Assembly: GCA_965247115.1 (NCBI GenBank)
Contig: CBDFGR010000003.1
Location: forward strand, 2,112,001-2,176,000
Source of the DNA: Myxococcota bacterium
Lineage (GTDB): Bacteria > Myxococcota_A > UBA9160 > SZUA-336
Direction: 5' to 3'
DNA length: 64,000 nucleotides
Each line of letters begins with the position of its first letter. The stretch's first letter is position 1. Under the pieces are notes generated by a model. The model was given only the letters and a program-made list of their open reading frames with translations. It had not been told where the DNA came from and made no database searches. Made by a program: the position numbers and the translations under genes. Shown here piece by piece: positions 1 to 64,000 of the stretch.

Positions 1-1
1 G

Positions 2-559
2 CAAGTCGCCACATCTCTCGAGCTCCTTGCCCCCGAGTGGGAGACTCGCGTCGCTATCGTGCTCGATCACATCCGCCGCTGGCAGGTTGCAGCCGCACCC
101 GACGTGGCCTCTTTCCTGGCCGGCGAGCTCCGCTCCGACCTGCGCCGCGTCGACGCCGTCTTGACGCGACTCCTGACTCACCCCAGCTGCAAGGCCGGGC
201 TCTCGGACCTCGAGGTGGTCCGCCACCTGCTCCAGGGCTCGTCCGGCCAGCGGATCAAGGTGACGCCTGAATCGGTGATCTCGACCGTGGCTCGCCACTT
301 CAACCTGCGCCAGCGCGACCTGCGTTCCAGCAGTCGCAGTCGGCGCATCGCGTCACCGCGACAGATCGCGATGTACCTGATACGCGAGCACTGTGCCCTG
401 TCGTACCCGGAGATCGGACGTCGCTTCGGGCGCCACCACACAACTGCCCTGCACTCCGTCCGCATGGTGAAGCGCCGCCTCGACGACAGCGGAGCAGTGC
501 GGGCGGCAGTCGCGTTGCTGGAGAAGGAGCTGCTGAGATGGTCGGAAAAGGGTGAGTAG
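2..559 (+). CDS. dnaA: Chromosomal replication initiator DnaA, divergent; 5'-truncated by window edge (end of AAA+ domain plus domain IV)
   Basis: Frame is open from base 2: LLAPEWETRVAIV (cf. PPDLETRIAIL), SDLRRVDAVL (cf. SNVRELEGAL), RSSSRSRRIASPRQIAMYL...LSYPEIGRRFGRHHTTALHS. Directly upstream of dnaN. Confidence 0.85.
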   Translation, partial: QVATSLELLAPEWETRVAIVLDHIRRWQVAAAPDVASFLAGELRSDLRRVDAVLTRLLTHPSCKAGLSDLEVVRHLLQGSSGQRIKVTPESVISTVARHFNLRQRDLRSSSRSRRIASPRQIAMYLIREHCALSYPEIGRRFGRHHTTALHSVRMVKRRLDDSGAVRAAVALLEKELLRWSEKGE

Positions 560-747
560 ACGGTGGAAAAGCTGGCACGTGGTGCGGACCGTGCGCGCGA
601 CTCACACCGCCCGACAGCTTCTCCCCGGCAAGATGTGAAGAAAAGCACTCGAACTTGCGCTGCGAAAACGCAAGTTCCCAGATTTCCCCTGCCCCTACTT
701 CTACTACTGTTCTTCTTTGATTAACCTCTGAGAAGAAGGAGCGTTCC
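560..747. promoter_or_regulatory. Candidate oriC / DNA-unwinding region between dnaA and dnaN
   Basis: GCCC followed by trinucleotide run CTA-CTT-CTA-CTA-CTG (695-709) and a T-rich tract (710-724), preceded by degenerate boxes. Near-consensus box TTTTCCACC on the minus strand at 562-570. Perfect 9-bp inverted repeat GAACTTGCG/CGCAAGTTC (651-677). Confidence 0.7.
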
Positions 748-1854
748 ATGAAACTCACGATCGATCGCGTAGAGCTACTCGCAGGCCTGGCCAGAGTGCA
801 GGGCATCGTCGAACGACGGGGCACGCTTCCGATTCTTGCAAACGCGCTGATCGAGGCCCGGGAGGGCGGCATCGAGCTGGCCGCGACGGACCTCGAGGTG
901 GGCTTTGTCGCCAGCATCGAGGCCCAGGTCGAGAGCGAGGGCTCCGTCACGCTCGGAGCCAAAAAGCTCCATGAGATCGTGCGGGAGCTCGACGAGAGTG
1001 ACGTGGTCCTCTCGACAGAAGATGGCTCGCGCGTTGGTATCCAGTGCGGCCCCGCCCACTTCTCCCTGCTCACGATCGCACCCGAGGAGTACCCGACCAT
1101 TCCCGGTGCCGAGGGGGTCAGCTTCGTTCCCATGGAGGCCGCCCTGCTGGCCGAGATGATCGATCGCACGCTCTACGCCACCTCCACAGACGAGACCCGT
1201 TACAACCTCAACGGCGTGTACGTGGAGGGAGCGGAAAAGGACCGGATTCGCTTCGTCTCCACCGACGGCCATCGGCTGGCCAAGGTCGAGAAGACCCCGG
1301 CCGCCCCGGTCGACTTCCTCGAGAAGGGCATCATCATTCCGCGTAAGGGCATGGCGGAGATCCGCAAGCTCTGCGAAGAAACGGAGGGGTCGATCGAGAT
1401 CGGCCTGGGCGACGGGTTCCTGATCCTGCGGCGCCCCGATCTGCTGCTGACGAGCCGGCTGATCGATGGCGAATTCCCGAATTTCCGCCAGATCCTTCCC
1501 TCTGGCCACAAGGTGCGACTCGTCATCGATCGGGAGCGTCTGATCCACGCGGTGCGCAGGATGTCGCTCGTGGCGCACGAACGCTCGCGTGGCTTCCGGG
1601 CGCAGCTGGCGGACGGCCAGATCGAGCTCTCGGCGAGCAGTCCGGAGCTCGGAGAGGCCCGGGAAGCGCTGCCAGTGGACTACTCGGGGACCCCTTTCGA
1701 GAGCGCCTTCAACGCCCGTTACGTCCTCGACGCCCTGGCGGCCATGACCAGTAAAGAGGTCGTCATCGAGCTCTCCGAGCAGCTCTCCCCAGCGCAGCTC
1801 AGACCAGCGGACGACCCGGATCAGGTCTCCGTGATCATGCCCATGAGACTGTAG
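748..1854 (+). CDS. dnaN: DNA polymerase III beta sliding clamp
   Basis: ATDLE, STDGHRL, LIDGEFPNF, FNARYVLD and C-terminal IMPMRL; 368 aa; AAGGAG RBS. Confidence 0.97.
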   Translation: MKLTIDRVELLAGLARVQGIVERRGTLPILANALIEAREGGIELAATDLEVGFVASIEAQVESEGSVTLGAKKLHEIVRELDESDVVLSTEDGSRVGIQCGPAHFSLLTIAPEEYPTIPGAEGVSFVPMEAALLAEMIDRTLYATSTDETRYNLNGVYVEGAEKDRIRFVSTDGHRLAKVEKTPAAPVDFLEKGIIIPRKGMAEIRKLCEETEGSIEIGLGDGFLILRRPDLLLTSRLIDGEFPNFRQILPSGHKVRLVIDRERLIHAVRRMSLVAHERSRGFRAQLADGQIELSASSPELGEAREALPVDYSGTPFESAFNARYVLDALAAMTSKEVVIELSEQLSPAQLRPADDPDQVSVIMPMRL

Positions 1855-2002
1855 ATTCGAGCCGTCTGGTTCGCTATTTTATTCAGCGTTTGCAGCACCT
1901 TGCGAAGCAAGGGCGCCCCTTGCGATCCGGGTCTTTCGCACTACGGGAGAGTCGGGATTTCGAGCTGCTTCCGACCGTCGCGCAAACTCGCCCCTCCGGT
2001 AA

Positions 2003-4465
<2,463 letters not shown>

Positions 4466-4469
4466 GGGC

Positions 4470-7034
4470 ATGGCTGATGTCGTAGATACCCCGGCTACCC
4501 CGGCGGCCCCGGCGCATCCACCGCATAACCCGCCGGTCCCGGTGAACATCGAGGACGAGATGCGGAGCTCGTTTCTCGACTACTCGATGTCCGTCATCAT
4601 CACCCGGGCCCTGCCCGATGTGCGCGATGGCCTCAAGCCCTCCCAGCGCCGCATTCTGGTCACGTTCAACGACCTGAACCTGGCCGCAGACCGTCCGTAC
4701 CGGAAGTGCGCCAAGATCTCCGGGGACGTCTCAGGCAACTACCATCCTCACGGCGAGGTAGTCGTCTACCCCTCGATCGTTCGCCTCGCCCAGCCCTTCG
4801 CGCTGCGCTACCCGCTGGTGGACGGTCAGGGCAACTTCGGCTCGATCGACGGTGATCCGCCGGCGGCCATGCGCTACACGGAGGCGCGGCTCTCGCGGAT
4901 CGCGGCCGAGCTGCTGGCTGATCTCGAGCGGGACACCGTCGACTTCATCCCGAACTACGACAACACCCGCACCGAGCCGATGGTTCTACCGACGCGGCTG
5001 CCGAACCTCGTCGTCAATGGCTCCTCAGGCATCGCCGTGGGGATGGCGACGAACATCCCGCCCCACAACCTGGGCGAGGTCGTGGACGCGCTCGTCCTGT
5101 TGGCGCAAGAGCCCAAGTCCAGCCTCGACCTTGTGATGGAGAAGCTGCCCGCTCCGGACTTCCCGACCGGCGCAATGATCTGCGGGGGAGGCGGCATCCG
5201 TTCGGCGTACCGAACCGGTCGGGGCTTGCTCACCGTCCGCGCGCAGACACAGCTGGAGGAGGCACGAGGCGGCCGCGAGCGCATCGTGATCAGCGAGATC
5301 CCGTACATGGTCAACAAGGCGTCGATGATCGAGAAGATCGCCGACCTGGTGCGCGACGGCAGAATCGACGGGATCAGTGACATCCGCGACGAATCCGACC
5401 GCCGCGGCATGCGCGTGGTGATCGAGCTGAAGAAGGAAGCCGACGACCAGGTGATCCTGAACCAGCTCTACAAGCTCTCACCGATGCAGACCACCTTCGG
5501 CGTGAACATGGTGGCTCTCGTCAACAACCGGCCGCGCACCCTGGGCCTCGTCGCGCTGCTCAATCACTTCCTCGACTTCCGCCGCGAGGTGGTGCGTCGA
5601 CGCGCCGCCTACGATCTGCGCCAGGCGCGGGAGCGCGCCCACATTCTCGAGGGCTTTGCCCGCGCGCTGGACGACCTGGATGCGGTGATCGCCCTGATCC
5701 GACGCAGCGAGAGCCCAGCCCTCGCGCGCACGGGACTGGTCGACGAGTTCGAGCTCAGCGAGCTGCAGGCGCAGGCGATTCTCGAGCTGCGTCTGCAGCG
5801 GCTGACGGCGCTCGAGCGCCAGCGCATCCTCGACGAGCTAACGGAGATCCGCGCCAGGATCGAGCAGCTCAAGGAGCTCCTGGCCAGCGAGGACATGGTC
5901 ACCGACATGATCGTGGAAGAGCTCGGGGACCTGCGCGAGCGCTATGCCGACCCGCGCCGCACCGAGCTCGCCGCCGAGGCCGAGGAGCTCCGCGCCGAGG
6001 ACCTGATCCGCGATGAGGACATGGTGGTGACAGTCAGCCACCTGGGGTACGTGAAGCGCCACGCCCCTGCCCTGTACCGCGCCCAGCGCCGCGGCGGTAA
6101 GGGCAAGATTGCGACGACGACGCGCGAGGAGGACTTCGTCACCCAGCTCTTCATCGCGACGACCCACTCTTCTCTGCTCTGCTTCACGAACCGTGGCAGG
6201 GTCCACTGGCTCAAGGTTTACGAGCTGCCAGAGCTGTCGAGGGGCGCACGCGGGAAGGCGCTCCAGAACCTGCTGAGCCTCGGTTCGGGTGAGCGCGTCT
6301 CGGAAGTGCTGCCCGTGTCGAACTTCGACGACGGTGGCTACGTGGTGCTCGCGACCCGCCTCGGGACCATCAAGAAGACCTCGCTGGACGCCTACTCGAG
6401 CCCGCGCCGGGGCGGGATCATCGCGCTCAACCTGCATGAGGGCGACGAGCTCATTGGGGCCGCGCGCACGTATGGCGATGCCGAGCTCCTGATCGTGACG
6501 CAGGGCGGCAAGGCAATCCGATTCGAGGAGTCACAGGTTCGCGCGATGGGGCGTACGGCGGCCGGCGTGAAGGCGATCGGGGCACGGCCTGGTGACGCCG
6601 CCGTCGGGATGGAAGTGCTCAAACCCGGCCGCACCATCCTGACGGTGACCGAGAGGGGCTACGGAAAGCGCACGCCACTGGCCGAGTACCGCGAACAGAA
6701 CCGTGGCGGGCAGGGAATCATCACCATCAAGAGCACTCCGCGCAACGGGATGGTCGTGGGTATCCTGCAGGTCGCGGAGGAAGACGAGGTGATGCTGGTC
6801 ACGGACGGAGGCAAGATCATCCGCACCCGCGCTGCAGGGATCCCGACCATGGGCCGCAACACCCAGGGTGTTCGGGTCATGGAGACGAGCGAAGATGAAC
6901 GGGTGGTCTCGGTGGCGCGCGTCGCGGACAGCGAGGAGGTCCCGTCCGCAGACGCGGGTAAGACCGAAGACGCCGGTAAGACCGAAGACGCCGGTGAGAC
7001 CGCAGACGCGGCAAAGACGCCGCCTGTCGCCTGA
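4470..7034 (+). CDS. gyrA: DNA gyrase subunit A
   Basis: RALPDVRDGLKP, YHPHG, AAMRYTE and GyrA-box QRRGGKG. Confidence 0.98.
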   Translation: MADVVDTPATPAAPAHPPHNPPVPVNIEDEMRSSFLDYSMSVIITRALPDVRDGLKPSQRRILVTFNDLNLAADRPYRKCAKISGDVSGNYHPHGEVVVYPSIVRLAQPFALRYPLVDGQGNFGSIDGDPPAAMRYTEARLSRIAAELLADLERDTVDFIPNYDNTRTEPMVLPTRLPNLVVNGSSGIAVGMATNIPPHNLGEVVDALVLLAQEPKSSLDLVMEKLPAPDFPTGAMICGGGGIRSAYRTGRGLLTVRAQTQLEEARGGRERIVISEIPYMVNKASMIEKIADLVRDGRIDGISDIRDESDRRGMRVVIELKKEADDQVILNQLYKLSPMQTTFGVNMVALVNNRPRTLGLVALLNHFLDFRREVVRRRAAYDLRQARERAHILEGFARALDDLDAVIALIRRSESPALARTGLVDEFELSELQAQAILELRLQRLTALERQRILDELTEIRARIEQLKELLASEDMVTDMIVEELGDLRERYADPRRTELAAEAEELRAEDLIRDEDMVVTVSHLGYVKRHAPALYRAQRRGGKGKIATTTREEDFVTQLFIATTHSSLLCFTNRGRVHWLKVYELPELSRGARGKALQNLLSLGSGERVSEVLPVSNFDDGGYVVLATRLGTIKKTSLDAYSSPRRGGIIALNLHEGDELIGAARTYGDAELLIVTQGGKAIRFEESQVRAMGRTAAGVKAIGARPGDAAVGMEVLKPGRTILTVTERGYGKRTPLAEYREQNRGGQGIITIKSTPRNGMVVGILQVAEEDEVMLVTDGGKIIRTRAAGIPTMGRNTQGVRVMETSEDERVVSVARVADSEEVPSADAGKTEDAGKTEDAGETADAAKTPPVA
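6951..7019 (+). repeat. In-frame 18-bp tandem repeat (about 4 units) in the gyrA C-terminal tail
   Basis: GACGCSGGTAAGACCGAA units encoding DAGKTE-DAGKTE-DAGETA-DAAKT. Confidence 0.9.
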
Positions 7035-7037
7035 GAA

Positions 7038-8324
7038 ATGCGAACCCAACGCTCCAGGAAGCTGATGAAGCGGGCTCGAGCGGTGATCCCCGGCGGGGTG
7101 AACAGCCCCGTGCGGGCCTTCGGCTCGGTTGGTGGGACGGCGCGCTTCATCAAGCAGGCGACGGGCGCCCGCGTCGAGGACGAGGACGGCAACCGCTACA
7201 TCGACTACGTGGCCTCGTGGGGGCCGATCATCGTCGGTCACGCCCACCCCGTGGTGGTCGAGGCGGTCCGCAGTGCCGCGGCGCGGGGCACCAGCTTTGG
7301 AGCGCCGACGGAGGCAGAGGTGCTGCTCGCCGAGCGCGTCACCGAACTCGTTCCCTCCGTCGAGATGCTGCGCCTGGTCAACTCCGGCACCGAGGCGGTG
7401 ATGAGTGCCCTGCGCCTCGCGCGCGGCGCTACCGGCCGGGACAAGATCCTCAAGTTCGAGGGCTGCTATCATGGCCATCCTGACGCCATGCTGGCCGCGG
7501 CTGGCTCAGGGGTGGCCACGCTGGGAATTCCCGGCACGGACGGGGTCCCGCGAACGGCCGTGGCCGACACGATCGTCGTCCCGTACAACGACCTGGACGC
7601 AGTGGAGTCCGTCTTCGTCGACGCGTCGGACGAGATCGCGGCCATCATCGTGGAGCCCGTTGCCGCGAACATGGGCATGGTGCGTGCGCAGCCGAAGTTT
7701 CTCAACGGGCTCCGCGAGGTCTGCGACACCTACGGCAGTCTGCTGATCTTCGACGAGGTGATCACGGGCTTTCGGGTGGGTCTATCGGGTGCGCAGGGTA
7801 GGCTCGAGGTCAGCCCGGACCTCTCGACCTTCGGCAAGGTCATCGGCGGAGGATTGCCCGTCGGAGCGTACGGTGGCAAGCGCAGCCTGATGGAGAAGAT
7901 CGCGCCGGAGGGTCCAATCTTTCAAGCGGGCACCCTGTCGGGCAATCCGCTGGCGACGGCTGCCGGCCTTGCCGTGCTCGACCTGTTGTCGAGAGAGGGG
8001 ACCTTCGAGAGCCTCGAGGCGACTTCGCGAAGCCTGGCTCAGGGGCTGCAGAAGCTCGCGGACGAGGCCGAGGTCCCGTTCGTGAGCGACTTCATCGGCG
8101 GGATCCTGGGATTCTTCTTTCGAAGCGGGCTTCCACGCACGTTCGATGACGTGCGCGCGGCCGACCACGAACGCTACAAGCTGTTCTTCCAGGCCATGCT
8201 CGAGCAGGGCGTCTACCTCGCGCCCTCTGGCTACGAGGTCGCGTTCGTGACGACCGCCCACGCTGAGGAGGAGCTCGAGCTCACGCTCGCCGCGGCCCGC
8301 AAGGCGTTCAAGAAGGTCGCGTAG
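7038..8324 (+). CDS. hemL: Glutamate-1-semialdehyde 2,1-aminomutase
   Basis: PGGVNSPVRAF, NSGTEA, GCYHGH, FDEVITGFR, GKVIGGGLPVGA, AGTLSGNP. Confidence 0.96.
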   Translation: MRTQRSRKLMKRARAVIPGGVNSPVRAFGSVGGTARFIKQATGARVEDEDGNRYIDYVASWGPIIVGHAHPVVVEAVRSAAARGTSFGAPTEAEVLLAERVTELVPSVEMLRLVNSGTEAVMSALRLARGATGRDKILKFEGCYHGHPDAMLAAAGSGVATLGIPGTDGVPRTAVADTIVVPYNDLDAVESVFVDASDEIAAIIVEPVAANMGMVRAQPKFLNGLREVCDTYGSLLIFDEVITGFRVGLSGAQGRLEVSPDLSTFGKVIGGGLPVGAYGGKRSLMEKIAPEGPIFQAGTLSGNPLATAAGLAVLDLLSREGTFESLEATSRSLAQGLQKLADEAEVPFVSDFIGGILGFFFRSGLPRTFDDVRAADHERYKLFFQAMLEQGVYLAPSGYEVAFVTTAHAEEELELTLAAARKAFKKVA

Positions 8325-8606
8325 TTGGCGCTGCGATCGCAGCCAAGGTCTACGGCACTCGGCAGGGCGCTCGAGCTCGGCATCCAGTTCGGGGCCTGCG
8401 TCCTCGTCGGTATGGGCCTCGGGTACTATCTGGACCGCTGGCTGGGGACCGCGCCCCTCTTTCTCCTGATCTTCATGCTGTTCGGGTTCGCGGCCGGCCT
8501 GCGGACGCTACTCCGCTTCGCGCGCGACTCGTCGGCCCCTGGACCCTCCATGGCGGACGACTCCAAGCGCGACGAGGCGCCTCCGCCGCAGGACTCGAGA
8601 GAGTGA
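8325..8606 (+). CDS. AtpZ/AtpI-family F0F1 ATPase accessory membrane protein
   Basis: GMGLGYYLDRWLGTAPLFLLIFMLFGFAAG motif; first gene of the atp block; start codon uncertain (TTG). Confidence 0.8.
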   Translation: MALRSQPRSTALGRALELGIQFGACVLVGMGLGYYLDRWLGTAPLFLLIFMLFGFAAGLRTLLRFARDSSAPGPSMADDSKRDEAPPPQDSRE

Positions 8607-8992
8607 TCGCCACGCCACGAACGCTCCACGGCAGGCAGTTCCTGGTTCTCGTGGTTGCATTCGTGGCTTCCTTTCCGTATGGATGGCGCGCTAGCGCGAG
8701 CGTTGCACTGGGTGGAGGGATTCAGGCCGTGAACTTGAAGGCGCTGGAACGCGGAGTGGCCTGGCTGCTGGGGCTTCGCACGGCCGGTGGGCCGCTCGGC
8801 GGCGGCGCGCGGCTGGGCGCCGCTCTCCTGGTTCAGCTGCGCTGGATGATCTTGCTCACGGCGGTAGCGGTCATCCTGTTGACGTTGCCCGTCGAGCCGA
8901 TCGCCCTCCTCGTTGGGCTCTCGACGGCGGTGCTCGCGGTGATCTGGCACGGTTTCGCAACCGCGCGCCCGTCTCGAACTGGACAGCCCTAG
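8603..8992 (+). CDS. atpI: ATP synthase subunit I-like membrane protein
   Basis: Four hydrophobic segments; lies between the atpZ-like gene and atpB; GTGA coupling. Confidence 0.65.
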   Translation: MIATPRTLHGRQFLVLVVAFVASFPYGWRASASVALGGGIQAVNLKALERGVAWLLGLRTAGGPLGGGARLGAALLVQLRWMILLTAVAVILLTLPVEPIALLVGLSTAVLAVIWHGFATARPSRTGQP

Positions 8993-8995
8993 CCC

Positions 8996-9685
8996 ATGCC
9001 GCATCTCCCGACCGTCTTTGACCAGCTCGAGGCCTACGTGGCCGCTCCCGTAGCGACCCTGGTGCTCACCGTCCTGCTCCTCGGACTGATGGCGCTCGCG
9101 ATCTCCTCGGGACTCGCGAAGGATCCGGGCATCGTCCCTTCCGAGAAGCTCACCCTGCGCAACTTCCTGGAGATCCTGCTGGAGGGCATGGGCGGTCAGA
9201 TGAAAGCCGCGATCGGACCGGAGTGGCAGCGCTACGTGCCCCTGGTCTGCACGCTCGGTCTCTTCATCCTGATCTCGAACCTGACCGGGCTGATCCCGTT
9301 CTTTACCGGCCCCACGACCTTCATCGAGACCAACCTCGCCTGGGCCGTGATCTCGTTCATCTCCTACAACGCGGTCGGGATCCAGCACCACGGCCTGGCC
9401 TACTTCAAGCGCTTTCTAGGTCCGGTGCCGCTGCTCATCCCGTTGATGATGCCCATCGAGATCATCAATCACCTCGCCCGCATGCTCTCCCTCACCATCC
9501 GCCTGACGGCGAACATGTTCGCCGACCACACACTGGTCGCGATCTTCGTGACGATGCCGGTAGTGGGCTTCTTCGTGCCCTGGGCGATGATGGGCATGGG
9601 GATCTTCATTGCCCTCTTGCAGGCGTTCATATTCTCGTACTTGACAGTGGTCTTCATCGGGGAGGCGCTGGAAGAAGCGCACTAG
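8996..9685 (+). CDS. atpB: F0F1 ATP synthase subunit a
   Basis: ISNLTGLIP, IEIINHLARMLSLTIRLTANMFADH, LLQAFIFSYLT. Confidence 0.95.
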   Translation: MPHLPTVFDQLEAYVAAPVATLVLTVLLLGLMALAISSGLAKDPGIVPSEKLTLRNFLEILLEGMGGQMKAAIGPEWQRYVPLVCTLGLFILISNLTGLIPFFTGPTTFIETNLAWAVISFISYNAVGIQHHGLAYFKRFLGPVPLLIPLMMPIEIINHLARMLSLTIRLTANMFADHTLVAIFVTMPVVGFFVPWAMMGMGIFIALLQAFIFSYLTVVFIGEALEEAH

Positions 9686-9710
9686 CCCTGAGTCCTGGAG
9701 GTAACGACCG

Positions 9711-10016
9711 ATGCGCGTACTCTCGACAATGGCTCTGATCTTCGTCTCCGTGCTGCTCGCTCCGAACGTCGCCCTGGCGGCAGAGGCAAGCGTGGGCTGG
9801 GGCATAGGCATCGGAGCAGGACTGGCAATCGGCCTCGCTGGCCTCGGCTGTGGCGTCGGCCAGGGTCTGGCGGGCGCATTTGCGGTGCAGGGTGTCGCGC
9901 GCAACCCCGGAGCCGCTGGACAGATCCAGACTCCCATGATCATCACCCTGGCGCTGATCGAGTCCATCTCGCTCTACGGGCTCGTGATTGCCATCCTGCT
10001 CGTTGGCGAGCTCTGA
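9711..10016 (+). CDS. atpE: F0F1 ATP synthase subunit c with N-terminal signal-like extension
   Basis: GxGxGxG, ARNPG loop, LALIESISLY; GGAGG RBS. Confidence 0.95.
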   Translation: MRVLSTMALIFVSVLLAPNVALAAEASVGWGIGIGAGLAIGLAGLGCGVGQGLAGAFAVQGVARNPGAAGQIQTPMIITLALIESISLYGLVIAILLVGEL

Positions 10017-10231
10017 GCCGACTGCGGCGCAGAGCCGTTTCCCGAAGCTGACGTCAGTCGCGCGAGGTGTTCACATGCGCCCGGCGGGAACTCCCGATCT
10101 CGCACACTTACGCTGGGCATGCTGCTTGCTCCAACCGGTTCGGGGCCCAACGGGCATCCCTCTAACGGGACCGGGGATACCGTCCGGGCCCTAGCCGGAT
10201 GGGGACTGGGGACAGGCGTGCGGTTAACGGG

Positions 10232-10855
10232 GTGAGGCGCGCGCCGACCCCATCCGGCAATCCCGCCCGAGGACGGTTCATCGTCCTGGAGGGCGTCGAC
10301 GGCAGCGGCAAGACCACGCAGATCGCCCGCGTTGTCGCGTGGCTGCGCGAACGAGGAGCGCCGGTAGTGGAGACGCGCGAGCCGACCGCGGGAGTTTGGG
10401 GCAGCCGCTATCGCAGCTGGGCACGCGGCGAGATCTCGGCGACGCCAGAGGACGTGCTGCGCTTCTTCGTCGAGGACCGCCGCGAGCACGCCGAACGGCT
10501 GATCAACCCCGAGCTGGCACGCGGCTCGGTCATCATCTCCGATCGCTACTATTACTCGACCCTTGCCTACCAGGCGGCGCAGGGCATCGATCGCGCGACG
10601 CTCACGGAGCAGCTCGAGATCGACGAATTGCCACAGCCCGACCTCGCGCTGTGGCTGCGACTTCCGGTCGCACTCGCGCTGGAGCGCGCGGGCGCGGCGG
10701 CAGTCGAGCCCTTCGAAAAAGCAGCATTCCTGGAGCGCGTGGACGCGGAGTACGAACGCATGGGGTTGGTGGAGATCGACGCCAGTGGGACCGTCCGGGA
10801 GGTTGAAGACGCGATACGTGTGGCTGTTGAGGAGCTGATTGGAGACCAGAACTGA
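10232..10855 (+). CDS. tmk: Thymidylate kinase
   Basis: FIVLEGVDGSGKTTQ, TREP, SDRYYYSTLAYQ; start approximate. Confidence 0.93.
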   Translation: MRRAPTPSGNPARGRFIVLEGVDGSGKTTQIARVVAWLRERGAPVVETREPTAGVWGSRYRSWARGEISATPEDVLRFFVEDRREHAERLINPELARGSVIISDRYYYSTLAYQAAQGIDRATLTEQLEIDELPQPDLALWLRLPVALALERAGAAAVEPFEKAAFLERVDAEYERMGLVEIDASGTVREVEDAIRVAVEELIGDQN

Positions 10856-10876
10856 CGCCGGCGGACGCCTCCTTGC

Positions 10877-11638
10877 CTACCCGGCGCGGCGACGGGGTTC
10901 GCCGGGGCTGGTGTCGATAGGTGGTTTCCGGTCTTCGGCGCGGTCGGCGAGGTCAAGGAACTGGGCGGCCATTTTTGGACCGGCGGCTTCGTCCTCGTGT
11001 TTGAAGAAGATGAAGGCCTCGTTCCAGCCGTGGGTCTGGATGCGCTGGGCCCAGGCTGCGAGGTCGGCGCGGGTGTAGTCCTCGCGGCGCAGTCGGAGGT
11101 AGCCCCAGCTTGCGGCCGGGAGCTCGGCGTTGGCCGGGTTGTCTTTGGTGTCGGAGACGCAGAGGGCGAGGTCTCTGTCCGCGAGCACGCTCTCTACTCT
11201 GTCGTCGCGCCAGGATTCGTGGCGGAACTCGAAGGCGGCGGGGAGATCCTCTGGAAGGAGATCGAGGAAGGACTCGAGCCGCGGTAGGTCAGCCTTCATG
11301 TTCGGGGGGAGCTGGAAGAGGATTACGCCGCGGCGGTCGCCCAGCGTGCTCGTTACGCGCAGCAGGTATTCCGTCTCTTCATCGACGTCATTCAGGCGTT
11401 TAAAGTGGGTGATGCGGCGCGAGGCCTTGATGGAGAAGCGGAAGTGCTCCGGGACCTGGTCTGCCCAGGAGGAGACCACCTCGGCCTTGGGCATGCGGTA
11501 GAAAGTGTTGTTGATCTCGACGGCGGGCAGTCGCTCCGCGTAGAAGTGGAGCATTTCCTTCTGGGGAAGTCGCTCGGGGTAGAAGGGACCCTTCCACTCC
11601 TTGTAGCTGAAACCGCTCGTCCCTGCGTGTAGTCTCAC
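10877..11638 (-). CDS. DUF72 family protein
   Basis: GTSGFSYKEW, VEINNTFYRMP, LFQLPP, AFEFRH, YLRLR; GTG start after GGAG. Confidence 0.88.
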   Translation of the reverse strand: MRLHAGTSGFSYKEWKGPFYPERLPQKEMLHFYAERLPAVEINNTFYRMPKAEVVSSWADQVPEHFRFSIKASRRITHFKRLNDVDEETEYLLRVTSTLGDRRGVILFQLPPNMKADLPRLESFLDLLPEDLPAAFEFRHESWRDDRVESVLADRDLALCVSDTKDNPANAELPAASWGYLRLRREDYTRADLAAWAQRIQTHGWNEAFIFFKHEDEAAGPKMAAQFLDLADRAEDRKPPIDTSPGEPRRRAG

Positions 11639-11667
11639 CAGCTTCTCCGAGGGGAAGGGGGCGATTA

Positions 11668-12503
11668 TCACACAATGGAGTCGTCGTCTGGCTCTTCCGG
11701 GCTACTGGCGTGAGCGGGAGCCGCGAAGCGACAAAGGCGCAGTCCCGCGCCCGTGAACAGACCTGCAAGAACCAGCCAGCCCAGCGGGGTGTGGGCAGCG
11801 GCGGCCTCGTCGAAGCCCGGGATGCCGTAAGCCCCGTACGCGGCGCCGACCGCCACCAGGCCCCATGAGACGTGCAGCAACAGCGAGGGCAGCAATGAGC
11901 CGGAGGTGTAGCGAAGGATGCCGAGGACCAGTGCGTTCAGCGCCGTAGGTGCCAGGGCCCATGGGTTGAACACCGCGATGGAGATGGCGATCGCATTCAG
12001 GAGCGAGGTGAAGAGAATGCCCCTTCGGGCCCCGAGCGTCTCGATCATGAGCGGCTGGAGCGCCCCGCGGAACAGCAGCTCCTGGGTCACGGGGTAGACG
12101 AACACGGAGACGAGCAGGAGCGCGAGAAACGACGCCGGCGCGGGGCTGTCTGGCGCCCGCATTGCCTCCGGGACGGGAAGGACCAGCTTGACCAGGTTGT
12201 CGACCTCGCTCGTGAGCAGGAGCGCCCACACGAGCAGGAGTGCGGCGATCCACGCGATCCGCGGCGGGCGCAGGAGTGCGAGGCCGAGCGTGGGTGGCTG
12301 AGCGATGCGGGGGATGCAGAGCGCGAAGGCGCCCCCGTAGGCCAGCAGTGCGGCCATGCCTACGAGCCCGATCCCGAAGGGGAAGCCCAGCGCAGCCAGG
12401 AACAGGATCGCGGTGCCGTGGAACAACCCGGTGAGGACTGCGATCGCCAGACCGAAGCGTGGCTGCAAGGGTGGCGTGAGCTCGGAGCCGCTTTCCTCGT
12501 CGC

Positions 12504-12507
<4 letters not shown>
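11668..12507 (-). CDS. CPBP/Abi family intramembrane protease-like protein
   Basis: Multi-TM with [10 protein letters not shown] and SLLPSLLLH (first catalytic E replaced by Q). ATG overlaps the uvrA stop (ATGA). Confidence 0.75.
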
Positions 12508-15335
<2,828 letters not shown>

Positions 15336-15360
15336 CCCCTCACTCCTCCCTGCGGTCCTG

Positions 15361-16341
15361 CTAGCGGACCTCGCCTCCCCGCGACGTTGGAGAGTTCGCG
15401 AGGTCACGCGCCAATGCTAGCGCTTCGAGCATCGATGCGGGATTGGCGCAGCCCCTCCCGGCGATGTCGAACGCGGTGCCGTGGTCGACGCTGGTACGGA
15501 TGAGGGGTAGGCCCAGCGTTACGTTCACCGCCTTCCCGAAGGCGTGGACCTTCATCGGGGCGAGAGCCTGATCGTGGTACATGCCCAGCACGGCATCGAA
15601 CTCGCCGCTGGCCGCGCGATAGAAGAGACTGTCGGCGGCATATGGGCCGCTGGCATCGATCCCGCTGGCGCGGGTGAGCGCGACCGCGGGAGCGATGATG
15701 GTCTTCTCCTCGTCGCCGAAGCGCCCCCCTTCTCCGGCGTGGGGATTGAGTCCGCAGACAGCGATGCGTGGCGCGTGGAGGCCGAAGCGCTCCGACAGGT
15801 CGCGGTGCATCACCCGGAGCACCTCCGCAATGCCTTCGCGGGTCAGCATGTCGGGCACGTCTCTGAGCGCGCAATGAACCGTGGCGAGGCCGACCCGCAG
15901 CGAGCCCCCGACGAGCAGCATCACCGCGCGGCCGCCGCCGCGACCGAGCATCTCGGCGGTGGCCTGCTGGAGCAGCTCGGTGTGACCCGGGTAGGGAAAG
16001 CCGGCGTCTCCAATGACCTGCTTGGAGATCGGCCCCGTAACCATCGCGTCCAGCTCGCCCGAGAGGCAGTCGCGCGCGGCGAGCCGGATCGCCTCGATCA
16101 CGCCCGAGGCCGTTCGAGAATCGGGACTGCCGGGGGTCGCGGGCGCCGAGGCGGTGTCCACCAACTCGACCTCGTCGGGCACGCCCCCCGCGCGCTCGAC
16201 CGCGCCGATGTCTCCGTACACCCGGAAGCTACCTCTGGCAGGGCTCAGGCTGCGCAGGGCCGCAGAGACGACCTCGGGTCCGATGCCTGAGGGGTCGCCG
16301 ACGGTGACGCCGAGGCGCGACACCTCACCAGTCTCGCTCAC
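15361..16341 (-). CDS. pdxA: 4-hydroxythreonine-4-phosphate dehydrogenase
   Basis: [44 protein letters not shown] coupled to the surA stop. Confidence 0.96.
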
Positions 16342-17372
16342 GGCGCTTCCACGATCTCGATGTACTGGGTCTCGCGCAGCTCCACCAGCCACTTCTCGAG
16401 CTCAGGCCCCGACTTCATGTCCTGCAGCTCGAAGCGCAGCTGCTCTTGCACATCTTCCAGCCGGATGGTGGACGGGTCGAAGCGGTCGATGAGCTGGAAC
16501 AGGTTGAGGCCGTACGCGGTCTCCACGATGGGGCTGATCTCGCCAGGACCCAGCTGCGCGAGCGCTGATTCGATCGCCGGGGGAGCCTCCCCCGGGCGAA
16601 ACGCGGTGAGTCCCCCGTTGGACGCGGTGGGAGCCGCGGAGTAGCGCCGTGCGAGCGACGCGAAGTCGCTGCTCTCGATGGCCTGCTCGCGCACCCCCTT
16701 GGCTGCCTGTATGAGTTGAGTACGTATCTCCGGAGTTGCATCCGGGGGCCACGGCAGCAGGATGTGGAGCACCCGCAGACGCTCCCCTGGGGAGACGTTT
16801 CCGTAGCGCTTCCGGAACAGCAGCTCTATTTCCTCGTCGCTCACGCTGACGCGGCTCTGCACCGAGCCCTGGACCACTCGCATCTTCGTCATCTGCTGTC
16901 CGAGCTGGGTGCGGTAGGCTTCGCGACTGATGCCCTGGGCCTGCACCGCTGCATAGACATCCTCGACGCTGACGCCCTCGTCGCTCGCGATCCCTTCAAT
17001 GGCCTGATCGATCTCGGGATCAGAGGCATTCATATCGTTGCGCTCGGCGATCTTCAGAATCAGCCTGTCGTCGATCAGCGAGCTCAGCGCCTGCTGCCGT
17101 GCCTCCCGTGCCATTTGCGGGGTCACGGAGCCCTGCTGTGCCTGCAACTGTGCGAGCATCTGGGCTGCCGTGCTACTCACTTCCGAGCGGAGGATCACGT
17201 CCTCGCCCACGATCGCTGCGATCCCGTCGACTTCGTCCGCGCCTGCGTGACCGGACACGACCAGCCACGCCATCATCACGAGACGGAGCCGCGTCCTCTT
17301 CGCGGTCCCCCGCGTCCTCTTCGCGGTCCCCCGCGTCCTCTTCGCGCTTCCTTGCGGATCCTCGCGCCTCAT
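16338..17372 (-). CDS. surA: SurA-like chaperone / parvulin PPIase
   Basis: VDGIAAIVGEDVIL N-domain, HILL...FASLARRYS...GG parvulin domain; upstream of pdxA. Confidence 0.85.
   Translation of the reverse strand: MRREDPQGSAKRTRGTAKRTRGTAKRTRLRLVMMAWLVVSGHAGADEVDGIAAIVGEDVILRSEVSSTAAQMLAQLQAQQGSVTPQMAREARQQALSSLIDDRLILKIAERNDMNASDPEIDQAIEGIASDEGVSVEDVYAAVQAQGISREAYRTQLGQQMTKMRVVQGSVQSRVSVSDEEIELLFRKRYGNVSPGERLRVLHILLPWPPDATPEIRTQLIQAAKGVREQAIESSDFASLARRYSAAPTASNGGLTAFRPGEAPPAIESALAQLGPGEISPIVETAYGLNLFQLIDRFDPSTIRLEDVQEQLRFELQDMKSGPELEKWLVELRETQYIEIVEAP
17289..17346. repeat. 21-bp tandem repeat (about 2.8 units) at the surA 5' end
   Basis: CCGCGTCCTCTTCGCGGTCCC repeated; encodes AKRTRGT-AKRTRGT-AKRTR. 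Confidence 0.9.
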
Positions 17373-18247
17373 CGAAGTTCCTCCAGCAAGGGCTCGTTCA
17401 GCTTGATCTCCGCCTCGCGTCTCAACCCGCGCAGCCAGTCCCGCCGCAGCTCCTCCAGCCGGCGCTGCTGCAGCTCCAGAGTGATGTCCTCGCGGAGCTC
17501 GCTGAGCTCCGGCTCGTGCTGCGGGATCTTGGACTCGAGCTTGAAGATATGAAAACCATACGGCGACTCGATCACCTGTGACAGCTCCCGTGAGCTCAGG
17601 CTGAACGCCCTATTAAACACCTCGGGGAGCTCGCCGCGAGCGAAGGGTGGCAGCAGCCCACCAGCTCCGGCCTCGGGAGCCACGCTGTGGTCTGCTGCAA
17701 GCGCCGGAAAGTCCGCGCCGTCGACCAGCTCGGCGCGCAGATTCCGGGCTTGCGACTCGTTGTCCACGACGATCTGCCTGATCTGGACCTGTTCGGGTCT
17801 TCGATACAGGTGCCTGTGCTCCTCGAAGTGGCGCAGGAGTGCGTCGTCCGGAAGGCTCAAGAGCCCGGCCAGATCCAGCAGGGCCGCCCGTTCCTGGATC
17901 ATCTGCCGTCGCACCTCCTCGAAGTAGCCGGGATCGGAGCCGTTGAAGTCGGCGCCGTGGATCCCGGTGATGCGCCGCCGCACCTCCGCGTCGTGGATTT
18001 TGACCCCCAGTGAGTCCGCTCGATTCAGCACGACCTGCTCGGAGACCAGCCTGTAGAGCTCTTCGTCGAGGACCTGCTCGCGCCGCAGCTCCGGGTAGTC
18101 CTCGAGCCGCTCGGTCACCGAGCGCTCCAGCTCACCGAAGAGAATCCGTGTGCCGTCGACCTGGGCCACCCAGCGCCCCTCGATGCCTCCCCCGCACGCG
18201 ATGGCTGCCAGCGCCAGGAGAGGCGCCAGAAACGGCCTTCGTGTCAT
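17369..18247 (-). CDS. PpiC-type peptidyl-prolyl isomerase lipoprotein
   Basis: LALAAIAC lipobox-like signal, QIRQIVV, DFPALAADHS, VIESPYGFHIFK. Confidence 0.85.
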   Translation of the reverse strand: MTRRPFLAPLLALAAIACGGGIEGRWVAQVDGTRILFGELERSVTERLEDYPELRREQVLDEELYRLVSEQVVLNRADSLGVKIHDAEVRRRITGIHGADFNGSDPGYFEEVRRQMIQERAALLDLAGLLSLPDDALLRHFEEHRHLYRRPEQVQIRQIVVDNESQARNLRAELVDGADFPALAADHSVAPEAGAGGLLPPFARGELPEVFNRAFSLSSRELSQVIESPYGFHIFKLESKIPQHEPELSELREDITLELQQRRLEELRRDWLRGLRREAEIKLNEPLLEELR

Positions 18248-21200
18248 CGTATTGCCCTCTCCGGGGGCGGCGGGCTCTGGATCGCGGTCTCGGTGGCCTC
18301 GGGCGCCAGCAGATCGAGCAGGCCGAAGCCCTCTGCGAGAGCGTCCTCATTGCGCCGCAGCTTGAGGTAGATGCGGTGATCCGGGCTGACGCGGACCTGA
18401 GCGTCGGGCTGCTGCAGCAGCCTGGCCAGCACGGCCGGATCGATCCTCGGACTCTCGCCGACCTTGAGCACGAGCTCGCCTTCGGACACGTCCATGGTCT
18501 CGATACCGGCCTGGCGGCAGCGGATCTTGAGACGGATCACGTCGATCAGGTTTGCGCCCTCGACCGGGATCGCGCCGAAGCGGTCGAGCAGGTCGTCGCG
18601 GATCGCGAGCACCTCGGCGTTGTCGCGCGCCGAGGAGAGCTGCTTGTAGAGCACGAGCCGGTGGTTCGGATCCCCGACGTAGCTCTCCGGAAGCAACGCC
18701 GGGACTGGCAAGCGGAGCTCTGGCTCGACGTCCTGCTCGGAACGCTCCCCGCTCAGCTTCTGTACCGTTTCCTCCAGCATCTCCATGTAGAGGTCATAGC
18801 CGACGGATCCAATGTTGCCGGACTGCTCGGCCCCGAGCAGGTTCCCCGCGCCGCGAATCTCGAGGTCCTCGCTGGCCAGCCGAAACCCGGCACCCAGCTC
18901 TGACAGGTCCTGGATCGCCTCCAGGCGGCGTCGAGCCTCGCTCGAGAGCTGCCCTGTCGCGGGCAGGAACAGGTAGGCGTGGGCGCGGCGGTCACTGCGG
19001 CCGACCCGCCCGCGTAGCTGGTAGAGCTGCGCCAGGCCGAGGCGGTCGGCGCGGTCGATCAGGATGGTGTTCGCGTTGGGGATGTCCAGCCCGGACTCGA
19101 TGATCGTGGTGCATAGCAGTACGTCGGACTCGCGCTTCATGAAGGCGAGCATCACGCTCTCGAGCTGCCGGCTCGGCATCTGTCCGTGCGCGAGTGCGAT
19201 CCTGGCGGTCGGCAGCACGCGCTGCAGGTAGGCGCCGTACTCGTGGATCGTCTCCACCCGGTTGTGCACGAAGAAGACCTGGCCGCCGCGACGCATCTCG
19301 CGGTCGACGGCCTCGCGGATGATCTCGTCGCTCGCGCGGCAGACCTGTGTGCGGACCGCGGTCCGATCGGGAGGAGGGGTGGTGATCAGGGACAGATCCC
19401 GCATTCCCGAGAACGCCAGCTGCAGCGTGCGCGGGATGGGCGTGGCCGAGAGCGTCAGCACGTCGACGAGCTTGCGCAGCTGCTTCAGCCGCTCCTTGTG
19501 GGCGACTCCAAAGCGGTGCTCCTCGTCGACGATCACGAGCCCGAGGCTGCGGAAGTCGACGTCCTTCGAGAGCAGGCGGTGCGTGCCGACTGCGATGTCG
19601 ATGCGCCCCGACGAGAGTCCCTCGCGCACTTGCTTCACTTCCTTGGGGTTGGAGAGGCGTGAGAGAGACGCCACCGTGACCGCCGTGTTTGCAAAGCGCT
19701 GTGTCAGCGTCTCCAGGTGCTGCTGGCAAAGCACCGTGGTCGGCACCAGGAACGCGACCTGGCGCCCTGCAGTCGTCACTCGGTAGGCAGCGCGGCAGGC
19801 GATCTCCGTCTTGCCGAAACCAACGTCTCCGCACACCAGGCGGTCCATCGGCTGCTCCCGTTGCAAGTCGTCGAGCGCGTCCTGGGTGGCGCGACTCTGG
19901 TCGGGCGTGTCCTCGTACGGAAAGCTGGCCTCGAACTCGTCGTAGTCCGCGTCTCGACCGGGGTAGGAGTGGCCCTTGAGCACCTGGCGTGCGGCGTTCA
20001 CGGCGAGAATCTCCTCGGCCATGTCGCGCACTGCCCGGCGCACGCGCGCCTTGGTCCGGGTCCAGGTCTGGCCGCCCAGGCGATCCAGGTTCGGTGTCTT
20101 CGCCTCGGCGGTGCTGTAGCGCTGGATCTGACCGAGCCGGGAGACGGGGATGTAGAGCTTGTCTCCCGCGTGGTAGCGGAGCAGCAACAGCTCCTGCTGG
20201 ACTCCGCCCGCGATCAGCTGGACGAGCCCACCGTAGCTTCCGATCCCGTGCTCCGCGTGCACCAGGTAATCGCCCTCCTGGATCTGCGCCAGCCGTTCGA
20301 CCGCCTGTCCCCGGCGCGTGGCGCGCAGTGCACGGCGTTGGAGCCGCGCGCCGAAGATGTCCTGCTCTGTCAGCACGACGAGGTCTTCGCTCGGCAGCTC
20401 AAAGCCGCCGTCGAGCGCCGCCACCGCGACGTCGATTACGCCGCGCTCAGGGAGCGCGGCCCAGGCCTGCCGCCCCTCTCCGCGCGAGCGCCGGATTTCG
20501 AGCTCCTGATCGTAGTCGGACAGGATCTCCACCAGCCGCTCGGCAGCGGAGAGGGATGGGCAGGTGATGCGAACGCGTTGCTCGCGTCGGGTCCAGTCCC
20601 CGAGCCGCTCTGCGAGTGGGGCGAGCGCGCGGCCGGAGCCCAGCCGCTGCTGGATCTCCCGTCGGAGCTCGCGGTGGTCGCCGAACCCGAGATCGATGCG
20701 CTCCTCGTCCGAGACGGGGTCGAGCAGGCCGAGGGAATCGAGCAGGACCGGGCGCCGCGCCACCAACGCATCCCAGGCGCTGTCATCGGTTGTGTAGAGC
20801 TCGACGGGATCGTTGACCGGGCGCTCCTGCTGTACGGCTCGCGCGTGGGCGTCGAAGATCGTCTCGGTGTAGCGCGCGCCGGTCTCGCGAGCCGTCTCGG
20901 GATCGTCCACGATCACCAGCGTCTCTTCCGGCAGGTAGTCGAAGAGGGTCTCCATGCGCTCGTGGAGCAGCGCCTCGAGGTTCTCGATGCCCGGTGGGAG
21001 GTGGCGTCGCGCGAGCGACTCGGTGAGGGCGTAGATGTTGGATTCCGGCACGTTCTGCTTGCGGCCGAGCTGGCGCACACCCTGCAGCAGGCCGTCCAGG
21101 TCGTGGGGTAACCGGTAGGCCCTTGGAGGAATGGCCACGATCGAGTCGCGCTCGTGATCGGAGCGCTGGGTCTCGGGATCGAAGTCGCGGATCGACCCCA

Positions 21201-21855
21201 GCTCATCAAAGTCGAACTCGAGCCGGACTGGCCGGTCGAGCTGCGGTGGGAAGAGGTCGAGGATGCTGCCGCGGGAGGCGACCTCCCCGCGCTCCTCGAC
21301 CAGCGCAGTCCGCTGATAGCCCGCGGAGGTCAGTACGCCAAGCAGCGCATCGCGGTCCATGGGAAGGCCGCGTTCGAGGTGGGTCACGCGGCTGCGCAGC
21401 TCTGCGCGCGGCGGCACGCGGCGGACGAGCGCCTTCCACGGCGCCACCACTGTGAGCGGGGTCGTCTTCTCGGCGGCGAGCAGCGCGTAGAGCAGGCTCA
21501 TCCTCCTGCTCTCGAGCTGGGGGTGCGGCGAGAAGCGATCATAGGGCGGGGTGTCGTAGCGAGGCAGGATGCGGATGTCGGCCGGCGGCTCGGCTGCGCC
21601 ACCGGGCGCAGGAGGCGCGGGAGGCGCGGGAGGCGCGAAGATTGCGAGATCGGCCGCAAAGGTCGCGGCCTGTCGCGAGCCGGGCGTGATCACCAGGATC
21701 GGGCCAGGATGCTCGGCCCGCAGCCGGGAGACGAGGAAGGCTGCCCCCCGTTTCACGCTCAGAAGGCGCATGGTGCGTTCGCGCGAGAGGGCCCTATCGA
21801 CGAGCTCTGCCAGCCGCACCGGACTTTCCGCGCCTCCGGACGCACCAAGACCCAC
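18244..21855 (-). CDS. mfd: Transcription-repair coupling factor
   Basis: UvrB-like N-terminus, CarD-like VHAEHGIG, MDRLVCGDVGFGKTE, DEEHRFG, SATPIPRT, QLRGRVGR, TRCF domain. Confidence 0.97.
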   Translation of the reverse strand: MGLGASGGAESPVRLAELVDRALSRERTMRLLSVKRGAAFLVSRLRAEHPGPILVITPGSRQAATFAADLAIFAPPAPPAPPAPGGAAEPPADIRILPRYDTPPYDRFSPHPQLESRRMSLLYALLAAEKTTPLTVVAPWKALVRRVPPRAELRSRVTHLERGLPMDRDALLGVLTSAGYQRTALVEERGEVASRGSILDLFPPQLDRPVRLEFDFDELGSIRDFDPETQRSDHERDSIVAIPPRAYRLPHDLDGLLQGVRQLGRKQNVPESNIYALTESLARRHLPPGIENLEALLHERMETLFDYLPEETLVIVDDPETARETGARYTETIFDAHARAVQQERPVNDPVELYTTDDSAWDALVARRPVLLDSLGLLDPVSDEERIDLGFGDHRELRREIQQRLGSGRALAPLAERLGDWTRREQRVRITCPSLSAAERLVEILSDYDQELEIRRSRGEGRQAWAALPERGVIDVAVAALDGGFELPSEDLVVLTEQDIFGARLQRRALRATRRGQAVERLAQIQEGDYLVHAEHGIGSYGGLVQLIAGGVQQELLLLRYHAGDKLYIPVSRLGQIQRYSTAEAKTPNLDRLGGQTWTRTKARVRRAVRDMAEEILAVNAARQVLKGHSYPGRDADYDEFEASFPYEDTPDQSRATQDALDDLQREQPMDRLVCGDVGFGKTEIACRAAYRVTTAGRQVAFLVPTTVLCQQHLETLTQRFANTAVTVASLSRLSNPKEVKQVREGLSSGRIDIAVGTHRLLSKDVDFRSLGLVIVDEEHRFGVAHKERLKQLRKLVDVLTLSATPIPRTLQLAFSGMRDLSLITTPPPDRTAVRTQVCRASDEIIREAVDREMRRGGQVFFVHNRVETIHEYGAYLQRVLPTARIALAHGQMPSRQLESVMLAFMKRESDVLLCTTIIESGLDIPNANTILIDRADRLGLAQLYQLRGRVGRSDRRAHAYLFLPATGQLSSEARRRLEAIQDLSELGAGFRLASEDLEIRGAGNLLGAEQSGNIGSVGYDLYMEMLEETVQKLSGERSEQDVEPELRLPVPALLPESYVGDPNHRLVLYKQLSSARDNAEVLAIRDDLLDRFGAIPVEGANLIDVIRLKIRCRQAGIETMDVSEGELVLKVGESPRIDPAVLARLLQQPDAQVRVSPDHRIYLKLRRNEDALAEGFGLLDLLAPEATETAIQSPPPPERAIR

Positions 21856-21894
21856 CCTTCCGCCGAGGAAGGGGGGTCGAGTTTGACGAAGCGC

Positions 21895-21950
21895 GAGAGT
21901 ATAGCGGGGCCGCGCTGTCGCGCTCAGGGACGGGCACCGCTATAATGCCG
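21895..21950. promoter_or_regulatory. Divergent -10 elements for mfd and rplC
   Basis: TATAAT at 21941-21946 (+) and TATACT on the minus strand at 21898-21903. Confidence 0.6.
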
Positions 21951-22014
21951 CGCCCTCGGGCCGGCCCGCCGTTTCCGGGCCCCTTCGAATCCTGCCATCG
22001 GAGCCTGACGCCTC

Positions 22015-22656
22015 ATGAGTCTGGAGATCCTCGGCCGCAAGCTTGGCATGACCCAGGTCTTCCGCGAGAGCGGCGACCGGGTGCCCGTTACGGTGCTCCG
22101 CGCGGGACCCTGCACAGTGGTGCAGAAGAAGACCGCGGAGAGTGACGGCTACTCGGCCGTTCAGCTCGGCTTCGAGGAGCGCAAAGAGAAGCACACCAGC
22201 AAGCCGCAGATGGGCCACTTCTCGAAGAGCGGCGGCTCGCCCAAGCGGTTCCTCTACGAGGTCAGGCTATCGGAGCAGGATCTTGCGGAGCTCGAGCTCG
22301 GCCAGGAGATCACCTGCGCGGAGAGCTTCGAGGCGGGCCAGAAGGTCGACGTGCGCGGCGTCAGCAAGGGGCGCGGCTTTGCCGGGGTAGTGAAGCGTCA
22401 CCACTACAGCATGCACAGCTCCACTCACGGGACGCACGAGTTCTTCCGTCACGGGGGCGCGATGTCTGCGGGCACCTATCCCGGCCGCATCCTGCCAGGA
22501 AAGAAGATGGCGGGGCATCTGGGCGACGCGCGTGTCACCCAGCTCGGGCTACGGATCGAGCGAATCGACGCCGAGCGAAACCTGGTCTTCGTCACCGGCG
22601 CGGTTCCCGGGCATAAGAACGGGCTGGTGCGAATCCGCGCGTCCATCAAGAAATAG
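22015..22656 (+). CDS. rplC: 50S ribosomal protein L3 (outside the S10 operon)
   Basis: ILGRKLGMTQVF, PVTVL, DGYSAVQLG, SKGRGFAGVVKRH, GKKMAGHLG, GAVPG. Confidence 0.95.
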   Translation: MSLEILGRKLGMTQVFRESGDRVPVTVLRAGPCTVVQKKTAESDGYSAVQLGFEERKEKHTSKPQMGHFSKSGGSPKRFLYEVRLSEQDLAELELGQEITCAESFEAGQKVDVRGVSKGRGFAGVVKRHHYSMHSSTHGTHEFFRHGGAMSAGTYPGRILPGKKMAGHLGDARVTQLGLRIERIDAERNLVFVTGAVPGHKNGLVRIRASIKK

Positions 22657-22665
22657 GGGAGCGCG

Positions 22666-23304
22666 ACGCCCCGCTACGAGCCCCGCGACGTCTTCTACCG
22701 GCGCGCAAAGGAGGAGGGCTACCGCTCCCGAGCTGCCTACAAGCTCCAGAGCTTGCTGCGCAGCATGCCCGCACTGCCCCCGGGCGCGGCGGTCGTCGAT
22801 CTCGGCTGCGCCCCCGGAGCATGGCTGCAGGTGCTCGCGGAGCGCCTCGGTCCCTCTGCCCGCATCGTCGGCGTGGACATCGAGCCCGTTTCCGAGCTCG
22901 GCGCCCGCGTCACGCTGGTACAGCTCGACATGACCGACCCCGCCACGCCGACCCGAATTCGGGAGGCCCTCGGTAGACAGGCTGACGCGGTGCTCTGCGA
23001 CGCGGCTCCGAAGCTCAGCGGGATCTCCGATGTCGATCGCTGCGCTGCGGACGAGCTCGCTCAGGCGGCGTTCCGGATCGCTGGCGAGCTGCTCGCGGCC
23101 CGCGGCAGCCTGATCGTGAAGGGCTTTCCGGGTCCCGAGGCCGACCGCTTTCGCGAGCAGCTGCGCGCGCGCTTCGAGCGGGTCCGCGAGCTCCGCCCGG
23201 AGGGCAAGCGAGCGACGTCGAAAGAGTTCTACTGGCTGGCCAGCTCGGAGGAGCCTAAGCGGCGCGACCGGCGTCGGCGTAATCGCCAAGGAAATCCTTC
23301 TTGA
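22666..23304 (+). CDS. rlmE: 23S rRNA Um2552 methyltransferase RlmE/FtsJ; no canonical start codon
   Basis: DVFYRRAKEEGYRSRAAYKL, VDLGCAPGAWLQ, CDAAP, ATSKEFY. The conserved N-terminus begins at ACG (22666) after GGGGAG. Confidence 0.85.
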   Translation, partial: TPRYEPRDVFYRRAKEEGYRSRAAYKLQSLLRSMPALPPGAAVVDLGCAPGAWLQVLAERLGPSARIVGVDIEPVSELGARVTLVQLDMTDPATPTRIREALGRQADAVLCDAAPKLSGISDVDRCAADELAQAAFRIAGELLAARGSLIVKGFPGPEADRFREQLRARFERVRELRPEGKRATSKEFYWLASSEEPKRRDRRRRNRQGNPS

Positions 23305-24373
23305 ACGCGCCAAAGCGCTGCTCGAGGATCGCCTCTCGCATGGAGGACATCAGGCGCTGGTAGAAGCTCACGTTGTGGAGCGCGCCAAGGATCGTGGCGA
23401 GGATCTCGTTGGCCGCGTACAGATGGTGCAGGTACGCGCGCGTAAAGGTCCGGCACGTGTAGCAGTCGCAGGACGTGTCCACCGGATACCCATCGCGCCG
23501 GTAGCGCCGCTTTCGGATCCGGATGCGGCCGCGGCGCGTGAACAGCGTGGCCGAGCGCGCGTACCGCGTCGGGATCACGCAGTCGAACATGTCCATGCCA
23601 CGCTCCACGGCTTCTAGGAGATCTTCCGGGAGTCCCACACCCATCAGGTAGCGGGGCTTGGCCTGCGGGAGGTGCGGCTCCGTGAGCGAGACGATGCGCT
23701 TGAGCTCCTCCAGGCCCTCGCCAACGGAGACACCGCCGATCGCATAGCCCGGCAGGTCGAGCTTCGCGAGCTGCAGCGCGCAGTGACGCCGCAGCTCGGG
23801 ATAGGTGGAGCCCTGTACGATCGCGAACAGTGCCTGGTCGCTGCCCTGGTGGGCGGCCAGACAGCGCTCTGCCCAACGCAACGTGTTCTCCACGCCGCGC
23901 CGGGCGAGCTCCTGCGTCGCCGGATAGGGAGTGCACTCGTCGAACGTCATGATGATGTCCGCACCGAGCGCATGCTGGCTCTCGATCGCGAGCTCGGGTG
24001 TGAGCAGCATCGGCTCGCCATCGACCTCGCTGCGAAAGCGCACGCCGTCGGGCCCGATCTCTGCCTTCGGGAGGCTGAAGACCTGGAAGCCGCCCGAATC
24101 GGTCAACAGAGGTCCGTCCCAGGCCATGAACGCGTGCAGGCCACCCGCCTTTTCGATCAGCTGTGTGCCTGGACGCAGGGTCAGGTGGTAGGTGTTCGCG
24201 AGCACGATCCGCGCCCCGGTCTCCTCGAGCTGCCGGGGGGTCAGGCCCCGGACCGCCGCCTGAGTTCCCACCGGCATGAACACCGGGGTCTCGACGGAAC
24301 CTCGCTCAGTCTCGAGGCGGCCGGCACGCGCACGACTGCCGCCGTCCGACGCCTCGAGCTCGAAGCGGATCAC
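23255..24373 (-). CDS. tgt: tRNA-guanine(34) transglycosylase
   Basis: TPVFMPVGT, LANTYHL, TDSGGFQVFSL, FDEC, DMFDCVIPTR, CDCYTC. Confidence 0.97.
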   Translation of the reverse strand: MIRFELEASDGGSRARAGRLETERGSVETPVFMPVGTQAAVRGLTPRQLEETGARIVLANTYHLTLRPGTQLIEKAGGLHAFMAWDGPLLTDSGGFQVFSLPKAEIGPDGVRFRSEVDGEPMLLTPELAIESQHALGADIIMTFDECTPYPATQELARRGVENTLRWAERCLAAHQGSDQALFAIVQGSTYPELRRHCALQLAKLDLPGYAIGGVSVGEGLEELKRIVSLTEPHLPQAKPRYLMGVGLPEDLLEAVERGMDMFDCVIPTRYARSATLFTRRGRIRIRKRRYRRDGYPVDTSCDCYTCRTFTRAYLHHLYAANEILATILGALHNVSFYQRLMSSMREAILEQRFGAFKKDFLGDYADAGRAA

Positions 24374-24433
24374 CCCGACGCCTCGATCCCGAGGCGGATC
24401 ACCGCTAACGCCTCGATCCCGAGGCGGATCACC
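24365..24433. repeat. Tandem duplication (29-30 bp units) of the tgt start region
   Basis: GCGGATCACC occurs three times, with ACGCCTCGATCCCGAG twice in between. Confidence 0.9.
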
Positions 24434-25499
24434 GGTCGGAGACGAACTGCTTCGAGTGACCGACGAGTCCGTCCGCCGGAATCCTGACCCGTCGCTCGGG
24501 ATCCGCGACGGCCTGGCCCACGCGCCACGCGTCGAGGCCGGTGGCCAGGATCGCCGCGAGCGCCTTCTCGCAGTCGGGCTCCGCGACCACCACCGCGAGC
24601 CCCACCCCCATGTTGAAGACCGTTCGCATCTCGGCGCGTTCCACCTCGCCTGTGCGCTCGATGAGCGAGAAGATGCCCGGTGGCTCCGGCAGGTCGGTGA
24701 GCTCGAAGCCGACCGGCGCCTCCACCCGGCGTAGGTTGAGCAGCCCGTCTCCGGACACGTGCGCGATCGCGCGAGGGCGGATGCCGGCCTCTGCGAGCGC
24801 CTGCACCTGCGGCACGTAGATCTGGGTGGGCTTGAGCAGCTCGTCGGCCAGCGTGCAGCCCAGCTCCTCCAGATATTCGTCGAGGCCGAATTTTGCGAAG
24901 AGCGCGCTGCGTGCCAGGGAGAGTCCGTTCGAGTGCACGCCGCTCGACGCCAGCGCGATCACCGGGTCTCCAGGCTCGATGGCGCTGCCGTCGAGGAGCG
25001 AGCCGTCGGGCACCACGCCGACGGCCATGCCCACCAGGTCGAGTCCCTTGCTCGGGGCGAGTCCGCGCAGCAGGTCCGGCACCTGTGCCGTCTCTCCGCC
25101 GACGATGCTCACTCCCGCCTGACGTGCGCCTTCCGCGAGACCGCGCCCGATCTCCGAGAACACGTCGGGATCGGCTTGCGCGCAGGCGATGTAATCGAGC
25201 ATGGCCAGCGGCGTGGCGCCCACGCAGATCAGGTCGTTCACGTTCATGGCCACGCAGTCGATGCCGATGCTGTCGTACCTGCCAGCCAGCTCCGCGACGA
25301 GGACCTTGGTCCCGACCCCGTCCGTGGTGATGGCGAGCTGCACCGGCCCGACCCGGATCACCGCTGCAAAGTGACCCACGCCCACCTCGTTCGGCGCGCC
25401 GAACGCCTGCGTGGGAGACACCTCTAGCAGCAGGCGAGATAGCGCAAGATCCGCCTGGCGCGTGTCGACACCGCTGCGCGCGTACGCGCGAGTGCTCAA
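24429..25499 (-). CDS. purM: Phosphoribosylformylglycinamidine cyclo-ligase (AIR synthase)
   Basis: YARSGVD, TDGVGTK, DCVAMNVND, GGETA, SSGVHSNG, FNMGVG. Confidence 0.95.
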   Translation of the reverse strand: MSTRAYARSGVDTRQADLALSRLLLEVSPTQAFGAPNEVGVGHFAAVIRVGPVQLAITTDGVGTKVLVAELAGRYDSIGIDCVAMNVNDLICVGATPLAMLDYIACAQADPDVFSEIGRGLAEGARQAGVSIVGGETAQVPDLLRGLAPSKGLDLVGMAVGVVPDGSLLDGSAIEPGDPVIALASSGVHSNGLSLARSALFAKFGLDEYLEELGCTLADELLKPTQIYVPQVQALAEAGIRPRAIAHVSGDGLLNLRRVEAPVGFELTDLPEPPGIFSLIERTGEVERAEMRTVFNMGVGLAVVVAEPDCEKALAAILATGLDAWRVGQAVADPERRVRIPADGLVGHSKQFVSDR

Positions 25500-25500
25500 A

Positions 25501-25626
25501 TCAGGGGTAGCGCCGCTCGCCGCGGCTGCGGCGCAGGCGGGCCCGGCGATGCTTGGCCTTGAGCTTGGCCCGGTGTCGTGAGCTGCGCTTGCGGTTGCGG
25601 TGCGGCAGTTTGGTGGACTTCTTCAC
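25501..25626 (-). CDS. Small, extremely basic 41-aa protein of unknown function
   Basis: MKKSTKLPHRNRKRSSRHRAKLKAKHRRARLRRSRGERRYP. GC-rich third positions (AAG, CGC), stop abuts the purM start, extended -10 TGCTATTCT 10 nt upstream. Confidence 0.65.
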   Translation of the reverse strand: MKKSTKLPHRNRKRSSRHRAKLKAKHRRARLRRSRGERRYP

Positions 25627-25660
25627 AGCGCGGAGAAGAATAGCAACAAAGAGCGATCCG

Positions 25661-25999
25661 CTAAAACAGGGGCTCCAGCTTGGCGGCCGTGCCCACCGCG
25701 TGCAGGCGCAACCCGGTGCCATCCTTCTCCTCGTTCTCGGCGAAGGGATCCAGGGTCACCTCGAGTCCAACGACCGCGTTGGCGCCGAGGGTTCGCGCCT
25801 TTTCCCTCAGTGACTCCAGCAGCTCGCGCTCAGCTCGGGTCCAGGCCGCTGTGCGGTCCTCGAGGCTATCGTCGGGTAGAAAGAGCTCCGAGCTGATGGG
25901 CCCGAAGTAGGCAGCTGCTCGAGTTCCGCTCACCCAGGGCGAGGTGTAGAGCTCAACGTCCGACTCAGCCGCGTCCGCTTCCGGCGACGTCTCCGCCAT
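25661..25999 (-). CDS. YbjQ/UPF0145-like (putative heavy-metal-binding) protein
   Basis: LREKARTLGANAVVGL...AVGTA motif. Confidence 0.75.
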   Translation of the reverse strand: MAETSPEADAAESDVELYTSPWVSGTRAAAYFGPISSELFLPDDSLEDRTAAWTRAERELLESLREKARTLGANAVVGLEVTLDPFAENEEKDGTGLRLHAVGTAAKLEPLF

Positions 26000-26121
26000 C
26001 GCACTTGTATCGGCCGCTTCTGCGTGCTTCTGTACGGCAGGTGCGCATATCTGATGGGTCGGCCGCTTGGCCCGTCTCTGGCCCTCCTGTATCTTGGCCG
26101 CCGCTCTGGAGGGAGGCGCAA

Positions 26122-27036
26122 ATGGTCTCGAGCCCCGCAGCCAGAGCCAAATCGCCTGCTACGGCAGCGCTTCTCCTCCTGCTGTCCGCCTCGCTTTCCA
26201 CCTGCGCGCCCAGCCAGGTCGAGCCCGAGCAGGCCTCGACGGAGAGCGTGGCTCCGGTCGTCACCAGGGCGGAACGGGCGATGGAGCGGGGCGATTACGA
26301 CACGGCCATCGCCGGCTATGCAGAGGCACTGGAGCGCACGCCCTGGAACACGCGCCTTTCGACCGCGCTGGTCTCCGCCTATGCGGCCCGGGCCGCGCAC
26401 CCCGCGCAGAGTGGGAGGCCGGGTCTGCAGGCTGCCGAGGCGGATCTGCGGACCGCCCTCTCGATCGCGCCAGACGACCCGTCCGTCCGGCGCAGCCTGG
26501 CCGCCGTCCTGCTCGACCTCTCGTCGCACGAAGAGGATCCGGAGCGCTCTCTGGCGCTGCGGATGGAAGCGCGGCGCCACGCTCCCAAGCTCGAAGCCAG
26601 CACCCCCGTTGTTCAGCTAGCCTTGGAGCGCCGACTCGATCTGGCCTTCGACCTGGTCGAGCGCGGCCAGCTCGACGCGGCCATCGATCGGCTCGAGCAG
26701 CTCCACGGCGAATACCCCGAGAGCGCGAACGTGGCGCGTCTGCTCGCGCAGGTTCGCGTCAAGAAGGGCACGGTGCTCGTCGGTCTTCAGAATCACAGGA
26801 GTGCCGGCGCGCACTTTGACGGGGCCGTAGCGCTGTATGATCAGCTCGGGCCCTGCGATGGCAGCCGCTGTGACGCAGCCGAGCTCAGAACCGCACACCG
26901 GAACCGAGTCATCGCCTGGCTGAGTGCGTACCGCGTGGCGGAGGCGCGGCTCGCGCTGGACGACGCGGAGCGAGCGGGCCTTGTGTTTCCCGACCTGGAC
27001 CAGGAAGTCCGCCGCCTGGAGGTGAGAACGCAGTGA
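26122..27036 (+). CDS. Tetratricopeptide-repeat protein, probable lipoprotein
   Basis: Hydrophobic leader ending in SLSTC; TPR-like helices (GDYDTAIAGYAEALERTPWN); GGAGG RBS. Confidence 0.7.
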   Translation: MVSSPAARAKSPATAALLLLLSASLSTCAPSQVEPEQASTESVAPVVTRAERAMERGDYDTAIAGYAEALERTPWNTRLSTALVSAYAARAAHPAQSGRPGLQAAEADLRTALSIAPDDPSVRRSLAAVLLDLSSHEEDPERSLALRMEARRHAPKLEASTPVVQLALERRLDLAFDLVERGQLDAAIDRLEQLHGEYPESANVARLLAQVRVKKGTVLVGLQNHRSAGAHFDGAVALYDQLGPCDGSRCDAAELRTAHRNRVIAWLSAYRVAEARLALDDAERAGLVFPDLDQEVRRLEVRTQ

Positions 27037-27689
27037 GCACGGTGGTGAAACGCTCGGTCTGGCAAAGGGCGCAGTCCGGCCACCTGGAGAGCTGGCAGGA
27101 GTACGTGCGCCAGGGAGGCCCCCAGGCGCCCGAGCGACGCGAGAGCTGGGTCGCAATCCTGTCCGAAGTCGAGAAGCGCATCCCGATCCGCTCCGGCGAG
27201 AAGATCCTGGACATCGGCTGTGGCCTGGACACGGTCCTCGACTTCGTCGACCGGGACGTGCTCGGCTTTACCGTCGACAGCCTGACCGCCTCACTCGCCC
27301 CTCTCGGTCTGAGTCCGCGCGCCGCGCACACCGCAGGTGCGCTCGAGGGTCTCCCGTTTCGGGATGACGCCTTCGATCGCGTCGTGTTGCTGAACGTGCT
27401 CGACCACGTTCGGGATGCGCGCTCCGGTCTGCGCGAGACTGCCAGGGTCCTGGCACCTGGCGGCAGCCTGGTCCTCTCGGTCGACGTCTACTCCGGTCGC
27501 CGTTACCAGACCAAGCGTCTACACAAATGGTGGGCCCGCGCCCGACGCGCCCAGACCAAGCACCCCTTGGTCTTCTCACTCCGCTCCGTCGAGGCCCTGC
27601 TGCGCAACGCCGGCTTCCACCAGACCGACACTCTCCACGTCCCCGGCACCAAACCCCGCCGCCACCTCTTCATTGCCACACTGCGCTAA
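27033..27689 (+). CDS. Class I SAM-dependent methyltransferase
   Basis: ILDIGCG, LPFRDDAFDRV, LDHV, RVLAPGG. Confidence 0.85.
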   Translation: MSTVVKRSVWQRAQSGHLESWQEYVRQGGPQAPERRESWVAILSEVEKRIPIRSGEKILDIGCGLDTVLDFVDRDVLGFTVDSLTASLAPLGLSPRAAHTAGALEGLPFRDDAFDRVVLLNVLDHVRDARSGLRETARVLAPGGSLVLSVDVYSGRRYQTKRLHKWWARARRAQTKHPLVFSLRSVEALLRNAGFHQTDTLHVPGTKPRRHLFIATLR

Positions 27690-27690
27690 T

Positions 27691-27767
27691 CCGGCGCGGG
27701 CGGCCGCGCCGGCGCGCACTTCGCTCGGCTGCGCCTCGCTGCGCGCCCTGCTTACAGCAGGGCTTGC
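27691..27767 (-). repeat. Three-hairpin REP-like element, copy E
   Basis: Minus strand: CAAG-CCCTGCT(GTA)AGCAGGG-CGCGCAGCGA-GGC(GCA)GCC-GAGCGAAG-...GC hairpin; starts 1 nt after the stop at 27689. Confidence 0.8.
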
Positions 27768-27887
27768 GGCGGGGATGTCTCGAAGACCGGGCCATAACGT
27801 AGGGACGGTCCTTCGTCATAACTTGTTGCGAGCGACGCGACCTCCGACGGTGTGTCAGAGCTGGTAGTCTTCGGTGAGGAGGAAATC

Positions 27888-29531
27888 ATGCCGGTACATG
27901 GAGGGAGGCTCGCTGCGCGGGCGCTGAAGCAGGCGGGAGTCGACTGCATCTTCACGCTGAGTGGTGGGCACGTGATGCCCATCTACGACGGTGCGCTGGA
28001 CGAGGACATCCGGATCATCGACGTGCGGCACGAACAGGCGGCGGTCCACGCAGCCGACGCTTGGAGCAGGCTCAACCCCGGCAGGATCGGTTGCGCCGTC
28101 CTCACCGCGGGTCCCGGCGTCACGGATGGCGTGACGGGTGTTGCGAACGCGTGGCGCGCGAACAGCCCCATCATCGTGATCGGTGGACAGGGACCGTTCA
28201 GCGCGCTGCGCCGCGGCTCGCTGCAGGAGATGGATCACGTCGCAGTCATGCGTCCGATCACCAAGTGGGCGGATGCGTGCTACGAGACGCACCGGATCCC
28301 CGAGTACATCGAGCTCGCGCTGCGCAATGCCGTGTCCGGCGTACCCGGCCCGAGCTTCCTCGAGATCCCGATGGACGTGCTGATGGGTGAGGCGGAGCTC
28401 GATCGGGTGCGCTTCCCGACCTTCCGCACGGTGCCGGCGCCAATGACCCCATCGCGTACCGACCTCGTCGCCGCCCTCGAGCTGCTTGCCCGGGCCAAGC
28501 GACCCGTCGTGATGGCCGGTACGGCCATCAAGTGGTCGAACGGCAGTGCGGCCCTGCGCCGCTTCATTGAAGAGACCGGCCTGCCCACCTTCTGCAACGG
28601 CATGGGCCGGGGGCAGGTCCGCTCCGACGACCCGCAGTTCTTCAACCGCGTGCGCAAGGAAGCGATGGGGAAGTGCGATGTCTTCGTGCTGGCGGGCTCA
28701 CCACTCGACTTCCGGCTGGGCTTTGGCCGCTCCATCCCTGCGGACGCAGAGATCATCCAGCTCGACATGGAGAACTCGTTAATTGGCCAGAACCGCTCGC
28801 CCGACGTGGCCATCGTCGGCAATCTCGGCCTCGCCTTCGAGCGGCTCCTCGAGGTCATGAAGGAGGAGTCGATCCAGCTCGACTTCACCACCTGGCGCGA
28901 CGAGCTGCGCGGCCGCGAGGCGGAGATCGGGGAAGGTTTCGAGGCCCAGCTCAATTCCGACGAATCGCCCGTGGACCCATTGCGCATGGCGCGCGAGATC
29001 CGTGAGTTCATCGACGAGAACACCATCCTGATCGGAGACGGTGGCGACATCGTGGCCCAGTCCTCCAAGGTCATCCCGGTGTACAGGGAGAACTGCTGGA
29101 TGGATCCGGGGCCGTTGGGAACACTGGGCGTGGGCATGCCCTTTGCGCTGGCTGCGAAGGCCTCCTTCCCGGACAGGAAGGTCCTGATCATCTACGGAGA
29201 TGGATCCTTCGGGCTGAACGGCTTCGAGTACGACACGGCGATCCGCCACGACCTGCCCATCGTTGGCATCGTCGGGAACGACGCCGCCTGGGGTCAGATG
29301 CTGCGCCCGCAGGTGGGCCTGTACGGCGCGGAGCGGGTCGTGGCCACGCGCCTGAACTACACGCGGTACGACAAAATCGTCGAGGCGATGGGAGGACACG
29401 GCGAGTACTGCGAGCGGCCGGAAGAGATCCGACCCGCGCTCGAACGCTCCTTTGCTTCGGGCAAGCCGGCACTCATCAATGTGAAGATCCGCCGCGACGA
29501 GGGCGCCATGAAGGGCAGCACCTACGTCTGA
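27888..29531 (+). CDS. ThDP-dependent enzyme, acetolactate synthase-like / 2-hydroxyacyl-CoA lyase clade
   Basis: FTLSGGH, VRHEQAA, TAGPG, SLQEMDH, DPGPLGTLGVG, GDGSFG...VGND; GAGGAGG RBS. Confidence 0.88.
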   Translation: MPVHGGRLAARALKQAGVDCIFTLSGGHVMPIYDGALDEDIRIIDVRHEQAAVHAADAWSRLNPGRIGCAVLTAGPGVTDGVTGVANAWRANSPIIVIGGQGPFSALRRGSLQEMDHVAVMRPITKWADACYETHRIPEYIELALRNAVSGVPGPSFLEIPMDVLMGEAELDRVRFPTFRTVPAPMTPSRTDLVAALELLARAKRPVVMAGTAIKWSNGSAALRRFIEETGLPTFCNGMGRGQVRSDDPQFFNRVRKEAMGKCDVFVLAGSPLDFRLGFGRSIPADAEIIQLDMENSLIGQNRSPDVAIVGNLGLAFERLLEVMKEESIQLDFTTWRDELRGREAEIGEGFEAQLNSDESPVDPLRMAREIREFIDENTILIGDGGDIVAQSSKVIPVYRENCWMDPGPLGTLGVGMPFALAAKASFPDRKVLIIYGDGSFGLNGFEYDTAIRHDLPIVGIVGNDAAWGQMLRPQVGLYGAERVVATRLNYTRYDKIVEAMGGHGEYCERPEEIRPALERSFASGKPALINVKIRRDEGAMKGSTYV

Positions 29532-29631
29532 CGAAGACGGCCTGGCCGCGGACTCGACCGGCGTCCACTTCGGCGGCGCACGGATCGACACGCTCCTCCT
29601 GTGTCAGGGGGAGGTTGCGAGACTCGGACCC

Positions 29632-30087
29632 GTGACAATGGCCGTCGGGCAGGCGCGGCGCTCGCTTCGCACCCGGGACGTGCGCGCGACGCACGTAGTC
29701 TTTGCGCCGCGAATACCACGCCCGCTACTGCTCGGGCTGGCACGGCTCGAGAATTCGAGCGAAGAGCTGATCTGGGTCGAGTACACCGAGACGTGGGACG
29801 TTCCGGCCGGAACCTACCGACGAGCGCCTGGCGCCTGTGAGCGGCGCACGCCAGAAACGATCTGGGCACTGGCCGATGCCTCTGCGGCCCTGCGAGCGCA
29901 CCCTCCGGACCCCCCTCCGCGGGTCGGCCTGGCACTCGACATGCACCTCGCCCTCCCGGCCGGTTCGCGCCGCGAGTTCAGCTTCGCCTACGTCAGGTGC
30001 ACCCCACCCGAGGAGCCCTCTGACCTGGTCCGCGCCTGGCGGGGCGACGTCGCAAGAGAGTTGGTGCGGATTTCAGGGAACGAATAG
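29632..30087 (+). CDS. Hypothetical protein (start uncertain)
   Basis: Fills the gap between convergent genes; frame stays open upstream to the preceding gene's end; no clear RBS. Confidence 0.4.
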   Translation: MTMAVGQARRSLRTRDVRATHVVFAPRIPRPLLLGLARLENSSEELIWVEYTETWDVPAGTYRRAPGACERRTPETIWALADASAALRAHPPDPPPRVGLALDMHLALPAGSRREFSFAYVRCTPPEEPSDLVRAWRGDVARELVRISGNE

Positions 30088-30666
30088 AAGGTCGACTTGA
30101 GTGGGGACGGTGGCCGAGAGCGTCTCGTGGCCGCAGACCGCCTTCAGGACCTGGACCTGGCGCTCCATTCCGAAGTCCGCCGCGTTGAGTAGCAGCGGAC
30201 CCGCGCTCTGCACGCGGAATCCCCCGGACTCGCGCGAGACGCGGATCGGAACCGCCAGCATGAACCGGCTGCCGTGCAGCACCAGGCTTCCCTTCACGGT
30301 CAAACTGAGACTGCCGCCCGCCGGAGGCACCTGGGTGGGGTCGACGTTCTCGAGCTCGAAGCGCGCCAGGGGGAACTTCGTTGCCTCGAAGAAGTGGGTG
30401 AGGATATTCGCGTCGCGCGCTCTATCGCCGGTGGCAAGCGTGGAGACCGCGACCTCCACCCACCCCGTCCCCGTCTCGGGATCAAGCGCGCCGGAGAGCC
30501 CCGTGAACGAGCCGGGTACGGCAACCAGGTCGTTCTTGATGCCGACGAAGTAGATCGAGGACTCGGCGGGGACGAGTCCCAGCTCCACCGCCGGACCGTT
30601 GCTCGCGTAACAGGCGAACACGAGCCAGGTCACAAAGACACCGCTGATTGCGAGGACACGGGCCAT
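30073..30666 (-). CDS. YceI family lipid/polyisoprenoid-binding protein
   Basis: Signal peptide, SSIYF, VPGSF, LATGDRARDANI, FFEATKFPLARF, GSLVLHG, DFGM; coupled to argD (TGATG). Confidence 0.85.
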   Translation of the reverse strand: MARVLAISGVFVTWLVFACYASNGPAVELGLVPAESSIYFVGIKNDLVAVPGSFTGLSGALDPETGTGWVEVAVSTLATGDRARDANILTHFFEATKFPLARFELENVDPTQVPPAGGSLSLTVKGSLVLHGSRFMLAVPIRVSRESGGFRVQSAGPLLLNAADFGMERQVQVLKAVCGHETLSATVPTQVDLLFVP

Positions 30667-31859
30667 CAGCTGCTCCCCACGACGTCTTCGACGATGTCCA
30701 GGGCCGCGTCGAGCTCTGCCTCGGGGATGTTCAACGCAGGGAAGATCCGGATCACGCGGTCCGCTGTCAGGTTGACGAGAACACCGCGTTCGCGGGCGGC
30801 CTGGTGGACGGCCGCTGCGCGCTCGGCGTCGCGCAGGACCAGCCCGATCAACAGCCCGAGTCCCCGTGCCTCTTCGACCTTGTCGCCGTTCCGCTTCGCG
30901 AACTCGGCAAGGCGCGAGAGTGTGCTCTCTCCGAGTCGTGCGGCGCGGTCGACGAGACCTTCCTCCTCGATCACGCGCAGCACCGTCGCGGCGCCACGCG
31001 CGCACAGTGGATTGCCCGCGTAGGTTCCGCCGTGGTCTCCGGGGACGATCGAGCTCATGACCTCCTCCGTTGCCATGAAGACTGCGATCGGCAGCCCGCC
31101 CCCCACACCCTTTCCCATGGTGAGGATGTCCGGCACGACCCCGCTGTGCTCGAGCGCGAGCCAGCGGCCCGTGCGCCCGGCACAGGTCTGGACCTCGTCC
31201 AGGATCAAGAGCACACCTGCCGCGCGGCACGCTCTGGCGAGGCCTTGGATGTAACCCTCCGGCGGGACCACCACGCCGCCCTCACCCTGTATGGGCTCGA
31301 CGATCATCGCGGCCACGTCGTCCCCGATCGCCTGCTCGGCCGCGGCGAGATCTCCGTAGGGAACGAAGCTCGCCTCGTGGATGATGTCGCTCCACGGCTC
31401 GCGGTACTTCGTCTGGCCAAGGCAGCCGAGGACCCCGAGCGTTCTGCCGTGGAAGCTGTTCAACGTCGCGACGAAGCGACTGCGCCCCGTCTTGCGGTGC
31501 GCGAGCTTCAGCGCGCCCTCATTCGCCTCGGCTCCGCTGGAGACGAAGAACGAGCGGTGGATGGGGTCAGGGGTGACGGCGTCGAGCCGCTCGGCGAGCT
31601 CGAGCTGGGGGGAGGTGAACACGATGTTTGTCGTCTGCATCAACGTGCCTGCCTGGTCCGAGATCGCTTCGACCAGCGCTGGATGACAGTGCCCGATCGA
31701 GGTGACGCCCCAGCCCGAGGTGAGATCGGTGAACTCATCGCCCGATACGTCCCACACCTTGGAGCCCTGTCCCCTGACCAGGGCCAGCGGCCAGCGCCGC
31801 ACACCCGGGGCGAAGACCTTGCCCTCCCGTTGAACCAGCGTTTCGTAGTTCTGGGTCAT
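30666..31859 (-). CDS. argD: Class III aminotransferase, acetylornithine aminotransferase-like
   Basis: GHCHP, SGAEANE, SFHGRT, EPIQGEGG, DEVQT, MGKGVGGG, HGGTYAGNP; GGAGG RBS. Confidence 0.85.
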   Translation of the reverse strand: MTQNYETLVQREGKVFAPGVRRWPLALVRGQGSKVWDVSGDEFTDLTSGWGVTSIGHCHPALVEAISDQAGTLMQTTNIVFTSPQLELAERLDAVTPDPIHRSFFVSSGAEANEGALKLAHRKTGRSRFVATLNSFHGRTLGVLGCLGQTKYREPWSDIIHEASFVPYGDLAAAEQAIGDDVAAMIVEPIQGEGGVVVPPEGYIQGLARACRAAGVLLILDEVQTCAGRTGRWLALEHSGVVPDILTMGKGVGGGLPIAVFMATEEVMSSIVPGDHGGTYAGNPLCARGAATVLRVIEEEGLVDRAARLGESTLSRLAEFAKRNGDKVEEARGLGLLIGLVLRDAERAAAVHQAARERGVLVNLTADRVIRIFPALNIPEAELDAALDIVEDVVGSS

Positions 31860-31944
31860 CGTTTCCTCCAAGAAAGTCGAGCACGAGGCTCGCGAAGCAA
31901 GCCGGCGTTTCAAGATACGCGAGATGCCCGGCCCGGGGTAATCG

Positions 31945-32688
31945 CTACGCGATCAGGTCGGACAGCTCGGCGAGGTCCTCGATGATCCAGGTGGGCGCCT
32001 CGCCCTCGTGGGCCTCCAGTCTGCGCTCCGGGTCCTTGACGCGGCGACGGATCCAGGCCGTGCGCATGCCTAGCTTGCTCGCGCCGTTGACGTCGCTCTC
32101 GAGATCGTCGCCCACGTGGACGACCTCTTCGGGAGGGACGTCGAGCTCTGCCAGCAGGGCCTGGAAGATCTCGGGTCGCGGTTTGCGGATGCCGACGGTC
32201 TCCGAGATCGTCACCGCATCGAAGTGGGGGCGCAAGCCGGAGTCCGCGAGCACGCGTTCTGCCGTCGGCGTGTGGCTGAAGTTCGAGCAGACCCCGAGCT
32301 TGAGCTCGCTCCCGAGCTCGGCCAGGACCCGCTCGTGATGCGAGAGGAAGCGCGTCTGCTCGTAGATGCCCCGCATGTGTGTCTCCGTGAGCTCCTCTGC
32401 CAACGCGGAGTCGTCGACGCCGAGCCGTCTGGCAAGCTCCGCGAAGCGGCGGATCGTCGGCAGCTCCAGTCCGCGCGAATACGTGGAGGTTCGCAGCTCG
32501 GAGTCGACGGCGAACAACATCTGGCCGAAGCTCTCGAAGTCGATCGGATGCCTCTGCGCGGTCACCGCGTGCAGCGCCTGGAGGGTGGAGTGGAACTTGC
32601 GACCGCCCACCTCGACCAGGGGCAGGTTGTTCATCGAGAGATCGACGAGGGTGTCGAAGAGGTCGAAGGAGATCGCACGGGTGGGCAC
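31945..32688 (-). CDS. HAD-family hydrolase
   Basis: FDLFDTLVD, CSN, KPRPEIF, HVGDDLESDVNGA; TATGAT lies 7 nt before the GTG at 32688. Confidence 0.85.
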   Translation of the reverse strand: MPTRAISFDLFDTLVDLSMNNLPLVEVGGRKFHSTLQALHAVTAQRHPIDFESFGQMLFAVDSELRTSTYSRGLELPTIRRFAELARRLGVDDSALAEELTETHMRGIYEQTRFLSHHERVLAELGSELKLGVCSNFSHTPTAERVLADSGLRPHFDAVTISETVGIRKPRPEIFQALLAELDVPPEEVVHVGDDLESDVNGASKLGMRTAWIRRRVKDPERRLEAHEGEAPTWIIEDLAELSDLIA

Positions 32689-33520
32689 GCGTCGCATCAT
32701 ACTCGGTGACAACCTGGTGGTCCTGCCGCGCCTGCCCGACGCATCCGTCGACCTGATCTACATCGATCCGCCCTTCAATACTGGCAAGCAGCAGCGTCGT
32801 GCTCGCATTCGCGTCACGCGCGACCCAGCCGGAGAGCGCGGCGGCTTCGGAGCTCGTCGCTACCGCAGCCGTGCGGTCGCGTCCGCCGGATTCGACGACA
32901 GCTTCGATGACTTCTCGCTGTTCCTGGCGCCCCGCCTCGCGGAAGCGTGGCGACTCCTGAAGCCGACGGGGTCGTTCTTTCTGCACGTCGACTACCGCGA
33001 GGTCCACTACTGCAAGGTGCTGCTGGATCAGGTCTTCGGCCGCGATTGCTTCCAGAACGAGATCATCTGGGCCTACGATTTCGGCGGCCGCTCGCGCAGG
33101 CGCTGGCCCGCCAAGCACGACAATCTGCTGTGGTATACGCGCCACCCGAGCGACTACACGTTCAACTACGAGGCGATCGACCGCATCCCGTACATGGCCC
33201 CCGGACTCGTCGGCGCGGAGAAGGCCGCGCGCGGCAAGACCCCCACCGACGTGTGGTGGAACACGATCGTACCGACCAGCGGCCGCGAGAAGACCCGCTA
33301 CACCACGCAGAAGCCACTCGCGATCCTGAACCGGATCGTGAACGTGCACTCGAATCCCGGTGACCTGCTGCTCGACTTCTTTGCTGGCAGCGGAACCCTC
33401 GGCGAGAGCGCCGCCCGCAATGGCCGTGACTTCGTCCTGATCGACTCGAACCCCGAGGCGGTCGAGGTCATGCGGGAGCGGCTGGCCTTCGCGGATCCCG
33501 ATTTCAGCTGCTCGGGGTAA
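32681..33520 (+). CDS. Site-specific DNA methyltransferase (N6-A/N4-C, beta class), no cognate endonuclease adjacent
   Basis: DLIYIDPPF precedes DFFAGSGT; TQKP motif; GTG start after AAGGAG. Confidence 0.9.
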   Translation: MGTRRIILGDNLVVLPRLPDASVDLIYIDPPFNTGKQQRRARIRVTRDPAGERGGFGARRYRSRAVASAGFDDSFDDFSLFLAPRLAEAWRLLKPTGSFFLHVDYREVHYCKVLLDQVFGRDCFQNEIIWAYDFGGRSRRRWPAKHDNLLWYTRHPSDYTFNYEAIDRIPYMAPGLVGAEKAARGKTPTDVWWNTIVPTSGREKTRYTTQKPLAILNRIVNVHSNPGDLLLDFFAGSGTLGESAARNGRDFVLIDSNPEAVEVMRERLAFADPDFSCSG

Positions 33521-33553
33521 GGCGTTCTCAGCCGTGCTAGCATCTGTCCACGC

Positions 33554-34774
33554 ATGGACGCGAGCCCCCCTCCATCCGCGAGCCCCTCTGCATCCGCAAG
33601 CCGCGGGGAGCTGCTCGACAGGATCCGCAAGGCCGTCGACGCTGAGCCTCTCGGGCGGACTGCCGCCGTCGCCATCATGGAGCGGCTCGAGCACGACCCG
33701 CAGCAGATCCTCGAGCCGTTGCTCGAGGCGGGCCAGGAGCTGGGCAGGCGGGGACACGGGGACGAGATCACGGTCTCGCGGAACGTCTTCATCCCGCTCA
33801 CGAACCTGTGCCGGGATCGCTGTGGCTACTGTGCCTTTGCCGTCGACCCGAGCTCTGCGCAGGCCAAGACCTACTCGCTCGACGAGGTGCGCGAGATCTC
33901 GGGCAAGGCGCTGGCCGCGGGCTGCTGGGAGGCGCTCTTCTGCCTGGGCGACAAGCCCGAGGTGGCCTACCGCGGCTACCGGAGCTGGCTCTCGGAGCTG
34001 GGCTACGCATCGACCTCGGAGTACCTGGTCGATGCTTGCCAGGTAGCCTTCGCCGAGGGTCTGTTCCCGCATACCAACGCCGGCATCATGAGCGCCGAGG
34101 AGATGTCGGCACTGCGCCCGTCCAATGCCAGCATGGGGTTGATGCTGGAGACCACGAGTGCGCGGCTGCGCGAGAAGGGCCAGGCGCACTTCTACGCACC
34201 GGACAAAGACCCCGCCAAGCGCATACGGATGACGCGCGAGGCGGGCGAGCTCGACATTCCGTTTACGAGTGGGATCCTGATCGGAATCGGTGAGACGCCG
34301 GCCGAGCGGATCGACACTCTGCTCGCGATCCGAGAACTGCAGGCCGAGGGAGGGCACATCCAGGAGGTCATCGTTCAGAACTTCCATCCAAAGCCCGGGA
34401 CGGCGATGGGGGAATTGCCCCAGCCGTCGGACGAGCTGATGGCGGGGACGGTGGCCATGTCCCGATTGCTGCTGGGACCGACGATGAATATCCAGGCACC
34501 GCCGAACCTGTCGCCGAGCTCGCTCGAGCTCCTGGTACGCTCCGGGCTGAACGACTGGGGTGGCGTGTCTCCCCTCACCATCGACTTCATCAATCCCGAG
34601 GCGCCCTGGCCGGAGCTGATAGAGCTCGAGCGCCGCACCAGCGATGCGGGCTACACGCTTCGCGACCGCCACTGCGTGTATCCAGAGTTCATCGTGCAGC
34701 GTCCCGAGTTCTTCGACCCCGAGATGCTCCGCCGCCTGCACGCAGCCACAGATGAAGAAGGATATCCCCCATGA
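33554..34774 (+). CDS. cofG: FO synthase subunit CofG (radical SAM)
   Basis: SRNVFIPLTNLCRDRCGYC, PHTNAG, SMGLMLE, HIQEVIVQNF, IQAPPNL, NDWGGVSPLTIDFINPEAPWP. Confidence 0.92.
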   Translation: MDASPPPSASPSASASRGELLDRIRKAVDAEPLGRTAAVAIMERLEHDPQQILEPLLEAGQELGRRGHGDEITVSRNVFIPLTNLCRDRCGYCAFAVDPSSAQAKTYSLDEVREISGKALAAGCWEALFCLGDKPEVAYRGYRSWLSELGYASTSEYLVDACQVAFAEGLFPHTNAGIMSAEEMSALRPSNASMGLMLETTSARLREKGQAHFYAPDKDPAKRIRMTREAGELDIPFTSGILIGIGETPAERIDTLLAIRELQAEGGHIQEVIVQNFHPKPGTAMGELPQPSDELMAGTVAMSRLLLGPTMNIQAPPNLSPSSLELLVRSGLNDWGGVSPLTIDFINPEAPWPELIELERRTSDAGYTLRDRHCVYPEFIVQRPEFFDPEMLRRLHAATDEEGYPP

Positions 34775-35973
34775 GTCTATCCGACATATTGCTCCGGGAT
34801 ACGAGCGCGCCCGTTCGCTCTGTGCTCGAGAAGTCGCTCGAGGGCCGCGAGCTCGAACGTGACGATGCCATAGTCCTGCTCGGTGCCTTCGGGCGCGACC
34901 TGCAGGTGCTGTGTGCGGTTGCCGACGGCGCGCGCTTCGACGATGTGGGTGACGAGGTGTCCTATGTCATTTGTCGGAACATCAACTCCACCAACATCTG
35001 CTACATCGGCTGCAGCTTCTGCGGCTTCGCGCGCCACAAGCACGACGAAGACGCGTACGACCGTGGGCTCGACGACGTGGTCGCCAGAGCGACCGAAGCC
35101 TGGGACCGAGGCGCATCAGAGGTCTGCATCCAGGGCGGGATCCATCCCAACAAGGACGGCTTCTGGTACCGCGAGATCGTTCGCGCCATCAAGGACGTCC
35201 TCCCCGACATGCACATCCACGCCTTCTCGCCCGAGGAGATCGACTTCGGCGTCGAGCGGGCCGACGGGATGTCGCTGCGCGACTACCTCACCATGTTGAA
35301 GGACGAGGGTCTCGGGTCCATTCCGGGCACCGCAGCGGAGATCCTCGACGATGAGGTCCGCAAGATCCTGAGTCCGCGAAAGCTGATGACCCAGCGCTGG
35401 ATCGAGATCGTGACGACGGCGCACGACGTGGGACTGCGCTCTAGCTCGACGCTCATGTATGGCCACATCGAGAGCCCGCGTCACGTGGCTGGGCACCTGG
35501 AGCTGCTGCGCGATCTGCAGAAGCGGACGGGCGGCTTCACGGAGTTCGTGCCCCTGGGGTTCATCCACCACAATACGAGGCTATTCCAGGAGGAGGGAGG
35601 CAGACACGGCGCGACCACGCCCGAAGATCTGCGCCTGCTCGCGACGAGCCGGCTCTTCCTCCGACCCCACATCAAGAACATCCAGATCTCGTGGGTGAAG
35701 ATGGGGCTCAAGCTCGGCCAGGTCGGGCTGATGTCCGGCGCGAACGATTTTGGCGGCACGCTGATGGAGGAATCGATCAGCAAGGCGGCCGGCTCCGAGC
35801 ACGGCGATCACGTGGAGGCCGAGACCATCGAGCGTCTCATCCGCGAGATCGGCCGCACTCCCTACGAGCGCACCACGACCTACGGTCGGCGCAAGAAGAG
35901 CCTGGCCGCGGCGGACCCCGCCTCGCTGCCTCAGGTCTCGCGCACCGAGATCGGCGTGCCGAGTGGCTACTGA
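34771..35973 (+). CDS. cofH: FO synthase subunit CofH (radical SAM)
   Basis: RNINSTNICYIGCSFCGF, QGGIHP, PGTAAEILDDEVR, GGFTEFVPL, GANDFGGTLMEESIS; coupled to cofG. Confidence 0.9.
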   Translation: MSLSDILLRDTSAPVRSVLEKSLEGRELERDDAIVLLGAFGRDLQVLCAVADGARFDDVGDEVSYVICRNINSTNICYIGCSFCGFARHKHDEDAYDRGLDDVVARATEAWDRGASEVCIQGGIHPNKDGFWYREIVRAIKDVLPDMHIHAFSPEEIDFGVERADGMSLRDYLTMLKDEGLGSIPGTAAEILDDEVRKILSPRKLMTQRWIEIVTTAHDVGLRSSSTLMYGHIESPRHVAGHLELLRDLQKRTGGFTEFVPLGFIHHNTRLFQEEGGRHGATTPEDLRLLATSRLFLRPHIKNIQISWVKMGLKLGQVGLMSGANDFGGTLMEESISKAAGSEHGDHVEAETIERLIREIGRTPYERTTTYGRRKKSLAAADPASLPQVSRTEIGVPSGY

Positions 35974-36012
35974 CGCTTCAGCTCCGTAACGGGTGCGTCG
36001 ATTGAGTCTTGT

Positions 36013-37038
36013 ATGACTCGAGTGCTCGTGACAGGCGGCTGTGGCTTCATCGGCTCGAACTTCATCAGACACCTGATCGACGAGGATCCCGGGGTCCTCG
36101 TGACCAACCTTGACCTGCTGACCTACGCAGGCAACCCGCGGAACCTGGAAGGGCTGGACGTTCCCGGCTACCGCTTCGTGCGCGGTGACGTCCGTGATCC
36201 GAAGCTCGTGGACGAGCTCGTCCCGGACGCAGACTGGATCGTCCACTTCGCGGCCGAGACGCACGTCGACCGCTCCACCTCCGAGCTGGCCGGCGACTTC
36301 GTGCGCACAAACGTCTACGGCACGTACACACTGCTGGACTCCGCGCGCCGCCTCGCCCCGCGGGCCCGCTTTCTCCAGGTTGGAACCGACGAGGTCTACG
36401 GCGACCGACCCGCGCCGGAGTACCCCTCGGAAGACGCGCCGCTCGCGCCGTCGAGCCCCTACTCGGCGTCGAAGGCCGCGGGCGATCACATGGCGCTCGC
36501 CTTCGAGCGCACTCACGGGCTCGACGTCCTGGTCTCTCGCTGCACCAACAACTACGGCCCCTTCCAATATCCGGAGAAGGTGATCCCGCTCTTCATCACG
36601 AACGCGCTCGAGGACGAGCCGATTCCGCTGTACGACGGCGGCACCCAGGTTCGAGACTGGCTGCGCGTCGAGGATCACTGCCGCGCCCTCCTGCTGCTCT
36701 TGCGGGAGGGGAGGTCGGGCGAGATCTACAACGTGGGCGCGAATCAGACTCCCGAGATCTCGAACCGCGAGCTCACCGACCTGATCCTGCGCTGTCTGGA
36801 CAAGCCGGCATCACTGATCAAGCCGGTTTCCGGAATCCGACCCGGTCACGACCAGCGGTATGCCGCCGACACGACGAAGATCCGTACACTCGGCTGGGAG
36901 CCAACGGCAGACTTGGAGGCTGGCCTCGCTGCGACCGTGCGCTGGTACGAGCAGCGGCGCGACTGGTGGCAGCCGATCAAGTCGGGCGCGTACCGCGAGT
37001 ACTACGAGAAGATGTACGCCACACAGATCGGGAGCTAA
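36013..37038 (+). CDS. rfbB: dTDP-glucose 4,6-dehydratase
   Basis: TGGCGFIGSNF, LTYAGN, FAAETHVDRS, TDEVYG, YSASK, NNYGP, RPGHD. Confidence 0.95.
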   Translation: MTRVLVTGGCGFIGSNFIRHLIDEDPGVLVTNLDLLTYAGNPRNLEGLDVPGYRFVRGDVRDPKLVDELVPDADWIVHFAAETHVDRSTSELAGDFVRTNVYGTYTLLDSARRLAPRARFLQVGTDEVYGDRPAPEYPSEDAPLAPSSPYSASKAAGDHMALAFERTHGLDVLVSRCTNNYGPFQYPEKVIPLFITNALEDEPIPLYDGGTQVRDWLRVEDHCRALLLLLREGRSGEIYNVGANQTPEISNRELTDLILRCLDKPASLIKPVSGIRPGHDQRYAADTTKIRTLGWEPTADLEAGLAATVRWYEQRRDWWQPIKSGAYREYYEKMYATQIGS

Positions 37039-38338
37039 AGCGCGCTGCCAGGGCCTCCAGCTCGTAGCGCAGCTGTGGCCGTTCGACAATCCGGCGCTCC
37101 ACCACCTCCACCGCGTAGATGACGCTCGAGTGATCGCGATCGAAGGCGCGGCCGATGTCCTTGAGCGACAGGTTCGTGTACCTGCGGCACAGGTACATCG
37201 CGAACTGGCGCGGCTGCACGACGCGCCGTCGCCGCGAGCGACCGCTGAGCTCCCCGCGTGTTAGCGAATACGTCTTGGCCACCAGCTCCGTGATCTGCTC
37301 GAGCGTGTGGGGTCGTCCCGGCACCTCCACGGCGGTCAACGCCTCGGCTACCAGCTCGGGTGTGATCCGCGTACGGAGCAGTGACGCGCGTGCGACGACC
37401 TGGTTCAGGCCGGAGAGCAGATCGCGGACGCTATCGACGGGGCGCTCGGCCAGCTGCCGGAGGCACTCCTCGGGCAGGCCGATGCCGCCTCCCGCTGCCT
37501 TCTCGCGCAGGATCTCGGTTCGAGTCAGCAGCTCGGGTGGAGCAATCCGGGCCACGAGCCCCGAGGCCATCCGCGAGGCGAGCTTGTCATCGAGATCCTC
37601 GATCTCCACGGGAAGACGGTCGCCGGACAGGACGACCGTCTTCCCGTGTGAGATCAAGTGGTCGATCGTGTGAAACAGCTCGATCTGCGTCGCCCGTTTT
37701 CCTGAGAGGAACTGGACGTCCTCCAGGATCAAGACGTTCAGCGAGCGTCTGTAACGCTGGCGGATATCCTGCATCCGGCCGCCGCGGATCGCGGAGGTCA
37801 CCTCCGTGGTAAACTCCTCGCTCGAACGATAGATCGCGTGTGATGACAGCTCACGCTGAATCGCCCGGCACAGGTGGGTCTTGCCGACGCCACTCACCCC
37901 ACTCAAGAAGAGGGGACTGCAGCGTCCTGACTGCTGACGTGCGACTGCACGCGCCGCCTCGACGGCGAGCGCGTTGCCCGAGTCGACGACGAAGCTGTTG
38001 AAGCCGGAAGTGGAAGCGCCGACAGCTTGGGCCGGCGAGAGCGGCGAGCCGACGGTGTCGGGGACGTCCCCACTCACGCCCCGTTCCGTCGGCTCGCCTC
38101 CACGCTGGGGTCGATCGGGCTGGACGCGGTAGTCGACGCAGCGAATGTCTGCGGATGCCTCGATCACCGAGCCGTACCTGGATCGAATCCAGTCGCGGGT
38201 AAAACGATCCGGGCAGTGGATCACCAGACAATCGTTCTCGACGACTCCATCGAGCCTACGGAACCATGCGCCGAATGCTGACGCACCTACAGCCTGACGG
38301 ATCGTCTCGCGGACGACCTCCCACCCCCCACCTGGCAT
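36977..38338 (-). CDS. dnaA: Second, full-length DnaA paralogue
   Basis: Domain I (AWF...PDRFTRDWIRSRY), Walker A GVSGVGKTHL, LILEDVQFLSGK, TQIELFH, SRMASGL, PPELLTR, domain IV PRQFAMYL...IGRAFDRDHSSV. The 3' end overlaps the rfbB end by 62 nt. Confidence 0.9.
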   Translation of the reverse strand: MPGGGWEVVRETIRQAVGASAFGAWFRRLDGVVENDCLVIHCPDRFTRDWIRSRYGSVIEASADIRCVDYRVQPDRPQRGGEPTERGVSGDVPDTVGSPLSPAQAVGASTSGFNSFVVDSGNALAVEAARAVARQQSGRCSPLFLSGVSGVGKTHLCRAIQRELSSHAIYRSSEEFTTEVTSAIRGGRMQDIRQRYRRSLNVLILEDVQFLSGKRATQIELFHTIDHLISHGKTVVLSGDRLPVEIEDLDDKLASRMASGLVARIAPPELLTRTEILREKAAGGGIGLPEECLRQLAERPVDSVRDLLSGLNQVVARASLLRTRITPELVAEALTAVEVPGRPHTLEQITELVAKTYSLTRGELSGRSRRRRVVQPRQFAMYLCRRYTNLSLKDIGRAFDRDHSSVIYAVEVVERRIVERPQLRYELEALAARFSSRSVWRTSSRSTRGTRPT

Positions 38339-38678
38339 CTCGACCCGTATTCCCCCCGTGTGGGCCAGATTTGTCGGATCTGGCCCGAACTAGAGAATCT
38401 CTCACGCACGACTGTGGTCGCGCAAAGGCGATTCCCGTCGACCTCGCTTTCGCCTCGGAGCACGACCGTACCCCTACACATGATTGCGCGCGGGCATTCC
38501 CCGTCGGCGAGCGAAGGGGCCGAAATTACAGGTTCTCGGTCCCGTGTCGTGACAAACGGGACTCTCGTTCACATGATTGTGCACAGCCGTTCACACGGGC
38601 GAATGGGCACATCCGTGTGTGGAGCGGACTCGAGAATTCGGCCGATTTCGAATAATCGTGAAGAAATGCGACGAATTA

Positions 38679-39350
38679 TCAATTGAGGCTATCGGGTCGC
38701 TCCGGTAGCCGGGCGGCGGCTAGCTGGAAGTCGAGCAGCTGAATCAAGAGCCGCGCGCGCGCCAGTGGATCCGCCGTTTCCAGGAGGCTCTGCTTCTCGA
38801 CGAGCCCGCAGTCGATTCCGAATGCGATGGCGTGCACCAGCGCCACCGGGTCGAGCTCCCGCATGCGCGTGCGCAGGGTCTCGACGCTCTGGCGCACGGC
38901 CAGCTGCGCATAGGCGAGCATCTTCTCTTCGAGCTCTGGACGAATCGAGAGCAACCCCTCACGCGTTGCCTCGGCAAGCTCGTCATCTGACGGATCGTCG
39001 AGTAGCTCGGCTCGCGCGAGGATGTAGTCGTCCTCGCTCTGCTCCTGTTCAAGCAGTCGAAAGCGCCGGCGTCCCTCGAGCAGGATGTCGTACTTCCCGT
39101 CGGGCAGCTCGTTGTGGTCTGTGATGCGACCCGCGCAGCCCAGCTCGAAGACGTGCGCTGGACCCGACGGCGGTGCCATGGATCCGGTCTTGAGCAACGT
39201 CATCCCGATCACGCGATCGCCGCGCAGTGCGTCTCGAGCCATAGCGCGGTACCGAGGTTCGAATATGTGCAATTGCAGATAGGCGTCCGGAAACAGCACC
39301 ACGTTTGGCAGCGGGAAGATCGGAAAGCGCGCGGGAAAGCTGGCGTCCAT
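38679..39350 (-). CDS. LON peptidase substrate-binding-domain protein
   Basis: PIFPLPNVVLFP, LHIFEPRYRAM, LPDGKYDILLEGRRRF, EKQSLLE. Confidence 0.9.
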   Translation of the reverse strand: MDASFPARFPIFPLPNVVLFPDAYLQLHIFEPRYRAMARDALRGDRVIGMTLLKTGSMAPPSGPAHVFELGCAGRITDHNELPDGKYDILLEGRRRFRLLEQEQSEDDYILARAELLDDPSDDELAEATREGLLSIRPELEEKMLAYAQLAVRQSVETLRTRMRELDPVALVHAIAFGIDCGLVEKQSLLETADPLARARLLIQLLDFQLAAARLPERPDSLN

Positions 39351-39387
39351 GACGAGAAGGGTATACTCCGGGCACCCCCCGGCACCA

Positions 39388-39846
39388 GTGACCAAGACAG
39401 AGCGCGAGGAGCAACGGGTCGTGCTGGAGAGGTTGCGCGCAGATGCGCTCAGCCTGGCGACCGCGTATCGTCTGCCTCTGCGCTCCCTCGATGCCGAGCG
39501 ACCGCAGGTCAAGCGCCGCTACGGCATCTGCTACGACGATGGCAGCATCCGCATTCGGCTGCGCCACGTGCGCACCGGTCAGCTGCTCAAGTACTCGGCG
39601 CTTGTCGACACGCTATGCCACGAGCTGGCACACCTCAGGCACTTCGACCACGGTCGCCGCTTCAGCGCCTTCTACGAAAAACTCCTCGCCTACGCCCGCC
39701 GCAGGGGAATCTACCAACCAACCCCCCGCCCCCCGCGTCGCCGTCCCCCCCAACGCCCCGGCCTCTTCGAGATCCCCCCTCGCCCTCCGCCACACAAACC
39801 ACCGCAGCAGCTAGACCTCTTCCCCCCTCCACCGGAACACCCGTAA
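39388..39846 (+). CDS. Small zinc metallopeptidase-like protein (YgjP/WLM-type HExxH) with Pro-rich tail
   Basis: YGIC...IRIRLR...DTLCHELAHLRHFDHGRRF. Confidence 0.78.
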   Translation: MTKTEREEQRVVLERLRADALSLATAYRLPLRSLDAERPQVKRRYGICYDDGSIRIRLRHVRTGQLLKYSALVDTLCHELAHLRHFDHGRRFSAFYEKLLAYARRRGIYQPTPRPPRRRPPQRPGLFEIPPRPPPHKPPQQLDLFPPPPEHP

Positions 39847-39854
39847 GCCCACCC

Positions 39855-39893
39855 TGCGAATCGCCGCGAAGCGCGGCGCTTGCACGGTTGCCG
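39855..39893 (-). repeat. Partial REP-like element, copy F (first hairpin only)
   Basis: Minus strand GGCAACCGTGCAAG-CGCCGCG(CTT)CGCGGCG; inverted partner of copy C. Confidence 0.7.
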
Positions 39894-39967
39894 ATCCGGC
39901 TAGGTGTCCACTGGCTGCGCGGCCGCAAACCGCGCCAAGAGCGCGCTGCGCAAGAAGCCGGGTCCTT

Positions 39968-40117
39968 AACTTGGGGACGGTTCTTAATCTGAACTCATTC
40001 CGCGTGAGACGACCGCAACGACGGCTAGATGGACGAATGTAGCCAAGAGTCCCGCCAGAGTGACCAGAAGTTCCGATATCGGCCAAACAAGTTCGGATTG
40101 AGGACCGTCCCCAAGTT
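39968..40117. mobile_element. MITE-like unit bounded by 28-bp inverted repeats
   Basis: AACTTGGGGACGGTTCTTAATCTGAACT (39968-39995) vs AGTTCGGATTGAGGACCGTCCCCAAGTT (40090-40117), 25/28 complementary; 94-bp spacer with no convincing gene. Confidence 0.55.
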
Positions 40118-40164
40118 CGGATTCCGTGGAGAACCGGCAACCTCCTACGGGGCTTGGCAACCAT

Positions 40165-40346
40165 GCAAGCGCCGCGGAACGCGGCGCGCGCAGCGAAGGG
40201 CCTGGCCCTGAGCGGAGGTGGGTGGCAGCAAGCCGTGCCGAAGGCGCGGTGCGCAGTGAGGCGATAGCCGAACGAAGAGCGGGTGGCGCGCGACCGCTCG
40301 CGCGCCGGGCCCCGCAAGACGGGCCGCCCGCGGCCGGGTCCCACAG
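40165..40346 (+). repeat. Three-hairpin REP-like element, tandem copies C1 and C2 plus a duplicated 3' end
   Basis: CAAG-CGCCGCG(GAA)CGCGGCG-CGCGCAGCGA-AGGGC(CTG)GCCCT-GAGCGGAGGTGGGTGG, then CAAG-CCGTGCC(GAA)GGCGCGG-TGCGCAGTGA-GGC(GATA)GCC-GAACGAAGAGCGGGTGG-hairpin-CCGGGCCCCGCAAGAC. Confidence 0.85.
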
Positions 40347-40354
40347 GGAGAGAC

Positions 40355-40558
40355 TCAGGCTTCTCGGACCTTGTCGTAGTCCTCGAGGGAGTTCGGCCCC
40401 TCGACTACCTTGACCTCGACGCCCTCGAGCGCGATCTGCTTGTCGAGGATCTGGGAGACGAGCTGGTCGACGGTGAGCTCATCGTACTCGGCCAGGGCGT
40501 CCTCCAGCCCGCTCTCTTCCACAGACATCGCGATCTGTAGCTTGATGGTGATGGGCAT
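40355..40558 (-). CDS. Small acidic hypothetical protein (67 aa)
   Basis: Strong host-like codon usage and GGAG RBS; no family recognised. Confidence 0.75.
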   Translation of the reverse strand: MPITIKLQIAMSVEESGLEDALAEYDELTVDQLVSQILDKQIALEGVEVKVVEGPNSLEDYDKVREA

Positions 40559-40760
40559 GGGACTCCGCCGTCCGGCTTCGCGGCGAGCGGGAAGATAACG
40601 AAGGCGGCCGGGAACACAACGAGATTTCGGCGCGATACCCGGTTGAAATCGTCAAATATGTCGCCCCGATGGATGCTTGGGCGGCTTCTTTTTGAGTCCC
40701 CTGCCCGGTGCGAAACTGGCTCGCGGCGCGTACCCTACCGGGTCCACCGAAGGAGTCTCC

Positions 40761-41312
40761 GTGCTCGTCAGAAGCTTTGTAGGGGTGCTGCTGATCGTTT
40801 GTGGCGTGGGCTGTGATCGCAGACTGGAGCCCTGGATCGACAAGGAGGCGGAGCTGCCCGCGACGGAGCGACCCGTGCACGTGCCGGGACTCGACGCCCC
40901 GATCGTGCGCTCGCAGCCGGGAGCTGCGCTGGCTTCGAGAAGCGAGCGTCGCGGAGCGGAGCGTGGCTCAGAAGCCCCACCCATCCGCGGCACGTTGCGG
41001 CTCGCTACAGGTGAGGAGCCGGGTCCCGGCGGCGTACTCTTCCTGATCGCGCGCACCTCTCCGGTTGGTCCGCCGCTAGCGGTGAAGAGACTGCCCGTGG
41101 GTCCGTTCCCGCTGGACTTCGAGATTGGACCGAATGACGTGATGATTCCAGGGCTGCGCTTTGCGGGGGCGATCACCCTCACGGCGCGCATCGACGCTGA
41201 CGGGGATCCCCTGACGCCTGCGGCTGCGGGAGACCTTCAGGGGGCACTCGCTGGCCCAGTAGAGCCGGGCTCCGCCGGAGTACAGCTCGTGCTGCGAGCG
41301 AGCGAGGGGTAA
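40761..41312 (+). CDS. Lipoprotein with a CcmI/CycH C-terminal-like Ig domain
   Basis: VLFLIAR...GPPLAVKRL...FPLDFEIGPNDVMIPG...LTARIDADGD; GVGC lipobox; AAGGAG RBS. Confidence 0.75.
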   Translation: MLVRSFVGVLLIVCGVGCDRRLEPWIDKEAELPATERPVHVPGLDAPIVRSQPGAALASRSERRGAERGSEAPPIRGTLRLATGEEPGPGGVLFLIARTSPVGPPLAVKRLPVGPFPLDFEIGPNDVMIPGLRFAGAITLTARIDADGDPLTPAAAGDLQGALAGPVEPGSAGVQLVLRASEG

Positions 41313-41358
41313 TTCGATCTCAAGCTGAAGCCCGCTGGCCACGACGGATTGAGTAGTA

Positions 41359-42348
41359 GTGACTGAATCCCTGCATACCCGCCATCTCGCCGGGCGCGAG
41401 ATGATCATCGCGATCGACTCGACCCAGCGCGGGCCCGCGCTGGGTGGGTGTCGTTGGAAGACCTACCCCGACAGTGCGGCGGCGCGGGACGAGGCCCGCG
41501 CTCTGGCCGCAGCCATGACGCGCAAGGCGGCGCTGGCCCGATTGGCTCTGGGAGGTGGCAAGGCCGTCGTCGTGGGCGATCCCTGCAAGCGCACCCGCGA
41601 GGAGCTGCTGGCCTTCGGGGACTTCGTGGAGAGCCTGGGCGGCGCCTACATCACCGCCGCGGACATGGGGAGCGGTGAGCAGCAGATGGCCATCATTCGC
41701 GAGCGGACCAGCCAGGTGCTGGGCCTGCCCCGCGGAGTCGGAGGCTGTGGGGATCCAGGCCCATTCACGGCCCGGGGCGTCTACATGGCGCTGCTCTTCG
41801 CACTTGGCGGTTCGGTATGTGGGGCCCGGGTGGTGGTTCAGGGCACGGGAAACGTCGGTGGACCGCTCGCACGTCTGCTGATCGACGGAGGGGCAGCGGT
41901 CGTGGCGAGCGATACGAACCGGCAGGCCCTCGAGTCGCTGCCGCACGAGGTGCGCGTGGTAGATCCTGGAGAGGTCACCGGCGTTCCTTGCGAGGTCTTT
42001 GCCCCGTGTGGCCCGGCTGGCGTCCTGGATCAGAGGCTCGCCGGCGAGATCTCCTGTCGGGTAGTTTGCGGCGCCGCGAACAACCCGCTGACAGATCCTG
42101 CCGTGGCCGGGGTGCTGCAGGAGCGCGGGGTGTTGTACGTCCCGGACTTCCTTTCGAACGCGGGCGGGCTCATCCATCTCGCTGTAGCGCTGGAGGGCGG
42201 GGATGCCGAGACGACGGTTGAGCGCCTGCAGGTCATTCCCGACAACCTGGAGGAGGTCCTCACCGCCGTGAAGTCGGAAGGTGGCGACACGCTCTCGGCC
42301 GCCGAGCGTCTCGCGAAGCGGCTACTCGCAGGAGGAGAGCGCGTCTAG
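41359..42348 (+). CDS. Glu/Leu/Phe/Val dehydrogenase
   Basis: GPALGGCR, MTRK, GGGKAV, YITAADMG, TARGV, QGTGNVG, GAANN, YVPDFLSNAGG. Confidence 0.92.
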   Translation: MTESLHTRHLAGREMIIAIDSTQRGPALGGCRWKTYPDSAAARDEARALAAAMTRKAALARLALGGGKAVVVGDPCKRTREELLAFGDFVESLGGAYITAADMGSGEQQMAIIRERTSQVLGLPRGVGGCGDPGPFTARGVYMALLFALGGSVCGARVVVQGTGNVGGPLARLLIDGGAAVVASDTNRQALESLPHEVRVVDPGEVTGVPCEVFAPCGPAGVLDQRLAGEISCRVVCGAANNPLTDPAVAGVLQERGVLYVPDFLSNAGGLIHLAVALEGGDAETTVERLQVIPDNLEEVLTAVKSEGGDTLSAAERLAKRLLAGGERV

Positions 42349-43188
42349 GATCTTCGGCGAGACCAGGTCGGGATCCAGCTGAAGCTTGGGTTTGACGCTG
42401 CGAAGGACGCGGAAGGCACCGCAGGCCGCCGCGTCTCGCTCGAAGGCCACGTACGCGAAGATCAGATGCTTGAACAGCTGCTCCCGGTCAGCGTCGTCAC
42501 CTTGGGCGAGCAGCGGTGTGCGAAGCGCCTCCAGAAGCTCCAGCGACTCCTCGAAGCGGCCATCCAGGTATGCATTCACGGCGCGTCGCAGCTCAACCTC
42601 GCCACCCCTTGGGGGTGCAGCCGAGACGTTCGCCGTCGGGGCGGGTCGGCGGGCCAGCTTCGTAAAGGGAACCCGCAACACGGCTCCGGACTGCAGGCGG
42701 CGAGGATCTTCGATCCGGTTCAGCTGCGCCAGGGCTGGGGCTCGGTCCGCGCTTCCGTAGAAGGTCCGAGAGACGGAGATCAGGGTGTCTCCCGAGTGGA
42801 TCCGCCATGGCAGCAGCTCTGGCATGGGGAGCACGACACCCGCCGGAGGGCCGTGGCCCGCGTCGAGCTCCAGGAAAACGGCCAGGTGCCGGCCGAGCTC
42901 CGCGTCTCCCCAGTGATCCCGCGCCAGGGAAGACCAGGTGTCGTTGGCGCTCACCTCGTGCTCCACGGCGGAGGGGAGCGAGAGCTCCAGTCCGGCGAGA
43001 GGATCCGTGCCCCCGAGGGCGTTCGTGGCTGCGAGGATCGCGGCGAGGCCAGGCTCCGAGTAGTAGTCGTTCGCAATCCCCGCAAGCGTTTGCTCCGGAC
43101 CGACCACGTGAACGAGGCGGCCCGCCTCGGCGTTCGTTGCGAGCAGCACCAGCGAGATCAAGAGCTCGGCGCGCCTCATGGGCCTCAT
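42322..43188 (-). CDS. Secreted protein with three LysM-like domains and a C-terminal helical (TPR-like) domain
   Basis: Signal peptide; HVVGPEQTLAGIA, HEVSANDTWSSLA, IHSGDTLISVS...LNRIEDPRRLQSGAVLRVP. Confidence 0.8.
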   Translation of the reverse strand: MRPMRRAELLISLVLLATNAEAGRLVHVVGPEQTLAGIANDYYSEPGLAAILAATNALGGTDPLAGLELSLPSAVEHEVSANDTWSSLARDHWGDAELGRHLAVFLELDAGHGPPAGVVLPMPELLPWRIHSGDTLISVSRTFYGSADRAPALAQLNRIEDPRRLQSGAVLRVPFTKLARRPAPTANVSAAPPRGGEVELRRAVNAYLDGRFEESLELLEALRTPLLAQGDDADREQLFKHLIFAYVAFERDAAACGAFRVLRSVKPKLQLDPDLVSPKILDALSSCE

Positions 43189-44429
43189 GGGAGTCCCGCC
43201 GCGTCGAAGACGTGACGCACTACTCGCTCCTCCCCCGGCTCCAGATCGAGGGTGTGGAGCGACTCACCGTAGCGAGGGTGCCGAAGCGCGACCGCGTGCC
43301 GTCCCGGAGCCAGTCGCAGAGGGCGCGCGCGCGGCGTGAGGAAGGGCCTCTCCTCGTCGACGGATACCTCTGCCCACGGGTAGACGGCAAAGAGGACGGC
43401 GGCGCTCTGACCCTGCATCACGGGGTCGAGATCGGAGAACAGCCCGCTCGATTGCTCGACGATGCCCGCGTCCACCGGGGGGCGGGACTCGGTGCGAAGC
43501 GGGGGGCCGAACGTCAGGAGTGCGATGCCGCCCAGCACGAGGGCCGAGGCGGTGGCGAGCAACGGCGCACGTTGCGGGCCGGACTTTGTTGTCGACGAGG
43601 AACCCTCACCCTCGAGCCCATCCTCGTTTTCTCCCTGCGTGCTCTCCCACAGCCACGCTGCGATCTCCGCACGTGCTTCAGCGGGACTCACACGGCGAGC
43701 GGAGCGAGCCAGCCCCTTGCTCAGGCGGGTGAGGGAGGGACGCCGTGCAGGCTCCGGATCCATGCAACGGCGCGTCAGCCTCGCGAGGCGAGGGTGACGA
43801 GCGCGAAGGGGTCGCAGCGCAGTGGCGCCAGGGGAGCCAACCAACATCTCCGCGAGGATCGCTCCCATGGCGTACACGTCGCCGCTCGGCAGGGGAGTGC
43901 CGCGGTCCGGCGGTGAGTAGGCTGTCGGCTCGGGCTCGGGCTGGTCTGCGTCACCACTCACCTCGTGCGCCGCTCCCAGACCGCATAGCTTCACGTCGCC
44001 CCAGCGGGACAGCAGAACGTTCTCGGGCCGCAGGTCGGAGTGGACGATGCCCTGGGCGTGGAGCGCGGTCACGCCATGAACCACCTGCTCCAGCAGCATC
44101 GCGACGAGCCTGGGTGGGATGTACCCAACCCGATTCAGCAGCGCGCGCAGGCTCGGCCCGTCCACGTGCTCCATGACCAGGTATTGGTCGCCGCGCTGGG
44201 AGAAGAAGTCGAACACCGCGACCACGTTCGGGTGGGCCACCCTGCCGGCGACACGCGCTTCGTGCTCCAGGCGAGCGACCAGGGAGGCATTCCCGAGCAG
44301 GTCGCGGCGCAGCTTGCGCACGACGACGCGGCGCTTGAGCCCGAGCTGTTCGGCCAGATAAAGGCCACTGGACCCGATGCGCTCGCCAATCTGAATGCTT
44401 CCGACGGACCCGCGTCCGGTCTCGCCCAT
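43185..44429 (-). CDS. Hanks-type Ser/Thr kinase homologue (probable pseudokinase) with TM helix and PEGA-like C-terminus
   Basis: HPNVVAVFD, YLVMEHVDG, HSDLRPENVLL, DVYAMG; VVVR and CGLG replace VAIK and DFG; PWAEVSVD...TP...LAPGRH. Confidence 0.85.
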   Translation of the reverse strand: MGETGRGSVGSIQIGERIGSSGLYLAEQLGLKRRVVVRKLRRDLLGNASLVARLEHEARVAGRVAHPNVVAVFDFFSQRGDQYLVMEHVDGPSLRALLNRVGYIPPRLVAMLLEQVVHGVTALHAQGIVHSDLRPENVLLSRWGDVKLCGLGAAHEVSGDADQPEPEPTAYSPPDRGTPLPSGDVYAMGAILAEMLVGSPGATALRPLRARHPRLARLTRRCMDPEPARRPSLTRLSKGLARSARRVSPAEARAEIAAWLWESTQGENEDGLEGEGSSSTTKSGPQRAPLLATASALVLGGIALLTFGPPLRTESRPPVDAGIVEQSSGLFSDLDPVMQGQSAAVLFAVYPWAEVSVDEERPFLTPRARPLRLAPGRHAVALRHPRYGESLHTLDLEPGEERVVRHVFDAAGLP

Positions 44430-44454
44430 CGCTCTTGCGCCCCCGAGGCGGAAG

Positions 44455-45786
44455 CTACTTGGCGGGGGACGCCGCTGTCACCTCTAGGTAGAGCCAGTAG
44501 GCGACGAGAAAGTCCAGGCCCGTATACTCGACATCGGGCGCGACGCTGTAGTGGAGCCGGTAGGGGCTGGACTTCCATTCGAAGGAGCTCACGGGTCGGA
44601 GCTGCATCGGAACCAGGTCGCGCGCCTGGCGCCGCCACTTCCTGCCCGGGAGGAGCCGCTTCGGAAGTCTGGTCAGGGCAGTGGGTGGCGCGATCTTCCG
44701 TTTGTTGAGGGGGAAGGCGGCGAGTTGGTCGTGCGCCGTGTCCAGCAGCGCGGCGTCGCAGGCCTCGGGCTCGAGCTTGCAATACACGAGCGTGAAGTAC
44801 GCGTTGCGGTCCTCGCGCACGCGTCGCCACGTCCGCTTCATGCTGCGGAGCAGATCGGGAAGGGCTGGATCGTCGCTGCGTCGCAAGAGCGGAACCAGGA
44901 CTCTGTAGAGGTTCCACGCCATCAAGTCGTTCGAGCTGTTGGTGACACCGAACACGCCTAGGTTCGTGCGCTGCGCGCGGGCCACGACTCTGTCGTCGTC
45001 GCGCAGTCGATCGCGCTGTCGCGCCCAGCGCGGGTCCGGGTCGAGAGCGGCCCCGAGCGCGAAGACGCCGTAGCCTGTCAGCTGCGCGAGCGAGTTGAAG
45101 CCGAACCCGGAGCTGGCCGACAGGTCGCCGAAGCGAGTCGGCCTCCCGTCCGGATCCGTGAGATGCATCTCGTGCCTGAGCAGATGCTCCGCGCTCGCCA
45201 CGATCAGGGCGCGCGCTCTCTCCGGGAAGTGCTCGGCGCACAGACCGACCGCGGGCAAGAGCCCGTTCGCGTACTGATCCATCGAGACGTTCCCGCGGAA
45301 CGAGTACTCCTGGTAGCCCGGTCCGCCGCGCGACCACCTGCGTCGTTCGGGCGCGCCTTCCGGCGGGGCCGCGCGACGAGCCGCCCTGGCCAGCGGGCCG
45401 GAGCTCCCCGTCACCGCCATCAGTAGCTCCAGCCCCGCGAGCGCGCGATCCGCGTCCACGAGCGCGCTCCGTCGCGCCGGGCCGGACTCGAACGTGGCGC
45501 GACCACACGCAGCGCCCGCGAGCAGTCCCGTGAACGTCGCTCCATCCGCGAGATCGGGGTAGGTGCCCCGCACCAGGTCCGTCTCGATCGAGCGAAGGTC
45601 GATGCGGTAGAGCAGTAGGCCCTCGGGCGACAGGTGGCGCTGTTCGAGCGCACGCGCAAACACGAGTGCCTTTGTGGTCAACGGGTCCGGAGCCAGCAGA
45701 CCGAGCGCGAGGAGGGCTGGAAGTAGCGCCAATGCCACTGGCTCAGGGCTGACCGAGCGCGCTGGCCGCCGAGCGAGCCGGTGCAA
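44455..45786 (-). CDS. Hypothetical exported protein (start uncertain)
   Basis: Long ORF with host codon bias and a hydrophobic leader, between the plsC-like and kinase genes. Confidence 0.7.
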   Translation of the reverse strand: MHRLARRPARSVSPEPVALALLPALLALGLLAPDPLTTKALVFARALEQRHLSPEGLLLYRIDLRSIETDLVRGTYPDLADGATFTGLLAGAACGRATFESGPARRSALVDADRALAGLELLMAVTGSSGPLARAARRAAPPEGAPERRRWSRGGPGYQEYSFRGNVSMDQYANGLLPAVGLCAEHFPERARALIVASAEHLLRHEMHLTDPDGRPTRFGDLSASSGFGFNSLAQLTGYGVFALGAALDPDPRWARQRDRLRDDDRVVARAQRTNLGVFGVTNSSNDLMAWNLYRVLVPLLRRSDDPALPDLLRSMKRTWRRVREDRNAYFTLVYCKLEPEACDAALLDTAHDQLAAFPLNKRKIAPPTALTRLPKRLLPGRKWRRQARDLVPMQLRPVSSFEWKSSPYRLHYSVAPDVEYTGLDFLVAYWLYLEVTAASPAK

Positions 45787-46702
45787 GCCGGGGGCTCGCG
45801 GTGGCGTAGTGTCCCCGGTAGGCGGTCGGGAGCAGGTCCGCGATCAGAAAGCCGATGGTCTGCGCCAGCTCGGCTCGCCTCGGACACGTGGCGCGCAGCA
45901 CTGCCGCGTCCACCGGACGGCCGAAGCGGATCTTCACCTCTGCGGGATGCACGTGCTCCTCCCCGAGGGGCATCAGCGTCTCCGTCCCCCAGATCCCGAA
46001 GGGAATCATCAGCGCGTGAGGATGCTCGAGATAGCGAGCGACTGCCGTCAGAGCGGGTTGCATCGCGCCGGAGCGGCTGCGCGATCCCTCGACGAAGATC
46101 AGGAGATGGTCGCCGCCTTCCTGGCGCATGCGAACGGCCGAGAGCGTGTCGACCGCGAGTCGAGCGACCTCGCGAAGCGACATAACTGCCTCGTCCGAGG
46201 CGCGTGTGGTGCTCTGCGGAATCTTGATCACTCCGAAACAGAGGCTCGCCAGCCTGCGGATCGGCAGCGAGAAGACCTTCGGGCCCACGACCACCGCGAG
46301 CCGATTCGCGACCTCCTCGAAACCGGCGGAGTTCAAGAGAGCGTCGACGACGTTGGCGTCTACGAAGGACAGATGGTTGCCGAGAAAGATGACCGGACGA
46401 GCTCGCGCGATCTCCACGAAGCCCGGATCGATCAGCTCGGAGCTCGGCTCGAGCACAACGCGGTGGATCGCCCGGGAGACCCTGCGAGCCACGAGATCGG
46501 GGGGATGGTACCCCCAGTGCTCTCCCGTGCTGGCGACCCGGGCGACCGCTCTCCGCAGGGCCGCCTCCGGGAAGTCTCCGAGCTCGGAGGCGACGAGCGG
46601 CAACAACCGTTCCTCGTCGCCGGCGCCCCACTCGGAGATCATTCTCGCGACTTCTCGAACGTGCTCGCTGCGCTCATTGCTCGGGTGCACGCCTTCCGCC
46701 AT
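45743..46702 (-). CDS. Lysophospholipid acyltransferase family protein
   Basis: NHLSFVD (HX4D) and IFVEGSRSRSG motifs. Confidence 0.85.
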   Translation of the reverse strand: MAEGVHPSNERSEHVREVARMISEWGAGDEERLLPLVASELGDFPEAALRRAVARVASTGEHWGYHPPDLVARRVSRAIHRVVLEPSSELIDPGFVEIARARPVIFLGNHLSFVDANVVDALLNSAGFEEVANRLAVVVGPKVFSLPIRRLASLCFGVIKIPQSTTRASDEAVMSLREVARLAVDTLSAVRMRQEGGDHLLIFVEGSRSRSGAMQPALTAVARYLEHPHALMIPFGIWGTETLMPLGEEHVHPAEVKIRFGRPVDAAVLRATCPRRAELAQTIGFLIADLLPTAYRGHYATASPRLAPARSAASALGQP

Positions 46703-46936
46703 CGGTGCCGAAACATAGGGCAGATGCCAGCGCGAAGCCGAAGACGCCACCGAGGGGCGAGTTCGAGCCGGGGCGGAACACGGGGGCGCCGGGCTCGTGC
46801 CCTCCGTCGGTCTCGTACAGCGGGACTGTAAGCGCGTCGCTGGTGTGAACGGATAGCTCCTGAGGTCCGCTATCGGAACCGATTCCAGTAAGCCTGGATT
46901 GCCCGAGGTCTTCCCATATACCTAGATTCCCGCATC

Positions 46937-47695
46937 ATGCGGGATCGGCTGGCGATCGAACGACGTTTCGCGAAGTTCTACTCCACATTTGCTGCGGACT
47001 TCTCTCCGGACCTTCCGGTCTACACCGAGCTCGCCGCGAAGTATCCCGGCCCCGTGCTCGAGGTCGGCTGTCGAACCGGACGCGTCTCCGCACGGCTGGC
47101 CGCGTCTGGTCACGAAGTGTGCGCGGTAGACACGTCCCGACCGATGCTCGAGGTCGCGCGCGACAGGCTGGCGCGCTGGGGCGACCGGGTTCGGCTGGCG
47201 GACTTCGACCTCCGGCAGGGCGCTCTCTTCGACGGCTTCCACGTAGTCCTGGCGACGCTATACACCTTCAACGCCCTGATCGAGATCGAAGAGCAGCGGT
47301 TGTTCCTCCGCCACGTGTCCCGCTCCATGGGCTCCCCCGGGATCCTCGCGATCGACCTGTTCTGTCCGCTCTCGATCGTGCGGCCCGAGTCGGTTGGGCA
47401 GTGGAGCACGATCGAGCGCCGCTGCGGGGAGCTCAACCTCTCCTGCCGGGTCAAGCGCGAGATGCTCACGCCTCTGCTCGAGCGGCGCATTCAGGTATTC
47501 AAGGTGGGTCACGGCCCCGAGAGCGAGCTCGAGACCTACCGGCGCTACGTCCCGCCGCAGCAGGCCGCCTCCTTGCTGCGCGAGTCCGGCTTCGAGAGCG
47601 TCCGCTGGATCCAGGACTACGATCTCTCCTCGGCCCGCCCCGTCGAGCCCGGAGATCGCCCAACCGGCCCCTTCATCATTCTCGGAGAGAGATGA
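46937..47695 (+). CDS. Class I SAM-dependent methyltransferase
   Basis: GPVLEVGCRTGRV, VDTSRPML, PGILAIDLF. Confidence 0.82.
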   Translation: MRDRLAIERRFAKFYSTFAADFSPDLPVYTELAAKYPGPVLEVGCRTGRVSARLAASGHEVCAVDTSRPMLEVARDRLARWGDRVRLADFDLRQGALFDGFHVVLATLYTFNALIEIEEQRLFLRHVSRSMGSPGILAIDLFCPLSIVRPESVGQWSTIERRCGELNLSCRVKREMLTPLLERRIQVFKVGHGPESELETYRRYVPPQQAASLLRESGFESVRWIQDYDLSSARPVEPGDRPTGPFIILGER

Positions 47696-47697
47696 GT

Positions 47698-47790
47698 CAG
47701 GTCTTGTGGGACCCGCCCGCGGGCGTCCGCGGCCACCCACTCTTCGCTCGCCTCCGGCTCGCTGCGCGCGCCGCTCCGCGGCGCTTGCAG
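47698..47790 (-). repeat. Three-hairpin REP-like element, copy D
   Basis: Minus strand CAAG-CGCCGC(GGA)GCGGCG-CGCGCAGCGA-GCC(GGA)GGC-GAGCGAAGAGTGGGTGG-CCGCGGACGCCCGCGG-GCGGGTCCCACAAGACCTG. Confidence 0.88.
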
Positions 47791-47858
47791 GGTGCCGGTT
47801 AGAGGGCATATAGCCCGACTAGCCGGAACGTAGAATCAATCCCGCCCGGGTGTCTCCC

Positions 47859-47951
47859 TGCAAGCGCCGCGAATGCGGCGCGCGCAGCGAAGGCCGTAGG
47901 CCTGAGCGAAGGTGGGTGGCCCGCGGACGCCCGCGGGCCGGGTCCCACAAG
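47859..47951 (+). repeat. Three-hairpin REP-like element, copy A
   Basis: CAAG-CGCCGC(GAAT)GCGGCG-CGCGCAGCGA-AGGCC(GTA)GGCCT-GAGCGAAGGTGGGTGG-CCCGCGGACGCCCGCGGG-CCGGGTCCCACAAG. Confidence 0.88.
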
Positions 47952-47958
47952 GCAAGGA

Positions 47959-48072
47959 GTCGGTGGTCGGGAAACGTCCCCCGGAGGACTGTGGTAGCGG
48001 TATCCGAGGCGAGCAAGTCCTCTGTGCACGCAAGGAGCGGAGTCCGCCGGGGGACGTTTCCCGGCCTCCGAC
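47959..48072. repeat. 26-bp inverted repeat enclosing a 62-bp structured spacer, upstream of leuC
   Basis: GTCGGTGGTCGGGAAACGTCCCCCGG (47959-47984) / CCGGGGGACGTTTCCCGGCCTCCGAC (48047-48072), 24/26. Confidence 0.8.
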
Positions 48073-48160
48073 GGCGCCGGTCGTGTGCTGGCCACTTCGC
48101 AAGGCTCGTCGGATCGGTTAGAACCATGTTGGGGCGGGGGTTGGACCTGTCGAGGATGGT

Positions 48161-49564
48161 ATGGCGGGGACTCTGCTGGACAAGGTTTGGGATCTGCACA
48201 GCGTCAGGGAGCTGGACGGTGGGCAGACCCAGCTCTTTATCGGCCTGCACCTGATTCACGAGGTCACGAGCCCTCAGGGCTTTCAGATGCTGGAAGAGGC
48301 AGGGCACAAGCTGCTCTTTCCCGAGCGCACCTTCGCCACCGTCGACCACATCGTTCCGACCGACTCGCACGAGCGACCGCTCGCCGATCCGCTTGCCGAG
48401 GAGATGCTGGCGGTGCTCGATCGGAATACGCGGACCTACGGCATCGAGTTCTTCGGGATCGGCAGCGGCCGACAGGGGATCGTTCACGTCATCGGACCCG
48501 AGCTCGGACTCACCCAGCCCGGCATGACGATCGCGTGCGGCGATTCCCACACCTCGACGCACGGAGCGTTCGGCGCGATCGCCTTCGGAATCGGCACGAG
48601 CCAGGTGCGCGACGTGCTCGCGAGTCAGTGCCTGGCCATCGCGCGTCCCAAGGTGCGGCGTATCCGCGTGACCCGGGAGCTGGGCTACGGTGTGTACGCG
48701 AAGGACGTCATCCTGCACATCATTCGCACGCTCGGCGTGAAGGGCGGGGTCGGCTACGCGTACGAGTACGCCGGCCCGGTGATCGAGGGCTTCTCGATGG
48801 AGGAGCGGCTCACGCTCTGCAACATGTCGATCGAGGGCGGAGCGCGCGTTGGCTACGTCAACCCGGACGAGACGACCTTCGACTATTTGCGCGGTCTCCC
48901 CTACGCCCCGCAGGGGGAGGACTTCGATCGAGCGGTGCGGTGGTGGCGGTCGATCGCCAGCGACCCTGCCGCGAGCTATGCGGACGAGGTCGAGATCGAT
49001 GGCACCGAGGTCGCGCCGACCGTGACCTGGGGAACCCATCCCGGACAGAGCGTCGGCGTCGACCAGAGCTTGCCGCGACTCGACCAGGTCGACGAGGCCG
49101 ACCGCTCGGGGGCGGAGGAGGCGCTGCGCTTCATGGAGCTGCGCGCGGGTGAGCCGATCAAGGGGACACCGATCGATGTCGCCTTCATCGGTTCCTGCAC
49201 GAACAGCCGGATCTCTGACCTGCGCGAGGCAGCGAGGGTCGCTCGGGGCCGCACAGTGTCCCCGCACGTGCGCGCGCTCGTCGTTCCGGGTTCGGAGCAG
49301 GTCAAGCGGCAGGCCGAGGCCGAGGGGCTACACGAGACCTTCCTCGAGGCTGGCTTCCAGTGGCGGGAGGCCGGCTGCTCGATGTGTCTCGCGATGAACC
49401 CCGACAAGCTGGTCGGTCGCGAGCTCTGCGCGTCGAGTTCGAACCGGAACTTCCGCGGCAGGCAGGGCAGCCCCACCGGTCGCACCCTGCTGATGAGCCC
49501 GGCCATGGTGGCCCACGCCGCCATCGAAGGTCGCGTCAGCGACGTGAGGGAGGTCCCGAAATGA
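48161..49564 (+). CDS. leuC: 3-isopropylmalate dehydratase large subunit
   Basis: [44 protein letters not shown]. Confidence 0.97.
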
Positions 49565-50175
49565 GTGGAGCGGCGAGCGAGCAGATCCGGGAACGCCGTG
49601 GCCAGGGCATTGTGCTCCGCGGGAACGACATCGATACGGACCAGATCATTCCCGCCCGCTACCTGATCTCAACCCACTTTGCGGGGCTGGAGGAGGGGGT
49701 TTTTCAGGACCTTCGCTTCAATGCCAACGGCGAGGCGAAGGGTCACCCCTTTGATCGGGAGGAGTTCAAGAACGCCTCGATTCTGGTCGTGAACAAGAAT
49801 TTCGGCTGCGGGAGCTCACGCGAGCACGCTCCTCAGGCCCTCATGCGCTGGGGAATCCGCGCCATCATCGGCGAGTCCTTCGGCGAGATCTTCCACGGAA
49901 ACTGCGTCGCGCTCGGCGTCCCCGCAGCGGTGGTGGCGGAGGAGGATGTCGCGCAGCTGATGGATTCGGTCGAGCTGGATCCCTCTCAGGAGATCACGCT
50001 CGACCTCGTCGATCGTCTGGTCCGCTGGCGCAGTGGCTCAGCCCCTGCCACCGTCGGCGACGGCCCACGCCAGCAGCTCCTGGAGGGCACCTGGGACGCG
50101 ATGGCCACCCTGATCGCCGCCGAAGACCAGATTCGCGCCACCGAGAAGGCCCTTCCCTACCCCCGCTTTCGCTGA
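49561..50175 (+). CDS. leuD: 3-isopropylmalate dehydratase small subunit
   Basis: [35 protein letters not shown] coupling to leuC. Confidence 0.96.
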
Positions 50176-50277
50176 AGCAAGCCCTGTCGGAGATCGAGAA
50201 CGTCCGAAGGTGGAACCGGGAGTTCTGGCGAGAGTTGCGCGCTTCAGGAATGATTCGCCGCGACCGCTAATGGGGAG

Positions 50278-50634
50278 GTGGACGGAGCCGCTTCGGGAGT
50301 GGCGTTCGCTGAGTTCCTGGCCGCGTTCCGGGCCTCGCTCGTCATTCTGAGCGGTGCCGCCCGGGGTGCCGAGCTGCCCCTCGACCAGCTGAGGGTCACC
50401 CTGGGACGGGGTCCTGGGGTCGACCTGTGCTTCGAAGACGGGGAGATGGCACGCGCGCATGCCGCGATCGAGTTCTCCGAGGGCTGCTATCAGATTCGGG
50501 CTCTGGCTGCTGGGAAGGAGCTCTTCCTGAACGGGGGCGAGACGGCGGCCGCAGAGCTGAAGAGTGAGGATCGCTTCCGACTCGGCGGCCACACCTTCCA
50601 GTTTCTGCTGGAAGAACGGCGCTTTCCGACCTAG
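50278..50634 (+). CDS. FHA domain protein
   Basis: TLGRG...MARAHAAI...LFLNG...LKSEDRFRLG; the canonical S and N phosphothreonine-binding residues look degenerate. Confidence 0.75.
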   Translation: MDGAASGVAFAEFLAAFRASLVILSGAARGAELPLDQLRVTLGRGPGVDLCFEDGEMARAHAAIEFSEGCYQIRALAAGKELFLNGGETAAAELKSEDRFRLGGHTFQFLLEERRFPT

Positions 50635-50870
50635 TAGACGCGGAAGAAGCGCGCAGCACGGTAGGCAAACCAGATGCTCGCCACGTGGATCAGGAAGCCG
50701 GGCACCAGAATCGCCCAGTAGCCGAAGCTCGCGGCCAGGAACCACAGCAGGCCGACTCCGAGCTGCCCCGAGTAGACGTGGCCCAGGCCGGGCAGCAGCA
50801 CCGAGAGGACGGCCGCAATCCCCGGGCTCGGTCCCCGACGCACCTCGATGTCGTAGGTCTCTGACGGCAT
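50631..50870 (-). CDS. Small TM2-like membrane protein
   Basis: SPGIAAVLSVLLPGLGHVYSGQ; GGAGG RBS. Confidence 0.8.
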   Translation of the reverse strand: MPSETYDIEVRRGPSPGIAAVLSVLLPGLGHVYSGQLGVGLLWFLAASFGYWAILVPGFLIHVASIWFAYRAARFFRVY

Positions 50871-51015
50871 GGCACCTCCTTCCGTGATGTTGGGCAGACA
50901 GAGCAAGGGGTGTGCCCGGCTCGACGCGGGCAAAGCGGCCGCCACGAGGCGAGCTCGTGCATCCGGCTGCCGACAGGGCAGGACAGAAGCTGCAGCTCGT
51001 GAGATGCTCCCCAAG

Positions 51016-51918
51016 GTGCCAGAGCTCCCCGACATCACGGTCTACATCCGTGCCCTGGAGAGCCGCATCCGCGGGTACAGGCTGCAGACCGTTGAGCTCA
51101 AGTCCCCGTTTCTGCTGCGTTCCGTAGATCCGCCGCTGTCAGCGTTGGGGGGTCGACGTGTGCTCGGCCTGCGCCGCCTCGGAAAGCGGATCGTGATCGA
51201 GCTCGAGGACGAGCTCTTCTTGGTACTCCACCTGATGATCGCCGGGCGGCTGCATTGGCGCGAGCCCGGAGCCAAGCCGGGGCGTGCAGGGCTCGCGCGT
51301 TTCGAGTTCGACTCGGGCACGTTGACGCTGACGGAGGCGGGCAAGAAGCGGCGAGCCTCTCTCTACCTGGCGCAGGGGGAGGAGGCGCTCGCGCTCCACG
51401 ACCGCGGTGGTCTCGAGGTGCTCGAGTCGGATCGCGACGCCTTCGTCGCCGCGCTGACGCGTGGGAACCACACGCTGAAGCGGGCGCTGACCGATCCGCG
51501 TCTCCTCAGCGGTATCGGCAACGCCTACTCCGACGAGATCCTACACCGTGCGCAGCTGTCTCCGGTTCGACTGACGCAGAAGCTTTCCGGTACCCAGCTC
51601 ACGCGGCTGCACGCAGCGACCAGGGAGGTGCTCGAGGAGTGGATCGAGCGGATCGAGCAGGAGGCCGGTGAGGGGTTTCCCGAGAAGGTGACGGCCTTCC
51701 GACCGCAGATGGCCGTGCACGGGCGCTATCGTCAGCCCTGTCCGAGCTGCGGCTCGCCCGTGCAGCGCATCGTTCGCGCCAATAACGAGACCAACTACTG
51801 CGCAACCTGTCAGACGGAGGGAAAGCTCCTGGCCGATCGGGCGCTCTCGCGACTGCTCAAGCGGGACTGGCCGCGCACACTCGAGGAGCTGGAGGAGCGG
51901 CGCGCCTCAGACGACTGA
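51016..51918 (+). CDS. Fpg/Nei family DNA glycosylase
   Basis: N-terminal MPELPD, HLMIAG, GIGNAYSDEIL, CPSC...YCATCQ zinc finger. Confidence 0.93.
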   Translation: MPELPDITVYIRALESRIRGYRLQTVELKSPFLLRSVDPPLSALGGRRVLGLRRLGKRIVIELEDELFLVLHLMIAGRLHWREPGAKPGRAGLARFEFDSGTLTLTEAGKKRRASLYLAQGEEALALHDRGGLEVLESDRDAFVAALTRGNHTLKRALTDPRLLSGIGNAYSDEILHRAQLSPVRLTQKLSGTQLTRLHAATREVLEEWIERIEQEAGEGFPEKVTAFRPQMAVHGRYRQPCPSCGSPVQRIVRANNETNYCATCQTEGKLLADRALSRLLKRDWPRTLEELEERRASDD

Positions 51919-52539
51919 GGTTGCCAGCTCGAAGCGGGAGCCGCGCGCAACGGCGGCGGCACTGGTCACTGGGTTCGTGAGCTTCGCGAACTCGCCGCCG
52001 TCCACCACGGCCCGGGCAACTCCTTCTGCGTCCACCGCGTCGATGACCGAGCTCTGGCCGGCTCGCGGATCGTCGAGCTCGTAGGTCGCCACGTACGAGG
52101 CGCGACCGGCTTCGAGCGGAAGCTCTACGAGAACGAGCGCGTCCCGCCGCACCGTTGCCAGCCAGCCCGAGTCTCCTTCGAGCGGCACCGCACCTGCGAT
52201 CCGCGGCGTGTTGTAGTCGTCCTTCTCGTAGTCGAGCGCGAGCAGCGAGAGCGCCAGCGCGTCGCGGATGGGCATACCCGCCTCGACCTTCTCACTGATG
52301 GGATCGGTGTGGCTGCCGTTGCTGACGATGGCCCACGAGCCGGCCCGGCGCAGGCAGTTGTAGGCGATGTAGGGGTTCTTGGCGATGTCGTCCTCGTGCC
52401 CCTCGCGCGGGACCACCGCGCAGCGTCCGTCGATCTCTACGGCCTTGCGGTTGGGGAACGAGCGCGACGAGACGCGATAGGCGCCGAGGTTCGAGCCTGC
52501 GGTCGTTCTTCCGATCGCCACGATCCTGCCCACGTACAC
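51907..52539 (-). CDS. purO: Archaeal-type IMP cyclohydrolase
   Basis: MYVGR, YRVSSRSFPNR, NPYIAYNC, SNGSHTD, DYEKDDYNTPRIAG, YVATYE; GGAGG RBS. Confidence 0.9.
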   Translation of the reverse strand: MYVGRIVAIGRTTAGSNLGAYRVSSRSFPNRKAVEIDGRCAVVPREGHEDDIAKNPYIAYNCLRRAGSWAIVSNGSHTDPISEKVEAGMPIRDALALSLLALDYEKDDYNTPRIAGAVPLEGDSGWLATVRRDALVLVELPLEAGRASYVATYELDDPRAGQSSVIDAVDAEGVARAVVDGGEFAKLTNPVTSAAAVARGSRFELATSVV

Positions 52540-52704
52540 GGCGCGTCCTCCGTTCGGGCCGATCATAGCCGCTCTCGCCGTGAGCTGTGAGCCGTGGCCG
52601 CTCGGGCGTCGGCGGCCGGTGAGCCGTACCCTTTGCAGGGCGCACCTGCGCGCTCAACTCCGTGGACCGACACCCCGAAACGAGGTCGAGGAGGGCGAAT
52701 CCCC

Positions 52705-54432
52705 ATGTCCGGCTACCTGCACGACGGCATCCTGCTCTACCTGCAAGAGATGGTCGACTGGGACGGGTACTTCCGCTACCGGAAGGGTGAGGACTGCGAC
52801 GTCGAGAGCGAGCGGGCGGCGCTCGTCGGGGTACTCGAGACCTGTGCGGCGATCTGCGAGGAGATAGAGCCGGAGGCCCGGGAGGGCTGGCAGGAGACGG
52901 CGGAGCTCGTCGACGGGAGAGTCGTCCAGCCGCCACACGTCCGGCGTGGGCTCGACAAGCTGCGGCAGGCCGGGCTGTTGAGCCTTGGCGTCTCGGAGCG
53001 GTACGGCGGCTTCGAGCTCCCTGTAATGGTCGTCAACATGGTGATGGAGATGATCTCGCGCGCGGACGCCGCGCTGATGACGATCGTCGGACTGCAGAAC
53101 GGCGTGGCGGATGACATCGAGCGCTACGCAGACGAGGAGCTCTGCCGTCGCTACCTGCCGCGCTTCACGAGCGGCGAGGTCGAGGGAGCGATGGACCTGA
53201 CCGAGTCTGAGGCGGGCTCGGACCTGGGCGGCATCGTTACGCGCGCGACCGAGAGGGACGGCCGTGCCTTTCTCTCGGGCCAGAAAATCTTCATCACGAA
53301 CGGCGGCTGCGAGATCCACCTGGTGCTCGCACGCGACGACGACGCCTTCGAGCAGTCCAAGGGGACCACGAATGGGCTGTCCCTTTTCATCTGTCCCACC
53401 ACGCTGCCCGACGGTACAGCGAACGGTATCGCCGTGGAGCGGCTCGAGCACAAGCTCGGCATTCACGGCTCGCCAACGTGCGTCGTGCGCTTCGACGACG
53501 CGGAGGGCTGGCGCATCGGGACCAAGGGCGGGGGCTTCAGGGCGATGCTCGACCTCATGAACAACGCGAGGCTGGGTGTCGCCGGGCAGGCCGTCGGCAT
53601 CGCAGAGGCCTCAGTCGAGGAGGCCGTGCGCTACTCGACCGAGCGCAAGCAGTTCGGCGTACCGATCGGGGCACAGCCCCTGATGAAGAACATGCTCTCG
53701 CGCATGGTCATGAACCTGGAGGGGAGTCGCGCGCTTCTCTACCGCTGCTGCGTACTCGTCGACCGCAATCGCGCCATCGACGCGTACCTGGCGCGGCAGT
53801 CGGACATCTCCGAGCCGGAGCGCGCCGAGCTTGAGCGGATCAAGGAGCGCAACACCGTGCGCTACCGCCTGCTCACGCCGCTGTCCAAGTATCTCGCGAC
53901 GGAGTGCTGCGACGACATCTCGCGCTCTGCCATCCAGGTACACGGTGGGCTCGGCTTCATGGCGGAGTCAGCGGTGGGCAAGCTCCACCTCGACGGCATC
54001 ATCACGACGATCTACGAGGGCACCTCCGAGATCCAGGTCTCCTTCGCACTGAAGGAGATTGGCAAGGGCGCGCTCACGATCGTGTTCGACGAGCTGCGCA
54101 AAGAGCTCGGTGAGCTCAGCGACTCCACCCTGCTCCCGCTCGCCGATAAGGTCCGCGTCGGCATCGAGCGCATCGAGGACGTCTCGGTCGCGCTGCTCCG
54201 AGACCCGGCCTACGCGCTGCTCTCCGCGCGTTCCGTCGCCGAGATGGTCATCCACGTGATCGTGGGCACCGAGCTCCTGCGTCAGGCACACGCGAGCAGC
54301 TCCCGCTTCGATCTCGCCGCAAGCTGGGTCAATCGCAAGATGCTCGAGCTCGAGATGTACGCGGCCCGCGTCGGAGAAGGCGACGCCGCCCGCATCGAGC
54401 GCTGCGAGAAAATCATCGCCCTCTGGGATTAG
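52705..54432 (+). CDS. Acyl-CoA dehydrogenase family protein
   Basis: MDLTESEAGSDL, GQKIFITNG, EHKLGIHGSPT, MNNARL, RKQFG, QVHGGLG, IYEGTSEIQ. Confidence 0.93.
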   Translation: MSGYLHDGILLYLQEMVDWDGYFRYRKGEDCDVESERAALVGVLETCAAICEEIEPEAREGWQETAELVDGRVVQPPHVRRGLDKLRQAGLLSLGVSERYGGFELPVMVVNMVMEMISRADAALMTIVGLQNGVADDIERYADEELCRRYLPRFTSGEVEGAMDLTESEAGSDLGGIVTRATERDGRAFLSGQKIFITNGGCEIHLVLARDDDAFEQSKGTTNGLSLFICPTTLPDGTANGIAVERLEHKLGIHGSPTCVVRFDDAEGWRIGTKGGGFRAMLDLMNNARLGVAGQAVGIAEASVEEAVRYSTERKQFGVPIGAQPLMKNMLSRMVMNLEGSRALLYRCCVLVDRNRAIDAYLARQSDISEPERAELERIKERNTVRYRLLTPLSKYLATECCDDISRSAIQVHGGLGFMAESAVGKLHLDGIITTIYEGTSEIQVSFALKEIGKGALTIVFDELRKELGELSDSTLLPLADKVRVGIERIEDVSVALLRDPAYALLSARSVAEMVIHVIVGTELLRQAHASSSRFDLAASWVNRKMLELEMYAARVGEGDAARIERCEKIIALWD

Positions 54433-54483
54433 CTACGACTCCCCGTAGGAGGACAAAACGCCTGACGGCAACACTCACGGGAT

Positions 54484-54864
54484 TCAGGGTGTGAACTGGC
54501 CGCGGTGGGTGGCTATCTGCCACGAGTTCCCCCAGGAGTCGCTGACCATCGCACGGCGGTCGCCGTAGGGCATCTCGCGCGGATCTTCGATAGATGTCGC
54601 ACCAGCGTCCAACGCACGCATATATGTGGCATCTGTGTCTTCTACGTAGACGTAGAGGAATGCAGGCTTGACGTCTCGAGCACTCGTCCCACTGATCATG
54701 AGGATCGACTCACCAATCCGGAGCTCTGCAGGCCGCCCAGATTGGTAGTCACCAGTGGCGCCGAATACATGCTTGATGAAACGGACCAGGTTCTCGGGTT
54801 CGTCAACGACGATCCGGGGGGTGACGGTGTGCCAGCCCTCGGGGACGTAGCTAGGGTTTGTCAT
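54484..54864 (-). CDS. VOC/glyoxalase (PhnB-like) protein
   Basis: PEGWHTVTP, AELRIGES, LYVYVEDTD, MPYGDR...DSWGNSWQIATH; codon usage is less GC-biased than its neighbours. Confidence 0.88.
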   Translation of the reverse strand: MTNPSYVPEGWHTVTPRIVVDEPENLVRFIKHVFGATGDYQSGRPAELRIGESILMISGTSARDVKPAFLYVYVEDTDATYMRALDAGATSIEDPREMPYGDRRAMVSDSWGNSWQIATHRGQFTP

Positions 54865-55034
54865 TCTGGGTCCCCTCCGCGCAACTACCATACAAGTTGG
54901 CGGGCCATGGCGGTTCGGTCCCCCGACAGACTGCACTGCAGGCGTATGATGCAGCTCTCAGAATGGTCTGGAGGGACGCCCCGCACGGCCACGCCTGACT
55001 CCCCCCAGAAGCTCGTTCCTACGGGAGGATATGC

Positions 55035-56519
55035 ATGGGCAGTCCGGATCTGGTAATTCGCAACGCACGGATTCTGGACGGGTCGGGTGGCCCGGCGTTT
55101 CCTGGCGACGTCGAGATTCGGGCTGGGCGGATCTCTAGCGTCGGGTCGGCAACCGCGGGCCAGCGAGAGATCGACGCGGTGGGGCAGGTGCTATCGCCCG
55201 GGTTCGTGGATACGCATACCCACGATGACGCGGCGCTGCTCCGATATCCCGGGATGGAGTTCAAGCTCGCTCAGGGGTGCACGAGTCTCGTGATCGGGAA
55301 CTGTGGGTTCAGTGCGGCTCCGAATCGGCCCGAGGGGAGGGAGCCGCCAGGGAGTGGCGGCCTGTTTCGCGGGGTGAAGGCCGAGTGGGAGGACCTCGCC
55401 GGCTACTTCGAGGCAGTGGAGGCGCGAGAGCCCGCGCTGAATGCCGTCGCGCTCGTCGGTCACAATACGACTCGCGCGCTCGTGATGGGTGACGAGGATC
55501 GTGCGCCCAGTGACTCGGAGCTGGCGGAGATGCGCGCGCATACGACGCTTGCGATGGAGCAGGGCGCGTGCGGGTTCTCTACGGGGCTGATCTACCGGCC
55601 CGGGCGCTACAGCGAGACCGAGGAGATCATCGCCGTCGCTGGGCCTGTGGCCGAGCACGCTGGGATCTACGCCACGCACATGCGCGACGAGGGGGACGGG
55701 TTGCTCGACGCGGTGGAGGAGACGTTGCGCATCGGCCGCGAGGTCGGCTGTGCGATCCAGATCTCTCACCACAAGTCGGCCGGCCGCGAGAACTGGGGCA
55801 AGGTCGGCGCCTCGCTGGCGCGCGTCGACAAGGCAAACGCGGAGGGTGCGGACGTCACACTCGACGTCTATCCCTACACCGCGGGCAGCGGTCCCATGAT
55901 CGAGTACTTCCGGCTGGATGCCATCTCGCGCTCACTCGCAGAGGTGGTCCGCATCGCGAACTGTCCAGCCTTTCGCGAGTACGAGGGGCGCATGGTGACC
56001 GAGATCGGCAAAGAGCTCGGGCTGCCCGCGACGGAAGTGGTGCGGAAGATCCTGACCGCGCCGGGCGGCGAGCGGACGATCTGCATCCAGTTCATTATCG
56101 ACGAGGCCGACATCGAGACGAACCTGCGCCACCCGAAGATGATGGTCGGGTCCGACGGGATCCCGGATCTTACCGGGAGTCCGCATCCGCGGCTGTTCGG
56201 CACGTTTCCGCGCGTACTGGGCCACTACGTGCGTGAGCGCAGGGTGCTGTCGCTCGAGGATGCCGTGCGCAGGATGACAAGTCTGTCTTGCGAGCGCTTC
56301 GGACTGCTCGAGCGCGGTCGCATCCGGGAGGGCTACTGGGCGGATCTCGTGATCTTCGATCCCGACCGGGTCGTCGATACCGCGACCTACGACGACCCGA
56401 AGCAGGAGCCGGAGGGTATCCGGGCCGTCATCGTGAACGGCCAGGTCGCCTACGAGGACGGTCGTCACACAGGCGTGGGTGCTGGCCGAATGCTGCGCTA
56501 CAGGAGCCCGGTGGCGTAG
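55035..56519 (+). CDS. N-acyl-D-amino-acid deacylase (D-aminoacylase family amidohydrolase)
   Basis: PGFVDTHTHDD, GNCG, STGLIY, THMRDE, ISHHK, GSDG, HPRLFGTFPR. Confidence 0.92.
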   Translation: MGSPDLVIRNARILDGSGGPAFPGDVEIRAGRISSVGSATAGQREIDAVGQVLSPGFVDTHTHDDAALLRYPGMEFKLAQGCTSLVIGNCGFSAAPNRPEGREPPGSGGLFRGVKAEWEDLAGYFEAVEAREPALNAVALVGHNTTRALVMGDEDRAPSDSELAEMRAHTTLAMEQGACGFSTGLIYRPGRYSETEEIIAVAGPVAEHAGIYATHMRDEGDGLLDAVEETLRIGREVGCAIQISHHKSAGRENWGKVGASLARVDKANAEGADVTLDVYPYTAGSGPMIEYFRLDAISRSLAEVVRIANCPAFREYEGRMVTEIGKELGLPATEVVRKILTAPGGERTICIQFIIDEADIETNLRHPKMMVGSDGIPDLTGSPHPRLFGTFPRVLGHYVRERRVLSLEDAVRRMTSLSCERFGLLERGRIREGYWADLVIFDPDRVVDTATYDDPKQEPEGIRAVIVNGQVAYEDGRHTGVGAGRMLRYRSPVA

Positions 56520-56529
56520 AATGGGAAGT

Positions 56530-57069
56530 ATGAAGACAGCCAGAACTATCGCACTCGTTGGGTTCTCCTTGCTCATGACCGGTTGGAGCTCTGCCGCGTT
56601 CGGAGACGGCATCGAAGTGGGGGGTCGCGCGCCGGGCTTCAGCCTGGCGGGAACCGATGGGAACACGTACTCACTCTCGCAGTTCGCGGGAAAGCAGGGG
56701 GTGGTCCTGGCCTGGTTCCCGAAGGCCTTTACAGCGGGCTGAAGCCTCGAAGTAGAGTCGCTGCGTGACAGCGCCGCTGCAATCCATCGCTTCGATGTCG
56801 CCTACTTCATGGTGAGCCTGGACCCGCTCGACAAGAACAAGGAGTTCGCGGAGTCGCTGAAAGCGAACTTCCCGATCCTCTCCGATCCGGAGGGGCAGGT
56901 CGCGAAGGCCTACGAGGTCTTGGGTGTGGCGCGCTTCTTCGCCAGTCGGACGACCTTCTACATCGATCCCGACGGCGTCATCCGCCACATCGATAAGGAC
57001 GTCGACGTGCGGACGCACGGAGCCGACGTCGCGCGTAAGCTGGGGGAGCTGGGCTTCCCGGAGCGCTGA
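56530..57069 (+). CDS. Peroxiredoxin (BCP/PrxQ-like) selenoprotein with N-terminal signal peptide; in-frame TGA at 56740-56742
   Basis: APGFSL...VVLAWFPKAFTAG*SLE...VSLD...FPILSDP...SRTTFYIDPDG, all in one frame; TGA sits at the peroxidatic Cys position (PxxxTxxC). Confidence 0.85.
56759..56773 (+). promoter_or_regulatory. Candidate bacterial SECIS hairpin
   Basis: CGCTG-CGTGA-CAGCG stem-loop beginning 16 nt after the UGA, with GU in the apical loop. Confidence 0.6.
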
Positions 57070-57076
57070 CCTCGCG

Positions 57077-57760
57077 CTAGCGAGCGCTCGTGAAGGCCGC
57101 GACGTAGTCCGCAAGCTCACCGAGTACCTCGGGGTCGGTGCGTCCCGAGCGTTTCAGGACATGGAAGGAGTGGTCCGCGCCCTCGATCCGGCGGAGCTCC
57201 GCGCGCGCCCCGAGGCCAGCGCACACGGGCGCGAGCAGCTCCGGCTCCGCCAGCTTGTCGCGTGTGCCTTGCAGGAACAGCATGGGAACCTTGACGCTCG
57301 CCAGGTGCTCGCCTCGTTCGGTTCCCGGCCGCCCAGCTGGGTGGAGCGGGAATCCCACAAAGACGATGCCACGCAATCCAGGCCATGCCTCCTCTGACTC
57401 GGCCAGCGAGGTCATCCGGCCGCCCATGGACTTGCCACCGGCAAAGAGCGGCAGATCCCCAAGGACGCCGCTCGCTTTGGCCAGCGCGGCGCGCACGGTG
57501 GCGAGCAGGATCCGGCGCGGGTTCGGTCCCCTTCGTCGTTCCCCCTCTATGTATGGGAACTGGTAGCGAAGCGTCGCGACGCCGCGCTCGGCGAGTCGCC
57601 CGGTCAGAGCCTCCATGAATGCGTGGCGCATTCCCGCTCCTGCGCCGTGCGCGAGTACGAGAAGGGCGTGCGCGTCGCTCGGCTGCTCCAGCAGAGCCGA
57701 GACGCGGCCGGTCTCTGGCGTGACCTCGAAATCGAGCGCGGTCGGAGCTGGCACGCTCAC
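57077..57760 (-). CDS. Alpha/beta hydrolase (KANSL3/Tex30-like)
   Basis: LAHGAGAGM, GGKSMGGR, GFPLHP, QGTRD, GADHSF. Confidence 0.88.
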   Translation of the reverse strand: MSVPAPTALDFEVTPETGRVSALLEQPSDAHALLVLAHGAGAGMRHAFMEALTGRLAERGVATLRYQFPYIEGERRRGPNPRRILLATVRAALAKASGVLGDLPLFAGGKSMGGRMTSLAESEEAWPGLRGIVFVGFPLHPAGRPGTERGEHLASVKVPMLFLQGTRDKLAEPELLAPVCAGLGARAELRRIEGADHSFHVLKRSGRTDPEVLGELADYVAAFTSAR

Positions 57761-57764
57761 GCCG

Positions 57765-58922
57765 TCAGCTCCTCGGTAGTCCGAGTCCACGCTCCGCGAT
57801 GATGTTGCGCAGGATGTTGTTCGTGCCGCCCTGGATCGTATAGGCCGGCGCGTACAGCAGGCTGCGCGCTCCCCGTCCTTCGAGCGGGGCCCTGTGAGAG
57901 TCGAGCGCCAGCTGGGCGGCCGGGCCGAGCAGCTCGCTCGCGCAGTCAGCGATCCGCTGCTCGAGGGACGTGCAGAAGGTCTTGGCCGCCGCCGCCTCAA
58001 AGTTCGGGCTGCGACCCTGCGACAGGATCTCGGCGACCCGATAGATCATGCCCCGCCCCGCACGCCACGCAATCTCGATCTCGGCCAATCGCTGGCGCAC
58101 GAGCGGGCTCGCGGATAGGCCGCGCTCCTTGGCCAGCCGTTTGATGTCGCGCCAGAGCGGGTAGTTCGAGAGCAGGCGCTCGATGCCGCTGCGCTCGTAG
58201 TCGAGCTGCTCCATGATCTGATAGAAACCCCGGTTCTGCTTGCCGATTAGCGAGGTCTGGGGTACGCGCACGCCGTCGAAAAACAGCTCGCAGAAGTGGG
58301 CCTCGCCCACCATGTCTACGATCGGGCGAATCGTGATCCCGGCCGAGTCCATGGGGATGAGCAGCTCGCTGATGCCCTTGTGCGGCGCGGACTCGCCGTC
58401 GGTGCGGGCGACGAGGTAGCAGTAGTCGGCCTCGGCCGCGAAGCTGGTCCAGATCTTCTGGCCGCGGATGATGAAGTCCTCACCGTCCACCTCCGCCCGG
58501 GTCTCCAGCGACGCCAGGTCGCTGCCCGCGTTGGGCTCGCTCATTCCGATGCAGAAGCTGATGCCCGCGCGCTGGATGCGGGGCAGGAACTCGCGCTTCT
58601 GTTGCTCGCTCCCGTGGGCGAGCAGAGCCGGACCAATCTGGCGATCTCCGAACCAGTGGGCCGCGACGGGCGCCGCTGCGAGCAGGAGCTCCTCCGTCAC
58701 GATCAGGCGATCGAGGTAGCTGCGCTCGGCGCCCCCGTATGCCTTTGGCCAGGTCAGGCCGATCCAGCCCTGCTCTGCGAAGCGCCTGGAGAACGCGGGA
58801 TCGTAGCCGGCGATCCAGCCGTCTTCTGGGATCGCACGTCCGGCGCAGGCGGGGTCGCTCGCGAGGAACGCGCGCACCTCCTCGCGCAACTGCGACTGCT
58901 CTTCACTCGGCCGAAAGTCCAT
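57765..58922 (-). CDS. Acyl-CoA dehydrogenase family protein
   Basis: GMSEPNAGSDLASL, GQKIWTS, LDYERS, TIQGGTNNI. Confidence 0.92.
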   Translation of the reverse strand: MDFRPSEEQSQLREEVRAFLASDPACAGRAIPEDGWIAGYDPAFSRRFAEQGWIGLTWPKAYGGAERSYLDRLIVTEELLLAAAPVAAHWFGDRQIGPALLAHGSEQQKREFLPRIQRAGISFCIGMSEPNAGSDLASLETRAEVDGEDFIIRGQKIWTSFAAEADYCYLVARTDGESAPHKGISELLIPMDSAGITIRPIVDMVGEAHFCELFFDGVRVPQTSLIGKQNRGFYQIMEQLDYERSGIERLLSNYPLWRDIKRLAKERGLSASPLVRQRLAEIEIAWRAGRGMIYRVAEILSQGRSPNFEAAAAKTFCTSLEQRIADCASELLGPAAQLALDSHRAPLEGRGARSLLYAPAYTIQGGTNNILRNIIAERGLGLPRS

Positions 58923-58949
58923 GCCCGATGATATCTCGACCGGGACTGG

Positions 58950-60185
58950 CTAGGGGGCCAGGCTCTTGGTGATGCGCTCCATGGCGTCCGTGACACGTTC
59001 GCGCTTCGCAAAGGCCGACAGGCGAAAGTAGCCCTCTCCGCAGCTGCCGAAGCCCGCGCCGGGGGTTCCGATGACGTGCGCGTGATCGAGCAGCCGGTCG
59101 AAGAGCTCCCACGATCCGATCCCGTCCGGTGTCTTCACCCAGGCGTAGGGCGCGTTCGTCGCGCCGTACACGCGCAGACCGAGCGAGCGCATGGCGTCGC
59201 GAATGATTCGCGCGTTCTCCATGTAGTAGGCGATGTTCGCCTCGATCTCGGCCCGACCTCGTTTGCTGTAGCAGGCGGCAGCGCCGGCCTGGACCGGGTA
59301 CGACGTCCCGTTGAACTTGGTCGTGTGGCGGCGGATCCAGAGGCGCTGGATCGAGACCGGCTCGCCGTTCTCGTCGCGGCCCTCGAGCTCGTTCGGGATG
59401 ACCACGAACCCGCAGCGCACGCCCGTGAAGCCCGCGGTCTTGGAGTAGCTCCGGAACTCGATCGCGCACTCGCGGGCACCAGGAATCTCGAAGATGGAGT
59501 GCGGGATGTCGGGCTCCCCGATGTAGGCCTCGTACGCGGCATCGAAGAGCAGGATCGCACCGCTGTCCCTCGCGTAGGCGACCCAGCGGGCGAGCTCGTC
59601 GCGGCTCGCGACGGCCCCCGTCGGGTTGTTCGGGAAGCAGAGGTACACGAGGTCGACCGCCTCGCTCGGGAGCTCCGGAAGAAAGTCGTTCCCTTCTCTG
59701 CACGGCAGATAGATCAGGCCCTCGTACGCGCCCTGCGCGTCGGCGTTGCCGGTCCTCCCCGCCATCACGTTCGTGTCGACGTAAACCGGGTAGACCGGAT
59801 CCGGGACCGCCACGCGGGCGCTCGTCGAGAAGATCTCCTGGATGTTCCCGCTGTCGCATTTAGAGCCGTCGGAGACGAAGATCTCGTCCGGCGAGATCTC
59901 GACGCCCCGCGCCGCATAGTCGTGCTCCGCGATGGCTTCGCGCAGGAACCCGTAGCCCGGCTCCGGTCCGTAGCCACGGAACCCGTCTTCCGTCCCGAGC
60001 TCGTCGATGGCGCGGTGCATCGCGCTGCGAACACTCTCGGGCAGCGGGAGCACGACGTCGCCAATGCCGAGTCGGATCAGCTGAGCCGCGGGATGACGCT
60101 CGGTGAACGCGGCCACTCGCCGGTCGATCTCCGGAAAGAGGTATCCACTTGCCAGCTTCAAGTAAGAGTCATTGATGCGAGCCAT
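58950..60185 (-). CDS. dapL: LL-diaminopimelate aminotransferase
   Basis: [55 protein letters not shown]. Confidence 0.95.
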
Positions 60186-60216
60186 GCGGAGCTCCTTGCG
60201 CTCGAGAGGCGGCCAG

Positions 60217-60576
60217 CTAGGGGCGGATCGTGGCGAGTACCAGCTCCGCGAGACCCGGCGCGCTCCCGACCGGCGGTGTGATCTCGTAGCTGAGCTGTGG
60301 ATACCGACTGACGGCGCTCTCCACCAGCCGCGGGATCTGCTCGGAGAGGTGCTGTCCGGGTACCAGGAACAGGGGGTGTACGATCAGCTGCGTGGCGCCG
60401 TCCGCAACGCACGAGGCGATCGCCTGCGGGATCGAGGGCTCGGCCAGCTCCATGTGCGCGATGTAGACCGGAAGATCCGCCGCTCGTCCCCGTACCTCTC
60501 GCGCAACCCACTCCAGGTGCGAGTGGGCCTCGGCGCGGCGGCTGCCGTGATCCACGATGAGCAGCGCGCGAGACAT
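60217..60576 (-). CDS. Single-domain CbiX/SirB-type chelatase
   Basis: [25 protein letters not shown]. Confidence 0.88.
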
Positions 60577-60578
60577 GA

Positions 60579-60872
60579 CTACTCGACCGGACCCCAGTAG
60601 TCCGCGGTCAGCACCAGGTCGTCGTAGACGCGGATCGCGCAGGCCAGGCGCAGCCCGGCACGTATTCGGTTGTTCTGTTTGGTCCGAAGCTCTGCCGCGG
60701 ACTCCCGGCTCACGCTGCCCTCGAGTATCTCCACTCCGCAGGCGGCGCAGATCATCTCATCGCCACAGGCCCTGGCGATGGGGAGGCCGACCTGTCGTAT
60801 GGCGTCGACCAGACGGGCCCCCTTCTGGACCTGCAGCTTCGTGTTTTTCGGCATGAAGCGGACGGTCGGCAT
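60579..60872 (-). CDS. 2Fe-2S ferredoxin
   Basis: ACGDEMICAAC...RLAC. Confidence 0.85.
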   Translation of the reverse strand: MPTVRFMPKNTKLQVQKGARLVDAIRQVGLPIARACGDEMICAACGVEILEGSVSRESAAELRTKQNNRIRAGLRLACAIRVYDDLVLTADYWGPVE

Positions 60873-60903
60873 AGCCCCCCAGGGTAGAGTAAGATGACGA
60901 GCG

Positions 60904-61632
60904 ATGTCGACGGCGGGCCTGCTGATCATCGGCAACGAGGTGCTCTCGGGTAAGGTCGCGGACGAGAACACGCCGTACCTTCTGCCCGAGCTGCGCAAAC
61001 AGGGCGTGGACGTGGGCCGCGTTCACGTGATCCCCGATGACGTCGACCTGATTGCTAGCGAGGTGCGTAGCTTCTCGAGCTCGTTCGACTATGTGCTGAC
61101 CACCGGCGGTGTAGGCCCCACTCACGACGACGTGACGATGGAGGGCATCGCGAAGGCGCTCGGCCGGCAGCTCACCACTCATGTCGAGATGAAGAAGCTC
61201 CTGCTCGGGGCCCTGCGAGGGACGGAGGCGAACGCGAGCCAGCTCAAGATGTGCGAGCTCCCCGAGGGTGCGGGGCTCATACAGGGCGGAGATCTCTGGT
61301 TTCCCCTCGTGTTCGTCAAGAATATCTACATCTTTCCTGGCATCCCCCGACTGCTGCAGGCGAAGTTCGACGGAGCGCGTGACCACTTCAAGGGCAGCCC
61401 CTTTTATCTTCGAAAGATCTTCATGAGCTGCATCGAGAGCGATATTGCCCAGGATCTGCACGACCTGCTCGAGGTCTTCCCGGCTCTCGACCTGGGAAGC
61501 TACCCGAGCACCTCGGCTGTCGACTACCGCACGATGCTCACGCTCGAGTCCCGCGACGCAACGTACGTGGAGAAGGCAGTGGAAGCCCTGCTGACCCGCC
61601 TCCCCTCAGCTTCCATACTCCGAGTGGAGTAA
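60904..61632 (+). CDS. CinA N-terminal / molybdopterin-binding domain protein
   Basis: IIGNEVLSGK, DEN, TGGVGPTHDDVT, FPGIP, GSYP. Confidence 0.88.
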   Translation: MSTAGLLIIGNEVLSGKVADENTPYLLPELRKQGVDVGRVHVIPDDVDLIASEVRSFSSSFDYVLTTGGVGPTHDDVTMEGIAKALGRQLTTHVEMKKLLLGALRGTEANASQLKMCELPEGAGLIQGGDLWFPLVFVKNIYIFPGIPRLLQAKFDGARDHFKGSPFYLRKIFMSCIESDIAQDLHDLLEVFPALDLGSYPSTSAVDYRTMLTLESRDATYVEKAVEALLTRLPSASILRVE

Positions 61633-61645
61633 AGTGGACTGCCCA

Positions 61646-61742
61646 GCAAGCGCCGCGTAAGCGGCGCGCGCAGCGAAGGGCGAAGCCCTGAGCGAAGGTG
61701 GGTGGCCCGCGGCCGCCCGTGGGCCGGGTCCTACAAGACCTG
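61646..61742 (+). repeat. Three-hairpin REP-like element, copy B
   Basis: CAAG-CGCCGC(GTAA)GCGGCG-CGCGCAGCGA-AGGGC(GAA)GCCCT-GAGCGAAGGTGGGTGG-CCCGCGGCCGCCCGTGGG-CCGGGTCCTACAAGACCTG, between convergent stops. Confidence 0.88.
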
Positions 61743-61744
61743 TT

Positions 61745-62455
61745 TTAGGCGATGTCTTTGAGGCGTTCGCGGGCGGTGAAGATGGCGAGGCGCTTTGACG
61801 CGATCGTGTGTAGGGAGATGAGGCACTCGACGCGAACGAAGTCTCCGTTCGGGCGTTTGAGGACGATCTCGATCGGTCCGGAGTCCTCGCCCGCGTCCAG
61901 CCGCGCCTCCAGGTCGGAGTAGAACTGGCGGTCCTGGGCGGCGATCAGCTTCTCGAAGCTCTGATCGAGCAGCTTGGCGACATCCGCGCCGAGCAGCGCC
62001 TCCGCGGCGGGGTTCACGTCAAAGATCTTGCCGGTGTCGAGATTCAGCGCCACGTACGCATCGCTGATGCGATCGATTGCGGCGCGTATGCGCTTACCCG
62101 CGTTCGGCCTGCGGCGTCTGCCCTTGCGCTGCTTGCGGCTCTCTACCGGAAGCATGAGCCGCCGGATAGCGGCGCGGAACTGCTGTTCCATCCTGCGCAA
62201 CGCGCCGGCCACCTCAGGCTCCGGTCCACACTCGATCGCGATCTCGACCGCTACGGAGAGGGCACGCTCGAGCGCAGCAGGTTCGTTGCCTCCAAGGCCA
62301 TCGAGTGAGGGACGGGCGGCATTCGAGTCGAGACTTGCCAGACGGCAGTAGGTGCGGAAGCGCCGGATGATCTCTGCGCGCGCGGCCGGTGTGGGCTGCG
62401 CTCCGCCCATGCGGCGGTCGACCTCCGCCTCGATGGCACTCCGATAGCGCTCCAT
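61745..62455 (-). CDS. Protein with a helical N-terminal region and a C-terminal PAS domain
   Basis: IDRISDAYVAL...GKIFDVNPAAEALLG...LKRPNG; start uncertain (62455-62500). Confidence 0.75.
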   Translation of the reverse strand: MERYRSAIEAEVDRRMGGAQPTPAARAEIIRRFRTYCRLASLDSNAARPSLDGLGGNEPAALERALSVAVEIAIECGPEPEVAGALRRMEQQFRAAIRRLMLPVESRKQRKGRRRRPNAGKRIRAAIDRISDAYVALNLDTGKIFDVNPAAEALLGADVAKLLDQSFEKLIAAQDRQFYSDLEARLDAGEDSGPIEIVLKRPNGDFVRVECLISLHTIASKRLAIFTARERLKDIA

Positions 62456-62537
62456 GTGGAGCACCGCTCCTCTGAGCGCCACGCTCTCACCCCCACCCAT
62501 CGCATAGTTAGATAACGCTCAATCCGCAGCTGGACCA

Positions 62538-62975
62538 GTGAGCATCGCGACTGTAGCCTCGAGGAGCGTGATCTGGCTCGCGTACCTGCATCCCGTGGCG
62601 ATGATCGCGATTCTCGCCGTCGGGATCGTGGTACTGCGTGAGGGCTTGCGTATCCGCAGAGGCAGGCTCACGGGGCGCCCCGTAGAGAGCAGACGCCATC
62701 TCTGGCTCGCGAAGCGCTTCGTCCCACTCGCCGCGCTTGGGTTCTGTGCGGGACTCGCCTCGATGGCGTGGCTACGAGACGAGGACCTGTTCGAGTCCGT
62801 TCACTCGTTTCTGGCCCTCGGAGCGCTCGTCGGGTTGGTGTCGGGCGGTCTGCTCGGGCTGCGCCTCGAGAGGAGAGGCGGCTCCAGGCTCCGTGTTCTT
62901 CACTCGATCTGCGCGGGGCTGGGCCTCTTGATCGGGCTGGCTGCGGCGATCGCAGGCATCGCGATCCTGCCCTGA
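62538..62975 (+). CDS. DUF4079-like membrane protein (His-containing TM helices)
   Basis: YLHP, RRH, SVHS, LHS histidines in four TM segments. Confidence 0.65.
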   Translation: MSIATVASRSVIWLAYLHPVAMIAILAVGIVVLREGLRIRRGRLTGRPVESRRHLWLAKRFVPLAALGFCAGLASMAWLRDEDLFESVHSFLALGALVGLVSGGLLGLRLERRGGSRLRVLHSICAGLGLLIGLAAAIAGIAILP

Positions 62976-62984
62976 GCGCGCCGC

Positions 62985-63941
62985 TCAGTTGGACTCGGTG
63001 CGCGCGAGCACGCGCCCGAAGACGCGTTGGAAGCCCGGATGGGCGAGTAGGGATAGCGTGTCGTGAGTGCGGAGGGCGTTCTGGATCTCGGGGTCCTGGG
63101 CAAGCTCACGCAGCTCCGGATCGTTCCTGAGGTCGCGCAGCGCTGGGCTTGCTCGTTTCAGCAAGTCCTTCGTCGCGTTGCGGAAAAGCCTGGGGTCGTG
63201 TCGGGAGGGCTCGCTCACGACTCCCAGATCGACGAGCTGGCCGCGCAGCGTCGCGTCGTGCGTGATGCCGAGGAAGCTGCTGCGGTTCAATGCCTGGTCG
63301 AGCGCACCCGTCGAGACGTATTGCCAGAAGAGCAGATCGCTCTGGAGCATGCTGATCCTCGGATTGTCGAGCAGGCTCTGCATTGCGACCACGGTTTCGG
63401 CCGGGTTGGAAAGCAGGTTGGCACCGATGCGGCCCGTAGGCGCATCTCCCAGCGCGGCTCTGGCTCCCGAGGCGATCACGTTCTGGCTGGCCGATTGGAC
63501 GATCGAGGGGCCGCTCAGCAAATCAAACTCGAAGCTCTCGGTCGCCCGACCCGCCTCCAGCCACAGCCCGAGCCAGCCCAGCAGCAGCGCGACCAGGACA
63601 CCTTGCGCGGCGCCGACCGTGCCGCCACCGATCCTGTCGAGGGTGCTGCGCGGATAGTCAAAGTGGTGCTGGCGGTCCCGGCGCAGGAATTTCGCGGCGA
63701 CGACACTCAGGATCACGAAGGTGCCGACGAAGGCGACGCCCCCGGCCACGGCGGCGGCCAGCAGACTGAACAGCCCGGTTGCCGCGGCGACCGGACCTGC
63801 GAGCTGGGTGCCCGCGAAGTATGCGGCCACGTAGGCGACGACGAGCACCGCGATGCGGACGCCGCTGGCCAGGGTCCCCCGCAGGGCACCGAGGGTCACG
63901 AAGCCGATGAAAAGCGCAGCCGCCAGCAGATCAATCGCCAT
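62985..63941 (-). CDS. CvpA family protein with a C-terminal soluble extension
   Basis: N-terminal ID...GALRG TM bundle and LDRIGGGTVGAAQG. Confidence 0.8.
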   Translation of the reverse strand: MAIDLLAAALFIGFVTLGALRGTLASGVRIAVLVVAYVAAYFAGTQLAGPVAAATGLFSLLAAAVAGGVAFVGTFVILSVVAAKFLRRDRQHHFDYPRSTLDRIGGGTVGAAQGVLVALLLGWLGLWLEAGRATESFEFDLLSGPSIVQSASQNVIASGARAALGDAPTGRIGANLLSNPAETVVAMQSLLDNPRISMLQSDLLFWQYVSTGALDQALNRSSFLGITHDATLRGQLVDLGVVSEPSRHDPRLFRNATKDLLKRASPALRDLRNDPELRELAQDPEIQNALRTHDTLSLLAHPGFQRVFGRVLARTESN

Positions 63942-64000
63942 CGACCTCGCGCATCGGCAATGTGCAGCTTCAGCTGTAGGTCAAGACTTTATGGCGCGCT

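Follow-up and report, generated by a model that had tools for sequence, protein, structure and literature searches.

A dispersed repeat family with a covarying two-hairpin core and strand-specific loops in an uncultured class of Myxococcota

The window, here the whole 64,000-nucleotide stretch of contig CBDFGR010000003.1 (positions 2,112,001 to 2,176,000, forward strand) of a Myxococcota genome (G000), carries copies of a dispersed structured repeat, hereafter the element, alongside a T mini-element bounded by TIRs and a member of a further repeat family, S. The features, in window coordinates, are as follows.

27691..27767, minus strand: element copy with its core at 27719-27767 and a degenerate hairpin 3 (CM 57.7 bits)
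27795..27823, plus strand: degenerate T-family TIR half-site, 5' of the copy at 27691..27767 (match allowing ≤7 edits)
39855..39883, minus strand: decayed hairpin-1 remnant near stop 39846 (CM 11.2 bits, E 1.6)
39967..40118, no strand assigned: T mini-element, with two inverted 29-nt TIRs (39967-39995 and 40090-40118) and a conserved 94-nt spacer (sequence comparison)
40119..40164, plus strand: conserved 46-nt linker from T TIR to element, which recurs at many loci
40165..40226, plus strand: truncated copy, comprising core and start of hairpin 3, in tandem with the next (CM 67.8 bits)
40228..40319, plus strand: full copy of a compensated subtype (CM 47 bits)
47702..47788, minus strand: full copy whose 3' end is 6 nt away from stop 47695 (CM 56.9 bits)
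47860..47951, plus strand: full copy, back-to-back partner of 47702..47788 (CM 79.8 bits)
47952..48078, plus strand: third repeat family, S, with a long covarying stem and starting GCAAG (folding z -7.0)
61646..61738, plus strand: full copy whose 3' end is 6 nt away from stop 61745 (minus strand) (CM 79.3 bits)

All seven stretches that an earlier note had listed as copies were found where it had placed them. Six clearly belong to the family (CM 47-80 bits), and the seventh, 39855..39893, is only the decayed remnant, which was missed by the HMM, has a CM score that is not significant alone and probably corresponds to the left arm of a composite facing outward. The gap 39893-40165 holds the T mini-element, which is distinct from the present repeat. 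Hairpin 3, which had been ascribed to the copies throughout, is absent from 40165-40226 and degenerate in 27691-27767. A recount of the loops on the window copies agreed with the original tally (8 GNA, 2 GNNA and 2 other), and the distances to stop codons were confirmed, for 40355 only when the reiterated 3' terminus (40321-40347) is included. The 3' end of 27691..27767 lies 2 nt from the stop of a methyltransferase gene (27033-27689, plus strand), and the orthologous site in a relative, G002, gave no HMM match. The copy at 40228..40319 has T:A beside the tandem GA and an outer stem GCGGG/CCCGC, and its reiterated terminus continues to 40347. The copy at 47702..47788 is also present at the orthologous G002 site, from which its partner 47860..47951 (folding z -4.8 as DNA) is missing. 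The S repeat, a family with 27 copies in G000, is fused directly onto the 3' end of that partner. At the 61646..61738 locus, the G002 copy is reversed and sits at the other gene's stop.

The genome-wide scan with nhmmer (E<0.01) returned 197 copies at 149 loci in G000, as against 0 matches in the reversed genome, so the expectation of further copies held. A linker-only pattern gave 168 matches versus 1 in the chance comparison. The copies are dispersed across all three contigs; 180/197 overlap no called gene, and three lie in-frame inside purD. They form 22 divergent, 26 tandem and 0 convergent arrangements. The family also proved to be without a match in Rfam, at gathering thresholds within the 64-kb window, and our literature search did not find it described; separately, Rfam searches of 7 loci gave two sub-threshold miRNA matches. 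The repeats constitute a real structured family.

The unit kept class-wide is a two-hairpin core of 45-52 nt, which extends to ~92 nt with hairpin 3. The latter is lineage-specific, and the proposal that three hairpins define the family is not supported, since the class as a whole retains just two of them. The core runs from hairpin 1, which bears a 2x2 AA/GC loop, through GCA and hairpin 2 to a GNAG tail. In hairpin 1, AA and GC face each other and are invariant, in a loop register that was inferred because the lower stem comprises just 2-3 bp and never varies. Hairpin 2 is closed as G-C/T-GA...GA-G/A-C. The linkers are near-invariant, as had been remarked, yet those around hairpin 2 are not single-stranded and pair across the tandem GA/GA, and the linker GTGGG pairs with CCCAC, thereby closing hairpin 3. 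At the pair across the tandem GA, positions left free in the alignment, GC:GC was counted 277 times, GT:AC 35 times and a non-Watson-Crick combination twice (312/314 Watson-Crick). Among 149 distinct copies from other genomes, collected with the linker-only pattern, the outer 3 bp were paired in 126/149 copies for hairpin 2 (against 50 on average and at most 67 after shuffling) and in 113/134 for hairpin 1 (against 38 on average and at most 53). In the model-fitted alignment, 98% of cells were paired and two-sided changes occurred in 9/16 pairs (0/500 shuffles), none of these counts representing independent events because the copies are related. Covariation beats shuffles, which bears out the observation that the stems vary yet keep pairing. 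We rejected a different fold, in which the linkers would form the mini-hairpins GC-GCA-GC and GC-GAA-GC, because the first GC is unchanged in 33/35 T:A variants. On inspection, we also discarded UNCG loops in RNA from the opposite strand, whose register does not fit the stems, and small peptides encoded through the core, for which no frame is in common. As a natural record of covariation in a non-canonical DNA structure (tandem G.A, c(GNA)g and AA/GC loop) that an entire uncultured class has kept, the family is unusually clean.

The strand specificity of the GNA loops was likewise substantiated, with 102 GNA versus 4 TNC loops in hairpin 2, all 102 closed by C:G. Internal wobbles comprised 19 G.T versus 2 A.C. 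This preference of GNA loops and G.T wobbles for one strand fits a single-stranded DNA (ssDNA) fold, and DNA mini-hairpins are far more stable than their RNA counterparts (PMC13037366, accessible text). With good confidence, we regard the fold as one of DNA rather than RNA.

The 3' end of the element is sharp at the stop codons of convergent genes, and 55/94 full copies facing a convergent gene end ≤10 nt from its stop; the 5' ends are ragged. A-CT or A-CA comes next after just 46/128 3' ends, and the 5' ends lie at CT in 50/166 cases, figures that stop codons confound, the former partly because reversed stop codons read CTA. At 88% identity, about half of the orthologous sites of G000 and G002 differ in element presence (23/48 G000 loci have no match in G002 and 14/39 G002 loci none in G000), which amounts to rapid gain, loss and re-orientation of copies. 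These sites are hot spots at which the three repeat families replace one another. The suggested search for empty sites succeeded to the extent that presence differs; the visible alignments contained neither a clean empty-site junction nor a target duplication. Contigs from four sequencing runs, compared with a copy-rich 20-kb stretch, break at copies, and none of the joints listed removes a copy, which makes this comparison uninformative. Cassette mobilisation of genes between copies was dismissed, as there was no repeated cargo and the neighbours are housekeeping genes. The proposed mobility is supported by the presence differences and re-orientation at orthologous sites, and the family is very probably mobile. 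Since pairing is kept despite letter changes and presence varies among close relatives, the copies are likely ssDNA-handled mobile elements.

The TIRs of the T mini-element (39967-39995 and 40090-40118) are the same as those flanking a TIRYT gene (RAYT-like HUH; G000:C3:2177114-2177944), which lies 1.1 kb past the window end. Its product matches PF01797 and, with 76.2 bits (cut-off 80), NF047646; the gene appears frameshifted, and weak HTH_23/Bac_DnaA_C matches to a C-terminal HTH are found in a second frame. The TIR agrees with the GGGGWSAS consensus in 7/8 letters, and the partner T element combines the Y1 gene, C-terminal HTH and flanking GGGGWSAS TIRs that identify a TIRtron. No TIRYT match was found in G002, though TIRs are present. 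In G000, 34/46 TIR-bearing intergenic regions contain the element (odds ratio 39), as do 20/22 of the TIR-bearing ones when convergent regions alone are considered. The association has a fixed spacing and is outward-facing, with the element oriented away from the TIR by 52:1 in G000 and 6:1 in G002. This sharing of intergenic regions between repeat and TIR, with 52:1 polarity, is a new finding; polar, fixed-spacing coupling of a repeat to a TIR mini-element is not described for TIRtrons in the accessible text of PMC3733652 and bioRxiv 10.1101/279083. At several loci, a ~410-nt composite has element copies as inverted termini, and its left linker has 17 nt in common with a TIRYT upstream region. 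The motif RGTCCY is found 17-24 nt upstream of the start in 11/11 TIRYT genes (background 4%) and also in the 3' arm of the element, the GGTCCC end of which is not retained outside the family.

In our preferred reading, which we hold with evenly balanced confidence, the element is a new REP-like variant that is non-autonomous and whose movement is likely driven in trans by an HUH enzyme of the RAYT class (Y1), in this genus probably TIRYT. The CAAG strand would fold while the DNA is transiently single-stranded, gaining stability from c(GNA)g loops as well as from the tandem G.A pairs. After binding the AA/GC loop and the GGTCCC motif, the enzyme would nick beside the 3' end, in many cases just ahead of CT or CA, and transfer the strand without target duplication. 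Lone copies would be one-ended products or decay remnants, and lineages lacking the enzyme would retain the family as a relic, the state proposed for CGTC REPs. The HUH connection that had been anticipated runs via the TIRs of the TIRYT gene and not via copies flanking an HUH gene. Flanking by the element was found for 0/17 Y1 genes in G000, the nearest copy being at least 2.8 kb from each, and the 16 paralogous Y1 genes of this genome were rejected as partners because they are not near the element. At 10 TIRYT loci of relatives, the 1 kb to either side of the Y1 domain is free of copies, and 0/29 Y1/Y2 loci have flanking copies, with two single copies 1-1.2 kb off. A dedicated RAYT is also not borne out by several repeat-rich, near-complete relatives, as no RAYT-like gene was found in G010 (100% complete), G011, G019, G023 or G004; G040 has 13 RAYT-like genes and no element match. 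None of 111 proteins neighbouring copies is a mobile-element enzyme. This repeat gives work on TIRYT enzymes a defined candidate substrate; no biochemistry of these enzymes is reported in the accessible text of PMC3733652 and bioRxiv 10.1101/279083.

This dearth of a linked enzyme, together with ragged junctions, tandem arrays, reiterated termini (27/128 3' ends) and the three in-frame purD copies, would suit a process with no dedicated enzyme, in which stable hairpins are copied by template switching or gene conversion at permissive sites past stop codons, the TIR mini-element being no more than an insertion alongside them. Haloarchaeal SMR-A and PATEs, mobile elements that target palindromes of other elements, offer a parallel (PMC3119063, accessible text). 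We judge this distinctly unlikely, as it leaves unexplained the class-wide invariant loop letters, the sharp 3' end at unrelated genes, the fixed 46-nt linker at many loci and the 52:1 polarity. Alternatively, the element might act mainly as RNA. It would then be a structure in 3'-UTRs or between cistrons, with a role in mRNA stabilisation, in transcription end or as a GGAG ribosome-binding site, and its copies would have spread through gene conversion or recombination. Copies are enriched downstream of genes (element-bearing regions: convergent 54/259, co-directional 57/963 and divergent 26/626), the core in relatives often follows a co-oriented stop 7-25 nt before a start, G.T wobbles are compatible with RNA too, and REPs are thought to work as RNA (PMC3733652, in part). 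This seems quite improbable to us, however, given that C:G-closed triloops outnumber GNRA tetraloops, that at convergent stops abutted by the 3' end the mRNA of that gene carries the weaker-folding complement, that relatives can carry copies in opposite orientation at one and the same site, and that no Rfam family was matched.

A further explanation, compatible with an HUH enzyme acting in trans, takes the core for a host-recognised PriA-type primosome assembly site (ssi), which would let an excised ssDNA copy become double-stranded or would have been retained as dispersed restart sites; we consider it fairly unlikely. Invariant loop letters with free stems suit recognition by a protein, and priA was found in 5/5 genomes tested, but it is present also in the element-negative G025. 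The GNA-GYGA-stem-GARC-GNAG module, including covariation in its stem and the T:A variant, recurs in 88 mostly rhizobial plasmids, within a conserved non-coding element that, in the 7 viewed, lies within 6 kb of repC in 3/7 and among ssb/DUF736/ParB backbone genes in 2; its function in priming is putative. Against 12 kb of ColE1 and phiX174, the core model matched best at ColE1 1318-1356 (plus strand; 14.2 bits, E 0.075), just downstream of the origin, which we take to be the position of ssiA, in a comparison that was not blind; scores of 14-15 bits occur by chance within the 64-kb window. The longest exact core match in phiX174 is 13 nt, in the F-G intergenic region, the long hairpin of which likewise has tandem GA. 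Core matches of at least 13 nt appear, however, in 38/200 simulated phiX genomes, and the core model does not match the phiX174 site. The full core pattern was matched only once in viral contigs, mispaired. The copies are dispersed over three contigs rather than placed near an origin on the lagging strand, and show no strand bias relative to GC skew (75 vs 64, p 0.40; genes 1935 vs 1322), though the skew is weak and limits this comparison. Among other searches, matches of the loose module pattern in viral contigs were mostly unpaired and due to chance, BLAST of the element yielded nothing but weak coding matches in phages, and in plasmids mostly coding ones at chance level, and the structure was missing from Pantoea and Gemmatirosa matches. 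Priming sites of phages and plasmids contain mini-hairpins, for which SSB has little affinity (PMC13037366, accessible text). ColE1 ssiA (n'-pas) and the phiX174 PAS resemble the core as small strand-specific ssDNA folds (PMC3167613 and PMC5778457, in part), the former through the string GNA-GCGA...GAGC-GAG, with a weak score, and the latter through an AA/GC mini-hairpin and tandem GA, with weak similarity; our literature search found no paper giving tested PAS sequences. Both are single-copy and beside origins, in contrast to ~200 chromosomal copies on both strands here, with putative PriA activity. We think it rather doubtful that an ancient ssDNA fold shared across phyla, made of an AA/GC hairpin and a tandem-G.A hairpin and homologous to PriA-type priming sites of plasmids and phages, underlies the core and was turned in one Myxococcota class into a self-priming mini mobile element of hundreds of copies moved by any available HUH enzyme. 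If true, REP-like repeats would be tied to primosome assembly sites, and hundreds of natural variants would define the fold that PriA reads. Whether REP-like repeats without tag or transposase have the same fold as plasmid priming signals becomes directly testable.

Among known systems, some CGTC REPs carry a GA-flanked mini-hairpin, and IS91-type rolling-circle elements target CAAG/CTTG. The latter were rejected, as Y2 genes occur in 5/5 repeat-rich genomes with flanks unlike the element; so was a classical MITE, given single copies without TIRs and no target duplication in visible orthologous alignments. The REP-like label is upheld by placement, as the copies are extragenic and mostly downstream of genes, with dimers and clusters, but not by the tags: GTAG adjoins 1/166 5' flanks and 7/168 3' flanks in G000 and 3/149 5' flanks in relatives, and CGTC 6/166 and 6/149 5' flanks, respectively. 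According to the accessible text of PMC3733652 and PMC8266576, GTAG REPs, BIMEs and REPINs with RAYT (TnpA-REP), especially enterobacterial GTAG-3, are likewise intergenic and downstream of genes, with hundreds of copies, dimers, tandem clusters, strain variability and a strand-specific ssDNA hairpin. They share the AA/GC internal loop, hairpin 1 having the bulge of group 2 REPs; in E. coli, this bulge (A12A13-G26C27) is needed for TnpA-REP activity, with cleavage at CT or CA (PMC8266576, in part). In contrast to their single 20-40-nt palindrome, the repeat here has two or three hairpins over 45-95 nt, a tandem GA module and no RAYT gene flanked by it. CGTC REPs, in which a CGTC/TGTC tag and a CCA tail enclose a stem of 8-9 bp, are similarly reported without a dedicated transposase and mainly as head-head dimers (PMC3733652, in part); unlike them, the present repeat is multi-hairpin, lacks the CGTC tag and belongs to a different phylum. 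TIRtrons (TIRYT, TnpA-Y1 subclass 2.1) resemble the partner T element in TIRs with GGGGAC round a Y1 gene with C-terminal HTH and in a family of dispersed TIRs and dimers (PMC3733652 and bioRxiv 10.1101/279083, in part), whereas the present repeat is no TIR. The Haloquadratum elements PATE and SMR-A are alike in being transposase-free and palindromic, without target duplication, with short terminal-only forms and nesting with other small elements, and PATEs differ in deriving from IS605 ends (PMC3119063, accessible text), no parent of that kind having turned up here. Rickettsia RPEs also lie in-frame inside housekeeping genes, as the present copies do in purD. Mycobacterial MIRUs similarly sit at stop/start junctions. 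Compared with RPEs and MIRUs, almost all copies of the present family are intergenic.

The element is a genuine repeat family, found across the class, mobile and under selection for its structure. The genome was searched with an HMM trained on the window copies and refined in one round, using a cut-off of E<0.01 and the reversed genome as a control. This yielded 197 copies at 149 loci in 5.17 Mb, against none in the reversed sequence, which bears out the earlier expectation of further copies genome-wide. All seven stretches originally noted in the window are present; against a covariance model built for the core (hairpins 1 and 2), six of them scored 47–80 bits, and the seventh, the decayed remnant 39855–39893, reached 11 bits. 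No Rfam family matched the element, nor was a description found in a literature search for which subscription papers were mostly out of reach. It was detected by BLAST in 26 of 41 relatives and by the core model in 16 of 121 genomes of the phylum, with 12 within the class and one outside it that holds many copies. Related matches carried, by record title, mostly Myxococcota, Deltaproteobacteria or "Spirochaetales" MAG labels.

A strict parse of the grammar fitted 116 of the 197 copies. Hairpin 1 reads GC-AA-G[stem]C-GC-GC, carrying a 2×2 AA/GC loop, and a single unpaired A separates it from hairpin 2, which is closed by G-Y-GA...GA-R-C. Of the 116 parsed copies, 105 have a C:G pair at Y:R and 10 a T:A pair. 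The sequences around hairpin 2 had been regarded as linkers. When left free across the genome and its relatives, the Y:R positions were GC:GC in 277 cases, GT:AC in 35 and mispaired in 2, so these sequences pair with each other over a tandem G.A mismatch; its pyrimidine-GA-purine context favours sheared G.A pairs in DNA. The outer stem of hairpin 3 was GTGGG/CCCAC in 94 and GCGGG/CCCGC in 19 parsed copies, with an MCGC loop. From the proposed three-hairpin architecture, a two-hairpin core of 45–52 nt is kept class-wide; hairpin 3 is variable or missing across the class. A GA-flanked hairpin repeat with a partial match (25 bits) was also seen in a Halobacteriales-labelled record (L309:1501–1553).

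Covariation was evaluated on an independent set of copies from other genomes (at least 128 loci), retrieved with a pattern fixing the linkers only. Among the matches listed, the outer three pairs were Watson–Crick in 126 of 149 hairpin-2 arms (shuffled maximum 67) and in 113 of the 134 hairpin-1 arms of sufficient length (shuffled maximum 53), as anticipated for stems that keep pairing. When 87 matches from 65 of these loci, whose copies are kin and hence not independent, were aligned by fitting them to the model, 98% of the cells were paired and 91 changes were two-sided (0/500 shuffles). The strand bias of GNA loops likewise stood genome-wide, with 102 GNA hairpin-2 loops, all closed by C:G, versus 4 of the complementary TNC; internal mismatches were G.T in 19 cases versus A.C in 2, and 4/4 window copies tested folded better on the CAAG strand than on its complement. 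According to PMC13037366, mini-hairpins of this type have a much higher stability as DNA than as RNA. Given these strand-biased features and this stability, the best reading, short of demonstration, is that the CAAG strand folds as DNA; an RNA role of the element is considered quite unlikely.

According to approximate gene calls made for this analysis, 180/197 copies overlap no gene, and the family occupies 54/259 convergent, 57/963 co-directional and 26/626 divergent regions longer than 90 nt. The reported proximity of the 3' end to stop codons of oppositely oriented genes was reproduced: of the 94 full copies that face a convergent gene, 55 terminate within 10 nt of that gene's stop codon. 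Pairs up to 600 nt apart are back-to-back (22) or tandem (26), never face-to-face. Three further features lie in or near the window:

Window 39967–40118: mini-element of the TIR family T, filling the gap between element copies
Window 47952–48078: repeat family S, third structured family (27 copies), with a long covarying stem, beginning GCAAG
C3:2177078–2178047 (L001:1023–1977), 1.1 kb beyond the right end of the window: TIRYT gene, whose neighbours are a mutY-like and a chorismate synthase-like gene

S copies sit next to TIRs or are paired back-to-back with the element. The congener G002 was compared over 800 kb of its 5.8 Mb (88% identity; a contiguous stretch of 400 kb plus segments picked around known matches). 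Within this sample, 23 of 48 loci with an ortholog lacked a match in G002, and 14 of 39 G002 loci lacked one in the present genome. Element orientation is reversed at some orthologous sites; in the alignments viewed, junctions were ragged, no target duplication was seen, and the three repeat families replace one another.

Two long regions (C2:1.8–2.2 Mb and C3:2.4–2.64 Mb) are element-free, and 17 of 51 100-kb bins, with about 1% lower GC, hold no copy. A young insertion sequence ending at CTAG, with identical copies at 27 sites, which we take to be IS5-like, is not in excess in these bins. A purD-like gene (539-aa open frame; C2:1554040–1554307) holds three in-frame 90-nt copies. By eye, copies were located in an apparent rRNA operon spacer of one relative, before tRNA-Ala-like and 23S-like starts (G030, L216:1117–1600), and tandem cores in another (G010, L229:1363–2334), directly 5' of coding sequences for N-termini that resemble those of type IV pilins. 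In the window, dnaN-gyrB-gyrA lies about 30 kb from dnaA, not adjoining it (748–7034 and 36977–38338), with weak GC skew around both.

The reading we regard as the most likely, at about an even chance, is that an HUH enzyme, in this genus TIRYT, acts in trans on the element as folded ssDNA. The proposed Y1 HUH/RAYT gene flanked by the element was not found, as none of the 17 Y1 genes lies within 2.8 kb of a copy. One of them, TIRYT, has a RAYT-like domain, weak HTH matches in a second frame and flanking 29-nt TIRs; it is apparently frameshifted, the HTH not being in frame with the Y1 domain. The 16 paralogous, RAYT-like genes of ~235 aa (L002–L015 and two further sites), several with similar non-coding remnants upstream, showed no link to the element. 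The TIRs amount to 80 half-sites at 57 loci (control 0), often forming mini-elements with a 94-nt spacer, and 36 of these loci also hold the element, which is directed away from the TIR in 52 cases and toward it in one. This co-occurrence persists inside convergent regions alone; a 46-nt linker recurs, and a composite of ~410 nt has element copies as inverted ends at several loci. RGTCCY, found 17–24 nt 5' of the start codon in 11/11 TIRYT genes (L194–L204; background 4%) and also within the element's 3' arm, is a candidate operator or nick site of an uncharacterised subclass. At L201, ~50 nt of flanking sequence is duplicated around the element. Several results speak against a dedicated enzyme: in relatives, TIRYT loci have their own TIRs and not the element on either side, RAYT-like genes occur in 15/41 relatives but were not found in the repeat-rich genera g3, g9, g10 and g13, and one genome has 13 such genes without element matches. 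Among 111 proteins neighbouring copies, no mobile-element enzyme was detected at E<1e-15. Spread of the element free of any enzyme is a further reading, deemed improbable.

That the element is a PriA-type priming fold (ssi) appears unlikely. In a comparison that was not blind, the core model's best match across ColE1 and phiX174 was weak (14.2 bits, E 0.075), at ColE1 1318–1356 downstream of the origin, where ssiA presumably lies. The ssiA site is described, without coordinates, in the pertinent part of PMC3167613. Exact matches to phiX174 reach at most 13 nt, in the F-G intergenic region, and such lengths appear somewhere in 38/200 simulated genomes. A stronger resemblance is that of a conserved, unannotated ~90-nt non-coding multi-stem element in 88 mostly rhizobial plasmids, with 1–3 copies each (L376, L377, L381–L385). 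It carries the hairpin-2 tandem-GA module, T:A variant included, has a covarying stem of its own, and heads the core model's list in five further loci searched. Several lie near repC or backbone genes, 3/7 viewed being within 6 kb of repC, and it is a candidate ssi. A simple lagging-strand role is opposed by two observations: copies show no replichore bias, and the viral search gave a single, mispaired match; no strand bias against GC skew was found in the genome (75 versus 64 copies).

The suggested REP-like system holds in that the element works like a REP, but not in membership: it comprises several hairpins, lacks a cognate RAYT and has no tag, GTAG and CGTC being absent from its flanks. 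TIRYT with its TIRs matches TIRtrons and subclass 2.1, as portrayed in parts of PMC3733652 and bioRxiv 10.1101/279083, and the AA/GC loop of the element is the same as the bulge that E. coli TnpA-REP requires, as set out in a section of PMC8266576.
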